Notes under the pieces: generated by a model
What the model was told of the DNA's origin: nothing
The model's database searches: none
Seen by the model: the letters and a program-made list of their open reading frames with translations, nothing else
NCBI GenBank assembly: GCA_003602665.1
Contig: QQSG01000058.1
Span: 1 to 32,507 of the forward strand
Length of the DNA stretch: 32,507 bases
DNA from: Candidatus Poseidoniales archaeon
Lineage (GTDB): Archaea > Thermoplasmatota > Poseidoniia > Poseidoniales > Poseidoniaceae
Direction of reading: 5' to 3'
Program-made: the position numbers and the translations under genes
Shown: positions 1-32,507 of the stretch, piece by piece
Layout: each line of letters begins with the position of its first letter
How positions within the stretch are numbered: the stretch's first letter is position 1

Positions 1-909
1 CAATTACGTAACGATGGAAATCTCAATGATGGACTTATTATTCAACTTCAGTCATCTCATTCAACGGCAATGAAATTCAACTTACCCGAAGGTGCTATTG
101 TTGAAGATGGAGTTGAGTCTCCTCGAACGTTTGAGATGGATAGTTTACCACGAGATTCCAACTTTACAGTAAGAGGTACTGCCGAAATACCGACTGACCA
201 AATCACTAATGGCACACTTGTTCTTGAAATTGTTGTTCGTTCAATATTTGATCCTGAAACGGAATTTATCTACACAATCGAGTATGACTTTTTGGGAGAA
301 AGTTGGATTGAGGAGAAGGAGGATGAATCCTACTCTTTTTCTGATTTCACATCCGATGCAATAGAGATATTCATGGGATGGTGGCTGGTTGTTGCAGCAG
401 TCGCTATCGCTTCCATTGTTCTAAACAAGGCTGTAAGAGATCGAATACAAAGAAAAGAGGCTGAACGCTTCCAGAAAAACATTGAACAACCCAAACCTGA
501 AAAAGAAGGGGATTGGATGCAAAAATTCGAGCGTAAAGACAACACAGGGCCTGATCTCATCGAAAGTCCAAGTGTGACTCCTGAGGCTTTCTCTGCAGCA
601 TTCAAAGCCTCCTCTAAAACACCTTCACAGGCTTTACAGCCTCTGCCAGAAGATATTCGAAACGTGGCGACAACAGTTCTCGACCATCACGCTTTGGAAG
701 CGCAAAAAGCACAAATGGATGCACTTGCTTCTTCCATACAATCCAGTGGGGTTTCAACACAACACAATGAAAACCAAAACCTACAGCCTACCGAAAATGT
801 AGCTGAACGAACAGTTCGCCATGACACACAAAATTTGATGACGAACAAACCAGTTCATCAGACCACGTTACCTTCTAAAACAGTTGAAACGGATGATTTC
901 GATTTATGA
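1..909 (+). CDS. C-terminal part of a membrane-anchored surface protein; the 5' end lies outside the window
   Basis: Frame 1 is open from base 1 (QLRNDGNLNDGLIIQLQSSHSTA precedes the ATG at 70), so the ORF probably starts upstream. It has a beta-rich ectodomain-like segment, one TM helix (WWLVVAAVAIASIVL) followed by a basic stop-transfer (NKAVRDRIQRK), and a polar Q/S/T-rich tail of about 150 aa. I recognise no family. Confidence 0.5.
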   Translation, partial: QLRNDGNLNDGLIIQLQSSHSTAMKFNLPEGAIVEDGVESPRTFEMDSLPRDSNFTVRGTAEIPTDQITNGTLVLEIVVRSIFDPETEFIYTIEYDFLGESWIEEKEDESYSFSDFTSDAIEIFMGWWLVVAAVAIASIVLNKAVRDRIQRKEAERFQKNIEQPKPEKEGDWMQKFERKDNTGPDLIESPSVTPEAFSAAFKASSKTPSQALQPLPEDIRNVATTVLDHHALEAQKAQMDALASSIQSSGVSTQHNENQNLQPTENVAERTVRHDTQNLMTNKPVHQTTLPSKTVETDDFDL

Positions 910-918
910 GGGAACCAT

Positions 919-1659
919 ATGAGGCTTGTTGGTGTAGATGAGGCAGGTCGAGGACCAGTACTCGGCCCCCTCGTAGTGGGACTTCTGTCAATTCCAAAAG
1001 AGGATGAATACTTGTTGGAAGAACAACGTATTGAGGATTCAAAGCACCTCTCGCATGCAAAACGTAAGTTACATTACGAGTGGTTAAATCAACAGGTAGT
1101 CGAGAGAGGTTGGTATGTTGATACAATCATCTGCCAACCAAATCGTATCGATAACGCCGTATATGCAAAGGGTCTCAATATCTTAGAAGTCGACCTTTTC
1201 TCTTCAATACTTAATCGCCATCATCGTTCGTTTAATCAAAAACTAGAGATTCTATTAGATGCATGTGACGTCAATGAAAAACGATTTAGCAATCGTATAT
1301 CTAACCGATTAAGTGATTGGCCATGGGCAGAAACAACGATGGTTGCAGAGCACAAAGCAGACACCAATCATCGTGTTGTTGGAGGTGCCTCGATACTTGC
1401 TAAGGTTGTCAGAGACATGGAAATAGAACGCATCGCTTTGGAAGTAGGAAAGTCTGTTGGGAGTGGATACCCTTCCGATCCAAACACTGTGAAGGCATTA
1501 CCTGATTTGATTAAGGAGAATGGAATTCACAAAGATATTCGTTGGTCATGGGCAACTGTGGAACGATTTTGGTTGAAGAACTATTCAACACCCTTGCCGA
1601 GGAGAAAACGTTCTGAACCAACGCTGTTTTCTAATGATGATGAAGCAACGAGTTCATGA
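919..1659 (+). CDS. rnhB: Ribonuclease HII (archaeal type)
   Basis: The N-terminal motif is VGVDEAGRGPVLGPLVVG. DSKHLSHAKR, LDACDVNEKRF and AEHKADTNHRVVGGASILAKVVRD match conserved RNase HII blocks, including the catalytic D/E/D/D positions. GAGGG lies about 8 nt upstream of the ATG. Confidence 0.93.
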   Translation: MRLVGVDEAGRGPVLGPLVVGLLSIPKEDEYLLEEQRIEDSKHLSHAKRKLHYEWLNQQVVERGWYVDTIICQPNRIDNAVYAKGLNILEVDLFSSILNRHHRSFNQKLEILLDACDVNEKRFSNRISNRLSDWPWAETTMVAEHKADTNHRVVGGASILAKVVRDMEIERIALEVGKSVGSGYPSDPNTVKALPDLIKENGIHKDIRWSWATVERFWLKNYSTPLPRRKRSEPTLFSNDDEATSS

Positions 1660-3382
1660 AGCAACGGTGACAGGCCAGTTTATGTCGTGGTCACCAGATG
1701 CTGAGACTCAAAACCTAATTTGGCATCTTTCTCTGCAAAATGCGTTCGAATATGATGGGAAAGGAGCAGCAGGTTCAGTTATCGGCCGCATCATGAGTAC
1801 GCGAGCAGATCTACGGCAATATGGAGGACAGATTAGCCCCCTAGTTGCTCAATCCGTTGTAAAAGCTAATTCACTTGCCCAAGAAAAGGGAATGGACTAC
1901 GTCGAATCTCTTCTCCAACAAGAAGCCCCTCATCTCCTCGAGGGCCGTCAAAAGCAAGAGCGACGTGAAGGCCTACCTCCTTTGAAAGATACAGAAGGAA
2001 AAGAGATTGTTCTTCGATTTGCTCCCAATCCAAACGGTCCACTGTCATTCGGTCATGCACGTGGAGTAGTTATCAACGGCACCTACGCTCATGAGCATAA
2101 AGGAACTCTTATTCTCAGGTTTGATGACACAGATACGACTGTGAAGCCTCCAATGCTAGATGCTTACGATATCATTCCCCAAGAAGTTGAGTGGCTCTTG
2201 GGTCGGCCTGCTGATCGAATTGTGATAGCAAGTGATCGAATTCCATTGTATTATGAACACGCAGAACGTATGCTTCGAGAAGGATTTGGCTATATCTGCC
2301 AATGTCCAGCAGATGATTTCAGAACATTTCGTGAAACAAAACAGAATTGTCCCTGTCGAGATAAATCGGTGGAGAAGAATCTAGACGGATGGAACTCGAT
2401 GTTAGATGGTACATACAAGCCAGGAGATGCTGTTGTACGAGTTAAAACCGACATGGAACTGAAGAATCCTGCACTAAGAGACTGGCCTGCATTACGAATT
2501 CAGGACACTCAAAAAAATCCTCACCCGAGATCTGAAATCGGCTCTATCTATCGAGTTTGGCCGCTATTAGATTTCCAAAGTGCAGTCGAAGACCAACTTC
2601 AAGGTGTAACCCATATTGTTCGTGGTAAAGATCTCATGGATTCAACACGCAAGCAGACTCTTCTCTACGAACACTTTGGTTGGAACTATCCAGAAACAAT
2701 CTATTGGGGTAGAGTGAAAGTCCACGAATGGGGTGGATTTTCAACATCCAAGATGAGAGCATCGATCGAAAATGGAGAATACACTGGCTGGGATGACCCA
2801 AGACTGCCTACGCTTCAAGGACTGAAATTACGGGGTATACAAGCTGAATCTCTACGTAATTTTTGGATTGAGTTGGGAGTCACCCAAAAGGACATATCGG
2901 TGCCATTAGCAACTCTTTTCTCACACAATACGAAGAAAATTGATGATGAAGCACCACGTTTGTCTTTCGTACGTAACCCAATTGAAGTTGATCTTCAAGG
3001 AGATATTCCCAAAGACATTGAGATTCCAGTCCACCCCAATCACGAATCTATGGGTATGCGAATAATCTCAATGGAGTCGAGGAAAATCTTGATCGAAAAG
3101 GAAGATAGTGAACATTCAACATATCGACTAAAGGAATTCGCAGATATCAACGAAGGTGGTCAAGTGGGGTCAATATCTCGAAGTGACAAACGCCCAATTA
3201 TTCATTGGGTTTCTAAAGACTCATCTGTAGAAGCGACACTAACCCTTCCCCTGCAAGAAAGGATTGAACATATTCAAGGCCGGGTTGAAAATCACCAGTA
3301 TGCAGTGGGCACGATCGTCCAATTAGAACGAATAGGATATGCCATTATCCGTGAGGATGATTTCCTACTTATGCATGAATGA
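1634..3382 (+). CDS. gltX: Glutamyl-tRNA synthetase, archaeal/eukaryal class I type
   Basis: RFAPNPNGPLSFGHARG is a HIGH-type signature. VRGKDLMDS and FSTSKMRAS are KMSKS-like, and the length is about 570-580 aa. The start is ambiguous: the ATG at 1634 overlaps rnhB by 26 nt, and an in-frame ATG at 1682 (MSWSPDAETQNL...) is an alternative. Confidence 0.93.
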   Translation: MMMKQRVHEATVTGQFMSWSPDAETQNLIWHLSLQNAFEYDGKGAAGSVIGRIMSTRADLRQYGGQISPLVAQSVVKANSLAQEKGMDYVESLLQQEAPHLLEGRQKQERREGLPPLKDTEGKEIVLRFAPNPNGPLSFGHARGVVINGTYAHEHKGTLILRFDDTDTTVKPPMLDAYDIIPQEVEWLLGRPADRIVIASDRIPLYYEHAERMLREGFGYICQCPADDFRTFRETKQNCPCRDKSVEKNLDGWNSMLDGTYKPGDAVVRVKTDMELKNPALRDWPALRIQDTQKNPHPRSEIGSIYRVWPLLDFQSAVEDQLQGVTHIVRGKDLMDSTRKQTLLYEHFGWNYPETIYWGRVKVHEWGGFSTSKMRASIENGEYTGWDDPRLPTLQGLKLRGIQAESLRNFWIELGVTQKDISVPLATLFSHNTKKIDDEAPRLSFVRNPIEVDLQGDIPKDIEIPVHPNHESMGMRIISMESRKILIEKEDSEHSTYRLKEFADINEGGQVGSISRSDKRPIIHWVSKDSSVEATLTLPLQERIEHIQGRVENHQYAVGTIVQLERIGYAIIREDDFLLMHE

Positions 3383-3394
3383 GTTCTTCATTCA
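3376..3394. terminator. 7-bp inverted repeat spanning both stop codons of convergent gltX and the CBS gene
   Basis: TGAATGA (3376-3382) and TCATTCA (3388-3394) are exact reverse complements around the 5-nt loop GTTCT. The gltX TGA (3380-3382) and the CBS-gene TGA (complement of 3388-3390) both sit in the stem. Terminator function is inferred only. Confidence 0.35.
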
Positions 3395-3804
3395 AGCGTT
3401 CCCAACGAAGGGTTGGCTGCAAGTATTGACTGTGCTTGCCGATAATCTTCAGGAGAGAAGTAACCCTCAAAACCACCATCCTCATTTACAGCAACCACTG
3501 CTTGTGGCATGCGTTCATTTACAGATTTGATAACATCAGCAATAGCATCTGTGAGGGGTACTTTCAGAACATCCATTTCCATAACTTCCTTGCATGTTGT
3601 GCCTCCAACATCGATTCCGTTTCCAATCGCTTTGAGCATCTGTCGTTGTCCAATAACTCCCTTCACTTGGTCGTCATCATCAAGAACAACAAGAATGCCA
3701 GATGGTATACTAACCAGTCTTTTACATCCCTCAACAAGGGTATCTTCTAATCCAATTGTTACGTGCTCATCATCAAGGACAAGGTCAGCTACTGTTTCGC
3801 TCAT
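3388..3804 (-). CDS. CBS domain-pair protein
   Basis: This 138-aa protein has two CBS-like units (VSIPSGILVVLDDDDQVKGVIGQRQMLKAI and PQAVVAVNEDGGFEGYFSPEDY). It has no TM or other domain. Confidence 0.8.
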   Translation of the reverse strand: MSETVADLVLDDEHVTIGLEDTLVEGCKRLVSIPSGILVVLDDDDQVKGVIGQRQMLKAIGNGIDVGGTTCKEVMEMDVLKVPLTDAIADVIKSVNERMPQAVVAVNEDGGFEGYFSPEDYRQAQSILAANPSLGTLE

Positions 3805-3843
3805 GGAGTATGCAGTAGGTTGATGTTCATGATAGTTTTGACA

Positions 3844-5883
3844 TCATGCAACAATCTTGATAATTCGTTCACACCCAGTGCATTCTAAACGAATTGGACG
3901 TTCATTTGATGTCACAGGATTTGCCACACCACATTGAGGGCAATTAATTGTGGGAAAACTTGTAACAATGTTCGGGGCTTTTGTAGGATTTTCTGGGCTA
4001 ATGTTTGTTAATTTGGGAGAAACCATGGCAGTAATCAACCATACAAAGGAAACACCAGTCGATGAGAAAAGGACAAACAATGGGGGATAAGCGAAGAAGA
4101 CCATAAGAAAAACCATTGGAATGAGTAAAGTTTCCAACAAAAGTGGATAACGGTTTTTCTGTCGAACAATCTTGAAGGCTAATAAAAGACCACCCATCAA
4201 AATCACGACGACGATGATGGTTAATGAGAGAGGCCCATGCAATGGTGACGAGGTTGGCTTCGTCGTAATCGAAAAATCATCTGATTGAGTAAGCCCATCT
4301 CCTCTAATCGTTACCATTTCCCCCCATGGGAAGCGAAGATAATCAACCTCAAGAAGATCTGTCGCATCGAGTTCAATGACAGAAAATGAGGTCATGAGGG
4401 ATGTTGAACCAGACACAGTAATGTCATAACTCGACCACAATGGTGATGCCTGCGATTTGATAAACGAACGAAGGAGGGTATAATCAGACCCGCTTGAGAT
4501 TGGTGTTAAACTATCAATACGAAGGGTTAGAGGTGCATTTGTAACGCGTTCTTCACCCATCAAATCGAGGGTAATCGCAAACGTGTCGGATTCAGAAAGA
4601 TCCCCAAGAAGTTCATCAGATTCTATACCAAGCCCGAGTTGAAAATATGTGATGTAGTACGATTCCATGTAACTTTCAAACTGATTGACTTCGATACTTT
4701 CGATAACTCTACTCCCGCGCTCATCGTCTGAGACTGCTCCGGCTTGGAAATTCCCTAACACTCGAGAAAGTGGTATGGATTCGTCGCCCATGTGGTCCAT
4801 CCCCCATCGCATCCAAAAGGCCATTTCCCCACCAATTTCGAGCGTGGTTGACCTTGATAATCGAATGCCATTATCTTCCGATTCAAGTTCCAAATCAATT
4901 GAGACAGTTAATGGTGAACCTCTGCCACTTGAACGCAGTGGTTCATTCAATGGATAATACCCACCACTTCCACCATTACTGTCAAATGTTTCAATTTCAA
5001 AAATGGTTAACCCTGTGAGTTTTACGCCAGGTTGAAGAACGTATTCCATTGAGACATCGACCGTTTCAACTCCGCCTGCTGCACCATCCCAAGTCCATAT
5101 GACAAGTATAGCATCCCCTTCAGAAACCTCTGTTGGGTCACCATCCAGTAGAATTCCATTGACACTCAATGTAATTGAATCTGAAAATACGAGGGCTTCC
5201 ATACCAAATGCTGATTCTATTCGAAGACCAAAGTAGACAAGATCACCTTCTACGACAGGCTCATCTAGAGTGAGATCAAGAAGAGGTAAATTTGCTGAAA
5301 CTTTGGAATCTTCTGCTTCACTACCCCACAGGAATTCGATACTTGCGCCACTTGAGGGGACGCTAAACACGATTGTACGGGCATTGAGTGTGAGCGAGAC
5401 CTCTGACGTACCACTGACTGTGACGCTCTCAACAGGAATATCGATGGTGAGCGTTCCTACTCCAGAGGGAACGAAGGAGGAACCTGCGTCCAGATAGCCA
5501 GTGAATGTCGAACCTCCGATAGTCACAATCGCTGAAAGGTTCAATTGTGCACCACCTGCGTCTGATACCTCATAATTTAGTTCCAGCGACCATACGGATT
5601 CAGGGACTAGGCCCGACCATGCAGGAGAAAGAGTCCATTTCTCAATTTGTTCAGAAGATGTTAACGCTGTTTCAAACGAAGCCGATGTTGGTGTTTCAAC
5701 GAGTAGGTCCTCGAATGGACTCAGTATTGAAGCGCTATCTGAACCAAGAAGATACAAATCGGCTTCAACAGAATCACAACAAACTGTGACGTTTTCCGCA
5801 GATGACTGCTCAATCAGTGGATTTGAAGGTAAAATTATTGCGAATAGAAAGCAACCCAAAATGAGCACTGCTTGTCTTTTCAT
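3844..5883 (-). CDS. Surface/membrane protein: signal peptide, ectodomain of about 540 aa, three TM helices, C-terminal cytoplasmic zinc ribbon
   Basis: I prefer the ATG at 5883 (MKRQAVLILGCFLFAIILPS, signal-peptide-like) over the TTG at 5910. The TM helices are PLSLTIIVVVILMGGLLLAF, LLIPMVFLMVFFAYPP and VSFVWLITAMV. The C-terminus carries CPQCG-x17-CTGC. The ectodomain is S/T/E/L-rich and I recognise no family. Confidence 0.7.
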   Translation of the reverse strand: MKRQAVLILGCFLFAIILPSNPLIEQSSAENVTVCCDSVEADLYLLGSDSASILSPFEDLLVETPTSASFETALTSSEQIEKWTLSPAWSGLVPESVWSLELNYEVSDAGGAQLNLSAIVTIGGSTFTGYLDAGSSFVPSGVGTLTIDIPVESVTVSGTSEVSLTLNARTIVFSVPSSGASIEFLWGSEAEDSKVSANLPLLDLTLDEPVVEGDLVYFGLRIESAFGMEALVFSDSITLSVNGILLDGDPTEVSEGDAILVIWTWDGAAGGVETVDVSMEYVLQPGVKLTGLTIFEIETFDSNGGSGGYYPLNEPLRSSGRGSPLTVSIDLELESEDNGIRLSRSTTLEIGGEMAFWMRWGMDHMGDESIPLSRVLGNFQAGAVSDDERGSRVIESIEVNQFESYMESYYITYFQLGLGIESDELLGDLSESDTFAITLDLMGEERVTNAPLTLRIDSLTPISSGSDYTLLRSFIKSQASPLWSSYDITVSGSTSLMTSFSVIELDATDLLEVDYLRFPWGEMVTIRGDGLTQSDDFSITTKPTSSPLHGPLSLTIIVVVILMGGLLLAFKIVRQKNRYPLLLETLLIPMVFLMVFFAYPPLFVLFSSTGVSFVWLITAMVSPKLTNISPENPTKAPNIVTSFPTINCPQCGVANPVTSNERPIRLECTGCERIIKIVA

Positions 5884-5961
5884 TCTATCCCCATACCTTT
5901 GGCTACACAACCAGCGTATAACATCAACGCAAGTCTGTGAAGAGATGGTTTGATTTTCCCT

Positions 5962-6312
5962 TCAAAGTGCTTTGTCCAAAAGAGTTCCAAGTTCCTTTTC
6001 AAACAAGCCAATTAGGGCCTCTCCGACCTCTCCTTGAAGTTCATCAGGCAGGAGACGCAATCCCAAGCGAGTGGCTGCCCTTGTAGCTTTCAATTCAGCA
6101 TAGACAGAACGTGCTTTTTGCTGGAAATAATAGGAAACCGCTTCACGGATTTCAGCATGCAAGTCAGGATCCTCTTCGATTTTGCTTCGGATGTGAAGCT
6201 TGAGTTCATCTTTCACAATATCTTTGAAAGACTCAATAATCAGATCTTCAGTGGACATCAAATCCTGTACACGCTCGCGTATACTTCCGGTTAACAGTCG
6301 TTCAATCGCCAT
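5962..6312 (-). CDS. Hypothetical small helical cytoplasmic protein (116 aa)
   Basis: ATG start, 25-nt gap to the upstream DHH-like gene on the same strand, charged helical composition, no recognisable motif. Confidence 0.45.
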   Translation of the reverse strand: MAIERLLTGSIRERVQDLMSTEDLIIESFKDIVKDELKLHIRSKIEEDPDLHAEIREAVSYYFQQKARSVYAELKATRAATRLGLRLLPDELQGEVGEALIGLFEKELGTLLDKAL

Positions 6313-6337
6313 GGCTATGCCACCTTCTCATGATGTT

Positions 6338-7240
6338 TCAATCCGTCGATTCGGAAAGATGGCCTGTTCGAAGCCAAGAGTCTAGTAGTCGACTCGCGAA
6401 AATGAGAGCCTCTTCTTTGGTTTCTGGCCATTTGCTTTGCAACACGTGCAGGATAGACGCCAAGTCTTTCTCCTGATTAGGAATCACCATTCTCTTCCAA
6501 ATAAGTTCCTCAAATCGAGCCGTCGAAATACCCTCAGTTGAAAGGGAGGGTAGACAAAATTCTGATAACGCTTGTGAGCGCTGATTTGCATTCATTTCAA
6601 TCCACAATGTACTTAATTTTTTTAACCGTCTTTCCGAAAGTCCAGGTATCATCTCGATATTCGGTTGAGAAACTTCAGGAAGAGGAACAATCTGAATTGC
6701 GCCTTCATCTCGGAGAAAATCCCTAACCAAGGTATGAATTGGATCTATGGTCGTATCAAGACCTTCCATTAACCATTGACCAGCGCCGACGTATGGTCGG
6801 AAACTCGTCGTTCTATCACCAGTTGGTGAAATCACTGATGCAAGAGCAGAGGATTGGATAACAACATCAACAGTTCCTCGCTTTATTTGGTCAGAGTGTG
6901 GAAATTGTACTTCAACTTCCTTTGGTTTTATGACAAGAATATGTTCTGAGTTCAAGTCATCTGTTTTCCCGAATGAATCGATGAAGACTATTTTTGTCCC
7001 AGTATATTTTGGAAGAATATTTTGTTCGTCACGAGGGATATGCTTCATCGGTTGAAGAAAACGTCGAGAATATGAAATCCCTGCATCGAGTAGAGCAGCC
7101 TCAAGGAAACCAAGGGCAAGAAGACCTTCTAGGTCAGCAGATGATGCTAGGACCAATGGTCCATTGGAAATGAAGTGAGATGCTTTGACAATATCTTCTT
7201 TCAATGGAGAAAGAAAAGACGTCTGAAGTAAATCGTGCAT
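6338..7240 (-). CDS. DHH/RecJ-like domain protein with degenerate catalytic motifs (possibly an inactivated RecJ/Cdc45-like paralog)
   Basis: This is a 300-aa protein. PLVLASSADLEGLLALGFLEAALLDAG resembles DHH motifs I-II with the Asp residues replaced. KIVFIDSFG resembles motif III. HILVIKPKE sits where the DHH motif would be. It lies immediately downstream of rps15, an association described for archaeal RecJ/Cdc45 homologs. The assignment is by eye only. Confidence 0.4.
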   Translation of the reverse strand: MHDLLQTSFLSPLKEDIVKASHFISNGPLVLASSADLEGLLALGFLEAALLDAGISYSRRFLQPMKHIPRDEQNILPKYTGTKIVFIDSFGKTDDLNSEHILVIKPKEVEVQFPHSDQIKRGTVDVVIQSSALASVISPTGDRTTSFRPYVGAGQWLMEGLDTTIDPIHTLVRDFLRDEGAIQIVPLPEVSQPNIEMIPGLSERRLKKLSTLWIEMNANQRSQALSEFCLPSLSTEGISTARFEELIWKRMVIPNQEKDLASILHVLQSKWPETKEEALIFASRLLDSWLRTGHLSESTD

Positions 7241-7287
7241 GTCTGACCCATCGGGGCCTCAACCCCGTCACACATGAATGCTCCCAA

Positions 7288-7743
7288 TCACTCGACAATA
7301 AGTCTAAGTTGGTCACGCTTGTAACGCCAGTCTGCTTCCAAACGGCCTTCTGCCTTGTAGTAGTTTCCTAATCGGCGAATCTTGGCTTCTGTAAGTTCAA
7401 GAGAACGCTTGTTGTGAAGATCTCTACTGTTTGTTGTGAGATGTTCAATGATAGCGACTGCTTGTCGCATGAGGTTCATTAAATCTTCAGGATAGGTTCC
7501 GCTTTCATCGTTCTCGCTGAGAACTGCACCGATGCGCTTTCCGAGAACCAATCGGACATTTGGAACAGCGTGCTTGTCACGTAGGATTGTTCCGATTTGT
7601 GCCGTGGACATACCGTCCTTGGAGTATTGAAGAATGAGGGACTCAATCTCCTTAGCGTCTTTATTAGACCAGTCAGGAGCTTCAGTCATGAAAGGCTTCG
7701 ATGAGCCACTTTTTCCTCTCTTGGATGCGTACATACGTGCCAT
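7288..7743 (-). CDS. rps15: 30S ribosomal protein S15 (uS15, S15P/S13e type)
   Basis: MARMYASKRGKSGSSKPF is the typical archaeal/eukaryal N-terminus, and the C-terminal S15 helices are present (HNKRSLELTEAKIRRLGNYYK). I chose the ATG at 7743. The longer ORF reaching 7860 would overlap arcS and add a non-homologous extension. Confidence 0.92.
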   Translation of the reverse strand: MARMYASKRGKSGSSKPFMTEAPDWSNKDAKEIESLILQYSKDGMSTAQIGTILRDKHAVPNVRLVLGKRIGAVLSENDESGTYPEDLMNLMRQAVAIIEHLTTNSRDLHNKRSLELTEAKIRRLGNYYKAEGRLEADWRYKRDQLRLIVE

Positions 7744-7805
7744 ATCAACTACTCCGAGCAGCCTTCCGACTTGCTCTCCCTTCTTAATCACATCGCTGAA
7801 TGAAA

Positions 7806-9575
7806 CTAAATTCGTTGATGCATTTTTGCTAGACGGCCAGGAGTTCCTGACCATTCCCAACCTGGAGCGATACTTCTTGCAAGACCAACAGCCACATCAT
7901 TTTGCATGACAATCAAATCCTGCCCCATAAGTATTCCAGCTTCAAACGACTTAACGATTCCATAATGCAAATCGCCTTTCCATTTCACATCATCAACAAG
8001 ATGGACACGTGGAAGTGCTGAGCAAGCATCGAGATATTTCACTGCATCCTTGCTAAAGGAAAAGCCTGCCCGTTCGAACGACCAAAGGGCAATTTGTTTA
8101 CCCTCACGTTCAATTTTCCATCGAGGCGGTTTGCCACGAACTCTGCAATCATTAAGCCAATCATCAGATTTGTGAAGATATCGAGAGATGCTCATAAAAC
8201 GATCAAGATTGACCTTTTCTCCTTTCCGTCGATGAATACCAAACTCATCTTTTGCAGATTGAACGGCTTCAGTCAATCGTTGTAGAGCAGTTCGAGAACC
8301 TGAACTTTCGCCTTGTCGGGTATCGATAATATCGAACCCGTCTATCTCTAATGCCATGCCACTGTGATTGATGATGCGATTGTAATCATGGCGATTCACA
8401 AGATTACGAACCATCGATTCAATTCGTTGAACTTCGTCAAGAGACCAATCCCCAGTTACAGGTATGTCGTAAAATGCCGCAGGCCAAACATCTTCCAAAT
8501 CTCTTGGAACAAGACCAAGAGGCGATGTTACCATGACTTCATGGCAAGCATTTGTACCTAGAGCTTGGATGAACTTACGATGAGATTTCGACAGGCGATA
8601 TGGCTTTCTAGCTGAGCATGGAAGCAGAACAAGAACGTTGTCTAACTTCTCAGGAACATGATACTTATTTGAGATGAAATCGACCCATTGTTCAACAGAT
8701 GAATCTTGGTGACTTGTTGTGCTCAGATAATCAATACGATGAACACCTAACGGATGAATCCTCATAAGATTATCAGACGATTTCATTATTTTATCGAAGA
8801 ACCTCATATGCTCAACCAGTTTTGGACTGTTCAGACTCTGTTGTTCAGCAAGAGTCCGAAGAGTCCCTGTGGCAATCGCAGAGCGAACGGAGCGCAGTGA
8901 TTGATCGTAATGATTGACTGCAACAACAGGTGAGCATTCTTCTGCGTCTATCACAGCACGTGGACCGAACGCTGTTAGTAGATGGCCGGAGGCAACTGCA
9001 AATCCTGCACGGGAGAAATCAAAGATATCGACACCAAACCATGCAAGGACTGCAGCATTGTCTGGACCACCTAAACCAGGTGTCCAAAGAAGTGAACCAG
9101 GAAATCGATTCTTGATGACACTAATTGCTTGAACCAATTTCCCAGATTGAGCAGCAAGTTGAACAGCATCGACTAAAACGACAATATGCGGTTTCAAGTC
9201 ATCAGCCAAAAGAGATGGATCATGATGCAAACGCTGCCAAGAGAGAGGTAAAACTGAACCTGAATCTGCAGATTCACCAGCATTGGCTTCATCAAGAGAG
9301 GGCGGTAAAACGTGGCCAATGGATGCTTCAAAAATGGGTCCAGGCACGTCGAAATTAGGAGGCGTAAGGCAATGTGGAGTATCGATCGTCAATTTTGCGG
9401 GGATGGTTCGAGTCTGACTTGAACGAAATGGTGCAATGTTTTGCAACTCGATAGGATCGCAGGAACCAGATATCAAACAAGGAGTTTGAGCCACAGGAGA
9501 ACTTCTGTTCCCGAGACCCCAGATTCTTGCAAAACGGTAACGATGCAAGACTGTACGTCCTAGACCTTCCGCCAT
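7806..9575 (-). CDS. arcS: Archaeosine synthase alpha subunit (ArcS / TgtA2-like), with C-terminal PUA domain
   Basis: The N-terminal region is TGT-like. The central block LLPCSARKPYRLSKSHRKF...VTSPLGLVPRDLE matches the ArcS-specific (DUF5591-type) domain. The C-terminal PUA-like domain reads VHLVDDVKW...GQDLIVMQNDVAVGLARS. I prefer the ATG at 9575; a GTG at 9581 is two codons upstream. Confidence 0.8.
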   Translation of the reverse strand: MAEGLGRTVLHRYRFARIWGLGNRSSPVAQTPCLISGSCDPIELQNIAPFRSSQTRTIPAKLTIDTPHCLTPPNFDVPGPIFEASIGHVLPPSLDEANAGESADSGSVLPLSWQRLHHDPSLLADDLKPHIVVLVDAVQLAAQSGKLVQAISVIKNRFPGSLLWTPGLGGPDNAAVLAWFGVDIFDFSRAGFAVASGHLLTAFGPRAVIDAEECSPVVAVNHYDQSLRSVRSAIATGTLRTLAEQQSLNSPKLVEHMRFFDKIMKSSDNLMRIHPLGVHRIDYLSTTSHQDSSVEQWVDFISNKYHVPEKLDNVLVLLPCSARKPYRLSKSHRKFIQALGTNACHEVMVTSPLGLVPRDLEDVWPAAFYDIPVTGDWSLDEVQRIESMVRNLVNRHDYNRIINHSGMALEIDGFDIIDTRQGESSGSRTALQRLTEAVQSAKDEFGIHRRKGEKVNLDRFMSISRYLHKSDDWLNDCRVRGKPPRWKIEREGKQIALWSFERAGFSFSKDAVKYLDACSALPRVHLVDDVKWKGDLHYGIVKSFEAGILMGQDLIVMQNDVAVGLARSIAPGWEWSGTPGRLAKMHQRI

Positions 9576-9658
9576 ATACACCCCTGAGTACTCTGCTTCT
9601 TGAAGGATGTTACTCGGAAAAAGAAAGTGTTGAAAGAGTAGGTGTTAGACCCTAATCC
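9576..9658. promoter_or_regulatory. Divergent intergenic region between arcS (-) and the 740-aa membrane protein gene (+)
   Basis: This 83-bp spacer separates divergently oriented starts and must hold both promoters. I could not call a confident TATA/BRE by eye. Confidence 0.3.
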
Positions 9659-11881
9659 ATGGGAGGCAGGAGCACAAGGCACCGGACTGGACTGTTTCTG
9701 TTATCGATTCTTATCCTTTGTCAATTACCATTGAACACACTAGCCGATGAATCACCCATTGTTTTCGTTATTGACGAACGGGTACAGATGATAACACTAG
9801 ACGCAGACACGAGTTATGACATCTCAGAACCTGTGTCCGAAGGCGATATCATCTCAGTCGCTGTTGGTTGTGATTCATGCACTGTTTCAATTGAAGAAAA
9901 CGGCACTGTAGAAACCTCGACTTCTATCGCAACAGTCGTTGCCTCCGCAACTGGTTTCGCCAACATTTCAATCTCATCTGTTGAAACAGAGACGATTACG
10001 ACATCAATCCTCGTAGCACCTGATTCTCAACATCCTTCACAGCGTCCAGCACCAGGAGATTCTTTCACTCTTGATTCCAAAGGACGTTGCGTCTCATCCG
10101 CAGAATGTGTTGATGTTCACCGTGGGAACCTAAACACCGTATCTACTGGTTCGTATTCATCTGATTGGTTTGAATCGGGGTTAGTCCGTTCTGAAACACC
10201 CGAGTATTGGGCTATTGAAGTCTTAGAAGGAGACCTTGTTGAGTTCAAACTCCACCACACCTCGGATCATATTCGGTTTGATTTCTCCTTCCAAAATTCA
10301 ACGATGGAAACATCTCTCCCTCTACTCATTGAATCTGCGACTGGCACCAATCCGGATTTGTTAACATCAACAGAATACATCGACATCCTCGAAGATGGTC
10401 GATTGATTGTTAAAATTTCTACAACTGCCGCTGAATCCGCTTATGCATTACAGCGGTCGATTCATTCCAAATCACTTACACAACAAATTGATGATAACAC
10501 GTTCACATTTACTCAGATAGGCCATACTCAATCTCAAACAGCGTTTAGTTTCAAAGAAACGAATTTTGTGAAACTTGCACCAATGGTCGAGGACATCAAG
10601 GTTGAGTTAACTGTAATGATAGGTTCAAATTGGATCTCAATGCCTGAAATCGAGATCAGTAAAAATACTGTGAAACGTATGTATGCATATCCAAATTGTA
10701 CAATGGCAATGTTGAAAATTACCTCGGACGTCCACTGGGTCGACGTGTCAATCGAATCTTTTTCTGATGGAAATCTGAGTATTGATGCACCAAATTTTAT
10801 TCCTACAGAACCCCTTAACATTGACCCTTGGCCAATATTAGTGAGTGAAAATACTGCTAATTTTGATGGTGCATTGACGTTGGCAGCATTGGATCTAAAA
10901 GATGTATACCTCTTGTCCGTTGAGGGATGGGTAGACTCGTTACATCGTGTCCACATCGTCATAAGAACCACCAACCAAGAGTTATTGGTCAAGGTCTGGG
11001 AACTCAACCAGGATACCTTTGAAACCGAAGCAGAATATACAATTGAATTCGACCCTCTTTCAAATGAAGGAGAGATATACCTCAACGTGGGCCCTGGTAA
11101 GCACCTTATCGAGTTCACGCACAGAAATGAAAACATTCTTGCAAATCAGACGTGGAGTAATGAATTACAGAGCGTATCCTACACAATCACGACCACGAAA
11201 GTGACAACAGAAGAGGGTGAAGAACCTTGGTTCCCACCTTCCGAAGAAGCGGAACTCTGGGGTGTAGTCGTTCGTTGGATTCTTGGCTTTGCAATGATTT
11301 TGCCTGCATTATTTATGTTCTACAAAATCAAATCCACTCGTTCCAAAGGACGTCGTTTGGGAGCTGTACGTGAGCGTTTGAAGATACTCACCGCATTACT
11401 CGATAGCGGCTCAGAATCTCCAAAGCAAACGAGGAAGACGCTTGTTAAATCACTTGAAGCAGTTTCAACACTGCCATGGCAATCTGCATGTGAGTCCTGG
11501 GGAACTCCAGATAGAACGTATTCGACAGAAGGAACATCTTTAGCAATTTGGAAACTAGACCAGCGTCTTTCAAAAGAGCCAGGGAACTGGCCTTTGCTCA
11601 TTGGTTTACACACTCCAGATGAGACATGGGAAGTTTCAGCATTCCGATTTGATGCACCACATGGAAGTCCATGGAACGTAACAAACGTAGAGCCTCGATT
11701 ACTGCATCAAGGTGAAGAAATATTCATTGATACAATAGCTAAGGGAACCATGATATTCTTGACCGTTGAACTTGAAGGGGATGGAACTCAGGTGGACATT
11801 GAATTAAATGGCCATGTTGGAGGAAAGCCAAGAGGAATGAGAATTCCAACGACTCTTTCACGTTCTTCGGAAGAAGAATGA
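9659..11881 (+). CDS. Type I membrane protein: signal peptide, ectodomain of about 510 aa, single TM, cytoplasmic domain of about 190 aa (orphan)
   Basis: The signal peptide is MGGRSTRHRTGLFLLSILILCQLPLNTLA. The TM helix is VVVRWILGFAMILPALFMFY, followed by KIKSTRSKGRR. The C-terminal portion looks globular (W-rich, WEVSAFRFDAPHGSPW). I recognise no family. Confidence 0.7.
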   Translation: MGGRSTRHRTGLFLLSILILCQLPLNTLADESPIVFVIDERVQMITLDADTSYDISEPVSEGDIISVAVGCDSCTVSIEENGTVETSTSIATVVASATGFANISISSVETETITTSILVAPDSQHPSQRPAPGDSFTLDSKGRCVSSAECVDVHRGNLNTVSTGSYSSDWFESGLVRSETPEYWAIEVLEGDLVEFKLHHTSDHIRFDFSFQNSTMETSLPLLIESATGTNPDLLTSTEYIDILEDGRLIVKISTTAAESAYALQRSIHSKSLTQQIDDNTFTFTQIGHTQSQTAFSFKETNFVKLAPMVEDIKVELTVMIGSNWISMPEIEISKNTVKRMYAYPNCTMAMLKITSDVHWVDVSIESFSDGNLSIDAPNFIPTEPLNIDPWPILVSENTANFDGALTLAALDLKDVYLLSVEGWVDSLHRVHIVIRTTNQELLVKVWELNQDTFETEAEYTIEFDPLSNEGEIYLNVGPGKHLIEFTHRNENILANQTWSNELQSVSYTITTTKVTTEEGEEPWFPPSEEAELWGVVVRWILGFAMILPALFMFYKIKSTRSKGRRLGAVRERLKILTALLDSGSESPKQTRKTLVKSLEAVSTLPWQSACESWGTPDRTYSTEGTSLAIWKLDQRLSKEPGNWPLLIGLHTPDETWEVSAFRFDAPHGSPWNVTNVEPRLLHQGEEIFIDTIAKGTMIFLTVELEGDGTQVDIELNGHVGGKPRGMRIPTTLSRSSEEE

Positions 11882-13015
11882 TCATCCATTGATTCTACGA
11901 TCTGCAGCATCGTCAAGAATTGTTTGCAATTGATCCTCTGGATTGAGTCCTTCTTTCATTGCCTTCAATTGCTTCTTTTCAGCTTTAGAAATAGACCGAG
12001 GCATGTGTAATTTGAGAAGTACGATGACATCGCCTCTCCCATTTCGCCTTAATCGAGGTAGTCCCCTTTTCTTGATTTCAAGAGTATGGCCTGCAGATGA
12101 TTTGGCAGGTATGACAATGTCCAATGTTTTGCCATCAATATGGTCAAGTGTGATTGTTGTACCAAGCACAAGGTCAGGATACCCTAGAGGAAGAGACATT
12201 ATCAAATCAGAACCATTTCGTTCAAACCATGGATGTGTTAGAACTTCAATCTCAACGAGTAGATCTCCATTCTTTCCTTGCCCCCGTTCGGCAGGCTGAC
12301 CTTGACCACGTAACCGAAGACGTGTTCCGTCTTCCGCACCAGGAGGTACCGAAAACCGAATTGTCTTCGATTCAATTTTATGCCCAAGTCCTGAACAATC
12401 TTCACACTTGGAATCTATTGTTGAACCTACACCAGCACATTCACGACAGTCCTGGACGACTTCATTGACGAACGGGCCTATTTGTTGACGAACTCGTACT
12501 CTTCCTTGACCTTGACACGTATCACATGAGGTAGTACTGCCTCCCTTGGCGCCAGTACCACTGCAGATGATGCATTCGCTTGGAAGATCCAGTTCTATTG
12601 ATTCATCACTGCCAGAAATAACAGTTGCTAAATCGATACTATGACGGACGAGGATATCCGACCCTCTTCGCTCCCTGCGTCGTCCGCCTCCTCCTCCGCC
12701 TCCGAAGAAGCCTGAGAAGAAATCACCTCCAAGAAGGTCTTCTAAATTAATATTAAATCCACCACCTGAAAATCCTCCAAAGGGATTACCTCCAGGCGAA
12801 TCATGTCCAAAGCGATCGTAATGGGCTCTTTTTTCTGAATCAGAGAGCACAGCATAGGCTTCTTGAATTTCCTTAAACTTATTTTCTGCATCATCTTCTT
12901 CGCTTCGATCAGGATGATATTTCCTTGCGAGACGTCGGAATGAATTTTTCAAGTCCTTTTCAGTTGCAGTACGTTCAACGTCAAGCACTTCGTAGTAGTC
13001 TCGCTTGTCGCTCAA
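11882..13015 (-). CDS. dnaJ: Chaperone DnaJ (type I Hsp40)
   Basis: The J domain reads DYYEVLDVERTATEKDLKNSFRRLARKYHPD. A G/F-rich linker (FGGFSGGGF...GGGGGG) follows, then four CxxCxGxG zinc-finger repeats (CIICSGTG, CDTCQGQG, CRECAGVG, CEDCSGLG) and the C-terminal substrate-binding domains. The start codon is TTG (13013-13015) with GGTGG 4 nt upstream. Confidence 0.93.
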   Translation of the reverse strand: MSDKRDYYEVLDVERTATEKDLKNSFRRLARKYHPDRSEEDDAENKFKEIQEAYAVLSDSEKRAHYDRFGHDSPGGNPFGGFSGGGFNINLEDLLGGDFFSGFFGGGGGGGRRRERRGSDILVRHSIDLATVISGSDESIELDLPSECIICSGTGAKGGSTTSCDTCQGQGRVRVRQQIGPFVNEVVQDCRECAGVGSTIDSKCEDCSGLGHKIESKTIRFSVPPGAEDGTRLRLRGQGQPAERGQGKNGDLLVEIEVLTHPWFERNGSDLIMSLPLGYPDLVLGTTITLDHIDGKTLDIVIPAKSSAGHTLEIKKRGLPRLRRNGRGDVIVLLKLHMPRSISKAEKKQLKAMKEGLNPEDQLQTILDDAADRRING

Positions 13016-13019
13016 AGTG

Positions 13020-13024
13020 CCACC
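13020..13024 (-). promoter_or_regulatory. Shine-Dalgarno-like GGTGG upstream of the dnaJ TTG start
   Basis: The minus strand reads GGTGGcactTTG. GGTG is complementary to the conserved CACC in the 3' end of archaeal 16S rRNA (established consensus; the rRNA is not in this window). Confidence 0.45.
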
Positions 13025-13067
13025 AATTCATTGGGCTGCGACCACCCACTAAAACCTCACGATACGA

Positions 13068-14003
13068 TTAGGATGAAAGTGTGGTTCCACAGGATTGACA
13101 ATAACGCTCACCAGGAGGGTTGTTAAAGCCACATCCAGAACATCCAGAAGATGGTCCAGAAGATTGCATCTGCATAGGTGGAGCCCGAGCTTGAACTGTT
13201 CCAAGCATTGCCATTGATTCAATCGATTGACTGGATACTGCCGGCACATCTGGTATTTGTTCTACGCTTTGTTCGGTTGAACTAATGACACCTCCATCGT
13301 CGCTCATGGACGTCATGGTATCCATTTTGTTGGATTTCTTATCAGAGGTCTCCTTTACTTTCTGGATTGGCGCCACAGGACGCTGGGCTACAACAGGAGA
13401 TTGTTGAGCGTTCGAATGGAGTCGTTGCAGTCTCTTTTGCTCACGCTCGGTTTCAACGTCCTTACCGAACAGTCCGTAGATGCTGTCAATTACTCCGTCC
13501 ATCCAACTTTTCTTTCGAACCGAACCAACTGTTGAATCGATTTCCTCACCATCAAAATCTGACTTTCCAGACAAACGGTTTGAGGCTTTTTGGACAATAC
13601 CTTGTTCTGTAAGGAGACGCACTTCCGAATCTTCATCCTCTTTCACTTGCAATTCAGGAGCCTCTCGGTCAAACGTTCCTATGGTTGAATTGAGTTTGTC
13701 TTTGTCGAGGGCTACATCTGAACTGAGTTCAACATCTTTTTCCCAGACACCCTTGGATTCTGCTTCGTAAACATTCTTCATCTTTTTCATGATTTCAAAA
13801 CGTCGATATTCGTGATCTTTTGTAACCTGAGTCCGCTTGTAAAGGAGGAATCCAATCAAGGCTCCCATACTATACCAAATGCAAAAATAAATCCAACTTA
13901 ATGAAAGAATATCGCCTAATGGTTCGACAACAACTTGTAAACTCGCCATGACAAAGAGGGGCAAAAGAAACAGCCCAATGGCCGTCGTTTTCTTTGTCGT
14001 CAT
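13068..14003 (-). CDS. Membrane protein with two N-terminal TM helices, a long charged linker and a C-terminal zinc ribbon
   Basis: The TM helices are AIGLFLLPLFVMASLQVVV and WIYFCIWYSMGALIGFLLY. A low-complexity K/E/D/S-rich region of about 200 aa follows. The C-terminus carries CSGCGFNNPPGERYCQSCG (CxxC-x10-CxxC). Confidence 0.65.
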   Translation of the reverse strand: MTTKKTTAIGLFLLPLFVMASLQVVVEPLGDILSLSWIYFCIWYSMGALIGFLLYKRTQVTKDHEYRRFEIMKKMKNVYEAESKGVWEKDVELSSDVALDKDKLNSTIGTFDREAPELQVKEDEDSEVRLLTEQGIVQKASNRLSGKSDFDGEEIDSTVGSVRKKSWMDGVIDSIYGLFGKDVETEREQKRLQRLHSNAQQSPVVAQRPVAPIQKVKETSDKKSNKMDTMTSMSDDGGVISSTEQSVEQIPDVPAVSSQSIESMAMLGTVQARAPPMQMQSSGPSSGCSGCGFNNPPGERYCQSCGTTLSS

Positions 14004-14051
14004 GCTTTCAACTCCGGACGTTGCTTCTTATGTATTCTCTATTCATGTTCA

Positions 14052-15077
14052 TCAACGATCTCGAGATGCTCGACCTTTTCGAGCAGAGCCATCTAAGAGT
14101 CCGATTGTAAATCCAACGTGAAGAATGAGAAGGCATAATGGAACTCCTAGGAGATTGAATATCCCTTTTCTCGAAGAATAGATACCTGATAACAACAGAA
14201 CAGAAGTGTATGCTAGAAGAGGGAATAGCCACCATTGGAAACTAAACACAAAGAGTCCTACTGTGAGCATAGCCCCAAACAAAGGAAGAAATTCTCTAAA
14301 GACGATTCTAGAAGGGTGCTTCATCAGCACTTTCGTCCTCCAAAAACCGTAGCGGTGGCTCATAAGATACCAAGACTTCAGAGAGGTCCTACGCTTCATC
14401 TCAACCACTACTTTTGGAGTACGATAAAGCGTGAATCCTTCCTTAATTAATCGCATACTTAGATCACTATCTTGACTTGTGATGAACCGCTCATCCCAAC
14501 CCTTCACCTTTTCCAAAGCAGTTCGTAAGTGCAGAGCAAACGCTGGAGTCTTGGTCTCGCCTTCTCTTGTGAATGTTGAAAATTGTCCGGGACCTCCACC
14601 GAAAGGATTCCGTAGCGTTTCATCAATTAATGACTCAACAATCGTACTTTTCTGAGAGCTCCCAACCACTTTGCAACCCAATGCTGCCAGCAACGGGTAT
14701 CGTTTAGCAATACGTTCCCATTCGGATTTGAGCAGAAACAAATGTCCTGGGTCAGAGGCAATGTGTCCATTGTATTCAAGAATGTGAGTAATACTCTCAG
14801 GAAGATGTTCTAAAGCCATGTTTCGAGCATGTGGAACATATCGGTTTTCATTATGCAATAACACGATTTGAGGACCACGGTTTGCCTTAGATTTGGTAAT
14901 CAATTCATTCACAATGAATACGGTAGAATCTGTTGATCCTCCATCGATTACGAAAATCATATGTTCGCTGGATGGAAGCGTTTGCGATATCAAAGACGAT
15001 AGACAATTACCGATGTGTTGTTCCTCATTTAGAACTGGGATGACGGTCGCAAGCCAAGGGTTTTGCTCTGCCGCCAT
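14052..15077 (-). CDS. Family 2 glycosyltransferase, membrane-anchored by C-terminal TM helices
   Basis: VIPVLNEEQHIGNCLSSLISQT and VIDGGSTDST are GT-A/GT2 signatures. TSQDSDLSMRL is a DxD/ED-like region. The C-terminal hydrophobic segments are LPLFGAMLTVGLFVFSF, LLAYTSVLLLSGIY and LLGVPLCLLILHVGFTIGLL. Confidence 0.85.
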   Translation of the reverse strand: MAAEQNPWLATVIPVLNEEQHIGNCLSSLISQTLPSSEHMIFVIDGGSTDSTVFIVNELITKSKANRGPQIVLLHNENRYVPHARNMALEHLPESITHILEYNGHIASDPGHLFLLKSEWERIAKRYPLLAALGCKVVGSSQKSTIVESLIDETLRNPFGGGPGQFSTFTREGETKTPAFALHLRTALEKVKGWDERFITSQDSDLSMRLIKEGFTLYRTPKVVVEMKRRTSLKSWYLMSHRYGFWRTKVLMKHPSRIVFREFLPLFGAMLTVGLFVFSFQWWLFPLLAYTSVLLLSGIYSSRKGIFNLLGVPLCLLILHVGFTIGLLDGSARKGRASRDR

Positions 15078-15154
15078 ACATCGACATCGAAGATGTGGTT
15101 TTGACTCTTCACCTTAGAAGCAGATTGAAAAGCGGTTTATGCATCCCTGTACTC

Positions 15155-15667
15155 ATGGACATCAAACCATTAACCTACAATGGCAGAGATGAAGGTATTT
15201 CCGTCTCACTGACAACGATTTTGAAACCTGGTGACGATGGTTCCAAAATTTCAGAAGCTGTGGTCAACCTCTTTCCAGAAGCCTCATTCGATAGTATGGA
15301 AGAAGAGTCCTTCCCTTCTCTTCAGAACATGACCATCGAATGTCTTAATCTATCACTCGAAACGTTCCTTGCACAAATTCGCCAACAAGCCATCCTAGAC
15401 ACGGCTATGGATGCAATGGCTAAGAATTTGGATGGAAACACGACTCAATTTTCAATATCAAGACTCGCTGCTTTCGCAAATAAAATTGCATTTACAAATG
15501 AGGAAACACCTCTCGGAGGTTGTTTTAAAATCCGACTTGAAGGTTCTGGTCTTGGAGATTGGATTGAAGCAGCAACTTGGCATAATGGTCGACAAGAAAT
15601 TCCACGTCAGTTACATGATGAATTGGCAATGCTTCAAGATGGAGAAGCCTCAACATGGCATCAATAA
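15155..15667 (+). CDS. UPF0201/COG1931-like putative RNA-binding protein
   Basis: AVVNLFPEA, IRQQAILDTAMDAM, SISRLAAFANKIAF and ETPLGGCFKIRLEG resemble the conserved blocks of the archaeal UPF0201 family as I remember them. I prefer the ATG at 15155 (MDIKPL) over the start at 15095. Confidence 0.5.
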   Translation: MDIKPLTYNGRDEGISVSLTTILKPGDDGSKISEAVVNLFPEASFDSMEEESFPSLQNMTIECLNLSLETFLAQIRQQAILDTAMDAMAKNLDGNTTQFSISRLAAFANKIAFTNEETPLGGCFKIRLEGSGLGDWIEAATWHNGRQEIPRQLHDELAMLQDGEASTWHQ

Positions 15668-16647
15668 CCCAAGTCCTGTAGATGTTTGACAATCGGAAGG
15701 TCAGCTTCCAACCAATCAAGTTCCGATGAATCCTCAGAATTCACCCATTTCATCGATTTATGGACCGTTAATGCAGAAGAATCGAGAGAATCTTCTGTCG
15801 ATACGAGAAATACATGTAATTCAACATGCAAGAAGGGATAGGTGAATGACCATATACCCAACTTTTCATTGATAGTTGATTCGACATCAAGTTCCTCTTT
15901 TAATTCTCGAATCATTGCCTCTTCAGGCGATTCATTGGCTTCGACACTGCCACCTGGAAACTCCCATTTCCCAGACCCTATCTCCGAATCAGATCTTTGC
16001 ATAGCGAGATATTGAGTTTCAGTATGGAAAACACCAGCAGCAACTTGTATGGAAGGTCTGTAAAGCATGTGTGATATGACATCGCGAATAAGTTGGATGC
16101 CATCTGATGTTGCTAAATGCGATGAATCTGGAAGGTGGAGAAATAAACAGGGGACATCAACATCAGATGCACGCAGTGCGTCAAGCGTTCGATAATACGT
16201 TTCATTGCACAAGTATCGACCTGCATCGTTTGAAAGTGTCGGCTTAATCTTCCAAGAATTAATATTCCATCGTTTGACTTGAACTGGCGTCATCAAATCG
16301 CCATTTCCCCCTATCGTTCCTTGAACAATTTGACGTCCTGAATTATCTGGAATGTTCATATCAAGTGCATCTTGAGCGCGAAGTTCAATTCTGGAATCAG
16401 TACATTCACCACAGAGTCCAAGATGAAGAATTGCATCCCATTCTCTTGATTCCAGCTGATCTCTTGTCCAGGTGGAACCCTCGACATCAACAGTCAATAT
16501 TTTCTTTTCAATCGAAATCTCACTTCGTCCGGGGCCAAAGGGGTTTCTTATTGGAAGAACCGTAGGCATTGAATTCACCAACTTCTCAGAGATATTCTCA
16601 ACATGTTCTCCAAATGGCATGAACCCTGTGAGTAAGACCCTCGGCAT
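15661..16647 (-). CDS. Fusion protein: pyroglutamyl peptidase I (peptidase C15) N-terminal domain plus Nudix (MutT-like) hydrolase C-terminal domain
   Basis: The Pcp blocks are RVLLTGFMPFG, HLGLCGECTDSRIELRA (Glu), AGRYLCNETYY (Cys) and LFLHLP (His). The Nudix box is GGSVEANESPEEAMIRELKEELDV, i.e. Gx5Ex7REUxEExGU with D in place of the last G, preceded by GKWEFPGG. I prefer the ATG at 16647 (MPRVLL); the ATG at 16662 and the GTG at 16704 are alternatives. Confidence 0.8.
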   Translation of the reverse strand: MPRVLLTGFMPFGEHVENISEKLVNSMPTVLPIRNPFGPGRSEISIEKKILTVDVEGSTWTRDQLESREWDAILHLGLCGECTDSRIELRAQDALDMNIPDNSGRQIVQGTIGGNGDLMTPVQVKRWNINSWKIKPTLSNDAGRYLCNETYYRTLDALRASDVDVPCLFLHLPDSSHLATSDGIQLIRDVISHMLYRPSIQVAAGVFHTETQYLAMQRSDSEIGSGKWEFPGGSVEANESPEEAMIRELKEELDVESTINEKLGIWSFTYPFLHVELHVFLVSTEDSLDSSALTVHKSMKWVNSEDSSELDWLEADLPIVKHLQDLGY

Positions 16648-16726
16648 GGATAACCCTAACATCGAATGTTCTTGATTCTGATGCAAAGTTGGCAACAGAT
16701 TCACAAACCAATGGTTCTACCAACGT

Positions 16727-17056
16727 ATGAAGCCTATGAGTTCTACGACTCAATCTAAACTAGCGCCATTACGATTGGTACGTGAAATTTGGAGAGAAAT
16801 ATTCCTTGGCGTTGGGATGTGGGGTGCTTTCCGTCCCATCTTCGCAGCCATATTGGCCGCAATCCCTGGGCTTTTCCTAGGACAACACTTCAACCGAAAA
16901 CATCGAAGAGCGTTCGATTGGACCTTACTTCAAATCCCTTTAGCCCTAACAATTGTTCTTTACGTCCCACTCTGGCTATGGTCTATTTATGATGCATGGA
17001 GAGATGCAACAGTCATCGTAGCTGATTCAAAAAAGAATCAAGGACGCCATAATTGA
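16727..17056 (+). CDS. Small integral membrane protein (109 aa, 2-3 TM helices)
   Basis: The hydrophobic segments are IFLGVGMWGAFRPIFAAILAAIPGLFLG and LLQIPLALTIVLYVPLWLWSIY. Its 3' end overlaps the convergent metalloprotease gene by 19 nt. Confidence 0.5.
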   Translation: MKPMSSTTQSKLAPLRLVREIWREIFLGVGMWGAFRPIFAAILAAIPGLFLGQHFNRKHRRAFDWTLLQIPLALTIVLYVPLWLWSIYDAWRDATVIVADSKKNQGRHN

Positions 17057-17829
17057 TCAGTCGTTGAAATCTCTCCAGACTTCATTCCTTCTAGATCTGC
17101 TAAATCATCTTCATCGAATTCACTAGGTAAATCTCCAGAGAAAAATGCACCTAAACTCTGGGATTCCACCGCCCAGTACATCACAGATTCATCGTTGTTT
17201 GAATGACCTGGATGGTCCGCATCCTCATGATCAGCAGGCGAAGTATAAACGAGATTAACAAGACCAAGAAGATGACCAAATTCATGAATCATAACACTGT
17301 TCTCTACTTCCTCAGAGGATGGCCGATTAAACAAACCGTTAGCCTCATCAATTGAATCACCAAACAATGCTATCGTAGATGCATCAACAGCGACACCTAG
17401 GACACTGTCATCTGAATAAGAGCCTTGAGGCATAATAACATGCCAACGAAGTGTAGAGCCACTTTGTGGAGATTCTTCCATTGTATCATGAGCGACGGAG
17501 CGAACCAAATCGGCATTCCAAGAAGACGTCTCCGAGAATGTATGCTCGTTCAAACTCATGGAGATGCCACCTGGTTTGTCACATACTTGTTCAAGTCGTT
17601 GTTTCAATAAAGAGATGGTACTGCTTTCTGGAGCATAACCGGGTGCATAATCGATTTCAACAACCATTTTCGAGTAAGTGTCACTTCGCAAACAAGCTAG
17701 TGTCAAACCTCCAACATTACCCCAGGATTCTCCATTAATAGCATCAGATATTTCATCTAAACAGCCTGCCATTGGCACTGTAACAAGAAGAGATGCCAAA
17801 AAAATACCGAGCAGAGATTGCTTGCTCAT
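17038..17829 (-). CDS. Secreted/lipoprotein zinc metalloprotease (HEXXH zincin, metzincin-like)
   Basis: The signal peptide has a lipobox-like LLVTVPMAGC. The HEXXH site is VMIHEFGHLLGL, with nearby His/Asp residues (HEDADHPGHS) and a possible Met-turn (SVMYW). Tandem AGGAG motifs sit 4 and 10 nt upstream of the ATG (17834-17844). Confidence 0.75.
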   Translation of the reverse strand: MSKQSLLGIFLASLLVTVPMAGCLDEISDAINGESWGNVGGLTLACLRSDTYSKMVVEIDYAPGYAPESSTISLLKQRLEQVCDKPGGISMSLNEHTFSETSSWNADLVRSVAHDTMEESPQSGSTLRWHVIMPQGSYSDDSVLGVAVDASTIALFGDSIDEANGLFNRPSSEEVENSVMIHEFGHLLGLVNLVYTSPADHEDADHPGHSNNDESVMYWAVESQSLGAFFSGDLPSEFDEDDLADLEGMKSGEISTTDQLWRP

Positions 17830-17868
17830 AGTGCTCCTTCTCCTAGGTTCTTCTTGAATGTCATCATA

Positions 17869-18309
17869 TCACCACTCCTCGGGTAAATCAATTGGGGAAA
17901 AGAGTTGGCCCGGGCCATTGGCATCCGCAAGTTGTTGCCGTACCAGTTGTTCCCAAGAACGAAGAGCAAGTATACCTTCGATCAGATTCATCTCAGTCTC
18001 AATGAGCGTTACTCGTATCAATGTTGAAAGAATATCCATTCGGTCTTGATCTACAATCTTCAGAACTTTCTCGACATCGAATGCTATTTGAGAATCTATT
18101 GTTTCATCAGGCGATGTTATTGACCAAGGATTAGCAACTTTCTCATTAATTTGCCCACCGGTCAGAGAAACGTGTTCATTCAATGAAGTCATCATTCCTT
18201 GGATGTGATGTTGTAAAACAAGCGCTACTTCAACAACAGGCATCGTCAATTGGCCAATCAAATTCACCATGCGCTCTTGCAGTGTGACCATCGCATCTGT
18301 TTCAGACAT
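17869..18309 (-). CDS. Hypothetical cytoplasmic protein (146 aa), translationally coupled to the 1798-aa surface protein gene
   Basis: ATG start, only 9 nt after the stop of the upstream giant gene. A GAGG motif lies inside the 3' end of that gene. It has no TM or signal peptide, is acidic and helical, and I recognise no family. Confidence 0.55.
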   Translation of the reverse strand: MSETDAMVTLQERMVNLIGQLTMPVVEVALVLQHHIQGMMTSLNEHVSLTGGQINEKVANPWSITSPDETIDSQIAFDVEKVLKIVDQDRMDILSTLIRVTLIETEMNLIEGILALRSWEQLVRQQLADANGPGQLFSPIDLPEEW

Positions 18310-18318
18310 AAAAACGCC

Positions 18319-21300
18319 TCACTGAGTGAGTGAATCGATATACTGCCATCCGAAATGGTTCCATTGTTCTTCAGTCCAGCCAGAAGGTAGCCCTGTTGGA
18401 GGAATAGGAGCAATTCCTCTAGGGTCACTTGTTTGACTTACTGGTGCTGGAGTAGATACTTGTGCAGTGACAGTTGGTTGCTGTAGTGGCTGCGGGATAG
18501 GTTGAGGGACTGGTGGTACTGTAATTTGAGGTACGGTTTTCATTTCCATCTCCTCCACGACAACATCCGTCTGGTCCGACTCGAATTCTTCATCACCGTA
18601 TTTCATCTTACGATACATAACTAGCATCCACAAAAATGCAGATAAGGAAGCAATTGCAACGAGATACATAAAGATCGCAAATTGACTATCACTGGCTTGC
18701 TCAGCAAGTGCATCACCGTCTCGAACGGTTTCTTTCTTAACGATGAGAGGATCGACAGTCATTCGATCCATTTCAACCCCATCAACGGTAACGAGTAGTC
18801 GATATTCCTGGGATTCACCAGGACCAACTTCCGCAATCACCGGCAAGGAAACAGATGCGGTTAGACCAGCAGCGACTGGGATTGTCGTGTTGGACTCTGC
18901 GTTCCAATTACCACCTTCAACCAGGCGTTGAAGGATAAAGGAAAGTTCTCCTTTTCCACCTTGATTGGCTACACTTATTTCCAATTCAGAAGAAGAACCT
19001 TGCACAGGACTTGGATTACTCCATTGAATTGAGGTATCTTCGTTATTGAAAGATACACTTGGACCAAGGAGAGCCAGTGGCCATGAGGCAAAGGGTTCTG
19101 CAACATTGTTGTTCGATGTATCAAATGGATTTCCAGAAGCATCTGAGCCTGAAACCCAAATATCAACAACATATGATGGCAAGAGGGTGGTTGCCCCCAT
19201 GTCAGTCAAGTCAATGTTTCCGGTCCAGAAGAACTGATCACCAAATGGAAGTGTCTCAGGAAGAACTGACGCTCCGCGTGAAATCTCAGCCTCACCTGCA
19301 CGTATTCTGTAGTGAAGAATCGCAGGTCTGTCCAAGTCAAATCCATTATCATCAACCGTTTCTAACATAACGAGTAGAGAGTTTGCTTCTCCAATTGAAA
19401 TTGGCGAACCTGCTGGCACTTCATTCAACATGACAGTCTGGATGGTCGGGTTTGAACTATCAACAGCCAATCTTACCCTTGGGAGAGGATCAGTTTCATC
19501 CATTGCCAAACCAGGTAAATCAGCTAATTGTAGACGGAAATCAAGATGCCCGCTATTTACTGATGGGACCAAGAGGTCGAGACTGAATTCTCCGTTCGTT
19601 CGTGGTGAAGTTTTCCAAACGTTGTCAAAGTCTCCAAAGACAACATCGAATGCACCAGGAGGTGCTGGGGTCTCGTCTTCGCTGAACAAAACACGTCCAG
19701 TTACACGGAGAGCCTGTCCAGAACCAATCAATGTTTCTTCGACTTCGTCATTGTAATGATTTGTTCCGTCTCTGAGTTCTACTGCCTTGATGTGTCCCGC
19801 TTCAGTATCAAATCTGAAGTCATTATCGAGACTCCATGCATTGTTTCCAAGACCTGAAACCTTTGTGAAACAAGGCGTATCTTCTCCCTCGTTACAAGGC
19901 TTATCAGTTACGCGGAGAACTGGAACAAAGAGTGTTTCCCCGTCAGTATCAAAGGATTCTGGGAACGACCAAGTCAATTGGAATCTCGCACGAATCAGGA
20001 GTTGACTTGCATTTCCTTCAAACGTTGAAATCTCAGAATACAGGTTGGATACTGCAATGAATTCCCCACCTGATTCAAGGTGAGCCTTTGGCATTCCATT
20101 TTCATCTTCCTGAAGTTGGATGAAGATTGAGGTTTCCTCATCGTTTACATCTTGGCCAAGTGCGAATTGAACAAACTGAATGTCTTCCCAACCATTACGG
20201 TCCGAGAGAACGACCTGGGCAGTATACATCACGCCTGGATGGAGTGGCTTTTCATCATCATGTCCGACGATACTTGAATTGGTCAAATCGACTTCTGGCT
20301 CAAACTCTTGACGTATTTGATACGTCGAAAGATCAGCATCCCAACTAGGCATTACCTGACCGGGGGCATAGCCACAAACTTGGGGAGTCGGTGGACACAC
20401 AGGGCCACCTCCCATTGCAACCTGATTATTTTGCCCGTCTTTGCCGGTGACGAAGAAGGAAACCACTTGTCCATGTACAAGCATTGAGTCATCGATGAGG
20501 CCGCTAAAGATGTTCAACCCACCTGCAATTGTTTCAGGAGAAGACAATGTCTTCTGAGTATATTCGTCTTCTTGAGGCAATCCGTCAAAGTTGAAATCAT
20601 GGCAACCTAAAGCCACAGTTGATTTACATCCTATCCAATAGTGAAGGCTAATTTGTGTCGGTGGGTCAACACTGTCTTGAATGTTAACAGTAAGACTCTG
20701 ACCACCTGGTGCAGGAGGTCCAACATGCCGTTCTTGACCATCAAACGGGAGAGCACCAAGCACAAGAGGAGAATTACCATCAAGAACCAAACGAATTGTA
20801 TTGTATCCTGGATTCGAATACTCAGAGCCATTTGGCAGATTAATAGCTTCGACATAGAAAATCATTCCACCCGGTGTGGATTCAATTGGAGATTCAAAAG
20901 TCAAATTGTAAGAACCAAAACTTGGATTTGATTCTTGAGCAAGAATAACTGGTTGACCTATTGGATCACCATCATATGACACGTTTTGTCCAAGGACACG
21001 TAGTTCGAATTCTCCAGCCAGTGGAGATAATTGTGAAGACTGAAAATGGATTGTTCCGAGGAACGAAATGTTCTGTCCACCTCGAACCCAATCTTGTGTA
21101 AACAATTGCCGCCCATCTTCATCGAAGACCTGCATTCCATCGAGTTGAATATCGTTTTCTACACGGAGTTCCATCTTTTCAGTATCCCAGTCCGACACAG
21201 CAGTTCCAAAGGAGTCTTTGACAGTAAGAATCGCTTCTGTAGCCTGTTCATCATCCCAAGACCAATCAACAGTCACTGGAATCCGAATGGTTCGCACATC

Positions 21301-23715
21301 GTTGCTATCGATTGAAGAGGTACAGTTTGAAACATCGAATTGAACGATTCCATCTGCATCATCAATGGAACTACATGTATCCCCTTGTTGCCACTTGAAG
21401 GATGGATTTTGACCATGAGAATTATTGAGAGCAGTAATGACTTCAGTGACGTAATTCACCTCATCTCCATGTGCAACTTTAATGATTAGATTTCGGGCAA
21501 TACCGTCTGGAGCAGCCATGCCTCCTTCGAAAACAGCACTAATGGCGTGCGTATTCATCTTGTAGGACACATCTATGTTGGTTATTTTGACACGTCCAGC
21601 GGTTTGTGCTTTGATGGCGAGTGGTACTTCAACAAATCCTTCTCCATTATCTGGTATAAAATCGTTAAAAGCGTCCACAAGAGTTGGTTGGAATTCAACA
21701 TCTTGACCGACGATTGAGTCATCATTTACGTTAATAGACGATTCATTCAGGAAAAGAATACTCTTCCAATCAAAGACACCATCATAGCCGACATCGATTT
21801 TTGGCTTGTCCGGATATCCTTCTTCATAGAAGAGTTCCAGACTATCTAAAACTGGTGTGATAAACGGATCTGTTGTCGTCATTGAAACAGCATAACGCAG
21901 AACATTACCTGCCCCATCGGTTGAAAAACTTGTTTCAACCATATTTTCTGCGGATTGCCATGTTGTTCCATCATCATTGGAAACCTGAACCGTGAGGGTC
22001 GTGGATGGGTCTTGTGTAGCAGTCCATTGTGGCCGAACTTTACCCACCTTTGTACCAGTAGGCTTAGCGGGAGAAATCCAGGTTCCGCTTGTTTCGTATT
22101 CAGTAGAATATTCTAGATCAACCCACCAAGATACAGCAGTAGAACCAATCAGAGTCGCTTTCCAGACGAGCTCGGTCCCTGGGTGTTCGAAATGAACGGT
22201 TGTATTGGATTCGACTTGAACCCAGTGAGTACCGTTGTCAGCAGATACCCAATAATCAACTCGATCGCCAATGGAAGCAGCAGACCACAATGTTTCCATG
22301 TTTACCGCAAGTACGTTCTCGACAGTATTGATTACAGGACCAAGCCATGTCGTTGTACCGGGTGCTGGCGTCGTCTTGTATGTCCAACTTGTACCAAACT
22401 CGTGATATGAAGGCGTACTTGACCACGTCGAGTATCCTGAATCAACAGTAAGGAATCGCTGGCCATCATAGAATAGGCCATAACCAAGCGAGGAAATACT
22501 ACGAATAGAATTCTCTGGGATCAGAGCAGTTGCTGTTCCTGAACGACCCCATGCTTCAAGTTGATCACGGTCATTGTAATATTGACCGTCTTGACATCGC
22601 ATGAAGAAATGTGTTTCGTTCATTTCTAGACCACGTGCTTGTTGGTTGGTTACACCACACTGCCAAATTGAAGAAGAGGAGGTTTGGAATGTGAAGGATT
22701 CGTCTCCTCGTTCAAGATTCCCGGCGTCATTCAATTGATAGGATTGTATTCTTCGATTCTGGTTATGCAAAATCCAAATGGTGTCATCGACTGGATCATA
22801 CGTAATACCAGTGTAGTCGCCGTTTCCTTGTGGCTGGAATGAGTTGATACAAACCCATTCATTTTCGTTTGAGATATCAAATTCTAAGACTCGGTGGTAG
22901 AGTGTATTCGCAGTTGAACTGTAGAAGTATTTGTAGCCCGAGAGGACGGCGAAAAGTCGTTCATCATCTGTTACAACCCAATCTCTGAAGCCATATTGAC
23001 CATAATAAGATGAGGAATGTTTTGAGGGCAATGTACATCCGTTTTGGTCGAGTGTAATGATGCTCTCACGTGTTCCATTATTTGGATACAATCGATGAAC
23101 GATGTTGTGAAAAGAAGTCGATGACCATGTAGAGAGATACAACCAATCGTGATGGCGAAGAACAGCTCCTTGTCCTTGAGCGTTCAAAGAGTTAGGGGCT
23201 AACTTTCGTTGTTGGGAAAAGAGGGCATCCGTTGAGTTTGATGTGTGAGGTTGGCGAACTGCGTAAGTCCCATTATCCAGCCAAGCAGTGCTGGAGGGAT
23301 TCACATCCTCGTCCATGCTGTGTGCATTAAAGGCCCGACTAACATTTGCCATAGCAAGAGTCAAGTCAGAACTTTTGTTATCCGAATTCGATGCTTCACC
23401 AGCAACCCAATGATCTCGAGTCGTGGTCGGGATAGAAGACCAACCTGTTGCTGATGCTCCAGATAGGGTCATTTGAACATCGGTTACTTCCGCTCCCTTT
23501 GGAAGTGATATCTTAGCACCGCTGTCAGCATTTCCGCCTTGATACAGTGCAATATATTCAGTCGTTCCATCACTAAATTCGTAGGTGTGTCGTGCAACTT
23601 CTGCAGCTTCTGCATTTTCGATCCAGAGTTCACTGAATGGAGACATGCTCATGCCCATAAATAGGGAAAGAAGCAGCGCTGCTATGGTTCGCCTCGAGAC
23701 AAAGTTTGCACTCAT
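18319..23715 (-). CDS. Giant membrane-anchored surface protein (1798 aa): signal peptide, beta-propeller-like N-terminal region, many beta-sandwich-like modules, C-terminal TM and a 97-aa Pro/Trp-rich cytoplasmic tail
   Basis: ATG start. The signal peptide is RRTIAALLLSLFMGMSMSPF. The propeller-like repeats include GITYDPVDDTIWILHNQNRRIQSY. There are numerous NxS/T sequons. The TM helix is FAIFMYLVAIASLSAFLWMLVMY (about 18613-18681). The tail reads VPPVPQPIPQPLQQP...PPTGLPSGWTEEQWNHFGWQYIDSLTQ. Confidence 0.85.
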   Translation of the reverse strand: MSANFVSRRTIAALLLSLFMGMSMSPFSELWIENAEAAEVARHTYEFSDGTTEYIALYQGGNADSGAKISLPKGAEVTDVQMTLSGASATGWSSIPTTTRDHWVAGEASNSDNKSSDLTLAMANVSRAFNAHSMDEDVNPSSTAWLDNGTYAVRQPHTSNSTDALFSQQRKLAPNSLNAQGQGAVLRHHDWLYLSTWSSTSFHNIVHRLYPNNGTRESIITLDQNGCTLPSKHSSSYYGQYGFRDWVVTDDERLFAVLSGYKYFYSSTANTLYHRVLEFDISNENEWVCINSFQPQGNGDYTGITYDPVDDTIWILHNQNRRIQSYQLNDAGNLERGDESFTFQTSSSSIWQCGVTNQQARGLEMNETHFFMRCQDGQYYNDRDQLEAWGRSGTATALIPENSIRSISSLGYGLFYDGQRFLTVDSGYSTWSSTPSYHEFGTSWTYKTTPAPGTTTWLGPVINTVENVLAVNMETLWSAASIGDRVDYWVSADNGTHWVQVESNTTVHFEHPGTELVWKATLIGSTAVSWWVDLEYSTEYETSGTWISPAKPTGTKVGKVRPQWTATQDPSTTLTVQVSNDDGTTWQSAENMVETSFSTDGAGNVLRYAVSMTTTDPFITPVLDSLELFYEEGYPDKPKIDVGYDGVFDWKSILFLNESSINVNDDSIVGQDVEFQPTLVDAFNDFIPDNGEGFVEVPLAIKAQTAGRVKITNIDVSYKMNTHAISAVFEGGMAAPDGIARNLIIKVAHGDEVNYVTEVITALNNSHGQNPSFKWQQGDTCSSIDDADGIVQFDVSNCTSSIDSNDVRTIRIPVTVDWSWDDEQATEAILTVKDSFGTAVSDWDTEKMELRVENDIQLDGMQVFDEDGRQLFTQDWVRGGQNISFLGTIHFQSSQLSPLAGEFELRVLGQNVSYDGDPIGQPVILAQESNPSFGSYNLTFESPIESTPGGMIFYVEAINLPNGSEYSNPGYNTIRLVLDGNSPLVLGALPFDGQERHVGPPAPGGQSLTVNIQDSVDPPTQISLHYWIGCKSTVALGCHDFNFDGLPQEDEYTQKTLSSPETIAGGLNIFSGLIDDSMLVHGQVVSFFVTGKDGQNNQVAMGGGPVCPPTPQVCGYAPGQVMPSWDADLSTYQIRQEFEPEVDLTNSSIVGHDDEKPLHPGVMYTAQVVLSDRNGWEDIQFVQFALGQDVNDEETSIFIQLQEDENGMPKAHLESGGEFIAVSNLYSEISTFEGNASQLLIRARFQLTWSFPESFDTDGETLFVPVLRVTDKPCNEGEDTPCFTKVSGLGNNAWSLDNDFRFDTEAGHIKAVELRDGTNHYNDEVEETLIGSGQALRVTGRVLFSEDETPAPPGAFDVVFGDFDNVWKTSPRTNGEFSLDLLVPSVNSGHLDFRLQLADLPGLAMDETDPLPRVRLAVDSSNPTIQTVMLNEVPAGSPISIGEANSLLVMLETVDDNGFDLDRPAILHYRIRAGEAEISRGASVLPETLPFGDQFFWTGNIDLTDMGATTLLPSYVVDIWVSGSDASGNPFDTSNNNVAEPFASWPLALLGPSVSFNNEDTSIQWSNPSPVQGSSSELEISVANQGGKGELSFILQRLVEGGNWNAESNTTIPVAAGLTASVSLPVIAEVGPGESQEYRLLVTVDGVEMDRMTVDPLIVKKETVRDGDALAEQASDSQFAIFMYLVAIASLSAFLWMLVMYRKMKYGDEEFESDQTDVVVEEMEMKTVPQITVPPVPQPIPQPLQQPTVTAQVSTPAPVSQTSDPRGIAPIPPTGLPSGWTEEQWNHFGWQYIDSLTQ

Positions 23716-23764
23716 TGATTACACGCAGAACTTGGAACATTATCAAGCGTTCCGTTCCAGGACA

Positions 23765-26700
23765 CTAAGTGGTTTGACGAGAATCATACCGGATTGGGGA
23801 ACTTTCACCCCGACTTCCGTCCTGTTCATCATCATTGACTTCAAACCAGTCAACCATCCAGTCGCCATCAGTATCCCACTTTGTTGGGTCTGTTCCTTCA
23901 GCAACGTGATCGTTGTTGTAGTCTAAGAGGTACCAGCCCAACTCATGTTCTCCGACGGAACGGACAGGAGCTGTATTTGGAGCACCTGTGTAGTAAATTT
24001 CCCATGAATCTGTGAGATTACCTGCGCATTGAATTACGTGATTCGTAGCATCTTGTACCAAGAATTCGACATCATTGTCATCAACGAGATAAGCATATCT
24101 GAAATCATTACTTTGGGATTTATCCATCTTAAGATAATTTTTCACACCTTCATCCCATTGGCCAATACCGAGCATTAACGAACGGAGTTGCCACCCTTCC
24201 TGTACAACTTGACCTTCAAACGTCAGGCCAGACAATCGAACCGCATTCGGGCTTGAGAGAGATTCGGTTGTTATACCGAAATACTCTTGGAAATTTGTGT
24301 ATGGCTCATAAGAACATCCAGCTCCTGAACAATCCCAATTTCCATCTTGATCAGGGTCATAATTTGCATCGATGGCATCACGTGGGTCCATCGTAAACCA
24401 AGCAAAATCAAGATCCGGTCGCTGCAAGGTTCCAGCATTCAGCGATAATGGTAAGCAGGAATTCGTAGAGGTATCACATGCCCCTCCAGTTGCAGGATCA
24501 ATCCAGACTACGCTAATTTGGAGATAAGAAGAGTAGTTGTCGTTGGTCTCATTCCAAGCTTTAGCATACTCATACCAATCTGGAATCATGTCACCATCAG
24601 TATCGTTATCCATTGGATTTGTTCCATATTTGAACACTTCACGACCATCTGTCAAGTTGAAGTCTTGGTAATGTTCTGTCACTTGGCCATTACTAACAAT
24701 CGTCACATACGATTCTGAGTCTTTGTCGCTATCGTTGAGATCGGGTCTGGTCTCGTTATCCCACTCCATCCAGTTTGTGAAAGGAAGTGAACCAATACCT
24801 GGTTGAATAACTTGAGAAGATGGGGTGAATGTACGGGCGTCCCAATCACCTTGGACAGCAGGTACATCAAACACAGTACGCCCATACCAGCCATCAGAAT
24901 CACCATCATAATTGACGTCATATGGATTCAATGGATTTGAAGCCCAATGGTTTGCAGTCGTAGGGTTATCCATGCCGTAAAGGGCGTAACAATATTCCCA
25001 GCCATCAGGAATTCCATCAGAGTCTGAATCGGGATGTGTTGGATCTGCAACACCAACAAGGGTTCTGTTGAAATTGTTCTCATTGTACGAGTTAATCGTA
25101 TTCATTCGACTTACAGAGTCTGGTCCTTTCGCCTTGAAATCATCAATCAATGATTGTCGTGCTTGAAGAAGTGAAAGACCTTCTTCTTCCACATATGCGT
25201 TCATTGCATCCTCGCCGAAGTCAACAATACCAACCGATGCAGGCACTGAACTTCGATTGAGATATTTCCCCCAAGTTCGGGACTCCCATTCCCTTAAGTT
25301 TGAGAAACGTTCATCCAAGTCAATGGTCCCATCCTTATTGCAATCATAGCTGTCACCATCAGAATCTAAGTTGACATCCGTTTCAATTAAAGGATTTAGC
25401 CCCCAACGGTTTTCGTTAAGATCCCATGAAGTGAACCAGTATTCAAATCCGTCATACATGCCATCATCATCAGTATCAGGGTTGGTTGGATCGGTCATAC
25501 CCAGCAGAAGAGAGATGAATACATTCGGAGGTTCGCCAGACTGCCATGCATTGAAATCATCGAGTAATCGCTTCCCACGGGAATCTTTTGAGATTAATAT
25601 TTGGAACACGCGTTGTGCCTTTTTCGTTGGTTGTTGGACATCTCCATCGACGTGCATCAGAGGCGCATCAGCAGGAGCAGATATTCCATTTTCAGGATTT
25701 GATGTTGCTAAGGCGAACTCCTGCAAGTCAACCAATCCGTCATTGTCGCTGTCAAAGGTTCCATCTCCTGCGACAACTGGATTTAATGTCCATGTCATGG
25801 CGGAAATGTTCCAGGCAGTAAAGAGTAATTCCAATCCATCAATAATGCCATCACCATCAGTATCGACATTGTTTGGGTCACCTGTTGGGCCACTAATGTT
25901 GTATTGTTCTTCACTGATGAAGGCACCAAAGGATTGAGTCGTAGAAGCAGAAGGCCATTGTTGGAAGGCATATGCTGAACCCAAAGTTGTTACAAACCAC
26001 TGTGGTGATGAACGGTTTGCGTTCGTTTCTGAGAGTGCTGAATCAATGAGATTGTATTCTTCCCAGTTTGTCATTCCATCATCGTCTGCATCGAGCCAAC
26101 GGTCACTTGGCTGAATTGGATTAAGCGTCCAATCATCATCAAGTATGTTCCAACGAGCAAACCAGATTTCCCATCCATCAGGCATTCCGTCCTCATCACT
26201 ATCAGCCTTGAATGGATCACATGCACCCTTTTCGAGAGGGATTTGTGTTGCAAGTATTGCACCACTTGCTCGTTCTGCAAAAGTAGCTTCTGGAAGGCCA
26301 AAATCACTGATGTTATCGAATAAGTCTGTGTGGAAACCAGAAGGTAGTTCCATACCAGAAAGTGTTTGATTGTTGAGGAACAAATCAGTTGAGATATGAT
26401 ATTCAAGATAATTTACAAACATCTCACTCGGTTCCAAAACTCCGTTTTTGTTCACATCATATCCATCGCCATCTGGATTTTCGAAAGCATCAGAACCGTT
26501 CATTGGATTGACGCCAACTCGGAGAGGTGACCAAGTGCATTGACCGTCTGCTTCCCATCCATCTGGCAGAGTATCACCATCAGAATCAAAGAGATTCGGG
26601 TCAGGTATAGACCAAGTTGCTGCAGATTCTGGACTCTCCCCATAATCTTCAAACAGGTCACCTGCAAGTCCAGCAAGTCGAACTAACGACCATTCATACT

Positions 26701-29506
26701 CACACAAATTAGCAAGTCCGTCTCGATCAGCATCCCACCCTGCATCTTCTGCTCGAGTAGGGTCAAGAGACCAGTTATTACCGCCATTGAACGAATTTCC
26801 AATCCATCTACGATGCTCAATCTCCCATCCATCCGGCATACCATCACCATCTGTATCGATTACAGTAGGGTCTGTTCCTACATCGAGTGCATTCGTTGTT
26901 GTGTAGAGCGTTCTTGCTTGTTCTCCTAGTGTTTCATCACAAAGATAAATCAATTGAGGATTGTAGTAACAGTCGAAATTAGTTTCCTCTAAGAAATATC
27001 CGAAATATTCAGAACCATCCGAAAGACCGTCTAGATCAGAATCGCTTTGATTCGGAAGGGTCGAATTGTAACCCTCATCTGTACGGGCAATAAAGCGATA
27101 TTCTTCCAAATTGCTCCACAATCTGTCAAGGGATCCATCCTGATTCAAATCAAGACCGTCAACATCTCCATCCAACAAGGCATCCCAAGGATCGGTTGGG
27201 TCAAGTCCGTAGGCTATTTCCCAACCATCAGGCATCCCATCGCTGTCAGAATCGTTTGCTCCGGGGTCAATCAATTCGAGATTAGCAAACCGTCCGGGGG
27301 CAGCGCCAGCAAGAACGTATGTCTGACCGTTCTTTTCTAGAGTAGCAAGCGAAGCAAGTTCACCCGGTAGTTGAGATTGTGTCTGGAGACCATAAACATC
27401 CAGATGATTTCCTGCAAGAACCCACAATCCGGCAGATGATCCGACTATAATCTCGTCACCTGTAGGTAAAATTGAATGGATATTATTTGACTTTGAGAGT
27501 TCATCGGCATCGCCCCCTGGATGTTCAAGTAATCCACCAAATGTCATGTCATTAATTTCTAAATTCAATCGGTGCAAGCCAGAAGGTGTTCCAATCCAAA
27601 GTACAGTCGGATTGTCTTCATTTGGCCCATCAAGGTAGAGCGCTTGTACTTCAGCAGGGTTTCCACTTGCTCCGAGATTCAATGTTCGCAATTCATCAAT
27701 ACGATTTGAGATTAGAGAAGGATTCGGGTCGAAAAAGAAGCGCCATGATGGCGTAGCTTCGTCTCTGCCAGTCGCAGATTCAAGGGTCATGAGGCCACGT
27801 TCAGTTCCTACGTAGAGTACAAGGCCACCTCCAGGAACACTTCCATGTGTTACTTCTGTAACTGTGACTTCCGATTCAGAAAGTGTTGCTTTGAGATTAA
27901 GGCCCAGTTCAAATGTTTGTGAAATCAACCCACCTGTTGTGACTTCGAATACTGCGCCATCACCATTTGAACCAAGAGCGATAATCTGTTGTGATGATCC
28001 GTCGATCGCAAGCTGTGTTAATGCAAAGAGCGATACGGCTTCACTGGAAGACCAAGAGTCAATCGGCTCCAAGAATCCATCGACTTGGATTGCGGCAACG
28101 TGCATTCCGTGCGAGGTCGCTATTGCAACTGAATGAGGCCCATCATCAGATTCTACGAAGATTGCCTCGTATCCGGTGAACCCTTGAGGGAACCAATAAT
28201 CTTGAGTTGTTTCTAGTTCGTAATCAAGTACTGTCATTCCGTATCGTGTAAGCACATATGCAGTCGAATCTTCGACAAGTATGCTACGGACATCGTGGTG
28301 CATGATTGCCATGCTGCCTTCTACAGCATTGAACGTTAGCGGATAGTTGTAATAAGAAGAATCGTTCGAACCAATCTGAATTTCTTTTAGTCCAGACATG
28401 ACAGTATTACCTTCGTCGTTGTGTATGTAGAACTCTTCCAGATTGGATAACGATTCTCCAAGTGCCAAAGCAGTTTCAGTACGACTTACATCAATTGAAA
28501 CTACACCGTCTCGATTCAAATCCCAACCATCACGATCGATGTCGAGAAGAGCATTTGAACGATTCAATGGGTCCAATCCAAAGTGCACTTCCCATCCATC
28601 AGGCATTCCATCACCGAACGAAGGATAGAGTGGACGAATAGAGAAACCATCCCAACTGTATCGATCTGAATCTTCTAGAAGAGGATCTGTACCAAGCCAC
28701 AAATCTTCGCCAACAACTGACGTGGCATTCGTAGTACAGGCCGGAAGTAAATTTTGGAATGAAGCGTTAACACCGGTATTAATGAACGGCCATTGCGTAA
28801 TCACAGAACCTTGCGGGAGGGTAGCCGAACACCATAGACCATCAAGTTCAGTGGTGAAGTTGCTGGGTGAACCAAATCTATATTCCTCTGGAGAAGTGTA
28901 TTGCTCAGCTACTGAAATGAATCCATCTCTGTTCACGTCAAATCCATCATCATCTGGATCATCAGTCATGTCGCTGTTGTTCAGAGGATCGAAATACGGG
29001 CAAACATATCTGAGTGTTACGACATCGAACCCACCTGCACGAGCACACATAGCGGCTTCAAATCCATCAGGCATGCCATCGCCATCTGTATCCGACAAAC
29101 GTGGGTCGAGATACAATCGATCTCCATTCTCATCCAATAGACCCGTTAGTCCTCTTGAAAAACCCGGGTCATTACAATTTGCCGGATATGGCCAACAGTA
29201 CTCTTCCGTATTGTTTAGCCCGTCTCGATCTGTATCGAAATTAGCATCCGAAGCATCGTCTTTATCCATACCTTCCATCGAAACAAATCGACCATCGATT
29301 GCGCTAAAGTTCACCCATTCCTCGAAAATGTTCTCGTGCACATCAGGGATTCCATCGCCGTCAGTGTCCGTAGTTGGTGGTTTTTCACCTGTTGTGTCAT
29401 CGGGGTGAATATTCGAGACCGGAGAAATCGTAGGAAACTGCGACATGAAGAGAAGCCCTGCGATTACTGCGAGAGTGGAGAGTAAGGTTGTCTGACTTCG
29501 TCGCAA
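23765..29506 (-). CDS. Giant secreted Ca-binding repeat protein (1913 aa): about 25 thrombospondin-type-3-like/EF-hand-like loops flanking a central beta-propeller-like region, with no TM anchor
   Basis: The start is TTG at 29504-29506, with AGGTG 5 nt upstream. The signal peptide is MRRSQTTLLSTLAVIAGLLF. Recurrent motifs include DTDGDGMPDGWE, DSDSDGMPDGWE and DADRDGLANLCEY. Canonical EF-hand loops include DVNRDGFISVAE, DVNKNGVLEPSE and DCNKDGTIDLDE. Residues about 385-745 carry propeller-type strands (VGTERGLMTL, LWIGTPSGLHRL, VGSSAGLWVL). The C-terminus is hydrophilic. Confidence 0.85.
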   Translation of the reverse strand: MRRSQTTLLSTLAVIAGLLFMSQFPTISPVSNIHPDDTTGEKPPTTDTDGDGIPDVHENIFEEWVNFSAIDGRFVSMEGMDKDDASDANFDTDRDGLNNTEEYCWPYPANCNDPGFSRGLTGLLDENGDRLYLDPRLSDTDGDGMPDGFEAAMCARAGGFDVVTLRYVCPYFDPLNNSDMTDDPDDDGFDVNRDGFISVAEQYTSPEEYRFGSPSNFTTELDGLWCSATLPQGSVITQWPFINTGVNASFQNLLPACTTNATSVVGEDLWLGTDPLLEDSDRYSWDGFSIRPLYPSFGDGMPDGWEVHFGLDPLNRSNALLDIDRDGWDLNRDGVVSIDVSRTETALALGESLSNLEEFYIHNDEGNTVMSGLKEIQIGSNDSSYYNYPLTFNAVEGSMAIMHHDVRSILVEDSTAYVLTRYGMTVLDYELETTQDYWFPQGFTGYEAIFVESDDGPHSVAIATSHGMHVAAIQVDGFLEPIDSWSSSEAVSLFALTQLAIDGSSQQIIALGSNGDGAVFEVTTGGLISQTFELGLNLKATLSESEVTVTEVTHGSVPGGGLVLYVGTERGLMTLESATGRDEATPSWRFFFDPNPSLISNRIDELRTLNLGASGNPAEVQALYLDGPNEDNPTVLWIGTPSGLHRLNLEINDMTFGGLLEHPGGDADELSKSNNIHSILPTGDEIIVGSSAGLWVLAGNHLDVYGLQTQSQLPGELASLATLEKNGQTYVLAGAAPGRFANLELIDPGANDSDSDGMPDGWEIAYGLDPTDPWDALLDGDVDGLDLNQDGSLDRLWSNLEEYRFIARTDEGYNSTLPNQSDSDLDGLSDGSEYFGYFLEETNFDCYYNPQLIYLCDETLGEQARTLYTTTNALDVGTDPTVIDTDGDGMPDGWEIEHRRWIGNSFNGGNNWSLDPTRAEDAGWDADRDGLANLCEYEWSLVRLAGLAGDLFEDYGESPESAATWSIPDPNLFDSDGDTLPDGWEADGQCTWSPLRVGVNPMNGSDAFENPDGDGYDVNKNGVLEPSEMFVNYLEYHISTDLFLNNQTLSGMELPSGFHTDLFDNISDFGLPEATFAERASGAILATQIPLEKGACDPFKADSDEDGMPDGWEIWFARWNILDDDWTLNPIQPSDRWLDADDDGMTNWEEYNLIDSALSETNANRSSPQWFVTTLGSAYAFQQWPSASTTQSFGAFISEEQYNISGPTGDPNNVDTDGDGIIDGLELLFTAWNISAMTWTLNPVVAGDGTFDSDNDGLVDLQEFALATSNPENGISAPADAPLMHVDGDVQQPTKKAQRVFQILISKDSRGKRLLDDFNAWQSGEPPNVFISLLLGMTDPTNPDTDDDGMYDGFEYWFTSWDLNENRWGLNPLIETDVNLDSDGDSYDCNKDGTIDLDERFSNLREWESRTWGKYLNRSSVPASVGIVDFGEDAMNAYVEEEGLSLLQARQSLIDDFKAKGPDSVSRMNTINSYNENNFNRTLVGVADPTHPDSDSDGIPDGWEYCYALYGMDNPTTANHWASNPLNPYDVNYDGDSDGWYGRTVFDVPAVQGDWDARTFTPSSQVIQPGIGSLPFTNWMEWDNETRPDLNDSDKDSESYVTIVSNGQVTEHYQDFNLTDGREVFKYGTNPMDNDTDGDMIPDWYEYAKAWNETNDNYSSYLQISVVWIDPATGGACDTSTNSCLPLSLNAGTLQRPDLDFAWFTMDPRDAIDANYDPDQDGNWDCSGAGCSYEPYTNFQEYFGITTESLSSPNAVRLSGLTFEGQVVQEGWQLRSLMLGIGQWDEGVKNYLKMDKSQSNDFRYAYLVDDNDVEFLVQDATNHVIQCAGNLTDSWEIYYTGAPNTAPVRSVGEHELGWYLLDYNNDHVAEGTDPTKWDTDGDWMVDWFEVNDDEQDGSRGESSPIRYDSRQTT
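23840..29368 (-). repeat. Dispersed imperfect coding repeats of about 30 nt (plus-strand consensus about CCATCCATCAGGCATNCCATCNCCATCNGTATC) encoding D-x-D-G-D-G-M-P-D-G-W-E
   Basis: Copies read by eye are at 23840-23875, 25002-25030, 26171-26203, 26555-26587, 26825-26857, 27221-27253, 28592-28618, 29061-29092 and 29333-29368. Further diverged copies lie near 24580, 25450 and 25840. Confidence 0.8.
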
Positions 29507-29670
29507 AAAAACACCTAAGCGGCAAACGCCGCATTATTTGTCCTCGTCTCCACGCTTATAGGAATGATGGAGCGTTGTTCATACACTGAACCGCTTTTAG
29601 AAGCCCAGAATTCAATGGTTTTGACCTGAATCATGCGGTGTATTCAATATCCGTCTGTTGCCCCATCAAC
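29507..29670. promoter_or_regulatory. Divergent intergenic region between the giant-protein operon (-) and the MBL/pilin-like block (+)
   Basis: At about 165 bp this is the largest spacer in the window. A/T-rich TATA-like elements are CTTATA at 29555-29560, ATTATTT at 29533-29539 and CTTTTAG at 29594-29600. A short GC hairpin, GCGGC-aaac-GCCGC, lies at 29519-29532. Promoter positions are not verified. Confidence 0.35.
29512..29516 (-). promoter_or_regulatory. Shine-Dalgarno-like AGGTG upstream of the TTG start of the 1913-aa gene
   Basis: The minus strand reads cttAGGTGtttttTTGcgacga, a 5-nt spacer. This supports the TTG start, which is also the only start that retains the signal peptide. 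Confidence 0.5.
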
Positions 29671-30510
29671 ATGATTGGGATGGGGCTATCGATTACGCAC
29701 CTTGGCACTGGAAGTCGTGGTAACGCCACACTTCTCAGTACCGAATCATCCCATATCCTTGTGGATCAGGGATTCAGCGGCGTGCAGTTAGAAAAACGAT
29801 TGAAGCTTCTCGATGTAAGTCCAACAGATCTGGAAGCAATCGTCATAACTCATCATCATGGAGACCATGGAGGAGGTGCGCTGATAGCGCAAAAACGTTG
29901 GGGCATTCCAATATATGCTAACCATCGGACAACTCAGGAATTGGGTCTTCTTCCTGAATTAACACACCATTTTGAATCTCTAGATGTACTACAATTCTCT
30001 CGAGGGACATCATTGCTGCCAGTACCCGTACCTCATTCAGGAGCAGAAAACGTAGCATTTGTAGCCAGTCACGGAGGGGAAAGAACAGCCATAATCACAG
30101 ACCTTGGTTCATGGACTGACGAACTCGTTGACCATGTTCATGGATGTGAACATATTGCAGTGGAAGCAAACTACGATACGAACAGGTTGATGAATGGCCC
30201 ATATCCCCGTTCTCTGAAAGATCGAATCTCTGGTAGAGGGGGCCACTTGTCCAACAAACAAACAGGACAATTCTTGAAAGAGGTGTGCACAGATAAAACC
30301 AGAAGCATTACTCTAACACATCTTTCTGAAATGAACAATGCACCACATTTAGCAGAGTCAAGTGTTCTTTTTGAAATAGATGAGGTCTTTGAAGGCGACA
30401 TCAATATCTCTACACAAGACGGCCCACACTTTTCGCACTTCATAGGCCGTAGGGACGGAGATGGATTTGCAACAAACGCAATCCAAAGAATAGCCAGGGA
30501 ATTGCTATGA
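29671..30510 (+). CDS. Metallo-beta-lactamase-fold hydrolase (YycJ/PhnP-like)
   Basis: The signature is ITHHHGDHGGG (HxHxDH), with LGTGSRGNATLL near the N-terminus and downstream His/Asp ligands (VPHSGAENV, ITDLG, THLS). The ATG at 29671 or 29680 is more likely than the GTG at 29638. Confidence 0.85.
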   Translation: MIGMGLSITHLGTGSRGNATLLSTESSHILVDQGFSGVQLEKRLKLLDVSPTDLEAIVITHHHGDHGGGALIAQKRWGIPIYANHRTTQELGLLPELTHHFESLDVLQFSRGTSLLPVPVPHSGAENVAFVASHGGERTAIITDLGSWTDELVDHVHGCEHIAVEANYDTNRLMNGPYPRSLKDRISGRGGHLSNKQTGQFLKEVCTDKTRSITLTHLSEMNNAPHLAESSVLFEIDEVFEGDINISTQDGPHFSHFIGRRDGDGFATNAIQRIARELL

Positions 30511-30577
30511 ATCAATAAACAGCAGGTCAATCCCTAAATGCAGGCGAGATGCTCAAGAGACAAGAGGGGGGACGACG

Positions 30578-31618
30578 ATGCAGCGACGAGAGCGAAATAA
30601 AGAGGATGATGGGGTAAGTGAAATCCTCGGCGTCATCATGATGTTGGCAATGGTTGTTAGCATCATGGGTGGTGTTTTCGTATTTCTAAATCCGTATCTT
30701 GTCGCCTTCCAAGACAATACGAATTGGAACAGTGCCAACAACATTGCAGATCGTATTGAAGATCGGCTTGACGTCGTGGGAGATGCTCCAAATGGAACAG
30801 GAACTCGCCAAGCCCTCTCATTACAAGCTTCTTCAATCAATCCAGTACAACTTGTGGAAGAATGGGTTCTTGCAGCGGATTTAACGCCGTATGAAGTGGT
30901 CCAAGTGGAAGAGATCAATAGCAGTTCATTCCATTTTACCTCACTAAATGAATCTGTTACATCAGTTATCGTCACAAATCCTACGAATTCAGTATCGTTC
31001 GCAGTTGAACCGACGTTTGATTCCACGGTAATTGAACATAATTTGACCAGTGAAACATACTTGATAGTAGACATGTACAACGAAGGAGGTGCTCATGTTC
31101 ACCGATGGGCTCGATTTGTGTTATCTGGATTGAGCATTAGCACCAACATCGATGGTGGCCTCAATCAAATTGTTTTGATTAATGATGCACGAATATCAAA
31201 AGATCCGAGCACATCATGGGAAATAGAAAAAGCACCACGTCTACGTCTTGACACCCTTGTCGATGGCACAACAAGACTTTCCCTTGTCCTTACAGATGTT
31301 CAACTCAGCGAATCCCTGGGCAATGGACCAAATGTTGGGTTTAAAGTCGAATCAATGGGACCTATTCAACTCTTTACGGGAGAGGCATACAACTTGAGAG
31401 TCATGGTGAAAAACACATTGCACTCAATCGTGGATCCCCAATATCATGAAATTTGGCTGACCGATTACACACTTAATCGAGCCTCAGGTACACTTGATGA
31501 ATTCATCGGCATCTCACCATATCAAAGGGCAAGTGGAATAGATGGATTTACTGTAGAAACCCAAAACCTTGAACTCTCTTTGGAGATTGATGTTCGTCGG
31601 ATGGTGGTGAACGGATGA
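30578..31618 (+). CDS. Archaeal type IV pilin-like protein (class III signal peptide, Pilin_N/DUF1628-type N-terminus), 346 aa
   Basis: The N-terminus MQRRERNKEDDG|VSEILGVIMMLAMVVSIMGGVFVFL matches the archaeal prepilin pattern: charged leader, G/A cleavage site, then a VSxxIGVIxMxA hydrophobic helix. GAGGGGGG lies about 7 nt upstream of the ATG. The remainder is beta-rich and has NxS/T sequons. Confidence 0.65.
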   Translation: MQRRERNKEDDGVSEILGVIMMLAMVVSIMGGVFVFLNPYLVAFQDNTNWNSANNIADRIEDRLDVVGDAPNGTGTRQALSLQASSINPVQLVEEWVLAADLTPYEVVQVEEINSSSFHFTSLNESVTSVIVTNPTNSVSFAVEPTFDSTVIEHNLTSETYLIVDMYNEGGAHVHRWARFVLSGLSISTNIDGGLNQIVLINDARISKDPSTSWEIEKAPRLRLDTLVDGTTRLSLVLTDVQLSESLGNGPNVGFKVESMGPIQLFTGEAYNLRVMVKNTLHSIVDPQYHEIWLTDYTLNRASGTLDEFIGISPYQRASGIDGFTVETQNLELSLEIDVRRMVVNG

Positions 31619-32507
31619 ATGAACTTCAGCGAAATGAAGAAGCAGTTTCTGCTGCGATTGCAACTGTTCTCTTGTTTGGAGGAGTTCTTTCGATCATCAG
31701 CATCATGATGGTCACAATGATCCCAGTTATCGAAGAACTCGAAGGCAGTGTTGAGCGTCATGATATGGCAGCACAGATGACCCAATTCAATCAGCAAACT
31801 ACAACTTTAGCAGAACAAGGGATGCCAGGTGACGTGGTGACTCAAGAATTCGTGCCGGTGGACGGATCTCTTGAATGGGACGCTATGCGAAGTGGCATGT
31901 GGTATTCATCGACATGGGAGGAAGGCCACTCGTTTCGAATAAGAGATGTGATCGATTTCGATGACGAACTCCAATTACGTCACCCAGAATCTACAACAAG
32001 TTCAGTTTGTTTTTCGGATATGCGACTGGGCCCTGACCGCCCGTTCCACTACACCGCACCATCTTGGGCCAACTCAGTAATACTTACCACCAAACCAGGC
32101 CTTAGTTTCCCTCTCGGCCCGATTACGTTGGATCTACTCCAGAATGGAGTTCTTGCTCAAACTGCGGAATTATTTGTAGACGACATTACACAATGGGATC
32201 TTGATGGTGATAACTACAAGATTGAATCTACACAAGAATTAGAAGTTTATTGGTTGAAAAATGGAAATGGTTCATCTGAAATTCAAGCCAGTGATGCAGG
32301 TGCAAACGGTAAAGGCCGTTCATGGTCCCTTCCTTTGCCACAGGGGATTGTAAACTTGAATATCGTTTCCGACCAACTCATCATGGTAAACGGGAACGGA
32401 CAATTTGGTTCATTCACAGAAGTAGCTGTTCCTTCAGGATTGGTTAATGTTGAGACTTCTTGGTCTAAGTCATTGACCTTAGCAAGCCCTCAAGTGGTCC
32501 ATCTTAC
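31615..32507 (+). CDS. Second archaeal type IV pilin-like protein; the 3' end lies outside the window (more than 297 aa)
   Basis: This ORF is absent from the supplied track because it has no stop in the window. My own translation of frame 1 gives MNELQRNEEA|VSAAIATVLLFGGVLSIISIMMVTMIPVI... and stays open to base 32507. Its ATG overlaps the previous stop (ATGA at 31615-31618), suggesting translational coupling. Confidence 0.6.
   Translation, partial: MNELQRNEEAVSAAIATVLLFGGVLSIISIMMVTMIPVIEELEGSVERHDMAAQMTQFNQQTTTLAEQGMPGDVVTQEFVPVDGSLEWDAMRSGMWYSSTWEEGHSFRIRDVIDFDDELQLRHPESTTSSVCFSDMRLGPDRPFHYTAPSWANSVILTTKPGLSFPLGPITLDLLQNGVLAQTAELFVDDITQWDLDGDNYKIESTQELEVYWLKNGNGSSEIQASDAGANGKGRSWSLPLPQGIVNLNIVSDQLIMVNGNGQFGSFTEVAVPSGLVNVETSWSKSLTLASPQVVHL

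What the first reader, a model, noticed from the sequence alone, without database searches (positions are those of the whole stretch)
17038..29506. Candidate uncharacterised cell-surface system: operon of two giant surface proteins, a coupled cytoplasmic orphan and a lipoprotein zinc protease
Four co-directional genes occupy 12.5 kb, with spacers of 49, 9 and 39 nt.

- The first product (1913 aa) has a signal peptide but no membrane anchor, and is built from Ca-binding loops around a beta-propeller.
- The second (1798 aa) has a signal peptide, a C-terminal TM anchor and a 97-aa cytoplasmic tail.
- The third (146 aa) is cytoplasmic and starts 9 nt after the giant gene's stop.
- The fourth is a lipobox-bearing HEXXH protease.

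I infer a two-part surface assembly. The anchored giant would retain the unanchored Ca-binding giant, the 146-aa protein would engage the anchor's cytoplasmic tail, and a co-expressed protease would either process the proteins or digest captured substrate. Pilin-like genes are transcribed divergently from the same 165-bp spacer. I recognise no characterised system with this composition.
Basis: partly seen in the sequence, partly recalled or inferred. Interest (0 to 1): 0.75.

Follow-up and report, generated by a model that had tools for sequence, protein, structure and literature searches.

The report
Giant surface-protein cluster of Poseidoniales
This is a real, uncharacterised cell-surface gene cluster of the abundant marine Group II archaea, but only the calcium-binding giant and the small cytoplasmic protein are always present; the membrane-anchored giant and the protease are lost independently in many lineages.

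Summary
Four co-directional minus-strand genes have spacers of 49, 9 and 39 nt and the stated features. One detail is wrong: the first divergent gene is a metallo-beta-lactamase-fold hydrolase, and the pilin-like genes come after it.

The window is from a Poseidoniaceae (MGIIa) archaeon.
- **G1 (1913 aa):** a thrombospondin-type-3 Ca-binding repeat protein. Its variable central beta-propeller is related to Bacteroides glycan-sensor propellers (E=1e-12).
- **G2 (1798 aa):** no Pfam or PDB sequence match. It models confidently as a propeller head, Asp-box sandwiches and an Ig-like stalk; a TM helix and 97-aa tail follow.
- **S (146 aa):** models as a confident helical bundle with no structural match.
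- **PROT:** a lipobox zincin that lacks the third metzincin histidine.

All four genes are syntenic throughout MGIIa, but so is the surrounding ~25 kb. MGIIb is informative: G1 and S are always present. G2 is absent in 25-29 and PROT in 35 of 68-72 informative loci, independently of each other (Fisher p=0.45).

S therefore follows G1, not G2's tail, and the obligate four-part model fails. G1 and G2 do co-vary in evolutionary rate (r=0.78). A 30-nt box upstream of G1 is conserved across the order.

Function remains inferred: Ca-stiffened surface binding or coat.

The parts
29555..29584 (-). Conserved non-coding box upstream of G1: GTATGAACAACGCTCCATCATTCCTATAAG. The core is GAACNNNGYWCCAYCA, then 4 nt, then a TATA-like xATAAG.
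   Evidence: There is one copy in each of 85 MGIIa and MGIIb loci that include the G1 upstream region. It always lies 59-81 nt before the G1 start, with only one stray match elsewhere. Its role as a promoter or operator is inferred.
23765..29506 (-). G1: 1913-aa acidic Ca-binding giant (TTG start). It is the invariant core gene.
   Evidence: ORF. Full-length homologues run from 100% down to 43% identity, reaching Thalassarchaeaceae. TSP3_bac hits 18/18 homologues. It has 27 N-glycosylation sequons and 17.8% Asp+Glu. It is present in every locus examined.
29417..29506 (-). G1 N-terminus (aa 1-30), MRRSQTTLLSTLAVIAGLLFMSQ: a signal peptide or an uncleaved signal anchor.
   Evidence: It is the only hydrophobic segment of G1. 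It is 61% conserved, against 39% for the G2 signal peptide, and has no AxA site. It has no Gly/Ala at -1, so it is not a class III pilin signal.
27257..28444 (-). G1 central beta-propeller (aa 355-750), Reg_prop type; the least conserved part of G1.
   Evidence: The profile matches Bacteroides hybrid two-component sensor propellers: 3v9f E=9.9e-13, 4a2l E=1.2e-10, 3ott E=1.5e-6. Identity to homologues is 27-42% here, against mostly 50-70% in the flanks.
23768..27256 (-). G1 C-terminal array of TSP3/EF-hand-like Ca-binding repeats (aa 751-1913). A shorter array lies N-terminal at 28445-29377.
   Evidence: The DxDxDG motifs are invariant across 18 homologues. There are weak NCBIfam hits to CglD and MtsD through these repeats.
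23739..23751 (-). AACGCTTGATAAT in the 49-nt G1-G2 spacer: a possible internal TATA/promoter for G2.
   Evidence: It resembles AACGCTCCATCAT in the G1 box. The pattern was derived from these two sites, so the test is circular, and it is conserved only in the clade with at least 80% identity. This is weak evidence.
18319..23715 (-). G2: 1798-aa type I membrane giant. It is an accessory gene, lost in some MGIIb lineages.
   Evidence: ORF. There are 176 or more homologues, with no Pfam or PDB sequence match. Only 194 hits were found among 1.84 billion representatives. It was absent next to G1/S in L085, L087 and 25-29 metagenome loci.
22381..23604 (-). G2 head (aa ~38-445): an N-terminal beta-sandwich plus an NHL-like beta-propeller.
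   Evidence: The AlphaFold model of aa 38-1237 has pLDDT 85.6 and is all-beta. Foldseek matches include the NHL propeller 7nyq (TMt 0.49), plexin and integrin alpha ectodomains, and mastigoneme Mst1 (E=1.4e-11). Boundaries are approximate.
21796..22380 (-). G2: two Asp-box beta-sandwich domains (aa ~446-640), carrying SADNGTHW and VSNDDGTTW.
   Evidence: The Asp-box residues are invariant. The segment recurs 7-12 times in other giants, where Pfam calls it Reelin_subrepeat-B/BNR; one of these is a 2859-aa flagellin.
18778..21795 (-). G2 stalk of Ig-like beta-sandwich domains, ending in a CARDB-like domain (aa 1564-1646).
   Evidence: The model is all-beta up to aa 1237. The window copy hits CARDB weakly (E=0.005), but distant full-length relatives hit it clearly (2e-13). 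The part after aa 1237 was not modelled.
18613..18681 (-). G2 transmembrane helix (aa 1679-1701).
   Evidence: Hydropathy score 2.29.
18322..18612 (-). G2 97-aa Pro/Gln-rich cytoplasmic tail, ending in PPTGLPSGWTEEQWNHFGWQY.
   Evidence: The motif residues are invariant in 12 MGIIa homologues. They are replaced by unrelated tails in MGIIb G2 proteins. The motif is unique in the window.
17869..18309 (-). S: 146-aa cytoplasmic helical protein. It is an invariant core gene, always directly after the last giant gene.
   Evidence: It has 550 homologues. The model has pLDDT 87.2 and pTM 0.82. No structural match was found in PDB or BFVD; the best E-values were 2.5 and 1.0. No family hit. It follows G1 when G2 is missing.
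17038..17829 (-). PROT: 263-aa lipobox zincin. It is an accessory gene, absent in about half of the MGIIb-type loci.
   Evidence: The lipobox Gly-Cys (17761-17772) is invariant in 80 sequences. So are HExGHLLGLxN, His201-Glu202, His209-Ser210 and Ser-Val-Met (17179-17286). Peptidase_M10 is hit in 13/13 homologues but below its cut-off. Presence and absence.
29638..30510 (+). Metallo-beta-lactamase-fold gene, divergent from G1 (probable ATG at 29671). It is the true partner of the shared spacer.
   Evidence: Lactamase_B_2 E=1.6e-14. It is adjacent to G1 in every locus that reaches that far.
30578..32507 (+). Type IV pilin-like genes: pil346 (30578-31618) and the start of a ~700-aa second gene. 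A third gene (~157 aa, DUF7266-like) lies beyond the window.
   Evidence: There are weak Pilin_N/DUF7289/DUF7266 hits, and the N-termini show class III-type signals such as DDG|VSEILGV. The trio is absent from the lineage that has only G1 and S.
16727..17056 (+). h109: a small two-TM protein, convergent with PROT and overlapping its 3' end by 19 nt.
   Evidence: It is conserved in every locus, with or without PROT. Two hydrophobic segments.

Best explanation
**What it is.** The region is a lineage-specific cell-envelope gene cluster of Poseidoniales (marine Group II archaea). It is modular, not a fixed four-part machine.

**Fixed core**
- **G1** is an exported, heavily glycosylatable, Ca-binding repeat protein. 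Its TSP3 repeats would stiffen in seawater calcium. They display a fast-evolving Reg_prop-type propeller, which probably binds a glycan or particle ligand.
- G1 is held either by its own conserved N-terminal helix or by partners at the surface.
- **S** is a small cytoplasmic helical protein with no detectable structural relative, encoded directly after the last giant gene. I infer that S is a dedicated biogenesis or regulatory factor for G1, for example a holdase or targeting factor for a ~200-kDa export substrate.

**Accessory modules**
- **G2** is a type I membrane glycoprotein: a propeller head, two Asp-box sandwiches, an Ig-like stalk, a CARDB domain, a TM helix and a Pro-rich tail.
- **PROT** is a membrane-tethered zincin.
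- Each has been lost or gained independently of the other.
- In MGIIa, including this window, all four genes are present and G1 and G2 co-evolve. G2 probably acts there as a membrane-anchored partner of G1, and PROT probably trims or sheds surface proteins.

**Shown versus inferred**
- Shown: gene content, domain and fold assignments, presence/absence patterns, rate covariation and the conserved upstream box.
- Inferred: ligand binding, the role of S, the G1-G2 contact and the substrates of PROT.
For: **Taxon and family extent**
- Hits are named Poseidoniaceae, Poseidoniales or Thalassarchaeaceae.
- 244 GTDB species genomes carry a G2 relative.

**G1**
- TSP3_bac in 18/18 homologues.
- Propeller profile against 3v9f/4a2l: E=1e-12 and 1e-10.
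- The propeller is the most variable segment.
- Sequons are enriched: 27 in G1 and 18 in G2, against 0-2 in the five non-giant proteins counted.

**Core versus accessory**
- Eight curated loci.
- 68 informative metagenome loci: G2-S without PROT 24; G2-S-PROT 19; G1-S-PROT 14; G1-S without PROT 11. Fisher p=0.45.
- The G1-S junction is tight; in L087 the two genes overlap by 4 nt.

**S**
- Confident model (pLDDT 87, pTM 0.82) with no structural or family match.
- Invariant motifs include the C-terminal PGQLFSP...PE[DE][WF].

**G2**
- Model pLDDT 85.6.
- Foldseek finds propeller-plus-Ig-stalk ectodomains: mastigoneme, plexin, integrin alpha and alpha-2-macroglobulin.

**Constraint and covariation**
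- G1 and G2 diverge as slowly as DnaJ: mean distances 0.34 and 0.35, against 0.34 for DnaJ.
- G1-G2 residual rate correlation is 0.78, the highest of all pairs.

**Dedicated control**
- The box upstream of G1 is conserved across the order.
Against: - No expression, localisation or interaction data exist, so every functional step is inference.
- The role proposed for S rests only on gene adjacency and co-occurrence. Its rate covariation with G1 is as low as with G2 (0.20).
- Absence of G2 or PROT was scored only at the locus. A relocated copy elsewhere in those genomes is not excluded.
- The metagenome loci are not phylogenetically independent, so counts reflect lineage abundance.
- Rate covariation between two long, slowly evolving surface proteins can arise from a shared selective regime without contact. 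G1-DnaJ is also 0.57.
- Within MGIIa the whole neighbourhood is collinear, so PROT and even S could be neighbours by descent.
- Glycan binding is extrapolated from distant sensor propellers.
Confidence: 0.5

Rival explanations
1. One reading: an obligate four-part assembly. Anchored G2 retains unanchored G1, S docks on G2's 97-aa cytoplasmic tail, and PROT processes the assembly.
For: - All four genes are present in the same order in every sufficiently long MGIIa locus.
- The 9-nt G2-S junction is compatible with translational coupling.
- The G2 tail has an invariant motif within MGIIa.
- G1-G2 rate covariation is 0.78.
Against: - G1+S occur without G2 in L085, L087 and 25-29 of the metagenome loci, and without PROT in 35.
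- G2 and PROT presence are statistically independent (p=0.45).
- The tail motif is absent from MGIIb G2 proteins that still have S next to them.
- S-G2 covariation is only 0.20.
- MGIIa synteny extends over ~25 kb of unrelated genes.
Confidence: 0.1
2. A two-component S-layer or cell coat. G1 would form the Ca-dependent outer lattice and G2, where present, the membrane stalk, as with SlaA/SlaB of Sulfolobales.
For: - G1 is universal, found once per locus (genome-wide copy number was not checked), and as conserved as DnaJ.
- Both giants are rich in N-glycosylation sequons.
- G1 is acidic and Ca-binding.
- One partner is anchored and the other is not.
- G1 and G2 co-vary.
- The envelope of Poseidoniales is undescribed in the searched literature.
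Against: - No S-layer protein appears in the listed top 50 of 160 Foldseek hits for G2.
- There is no sequence match to any solved S-layer protein.
- G2 is dispensable in abundant lineages.
- Abundance and lattice formation were not testable here.
Confidence: 0.15
3. No system at all. These are independent surface-protein genes plus unrelated small genes, adjacent only through inherited gene order in a slowly rearranging genome.
For: - The whole neighbourhood, from the pilin-like genes to ArcTGT, keeps the same order in all 80 species loci and largely also in MGIIb.
- PROT and G2 come and go independently.
- In the L001/L079 clade the G1-G2 spacer carries a GC hairpin with a T run that looks like a terminator.
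Against: - When G2 is deleted, S ends up directly abutting G1, overlapping it in L087, rather than being lost or separated.
- G1 and G2 share the strongest rate covariation.
- All four products are envelope-directed or coupled to envelope genes.
- Spacers are short, and the S-PROT spacer carries a Shine-Dalgarno-like GGAGAAGGAG.
Confidence: 0.15
4. G2 is an outside-in receptor resembling integrin alpha or plexin. Its propeller head would sense a ligand, possibly G1 or a substrate bound by G1. Its conserved Trp-rich cytoplasmic motif would signal to a cytoplasmic partner, and PROT would act as a sheddase.
For: - Foldseek matches integrin alphaX/alphaM and plexin A2 ectodomains (E~1e-6).
- The MGIIa tail motif PPTGLPxGW[ST]xxQWxH[YF]GWQY is invariant.
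Against: - The fold matches have low TM-scores (0.12-0.16) and reflect generic propeller-plus-Ig architecture.
- No signalling domain or partner was identified.
- The tail is not conserved across families.
Confidence: 0.1

Closest known systems
Bacterial TSP3-repeat surface proteins (Pfam TSP3_bac; for example Myxococcus CglD and MtsD)
   Same: G1 carries the same DxDxDGxxDxxE calcium-binding repeats. TSP3_bac is hit in 18/18 homologues, and there are weak NCBIfam hits to CglD and MtsD. NCBI names one homologue a 'thrombospondin type 3 repeat-containing protein'. Rinke et al. 2018 list 'thrombospondin genes' of Poseidoniales as adhesion genes (PMC6461757).
   Different: The NCBIfam scores are far below the family cut-offs (44.7 against 400 bits). 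G1 is archaeal, has no VWA domain and no gliding machinery, and has an inserted Reg_prop propeller. It is paired with S.
Periplasmic sensor propellers of Bacteroides hybrid two-component systems (PDB 3v9f, 4a2l/4a2m, 3ott)
   Same: G1 aa 355-750 matches them by profile (E=9.9e-13, 1.2e-10 and 1.5e-6), with the repeated xWxGTxxGLxxxD blade motif.
   Different: There is a single propeller rather than the tandem propellers of those sensors. There is no Y_Y_Y domain, kinase or response-regulator part. The propeller is embedded in a Ca-binding repeat scaffold. Pfam Reg_prop itself is hit in only 1 of 14 sequences, weakly. Glycan binding is my extrapolation from what I recall of these sensors, not a test.
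Integrin alpha, plexin and Chlamydomonas mastigoneme Mst1 ectodomains
   Same: G2 has a beta-propeller head followed by a long array of Ig-like sandwiches. For integrin alpha, it also shares the single TM helix and short tail. These are the best Foldseek hits.
   Different: Sequence identity is 7-12% and TM-scores are 0.09-0.29. No FG-GAP or Sema signature was detected by Pfam. No beta-subunit analogue is present. The resemblance is one of architecture, not family membership.
Sulfolobales SlaA/SlaB two-component S-layer
   Same: There are two adjacent genes for large glycosylated surface proteins, one without and one with a C-terminal TM anchor.
   Different: No sequence or fold similarity was detected. 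The anchored partner here is as large as the other and is dispensable in several lineages. Lattice formation is unknown.
LapA/LapG/LapD adhesin-release system of Pseudomonas
   Same: A giant Ca-binding repeat adhesin is encoded beside a dedicated envelope protease that could release it.
   Different: LapG is a cysteine protease, whereas PROT is a zincin. There is no type I secretion and no c-di-GMP receptor. PROT is missing in about half of the MGIIb-type loci. The analogy comes from memory and was not tested.
Matrixin/metzincin metalloproteases (Pfam Peptidase_M10)
   Same: PROT has HEFGHLLGL and an invariant Ser-Val-Met ~30 residues later that looks like a Met-turn. Peptidase_M10 is the top Pfam hit in 13/13 homologues.
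   Different: All scores are below the cut-off (16.8 against 24 bits for the window copy), and only the HExxH stretch aligns. The third zinc histidine of HExxHxxGxxH is an invariant Asn. No solved relative was found by sequence.

Membership tests
TSP3 (thrombospondin type 3) Ca-binding repeat proteins - G1 | Multiple DxDxDGxxDxxE-type repeats recognised by Pfam TSP3_bac | tested here: met
   G1 has 19 strict and 32 relaxed motifs. TSP3_bac is hit in 18/18 homologues, best E=1.3e-13. The window copy scores 22.6 bits, just under the 25-bit cut-off.
Reg_prop-type beta-propeller (hybrid two-component sensor domain) - G1 aa 355-750 | Sequence-profile similarity to solved Reg_prop propellers | tested here: met
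   hmmsearch of the family profile against PDB gives 3v9f 9.9e-13, 4a2l 1.2e-10 and 3ott 1.5e-6.
Reg_prop-type beta-propeller (hybrid two-component sensor domain) - G1 aa 355-750 | Full sensor architecture: tandem propellers, Y_Y_Y domain, TM helix, kinase and receiver | tested here: not met
   Pfam finds no Y_Y_Y, HisKA, HATPase or response-regulator domain in G1 or its neighbours. G1 shares the propeller fold only and is not a hybrid two-component sensor.
Metzincin / matrixin (M10) - PROT | Extended zinc motif HExxHxxGxxH(D) with a third His/Asp ligand | tested here: not met
   The motif is HEFGHLLGLVN, with Asn192 invariant in 80 sequences. Other invariant His residues (201, 209) may substitute.
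Metzincin / matrixin (M10) - PROT | Pfam Peptidase_M10 score at or above the gathering cut-off | tested here: not met
   The window copy scores 16.8 bits against a 24-bit cut-off. The best E among 13 homologues is 2e-4, and only ~14 residues align.
Metzincin / matrixin (M10) - PROT | Met-turn downstream of the zinc site | tested here: inconclusive
   Ser215-Val216-Met217 is invariant, but no structure was predicted for PROT.
Lipoprotein - PROT | Lipobox [LVIM][ASTG][GAS]C at the end of a signal peptide | tested here: met
   The window copy has MAGC, and Gly-Cys is invariant in 80 sequences after a hydrophobic N-terminus. Lipidation itself is not testable here.
Archaeal S-layer protein systems (SlaA/SlaB and other solved S-layer proteins) | Sequence or fold similarity to a known S-layer protein | tested here: not met
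   There are no PDB sequence hits for the G2 profile or the G1 propeller profile. No S-layer entry appears in the top 50 Foldseek hits for G2 aa 38-1237. Full-length G1 and G2 aa 1238-1798 were not fold-searched.
Archaeal S-layer protein systems (SlaA/SlaB and other solved S-layer proteins) | Forms a regular 2D lattice and is among the most abundant cell proteins | not testable with these tools
   This needs cryo-ET and proteomics of Poseidoniales cells.
Integrin alpha-like receptors - G2 | FG-GAP repeat propeller and pairing with a beta subunit | tested here: not met
   Pfam finds no FG-GAP domain in 12 homologues, and no beta-like gene lies in the locus. Foldseek similarity to 3k6s/7usm is architectural only (TM 0.12-0.16).
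Archaeal type IV pilins - neighbours and G1 N-terminus | Class III signal: charged N-terminus, Gly/Ala at -1, then a hydrophobic helix | tested here: met
   This is met for the neighbouring trio: DDG|VSEILGV, EDA|VSAAVATV and KNA|ASTELGYV, with weak Pilin_N/DUF7289/DUF7266 hits. It is not met for G1, which has MRR[KS]QTTLL with no Gly/Ala at -1.
   No cohesin or dockerin hit was found at E<=1 in 18 G1 and 12 G2 homologues; there are only weak EF-hand hits.
   It is met within MGIIa. It is not met across the order, where G1+S occur with all four combinations of G2 and PROT (24, 19, 14 and 11 loci).

The most novel reading that the evidence does not exclude
G1 plus S would be an order-wide, dedicated two-gene module in which three things hold. 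First, G1 is the principal Ca-dependent surface coat or capture protein of the ocean's most abundant planktonic Euryarchaeota. Second, S is a dedicated cytoplasmic export or assembly factor for a ~200-kDa substrate, with no detectable structural relative. Third, transcription is controlled through a unique cis-element that has stayed nearly invariant since MGIIa and MGIIb split. Loss or gain of G2, PROT and the pilin trio would then tune lifestyle, for example particle-attached versus free-living.
Probability: 0.2. Interest if true: 0.75.

Novelty: new variant of a known kind. Interest (0 to 1): 0.5.

Why it matters
Poseidoniales are among the most abundant archaea in surface oceans. They remain uncultured, and the literature searched here gives no molecular picture of their envelope.

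This locus encodes two of their largest and most constrained surface proteins, which are as conserved as DnaJ.
- One carries a sensor-type propeller that could mediate binding to algal glycans or particles.
- The modular pattern of G2, PROT and the pilin trio gives a concrete marker set to correlate with niche.
- S and G2 are protein families with no annotation. S also appears to have a previously undescribed fold.
- The conserved box upstream of G1 offers a handle for finding a lineage-specific regulator.

None of this is surprising in kind, because giant adhesin-like proteins are common. It does, however, turn a vague 'thrombospondin genes = adhesion' annotation into a testable module.

Tried and rejected
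1. **S more conserved than G2.** I got this impression from the hit list. It was wrong: tblastn across 80 loci shows S at ~55-60% identity where G2 is ~60%.
2. **G2 lost together with the pilin trio.** L085 suggested this. L087 and five metagenome loci keep the trio without G2, which refutes it.
3. **G1 as a giant pilin with a class III signal.** Rejected: there is no Gly/Ala at -1.
4. **The conserved upstream box as a uORF or tRNA remnant.** By inspection of the sequences, the ATG is not conserved (TCCGAAC or TCGGAAC in many loci) and I saw no T-stem complement.
5. **A conserved 5' leader hairpin.**
   - The window hairpin has z=-2.2.
   - The leaders could not be aligned.
   - 75 leaders give a mean z of only -0.77.
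   - It is not robust.
6. **A shared motif in the G1 box and the G1-G2 spacer.** The test is circular, and the motif is confined to one clade.
7. **Rfam scan of the window.** No matches.
8. **Structure prediction with sequences taken from loci.** I solved this by obtaining protein ids through the cluster look-up.
9. **Context of a distant G2-like protein.** P0396 (~22% identity) is not syntenic with any of the other genes.
10. **Literature.** No paper on this cluster, on a Poseidoniales S-layer, or on these proteins.
11. **Not done.** No complex predictions were available.

Full report
**Observation**

The window carries four minus-strand ORFs:
- G1: 23765-29506, 1913 aa, TTG start.
- G2: 18319-23715, 1798 aa.
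- S: 17869-18309, 146 aa.
- PROT: 17038-17829, 263 aa.

The spacers are 49, 9 and 39 nt, exactly as reported.

Neighbouring genes mark the window as archaeal. They include a DUF5591 protein (probably ArcTGT), ribosomal S13/S15, a Pilin_N-like protein and DnaJ. Named database homologues place it in Poseidoniaceae, that is marine Group II a.

The gene that shares the ~165-nt divergent spacer with G1 is a metallo-beta-lactamase-fold gene (Lactamase_B_2 E=1.6e-14), not a pilin gene. Pilin-like genes follow from 30578.

**G1**

- All 18 diverse homologues hit Pfam TSP3_bac, best E=1.3e-13. The window copy is just under the cut-off.
- G1 has 19 strict and 32 relaxed DxDxDG motifs, 17.8% acidic residues and 27 N-glycosylation sequons.
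- A profile of aa 355-750 matches the solved periplasmic sensor propellers of Bacteroides hybrid two-component systems: 3v9f E=9.9e-13, 4a2l E=1.2e-10, 3ott E=1.5e-6.
- The propeller is the least conserved part of G1, at 27-42% identity against mostly 50-70% in the repeat scaffold.
- The only hydrophobic segment is N-terminal. It is well conserved (MRR[KS]QTTLL..., 61% identity) and lacks an AxA site. The G2 signal peptide, by contrast, is variable (39%) and ends in AEA.
- Whether the G1 helix is cleaved or serves as a signal anchor is open. It is not a class III pilin signal.
- The database entry for the identical protein is 20 residues shorter, probably from a miscalled start. The TTG start with an AGGTG Shine-Dalgarno sequence is conserved in close relatives.

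**G2**

- Neither the protein nor a 12-member profile matches any Pfam family above its cut-off or any PDB sequence.
- An exhaustive search of 1.84 billion representative proteins with aa 1-1200 found only 194 hits. A few are full-length relatives at 42-63% identity, and a few are ~1650-1750-aa proteins at 21-25% identity.
- An AlphaFold model of aa 38-1237 is confident (pLDDT 85.6) and all-beta.
- Foldseek returns ectodomains built from a propeller plus Ig-like arrays:
  - mastigoneme Mst1 (E=1.4e-11);
  - plexin A2;
  - integrin alphaX and alphaM;
  - complement C5 and alpha-2-macroglobulin;
  - an NHL propeller (TMt 0.49).

  No S-layer protein appears among the top 50.
- Residues ~446-640 carry two Asp-box motifs. 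They are homologous to a unit repeated 7-12 times in other giants, where Pfam calls it Reelin_subrepeat-B/BNR. One of these is a 2859-aa bacterial flagellin.
- A CARDB-like domain precedes the TM helix (aa 1679-1701), and the tail is exactly 97 aa.
- The tail ends in PPTGLPxGW[ST]xxQWxH[YF]GWQY. The motif is invariant in MGIIa but replaced by unrelated tails in MGIIb.

**S and PROT**

*S*
- S has 550 homologues of 145-146 aa and no family or PDB sequence match.
- With an alignment that includes MGIIb members it models as a helical bundle (pLDDT 87.2, pTM 0.82).
- That model has no significant match in PDB (best E=2.5) or in BFVD (best E=1.0).
- Invariant motifs include QE...Q..MP..E near the N-terminus, DRMDI..T.IR, R.WE, and a C-terminal PGQLFSP...PE[DE][WF].

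*PROT*
- PROT has an invariant lipobox Gly-Cys.
- It also has invariant HExGHLLGLxN, His201-Glu202, His209-Ser210 and Ser-Val-Met.
- Peptidase_M10 is the top Pfam hit in 13/13 homologues but always below the cut-off. The third metzincin histidine is an invariant Asn, and no solved relative is detectable by sequence.
- PROT is a zincin of an unclassified family, not a demonstrable matrixin.

**Synteny**

A scan of one genome per GTDB species found G2 relatives in 244 genomes. The best 80 loci are all Poseidoniaceae and include the original MG-II genome CM001443.1.

In every locus long enough, the order G1-G2-S-PROT is kept. So is the order of about ten flanking genes, from the pilin-like genes to ArcTGT. 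Synteny within the family therefore says little about functional linkage.

G1 homologues extend at 43-46% identity and full length into Thalassarchaeaceae (MGIIb). There the content varies:

| Locus | Content |
|---|---|
| L084, L088, L090 | all four genes |
| L083, L086, L089 | no PROT |
| L087 | no G2; G1 and S overlap by 4 nt |
| L085 (abundant lineage; S on 362 contigs, 22 similar places) | no G2, no PROT, no pilin trio |

A metagenome scan seeded with MGIIb S proteins gave 68 fully informative loci:

| Arrangement | Loci |
|---|---|
| G2-S, no PROT | 24 |
| G2-S-PROT | 19 |
| G1-S-PROT (no G2) | 14 |
| G1-S, no PROT (no G2) | 11 |

Four further G1-S loci had an unclear downstream gene.

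- G2 and PROT presence are independent (Fisher p=0.45).
- G1, S, the beta-lactamase-fold gene and the small membrane protein h109 are always present.
- Two caveats apply. Absence was scored at the locus only, and the loci are not phylogenetically independent.

**Interaction signals**

No complex prediction was possible. As a weak substitute I computed evolutionary-rate covariation over 44 MGIIa loci, after regressing out a background built from six flanking genes.

| Pair | Residual correlation |
|---|---|
| G1-G2 | 0.78 (highest of all pairs) |
| G2-pil346 | 0.62 |
| G1-DnaJ | 0.57 |
| G1-pil346 | 0.54 |
| PROT-G1 / PROT-G2 | 0.33 / 0.34 |
| S-G1 / S-G2 | 0.20 / 0.20 |

G1 and G2 are also as slowly evolving as DnaJ: mean distances 0.34, 0.35 and 0.34. 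This is compatible with a G1-G2 partnership where both exist. It gives no support for an S-G2 contact.

**Regulatory element**

The G1 upstream region contains a block, GT..GAACNNNG[CT][AT]CCA[CT]CA, then 4 nt, then xATAAG (window 29555-29584, minus strand).
- It is present once in each of 85 loci from both families.
- It always lies 59-81 nt before the G1 start, with only one stray match elsewhere.
- For non-coding DNA between lineages whose G1 proteins are 43% identical, this is striking.
- Because it is single-copy per 20-25 kb, it is not a general promoter consensus. I read it as a TATA box plus a dedicated operator or activator site. This is an inference.
- The G1-G2 spacer varies between clades. 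One clade has a TATA-like AACGCTTGATAAT and another a terminator-like GC hairpin with a T run. G1 and G2 may therefore not be strictly co-transcribed.
- The 9-nt G2-S junction and the Shine-Dalgarno-like GGAGAAGGAG before PROT fit coupled expression.
- A leader hairpin seen in the window is not robust across lineages.
- Rfam finds nothing.

**Interpretation**

The cluster is real, lineage-specific and unannotated. It is modular rather than an obligate four-part machine.
- The fixed core is G1 plus S. G2 and PROT are accessory.
- The best-supported reading is that G1 is a Ca-stiffened, glycosylated surface protein presenting a variable propeller, probably for glycan or particle binding.
- S is then a dedicated cytoplasmic factor for giant-protein biogenesis or regulation.
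- G2 is a membrane-anchored partner or receptor in lineages that keep it.
- PROT is a tethered protease acting on surface proteins.
- Only the anatomy, distribution and covariation are shown. The activities are inferred.
- Rivals that cannot be excluded: a two-component S-layer, a receptor model for G2, and mere inherited adjacency for S and PROT.

**Comparison with known systems and novelty**

The only related literature found is the remark by Rinke et al. 2018 that thrombospondin genes are widespread in Poseidoniales and imply adhesion (PMC6461757). No paper in the library describes G2, S, PROT, their linkage or the upstream box.

The components resemble known kinds:
- G1: TSP3 surface proteins and Reg_prop propellers.
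- G2: ectodomains that combine a propeller with an Ig-like stalk.
- PROT: zincins.

The locus fails the membership tests for metzincins, integrins, hybrid two-component sensors, known S-layer proteins and cohesin-dockerin systems. I rate it a new variant of a known kind: a giant surface-protein locus. Its new elements are the S fold, the G2 family and the conserved cis-element. Interest is moderate.

Noticed in passing
window 29555-29584 (- strand); same position in L001-L090, L092-L101, L145-L168: A 30-nt non-coding box (GTATGAACAACGCTCCATCATTCCTATAAG) lies 59-81 nt upstream of G1. It is conserved in 85 loci across both Poseidoniales families and is single-copy per locus. It is probably a TATA box plus a dedicated regulator site in the shared G1/beta-lactamase-fold divergent spacer.
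   Followed up: partly
window 23716-23764 (G1-G2 spacer); L001 and L079 equivalents: The spacer content differs by clade. The window clade has AACGCTTGATAAT (TATA-like, about 30 nt before the G2 ATG). The L001/L079 clade has CCCCCTAAAGGGGGATTT, a terminator-like hairpin. G1 and G2 may be separate or attenuated transcription units.
   Followed up: partly
window 16727-17056 (+): h109 is a conserved 109-aa protein with two hydrophobic segments. It is convergent with PROT and overlaps its 3' end by 19 nt. It is present in every locus, even where PROT is absent, and has no family match.
   Followed up: partly
window 15661-16704 (-): A single ORF fuses a pyroglutamyl peptidase domain (Peptidase_C15) to a NUDIX hydrolase domain. 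The fusion is conserved across the order, although L090 shows the NUDIX part alone.
   Followed up: no
window 30578-32507 (+) and L084 5264-8921: Three co-directional type IV pilin-like genes (~345, ~700 and ~157 aa) give weak DUF7289, DUF7289 and DUF7266 hits and have class III-type signals. They are missing from the MGIIb lineage that also lacks G2 and PROT, but are retained in the lineage that lacks only G2.
   Followed up: partly
L083-L090, positions 1-5300; L085 1-9004: In MGIIb the region beyond the pilin genes carries an ~840-aa AAA_16-TPR (MalT-like STAND) protein and a 1400-1500-aa Beta_helix/Big_7 giant. In L085 it also carries a Peptidase_S8 and a 3171-aa ORF containing STT3. Together these look like a larger envelope and glycosylation island.
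   Followed up: no
G2 aa ~446-640 (window 21796-22380); P0401, P0378: The G2 Asp-box sandwich pair is homologous to a unit repeated 10-12 times in other giants. One is a 2859-aa protein with bacterial Flagellin_N and Flagellin_C ends, that is a giant flagellin.
   Followed up: partly
window 29447-29506 (G1 start): The public protein identical to G1 (P0241) is 1893 aa. Its start seems to be called 20 codons downstream, which removes the hydrophobic N-terminus. The TTG start with an upstream AGGTG is conserved in close relatives.
   Followed up: partly
window 25371-25937 (+) and 28722-29408 (+): Long antisense ORFs inside G1 (188 and 228 aa) are Ser/Pro-rich. I take them to be shadows of the Asp/Gly-rich repeat codons rather than genes.
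   Followed up: no
L091 (GCA_902514965.1), 10001-15082: A 1693-aa protein has ~22% identity to G2 along most of its length, a clear CARDB domain and a very acidic tail. It sits in an unrelated context (Hjc, Peptidase_M50, a PA14/Laminin_G giant), so the G2 architecture exists outside the cluster.
   Followed up: partly
window 3844-5910 (-), 9659-11881 (+), 13068-14003 (-): Three further conserved proteins of unknown function lie in the same collinear block: 688 aa, 740 aa, and 311 aa with a C-terminal zinc ribbon. The 740-aa protein is among the fastest-evolving genes of the neighbourhood (26-38% identity in loci where G2 is 54-62%).
   Followed up: no

Follow-up and report, generated by a model that had tools for sequence, protein, structure and literature searches.

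The locus and the start of the giant-protein gene

The window (the whole stretch of DNA analysed, 32,507 nucleotides from a Candidatus Poseidoniales archaeon) encodes on its reverse strand a protein of 1913 residues and roughly 210 kDa, here called the giant protein, followed by a co-directional gene for a second large protein (Table 1). The TTG codon opening the reading frame aligns with the Met of the MRR[SK]Q... N-terminus of the orthologues, and residues 1-20 show protein-level conservation in the alignment. The TTG start with Shine-Dalgarno support proposed in an earlier, sequence-only reading of this DNA is borne out, with AGGTG lying 5 nt upstream of the TTG.

Residues 6-24 exceed 1.6 in a 19-residue Kyte-Doolittle window and are followed in the AlphaFold2 model by a low-confidence linker of ~20 residues. 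The h-region of this helix spans 16-19 residues and, by eye, the aligned N-termini display no obvious A-x-A cleavage site; judged from sequence, the segment may be a Sec signal peptide or may stay uncleaved as a signal anchor. An export-type signal is therefore present on a protein previously described as secreted, and export would be expected to follow from it, while the accompanying statement that the protein lacks a transmembrane segment is unsafe, since this conserved hydrophobic helix without an obvious A-x-A site may act as a signal anchor. A lipobox Cys is missing, as had been noted: the first Cys is residue 104, and the aligned orthologue N-termini contain none. The archaeal class III signal consensus places [KR][GA] immediately ahead of the hydrophobic stretch; by eye the helix is preceded by RRSQ or RRKQ with no G/A at -1, so that a class III (pilin-like) signal was rejected, as was a Tat signal, whose motif the N-terminus does not match by eye.

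Table 1. Features of the giant-protein locus, in window coordinates
Feature	Residues	Coordinates	Strand	Basis or description
Giant-protein gene	1913 aa + stop codon	23765..29506	(-)	TTG start; ORF and full-length orthologues
Shine-Dalgarno-like motif AGGTG		29512..29516	(-)	TTG 5 nt downstream; read from sequence
N-terminal hydrophobic helix	6-24, after MRRSQ	29435..29491	(-)	Conserved in orthologues; alignment, model, hydropathy
Modules M1 (43-105), M2 (135-211), M3 (293-361)	43-361	28424..29380	(-)	Each A loop + linker + B loop
Predicted seven-bladed beta-propeller	372-745	27272..28393	(-)	Model, Foldseek, blade motifs
Module-bearing region	748-1543	24878..27265	(-)	M4 (748), A-only copy (818), M6 (880), M7 (970), M8 (1098), M9 (1211), M10 (1340), M11 (1489)
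Mixed alpha/beta C-terminal region	1544-1913	23768..24877	(-)	pLDDT >90; no PDB fold match
C-terminal tail DGxRG[DE]SSP[IL]RYDSRxT	1896-1913	23768..23821	(-)	Conserved, hydrophilic
Co-directional neighbour	1798 aa	18319..23715	(-)	49 nt downstream; signal peptide, C-terminal TM helix, Pro-rich tail

Asp-rich loops and two-loop modules

Strict D-x-[DN]-x-[DN]-G loops number 25, compared with 0.67 ± 0.83 expected (maximum 5 in 2000 shuffles), which reproduces the earlier estimate of about 25 loops of the D-x-D-x-D-G type; the three canonical loops quoted with that estimate map to residues 190, 1017 and 1388. Of 31 loops, 19 match the EF pattern, which calls for D/N/S in positions 1, 3 and 5, G in position 6 and E/D in position 12. 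Among 32 orthologues the ligand positions 1, 3, 5 and 12 are ~100% conserved, and identity to distant orthologues reaches 70% for loop residues vs 45% for non-loop residues. On these sequence patterns the ~30 loops are predicted to bind calcium.

Two distinct classes of loop are present, A loops (D[ST]DxDG[MLI]PDGWE) and B loops (DxDxDGxxNxxE[YF]). The proposed division of each repeat into a TSP3 half and an EF-hand half holds only in part: the classes differ, but both satisfy the 12-residue EF-type ligand pattern; at the level of the loop, the EF-hand-like character assigned to the B loops is confirmed. Within a module an A loop and short helix lead into a hairpin that contains Trp and terminates in L[ND]P, which is followed by a B loop and helix; in M2 and M3 the B half takes a long form with an extra overlapping loop. 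A module HMM, built from 8 modules, gives 14 matches corresponding to 11 complete modules (one of them split) and two copies consisting of the A loop only, and in leave-one-out searches each module is recovered by the other nine at 29–57 bits. The modules are 52–77 aa long and spaced 62–149 aa apart with unique inserts, helical or beta, between them; within residues 748-1543 the inserts at 1284-1334 and 1403-1482 are helical. Their positions in the protein are fixed. What had been called a super-repeat of about 50 aa is thus real as a recurring two-loop module but lacks tandem periodicity. Against PDB sequences the module profile aligns over both loops to EF-hands 2 and 3 of calmodulin, with calmodulin and lanmodulin-like chains at E ~1e-4; a profile of the whole protein gave chance-level matches only.

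The predicted central propeller and the C-terminal region

AlphaFold2 models of residues 1-1100 (pLDDT 87.5, pTM 0.78) and 1000-1913 (pLDDT 91.8, pTM 0.79) score highly in both halves, so each is predicted to form a defined body and not a beads-on-a-string arrangement. Residues 372-735 show a pattern of strands at pLDDT ~90, and Foldseek aligns residues ~372-745 with seven-bladed propellers (E ~1e-9, TM ~0.6, ~360 aligned columns). The motif hhhG[TS]xxG occurs seven times, once per blade. By model, structural match and blade motif the region is predicted to be a seven-bladed propeller, which agrees with the central propeller of the sequence-only reading. Searches with Pfam Reg_prop, Y_Y_Y, WD40, PQQ and FG-GAP returned no match to it. 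The propeller is the least conserved region of the protein (26% identity to distant orthologues vs 45–51% in the other regions), evolves at ~2x the rate of the remainder and carries 0.66 sequons per 100 aa vs 1.76 elsewhere. Residues conserved within it include H554, W637, H645, S690 and W695.

Modules continue into the C-terminal region, where one is split into an A half at 1631-1659 and a B half at 1704-1742 and a final A loop lies at 1874-1891. Foldseek found nothing significant for the C-terminal half in the PDB or in a viral library (best E 2.1 and 0.013). No hydrophobic window occurs beyond residue 30 and the C-terminus is hydrophilic, so a PGF-CTERM-like or other hydrophobic C-terminal anchor is absent and the earlier claim that there is no C-terminal sorting signal stands. 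The conserved tail was also considered as a sorting signal shared with other proteins and rejected: in 85 loci plus the window (~1.4 Mb of Poseidoniales DNA), ends of the form SP[ILV][RH][YW][DE] are confined to the giant-protein family.

With a net charge of ~-13 per 100 aa the giant protein is the most acidic in the window. It contains 27 N-x-S/T sequons where 17.6 are expected, 11 of which are conserved in at least 80% of orthologues, and is on this basis probably N-glycosylated.

Conservation, range and synteny

The 32 full-length orthologues aligned are 1,892–1,946 aa long, mostly with 13 module matches each; counts of 12–14 hold in 32 of 32. The comparison of copy number among orthologues that had been proposed thus reveals no variation, and this fixed number rules out an adhesin with a variable number of repeats. 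The best 80 GTDB loci all lie on Poseidoniales-type contigs and match over the full length, and among 1.84 billion cluster representatives searched, full-length coverage was confined to Poseidoniales clusters. All the marine group II archaeal genomes examined, from either family, have one copy at a syntenic locus with identical layout. Identity between the families is 42.8%, compared with 43.5% for DnaJ and ArcTGT.

Comparison with known systems

A known counterpart of the module is the bacterial TSP3 repeat. Pfam TSP3_bac (PF18884) matches the query in 3 stretches at 22.6 bits (E 9.5e-5; gathering cutoff 25) and all five orthologues searched (P0007, P0051, P0085, P0091 and P0113) at 25.3–50.9 bits, so that the family as a whole qualifies, with the protein of the window itself slightly under the cutoff, and the TSP3-type assignment of the A loop is upheld. 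Prokaryotic TSP3_bac proteins (P0143, P0146 and P0151) are built from the same unit, D.DGDGMPDGWE...GL[DN]P...D.D.DG..N..EY. Like the giant protein, the tandem-array members are Asp-rich and include a long form with an inserted D.N.DG....E loop; they are extracellular, as is predicted for the giant protein. They differ in repeating the unit head to tail 7–31 times alongside Laminin_G_3, RCC1 and other domains, whereas the giant protein has 11 modules and 2 half-modules at fixed places, unique inserts, a propeller and a module number invariant across the order. The building block is already known, TSP3_bac being common in other giant proteins; the architecture of the family is the specific part.

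Thrombospondin and COMP are secreted glycoproteins whose fold requires calcium, and their type 3 repeats, like the predicted calcium loops of the giant protein, are contiguous, rich in Asp and poor in regular secondary structure. The giant protein differs in its Glu at loop position 12, in the short helix after each loop and in that no TSP_C lectin-like domain was found. PF02412 (TSP_3) gave no match at E<=1, and thrombospondin/COMP chains were absent from the 60 top-ranked PDB matches to the module profile and from the whole-protein profile search.

With EF-hands and dockerin F-hands the loops share the 12-residue length, ligands at 1, 3, 5 and 12, Gly at 6 (19/31 loops) and an exiting helix, but an entering helix precedes only some B loops and there is no cohesin context. 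EF-hand profiles PF00036, PF13499 and PF13202 scored 12.2, 12.4 and 10.9 bits against cutoffs of 25–30 (E 0.14–0.34), and Dockerin_1 (PF00404) gave no match at E<=1; by profile search, the protein does not belong to the dockerin, EF-hand or Reg_prop Pfam families suggested previously.

For the propeller, the periplasmic sensor BT4663 (4a2l) and RACK1 (4aow) likewise have seven four-stranded blades (Foldseek E 7e-10 to 7e-9). TM-scores are 0.58–0.65 when normalised to WD40 targets, and sequence identity to the matches is 8–17%. The Reg_prop signature resembles the hhhG[TS]xxG of each blade, while similarity to 4a2l is at the level of fold only and no better than to WD40 propellers.

Two groups of bacterial proteins offer further parallels. 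Myxococcus xanthus CglD (NF033765) and MtsD (NF047639) are surface proteins with about a dozen DxDxDG loops, called COMP-like, and CglD supports Ca2+-dependent adhesion and traction (bioRxiv 10.1101/2023.10.19.562135). Unlike the giant protein, in which no VWA domain was detected, they are outer-membrane lipoproteins that combine EGF-like disulfide repeats with a VWA/beta-integrin-like domain. NCBIfam profiles gave sub-threshold matches only, to CglD, MtsD and XopAW, the first two scoring 44.7 and 38.7 bits against equivalog cutoffs of 400 and 800 and only over the Asp-loop region. The 'dockerin-type' giants of Omnitrophota likewise combine EF-hand/dockerin and bacterial TSP3 repeats in predicted membrane-anchored extracellular proteins (bioRxiv 10.1101/2023.11.21.568195), but are bacterial, at least 30,000 aa long, highly repetitive and assembly-fragmented, in contrast to the archaeal 1.9 kaa protein of fixed architecture.

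Discussion

The explanation we lean towards, giving it somewhat less than an even chance, is that the giant protein is a calcium-stiffened core surface glycoprotein of Ca. Poseidoniales (Marine Group II) that presents a variable binding head. The MRR and hydrophobic segment would direct Sec export and would then probably be retained as a membrane tether, continued by the flexible linker of ~20 residues. Outside the cell, in seawater with Ca2+ at ~10 mM, each of the ~30 Asp-rich 12-residue loops would take up calcium. Grouped as 11 two-loop modules and two extra A loops, these would staple a chain poor in regular secondary structure, along with the unique inserts, into a single rigid, very acidic and N-glycosylated scaffold. 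This conserved scaffold would present the Reg_prop/WD40-like seven-bladed propeller, which is the fastest-evolving part and, by its sequons, the least glycosylated, and which we infer to be the ligand-binding head; its ligands might be glycans or proteins found on particles, on phytoplankton or on adjacent cells.

An adhesive function is suggested by analogy, since characterised relatives of the repeat such as CglD are calcium-dependent surface or adhesion proteins, and widespread 'thrombospondin genes' have been described in Poseidoniales, from which adhesion was inferred (Rinke et al. 2019, PMC6461757). Because both these genes and the repeat itself were known, the surprise is limited. The failure of the propeller to match any curated ligand-binding family in Pfam counts against a binding head. 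Universal presence, fixed length and housekeeping-like conservation would also be odd for an adhesin, and a structural role in the envelope fits them at least as well. The literature searched yielded no S-layer, proteomic or expression data specific to the giant protein. No planktonic archaea are more abundant in surface waters than Poseidoniales, which are without cultured representatives (Rinke et al. 2019, PMC6461757). For a group whose cell surface is virtually undescribed, the giant protein is a candidate target for capturing cells or enriching them with antibodies. It is likewise a candidate for a virus receptor, or for an organ that binds particles or phytoplankton. It also provides a natural case of a large fold, itself non-repetitive, in which a common calcium-loop repeat can serve as fixed "staples".

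The structural alternative is a lattice-forming, S-layer-like envelope protein, whose scaffold would make Ca2+-dependent lateral contacts while the variable propeller would form the outward face towards viruses and grazers. We consider this unlikely but worth serious consideration. It accounts well for a single copy at an unchanging locus throughout the genomes examined, of either family and whatever the lifestyle, for the constant length and module number and for conservation on a par with housekeeping genes. Many S-layer proteins are likewise acidic, sequon-rich and calcium-binding, the last being a prediction for the giant protein, and a conserved body that bears a rapidly evolving exposed domain suits an outer face; in addition, no Poseidoniales S-layer protein is named in the literature searched. 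However, Pfam and NCBIfam place the giant protein in no S-layer family and show neither Ig-like nor beta-sandwich domains in it, and archaeal S-layer proteins are usually fast-diverging and anchored C-terminally or via a partner. The boldest form of the S-layer-like reading is improbable: here the giant protein would be the main envelope protein, its lattice made of EF/TSP3-type calcium-stapled modules rather than Ig-like ones and tethered by the N-terminal helix, with the propeller as outer face and likely virus receptor. If true, this form would mean a new archaeal envelope architecture in a group that ranks among the most abundant archaea of the surface ocean.

We similarly place little weight on a released or loosely bound matrix-cohesion protein like myxobacterial Mts and CglD, which after cleavage of the signal would bridge cells or bind a membrane partner such as the 1798-aa TM protein. 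The weak CglD and MtsD matches through the Asp-loop region point in this direction, and the conserved hydrophilic tail could serve as a docking motif. These matches fall far under the profile cutoffs, however, and by eye no obvious A-x-A signal-peptidase site follows the hydrophobic segment. As to a partner, the neighbouring gene, encoding a type I membrane protein on the same strand, is found beside the giant gene in nearly all Poseidoniaceae loci, and the 1798-aa protein is a possible partner of the giant protein in that family. Yet most Thalassarchaeaceae loci lack the neighbour at this position, as do two from Poseidoniaceae (L010 and L027), while the giant gene is retained in all of them. 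The named homologues of the neighbour, among those listed, all come from Poseidoniaceae. Given its absences from the locus, the neighbour was rejected as a general, obligatory anchor. Aggregation, which would suit a cohesion protein, has been suggested (Rinke et al. 2019, PMC6461757).

A metal-handling role as a calcium or lanthanide buffer or store, raised because many B loops have Pro at position 2 as in lanmodulin EF-hands (without exception at residue 1011 and in the majority of sequences at 184 and 1718) and consistent with the top PDB matches of the module profile, the lanmodulin-like EF-hand protein 8fns (E 6.8e-5) and lanmodulin 6mi5, is very hard to credit, since those matches are sums of weak Asp-rich stretches, the window holds no lanthanide-enzyme context, buffering needs neither a seven-bladed propeller nor 1,900 fixed residues, and position 2 of the A loops is always S or T.

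Gene, start and distribution

The giant gene encodes a predicted calcium-loop surface protein rich in Asp (11.7%) and poor in Lys (1.3%), the most acidic among the window's products. The TTG start with a Shine-Dalgarno motif proposed in the sequence-only reading holds: AGGTG lies 5 nt upstream, and in an alignment of 32 orthologues the TTG falls on the Met that opens their conserved N-terminus, MRR[SK]QTxLL, so that the upstream start is the right one. Database gene calls are too short in several orthologue entries, including one that is 100% identical (P0001, 1893 aa, beginning at Met21). A Met21 start removes the conserved MRR-plus-hydrophobic N-terminus, and automated annotation would therefore miss the export signal.

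A word-indexed search returned 451 clusters, of which the best 120 comprise fragments and full-length proteins of 1875–2039 aa (43–100% identity) from Poseidoniaceae, Thalassarchaeaceae and 'Euryarchaeota' MAGs. In a filter-only HMMER scan of residues 714-1913 against 1.84 billion cluster representatives (1872 matches), full-length coverage came only from Poseidoniales clusters P0079, P0110 and P0121 (the last with 1957-aa members), other strong matches being proteins of 434–5858 aa aligned in 5–31 short stretches. With one genome per species, GTDB holds at least 80 loci carrying the gene, all with Poseidoniales-type content and matching residues 1-1913 where the contig permits. Two such contigs with full Poseidoniales synteny (L025, L051) sit inside MAGs assigned to the bacteria Salinimicrobium sp. 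and Salipiger bermudensis, most likely by binning contamination.

The 32 aligned orthologues span 1892–1946 aa with 12–14 module matches each, mostly 13. Identity to Thalassarchaeaceae orthologues is 42.8%, compared with 43.5% for DnaJ and ArcTGT, 51% for the MBL-fold neighbour and 32% for C15-NUDIX on the same contigs; within the protein, identity to distant orthologues is 70% for loop residues, 45% for the non-loop scaffold and 26% for the propeller. The gene is real, under strong constraint and restricted to one order.

Features in the window (nt) and, where stated, in a GTDB locus
Feature	Position	Strand	Remarks
Giant gene	23765..29506	-	1913 aa, TTG start
Database start at Met21	29444-29506	-	Identical/near-identical orthologues P0001-P0004, 1893-1894 aa
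Predicted propeller	27272-28393	-	No N-x-S/T sequon at residues 382-750 in window protein
B loops with Pro at loop position 2	Residues 183, 1010, 1717 (nt about 28955, 26474, 24353)	-	Pro invariant at 1011, majority at 184 and 1718
Neighbour	18319-23715	-	1798 aa; 49 nt downstream of giant gene, same strand
DUF7289 pilin-like gene	30578-31618	+	346 aa, archaeal pilin-type N-terminus DDGVSEILGVIMMLAMVV
Predicted exported protein, family unknown	3844-5910	-	688 aa, C-terminal hydrophobic segments
Predicted exported protein, family unknown	9659-11881	+	740 aa
Tandem-module protein	L005 8001-10997		998 aa, almost wholly tandem copies of two-loop module

A two-loop module at fixed sites

A strict search found 25 D-x-[DN]-x-[DN]-G loops against 0.67 ± 0.83 in 2000 shuffles (maximum 5), in agreement with the roughly 25 counted by eye. 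Of the proposed super-repeat of about 50 aa, the recurring module survives, consisting of an A loop (D[ST]DxDG[MLI]PDGWE), a linker and a B loop (DxDxDGxxNxxE[YF]), while the periodicity does not: cutting at D[ST]DxDGxPDGWE loops leaves pieces of 62–149 aa, so the unit is not a periodic tandem repeat, and the units themselves measure 52–77 aa. An HMM seeded with eight hand-picked units recovered its seeds together with units 298-339 and 1489-1540, one unit split into 1631-1659 and 1704-1742, and copies at residues 818 and 1874 that have an A loop only; when each of ten units was left out in turn, it scored 29–57 bits with the model of the other nine. With secondary structure taken from AlphaFold2 models, the A loop leads into a short helix; a hairpin that contains Trp and ends in L[ND]P comes next, then the B loop and a helix (N.EEY). 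In five or six units the B half takes a long form, in which another loop overlaps the first (DPDDDGFDVNRDGFISVAE is one case).

The two halves had been read as TSP3-like and EF-hand-like; they do form distinct classes, but both are EF-type. Loop position 2 is S or T in every A loop and variable, often Pro, in B loops, orthologues retain positions 1, 3, 5 and 12 at about 100%, and the full 12-residue EF-type pattern is present in 19 of 31 loops, degenerate loops counted. Pro at position 2 marks lanmodulin EF-hands. The best PDB matches of a profile built from 74 module sequences (alignment A4) are EF-hand chains, a lanmodulin-like protein (6.8e-5) and calmodulin (9e-5), one calmodulin alignment covering both loops, and no thrombospondin or COMP chain occurs among the best 60. 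Among Pfam profiles, TSP3_bac reaches 22.6 bits in the window protein (cutoff 25) and passes in 5 of 5 orthologues tested, and EF-hand models give E of 0.1–0.3 only.

This kind of protein is already known, since 'thrombospondin genes' interpreted as adhesion genes are widespread in Poseidoniales (Rinke et al. 2019, PMC6461757), Myxococcus CglD, with a dozen DxDxDG loops, has been characterised as a surface protein that depends on calcium (bioRxiv 10.1101/2023.10.19.562135), dockerin/EF-hand repeats occur together with TSP3 repeats in giant proteins of Omnitrophota (bioRxiv 10.1101/2023.11.21.568195), and marine Thaumarchaeota have TSP3-repeat proteins responsive to peroxide stress. Database proteins P0143, which lies on an archaeal contig, and P0151 identify the other strong HMMER matches as arrays in which the two-loop module, long form included, is joined head-to-tail, and in P0146 (TSP3_bac 393 bits) such arrays accompany Laminin_G_3 and RCC1 domains. 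The tandem-module protein of archaeal locus L005 places array relatives in archaea too, not just in bacteria as the Pfam name assumes; it adjoins RNA polymerase and ribosomal protein operons. The module is a common one that here occupies fixed sites; what is unusual, within a known kind of protein, is this family's fixed, non-tandem architecture.

Predicted propeller and overall fold

AlphaFold2 was run on two pieces with 74-sequence alignments, giving pLDDT 87.5 and pTM 0.78 for residues 1-1100 and 91.8 and 0.79 for residues 1000-1913. The central propeller-like domain expected from sequence is supported by the model, in which residues 372-735 are all-beta and resemble seven-bladed propellers such as RACK1, the BT4663 sensor and the WD40 domain of PAN2 (Foldseek E about 1e-9; ~360 aligned columns; TM 0.58–0.65 normalised to WD40 targets), with seven hhhG[TS]xxG motifs marking the predicted blades. 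Neither the protein nor the orthologues tested matched a Pfam propeller family. For the C-terminal model Foldseek found nothing significant in either the PDB (best E 2.1) or a viral library, which is notable given the model's predicted confidence. As Foldseek performs poorly on structures rich in loops, this counts as absence of evidence.

Attachment and proposed role

The sequence-only reading had the protein without TM helix, sorting tail or lipobox. The last two stand: there is no lipobox Cys, and the conserved, hydrophilic C-terminal tail (DGxRG[DE]SSP[IL]RYDSRxT), confined to this family in the Poseidoniales DNA searched, is not a known sorting signal. No hydrophobic segment was found beyond residue 30. 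The absence of a TM helix is unsafe, as MRRSQ is followed by a 16–19-residue h-region, conserved in both Poseidoniaceae and Thalassarchaeaceae and modelled as a helix, and then by a 20-residue low-confidence linker. Because this helix is conserved and no obvious A-x-A site follows it, a signal anchor is a real possibility.

N-x-S/T sequons number 27 against 17.6 expected, 11 of them conserved. Across orthologues they are sparser in the propeller (0.66 per 100 aa vs 1.76 elsewhere), for which the scarcer Asn there (4.2% vs 6.9%) accounts only in part. We infer Sec export, N-glycosylation and folding driven by seawater calcium, with the fast-evolving, sequon-poor propeller in a binding role. A tethered surface receptor or adhesin is our first, tentative choice. 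An envelope-lattice role, with which universality and housekeeping-like conservation fit well, ranks second and seems rather unlikely; the third reading, release as a matrix or cohesion protein, is improbable. Overall, the ORF, loops, module and predicted propeller noticed from sequence are confirmed, and the accompanying interpretation is supported in part.

Genomic neighbourhood

The window has an archaeal housekeeping character: it encodes RNase HII, GluRS, ribosomal protein S15, ArcTGT and DnaJ, along with a NUDIX protein and a GT2 glycosyltransferase. An MBL-fold gene lies divergently upstream of the giant gene wherever flanking sequence exists. The downstream neighbour, probably co-transcribed with it, combines a signal peptide with a TM helix near the C-terminus (about residues 1677-1700) and a Pro-rich tail of roughly 100 aa, and has no Pfam family and only a weak CARDB match; its named homologues, among the matches listed, are from Poseidoniaceae. 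It comes next after the giant gene in almost every Poseidoniaceae locus and in a 44–48% identity clade, and is missing from L010, L027 and the Thalassarchaeaceae loci at 41–43% identity, so we rejected it as a general anchor; it can be a lineage-specific partner. The DUF7289 gene, upstream of the giant gene, co-occurs with this 1798-aa neighbour across the 80 loci.

The two predicted exported proteins hold position in Thalassarchaeaceae loci, with weak, C-terminal-only similarity. In the Thalassarchaeaceae loci L001-L003, giant genes of surface and glycosylation type cluster upstream, close to the TSP3 gene (positions 1-6413): a 3171-aa ORF with an STT3 (oligosaccharyltransferase) domain, a Peptidase_S8 gene, and one for a Beta_helix/Big_7 protein of 1399 aa.
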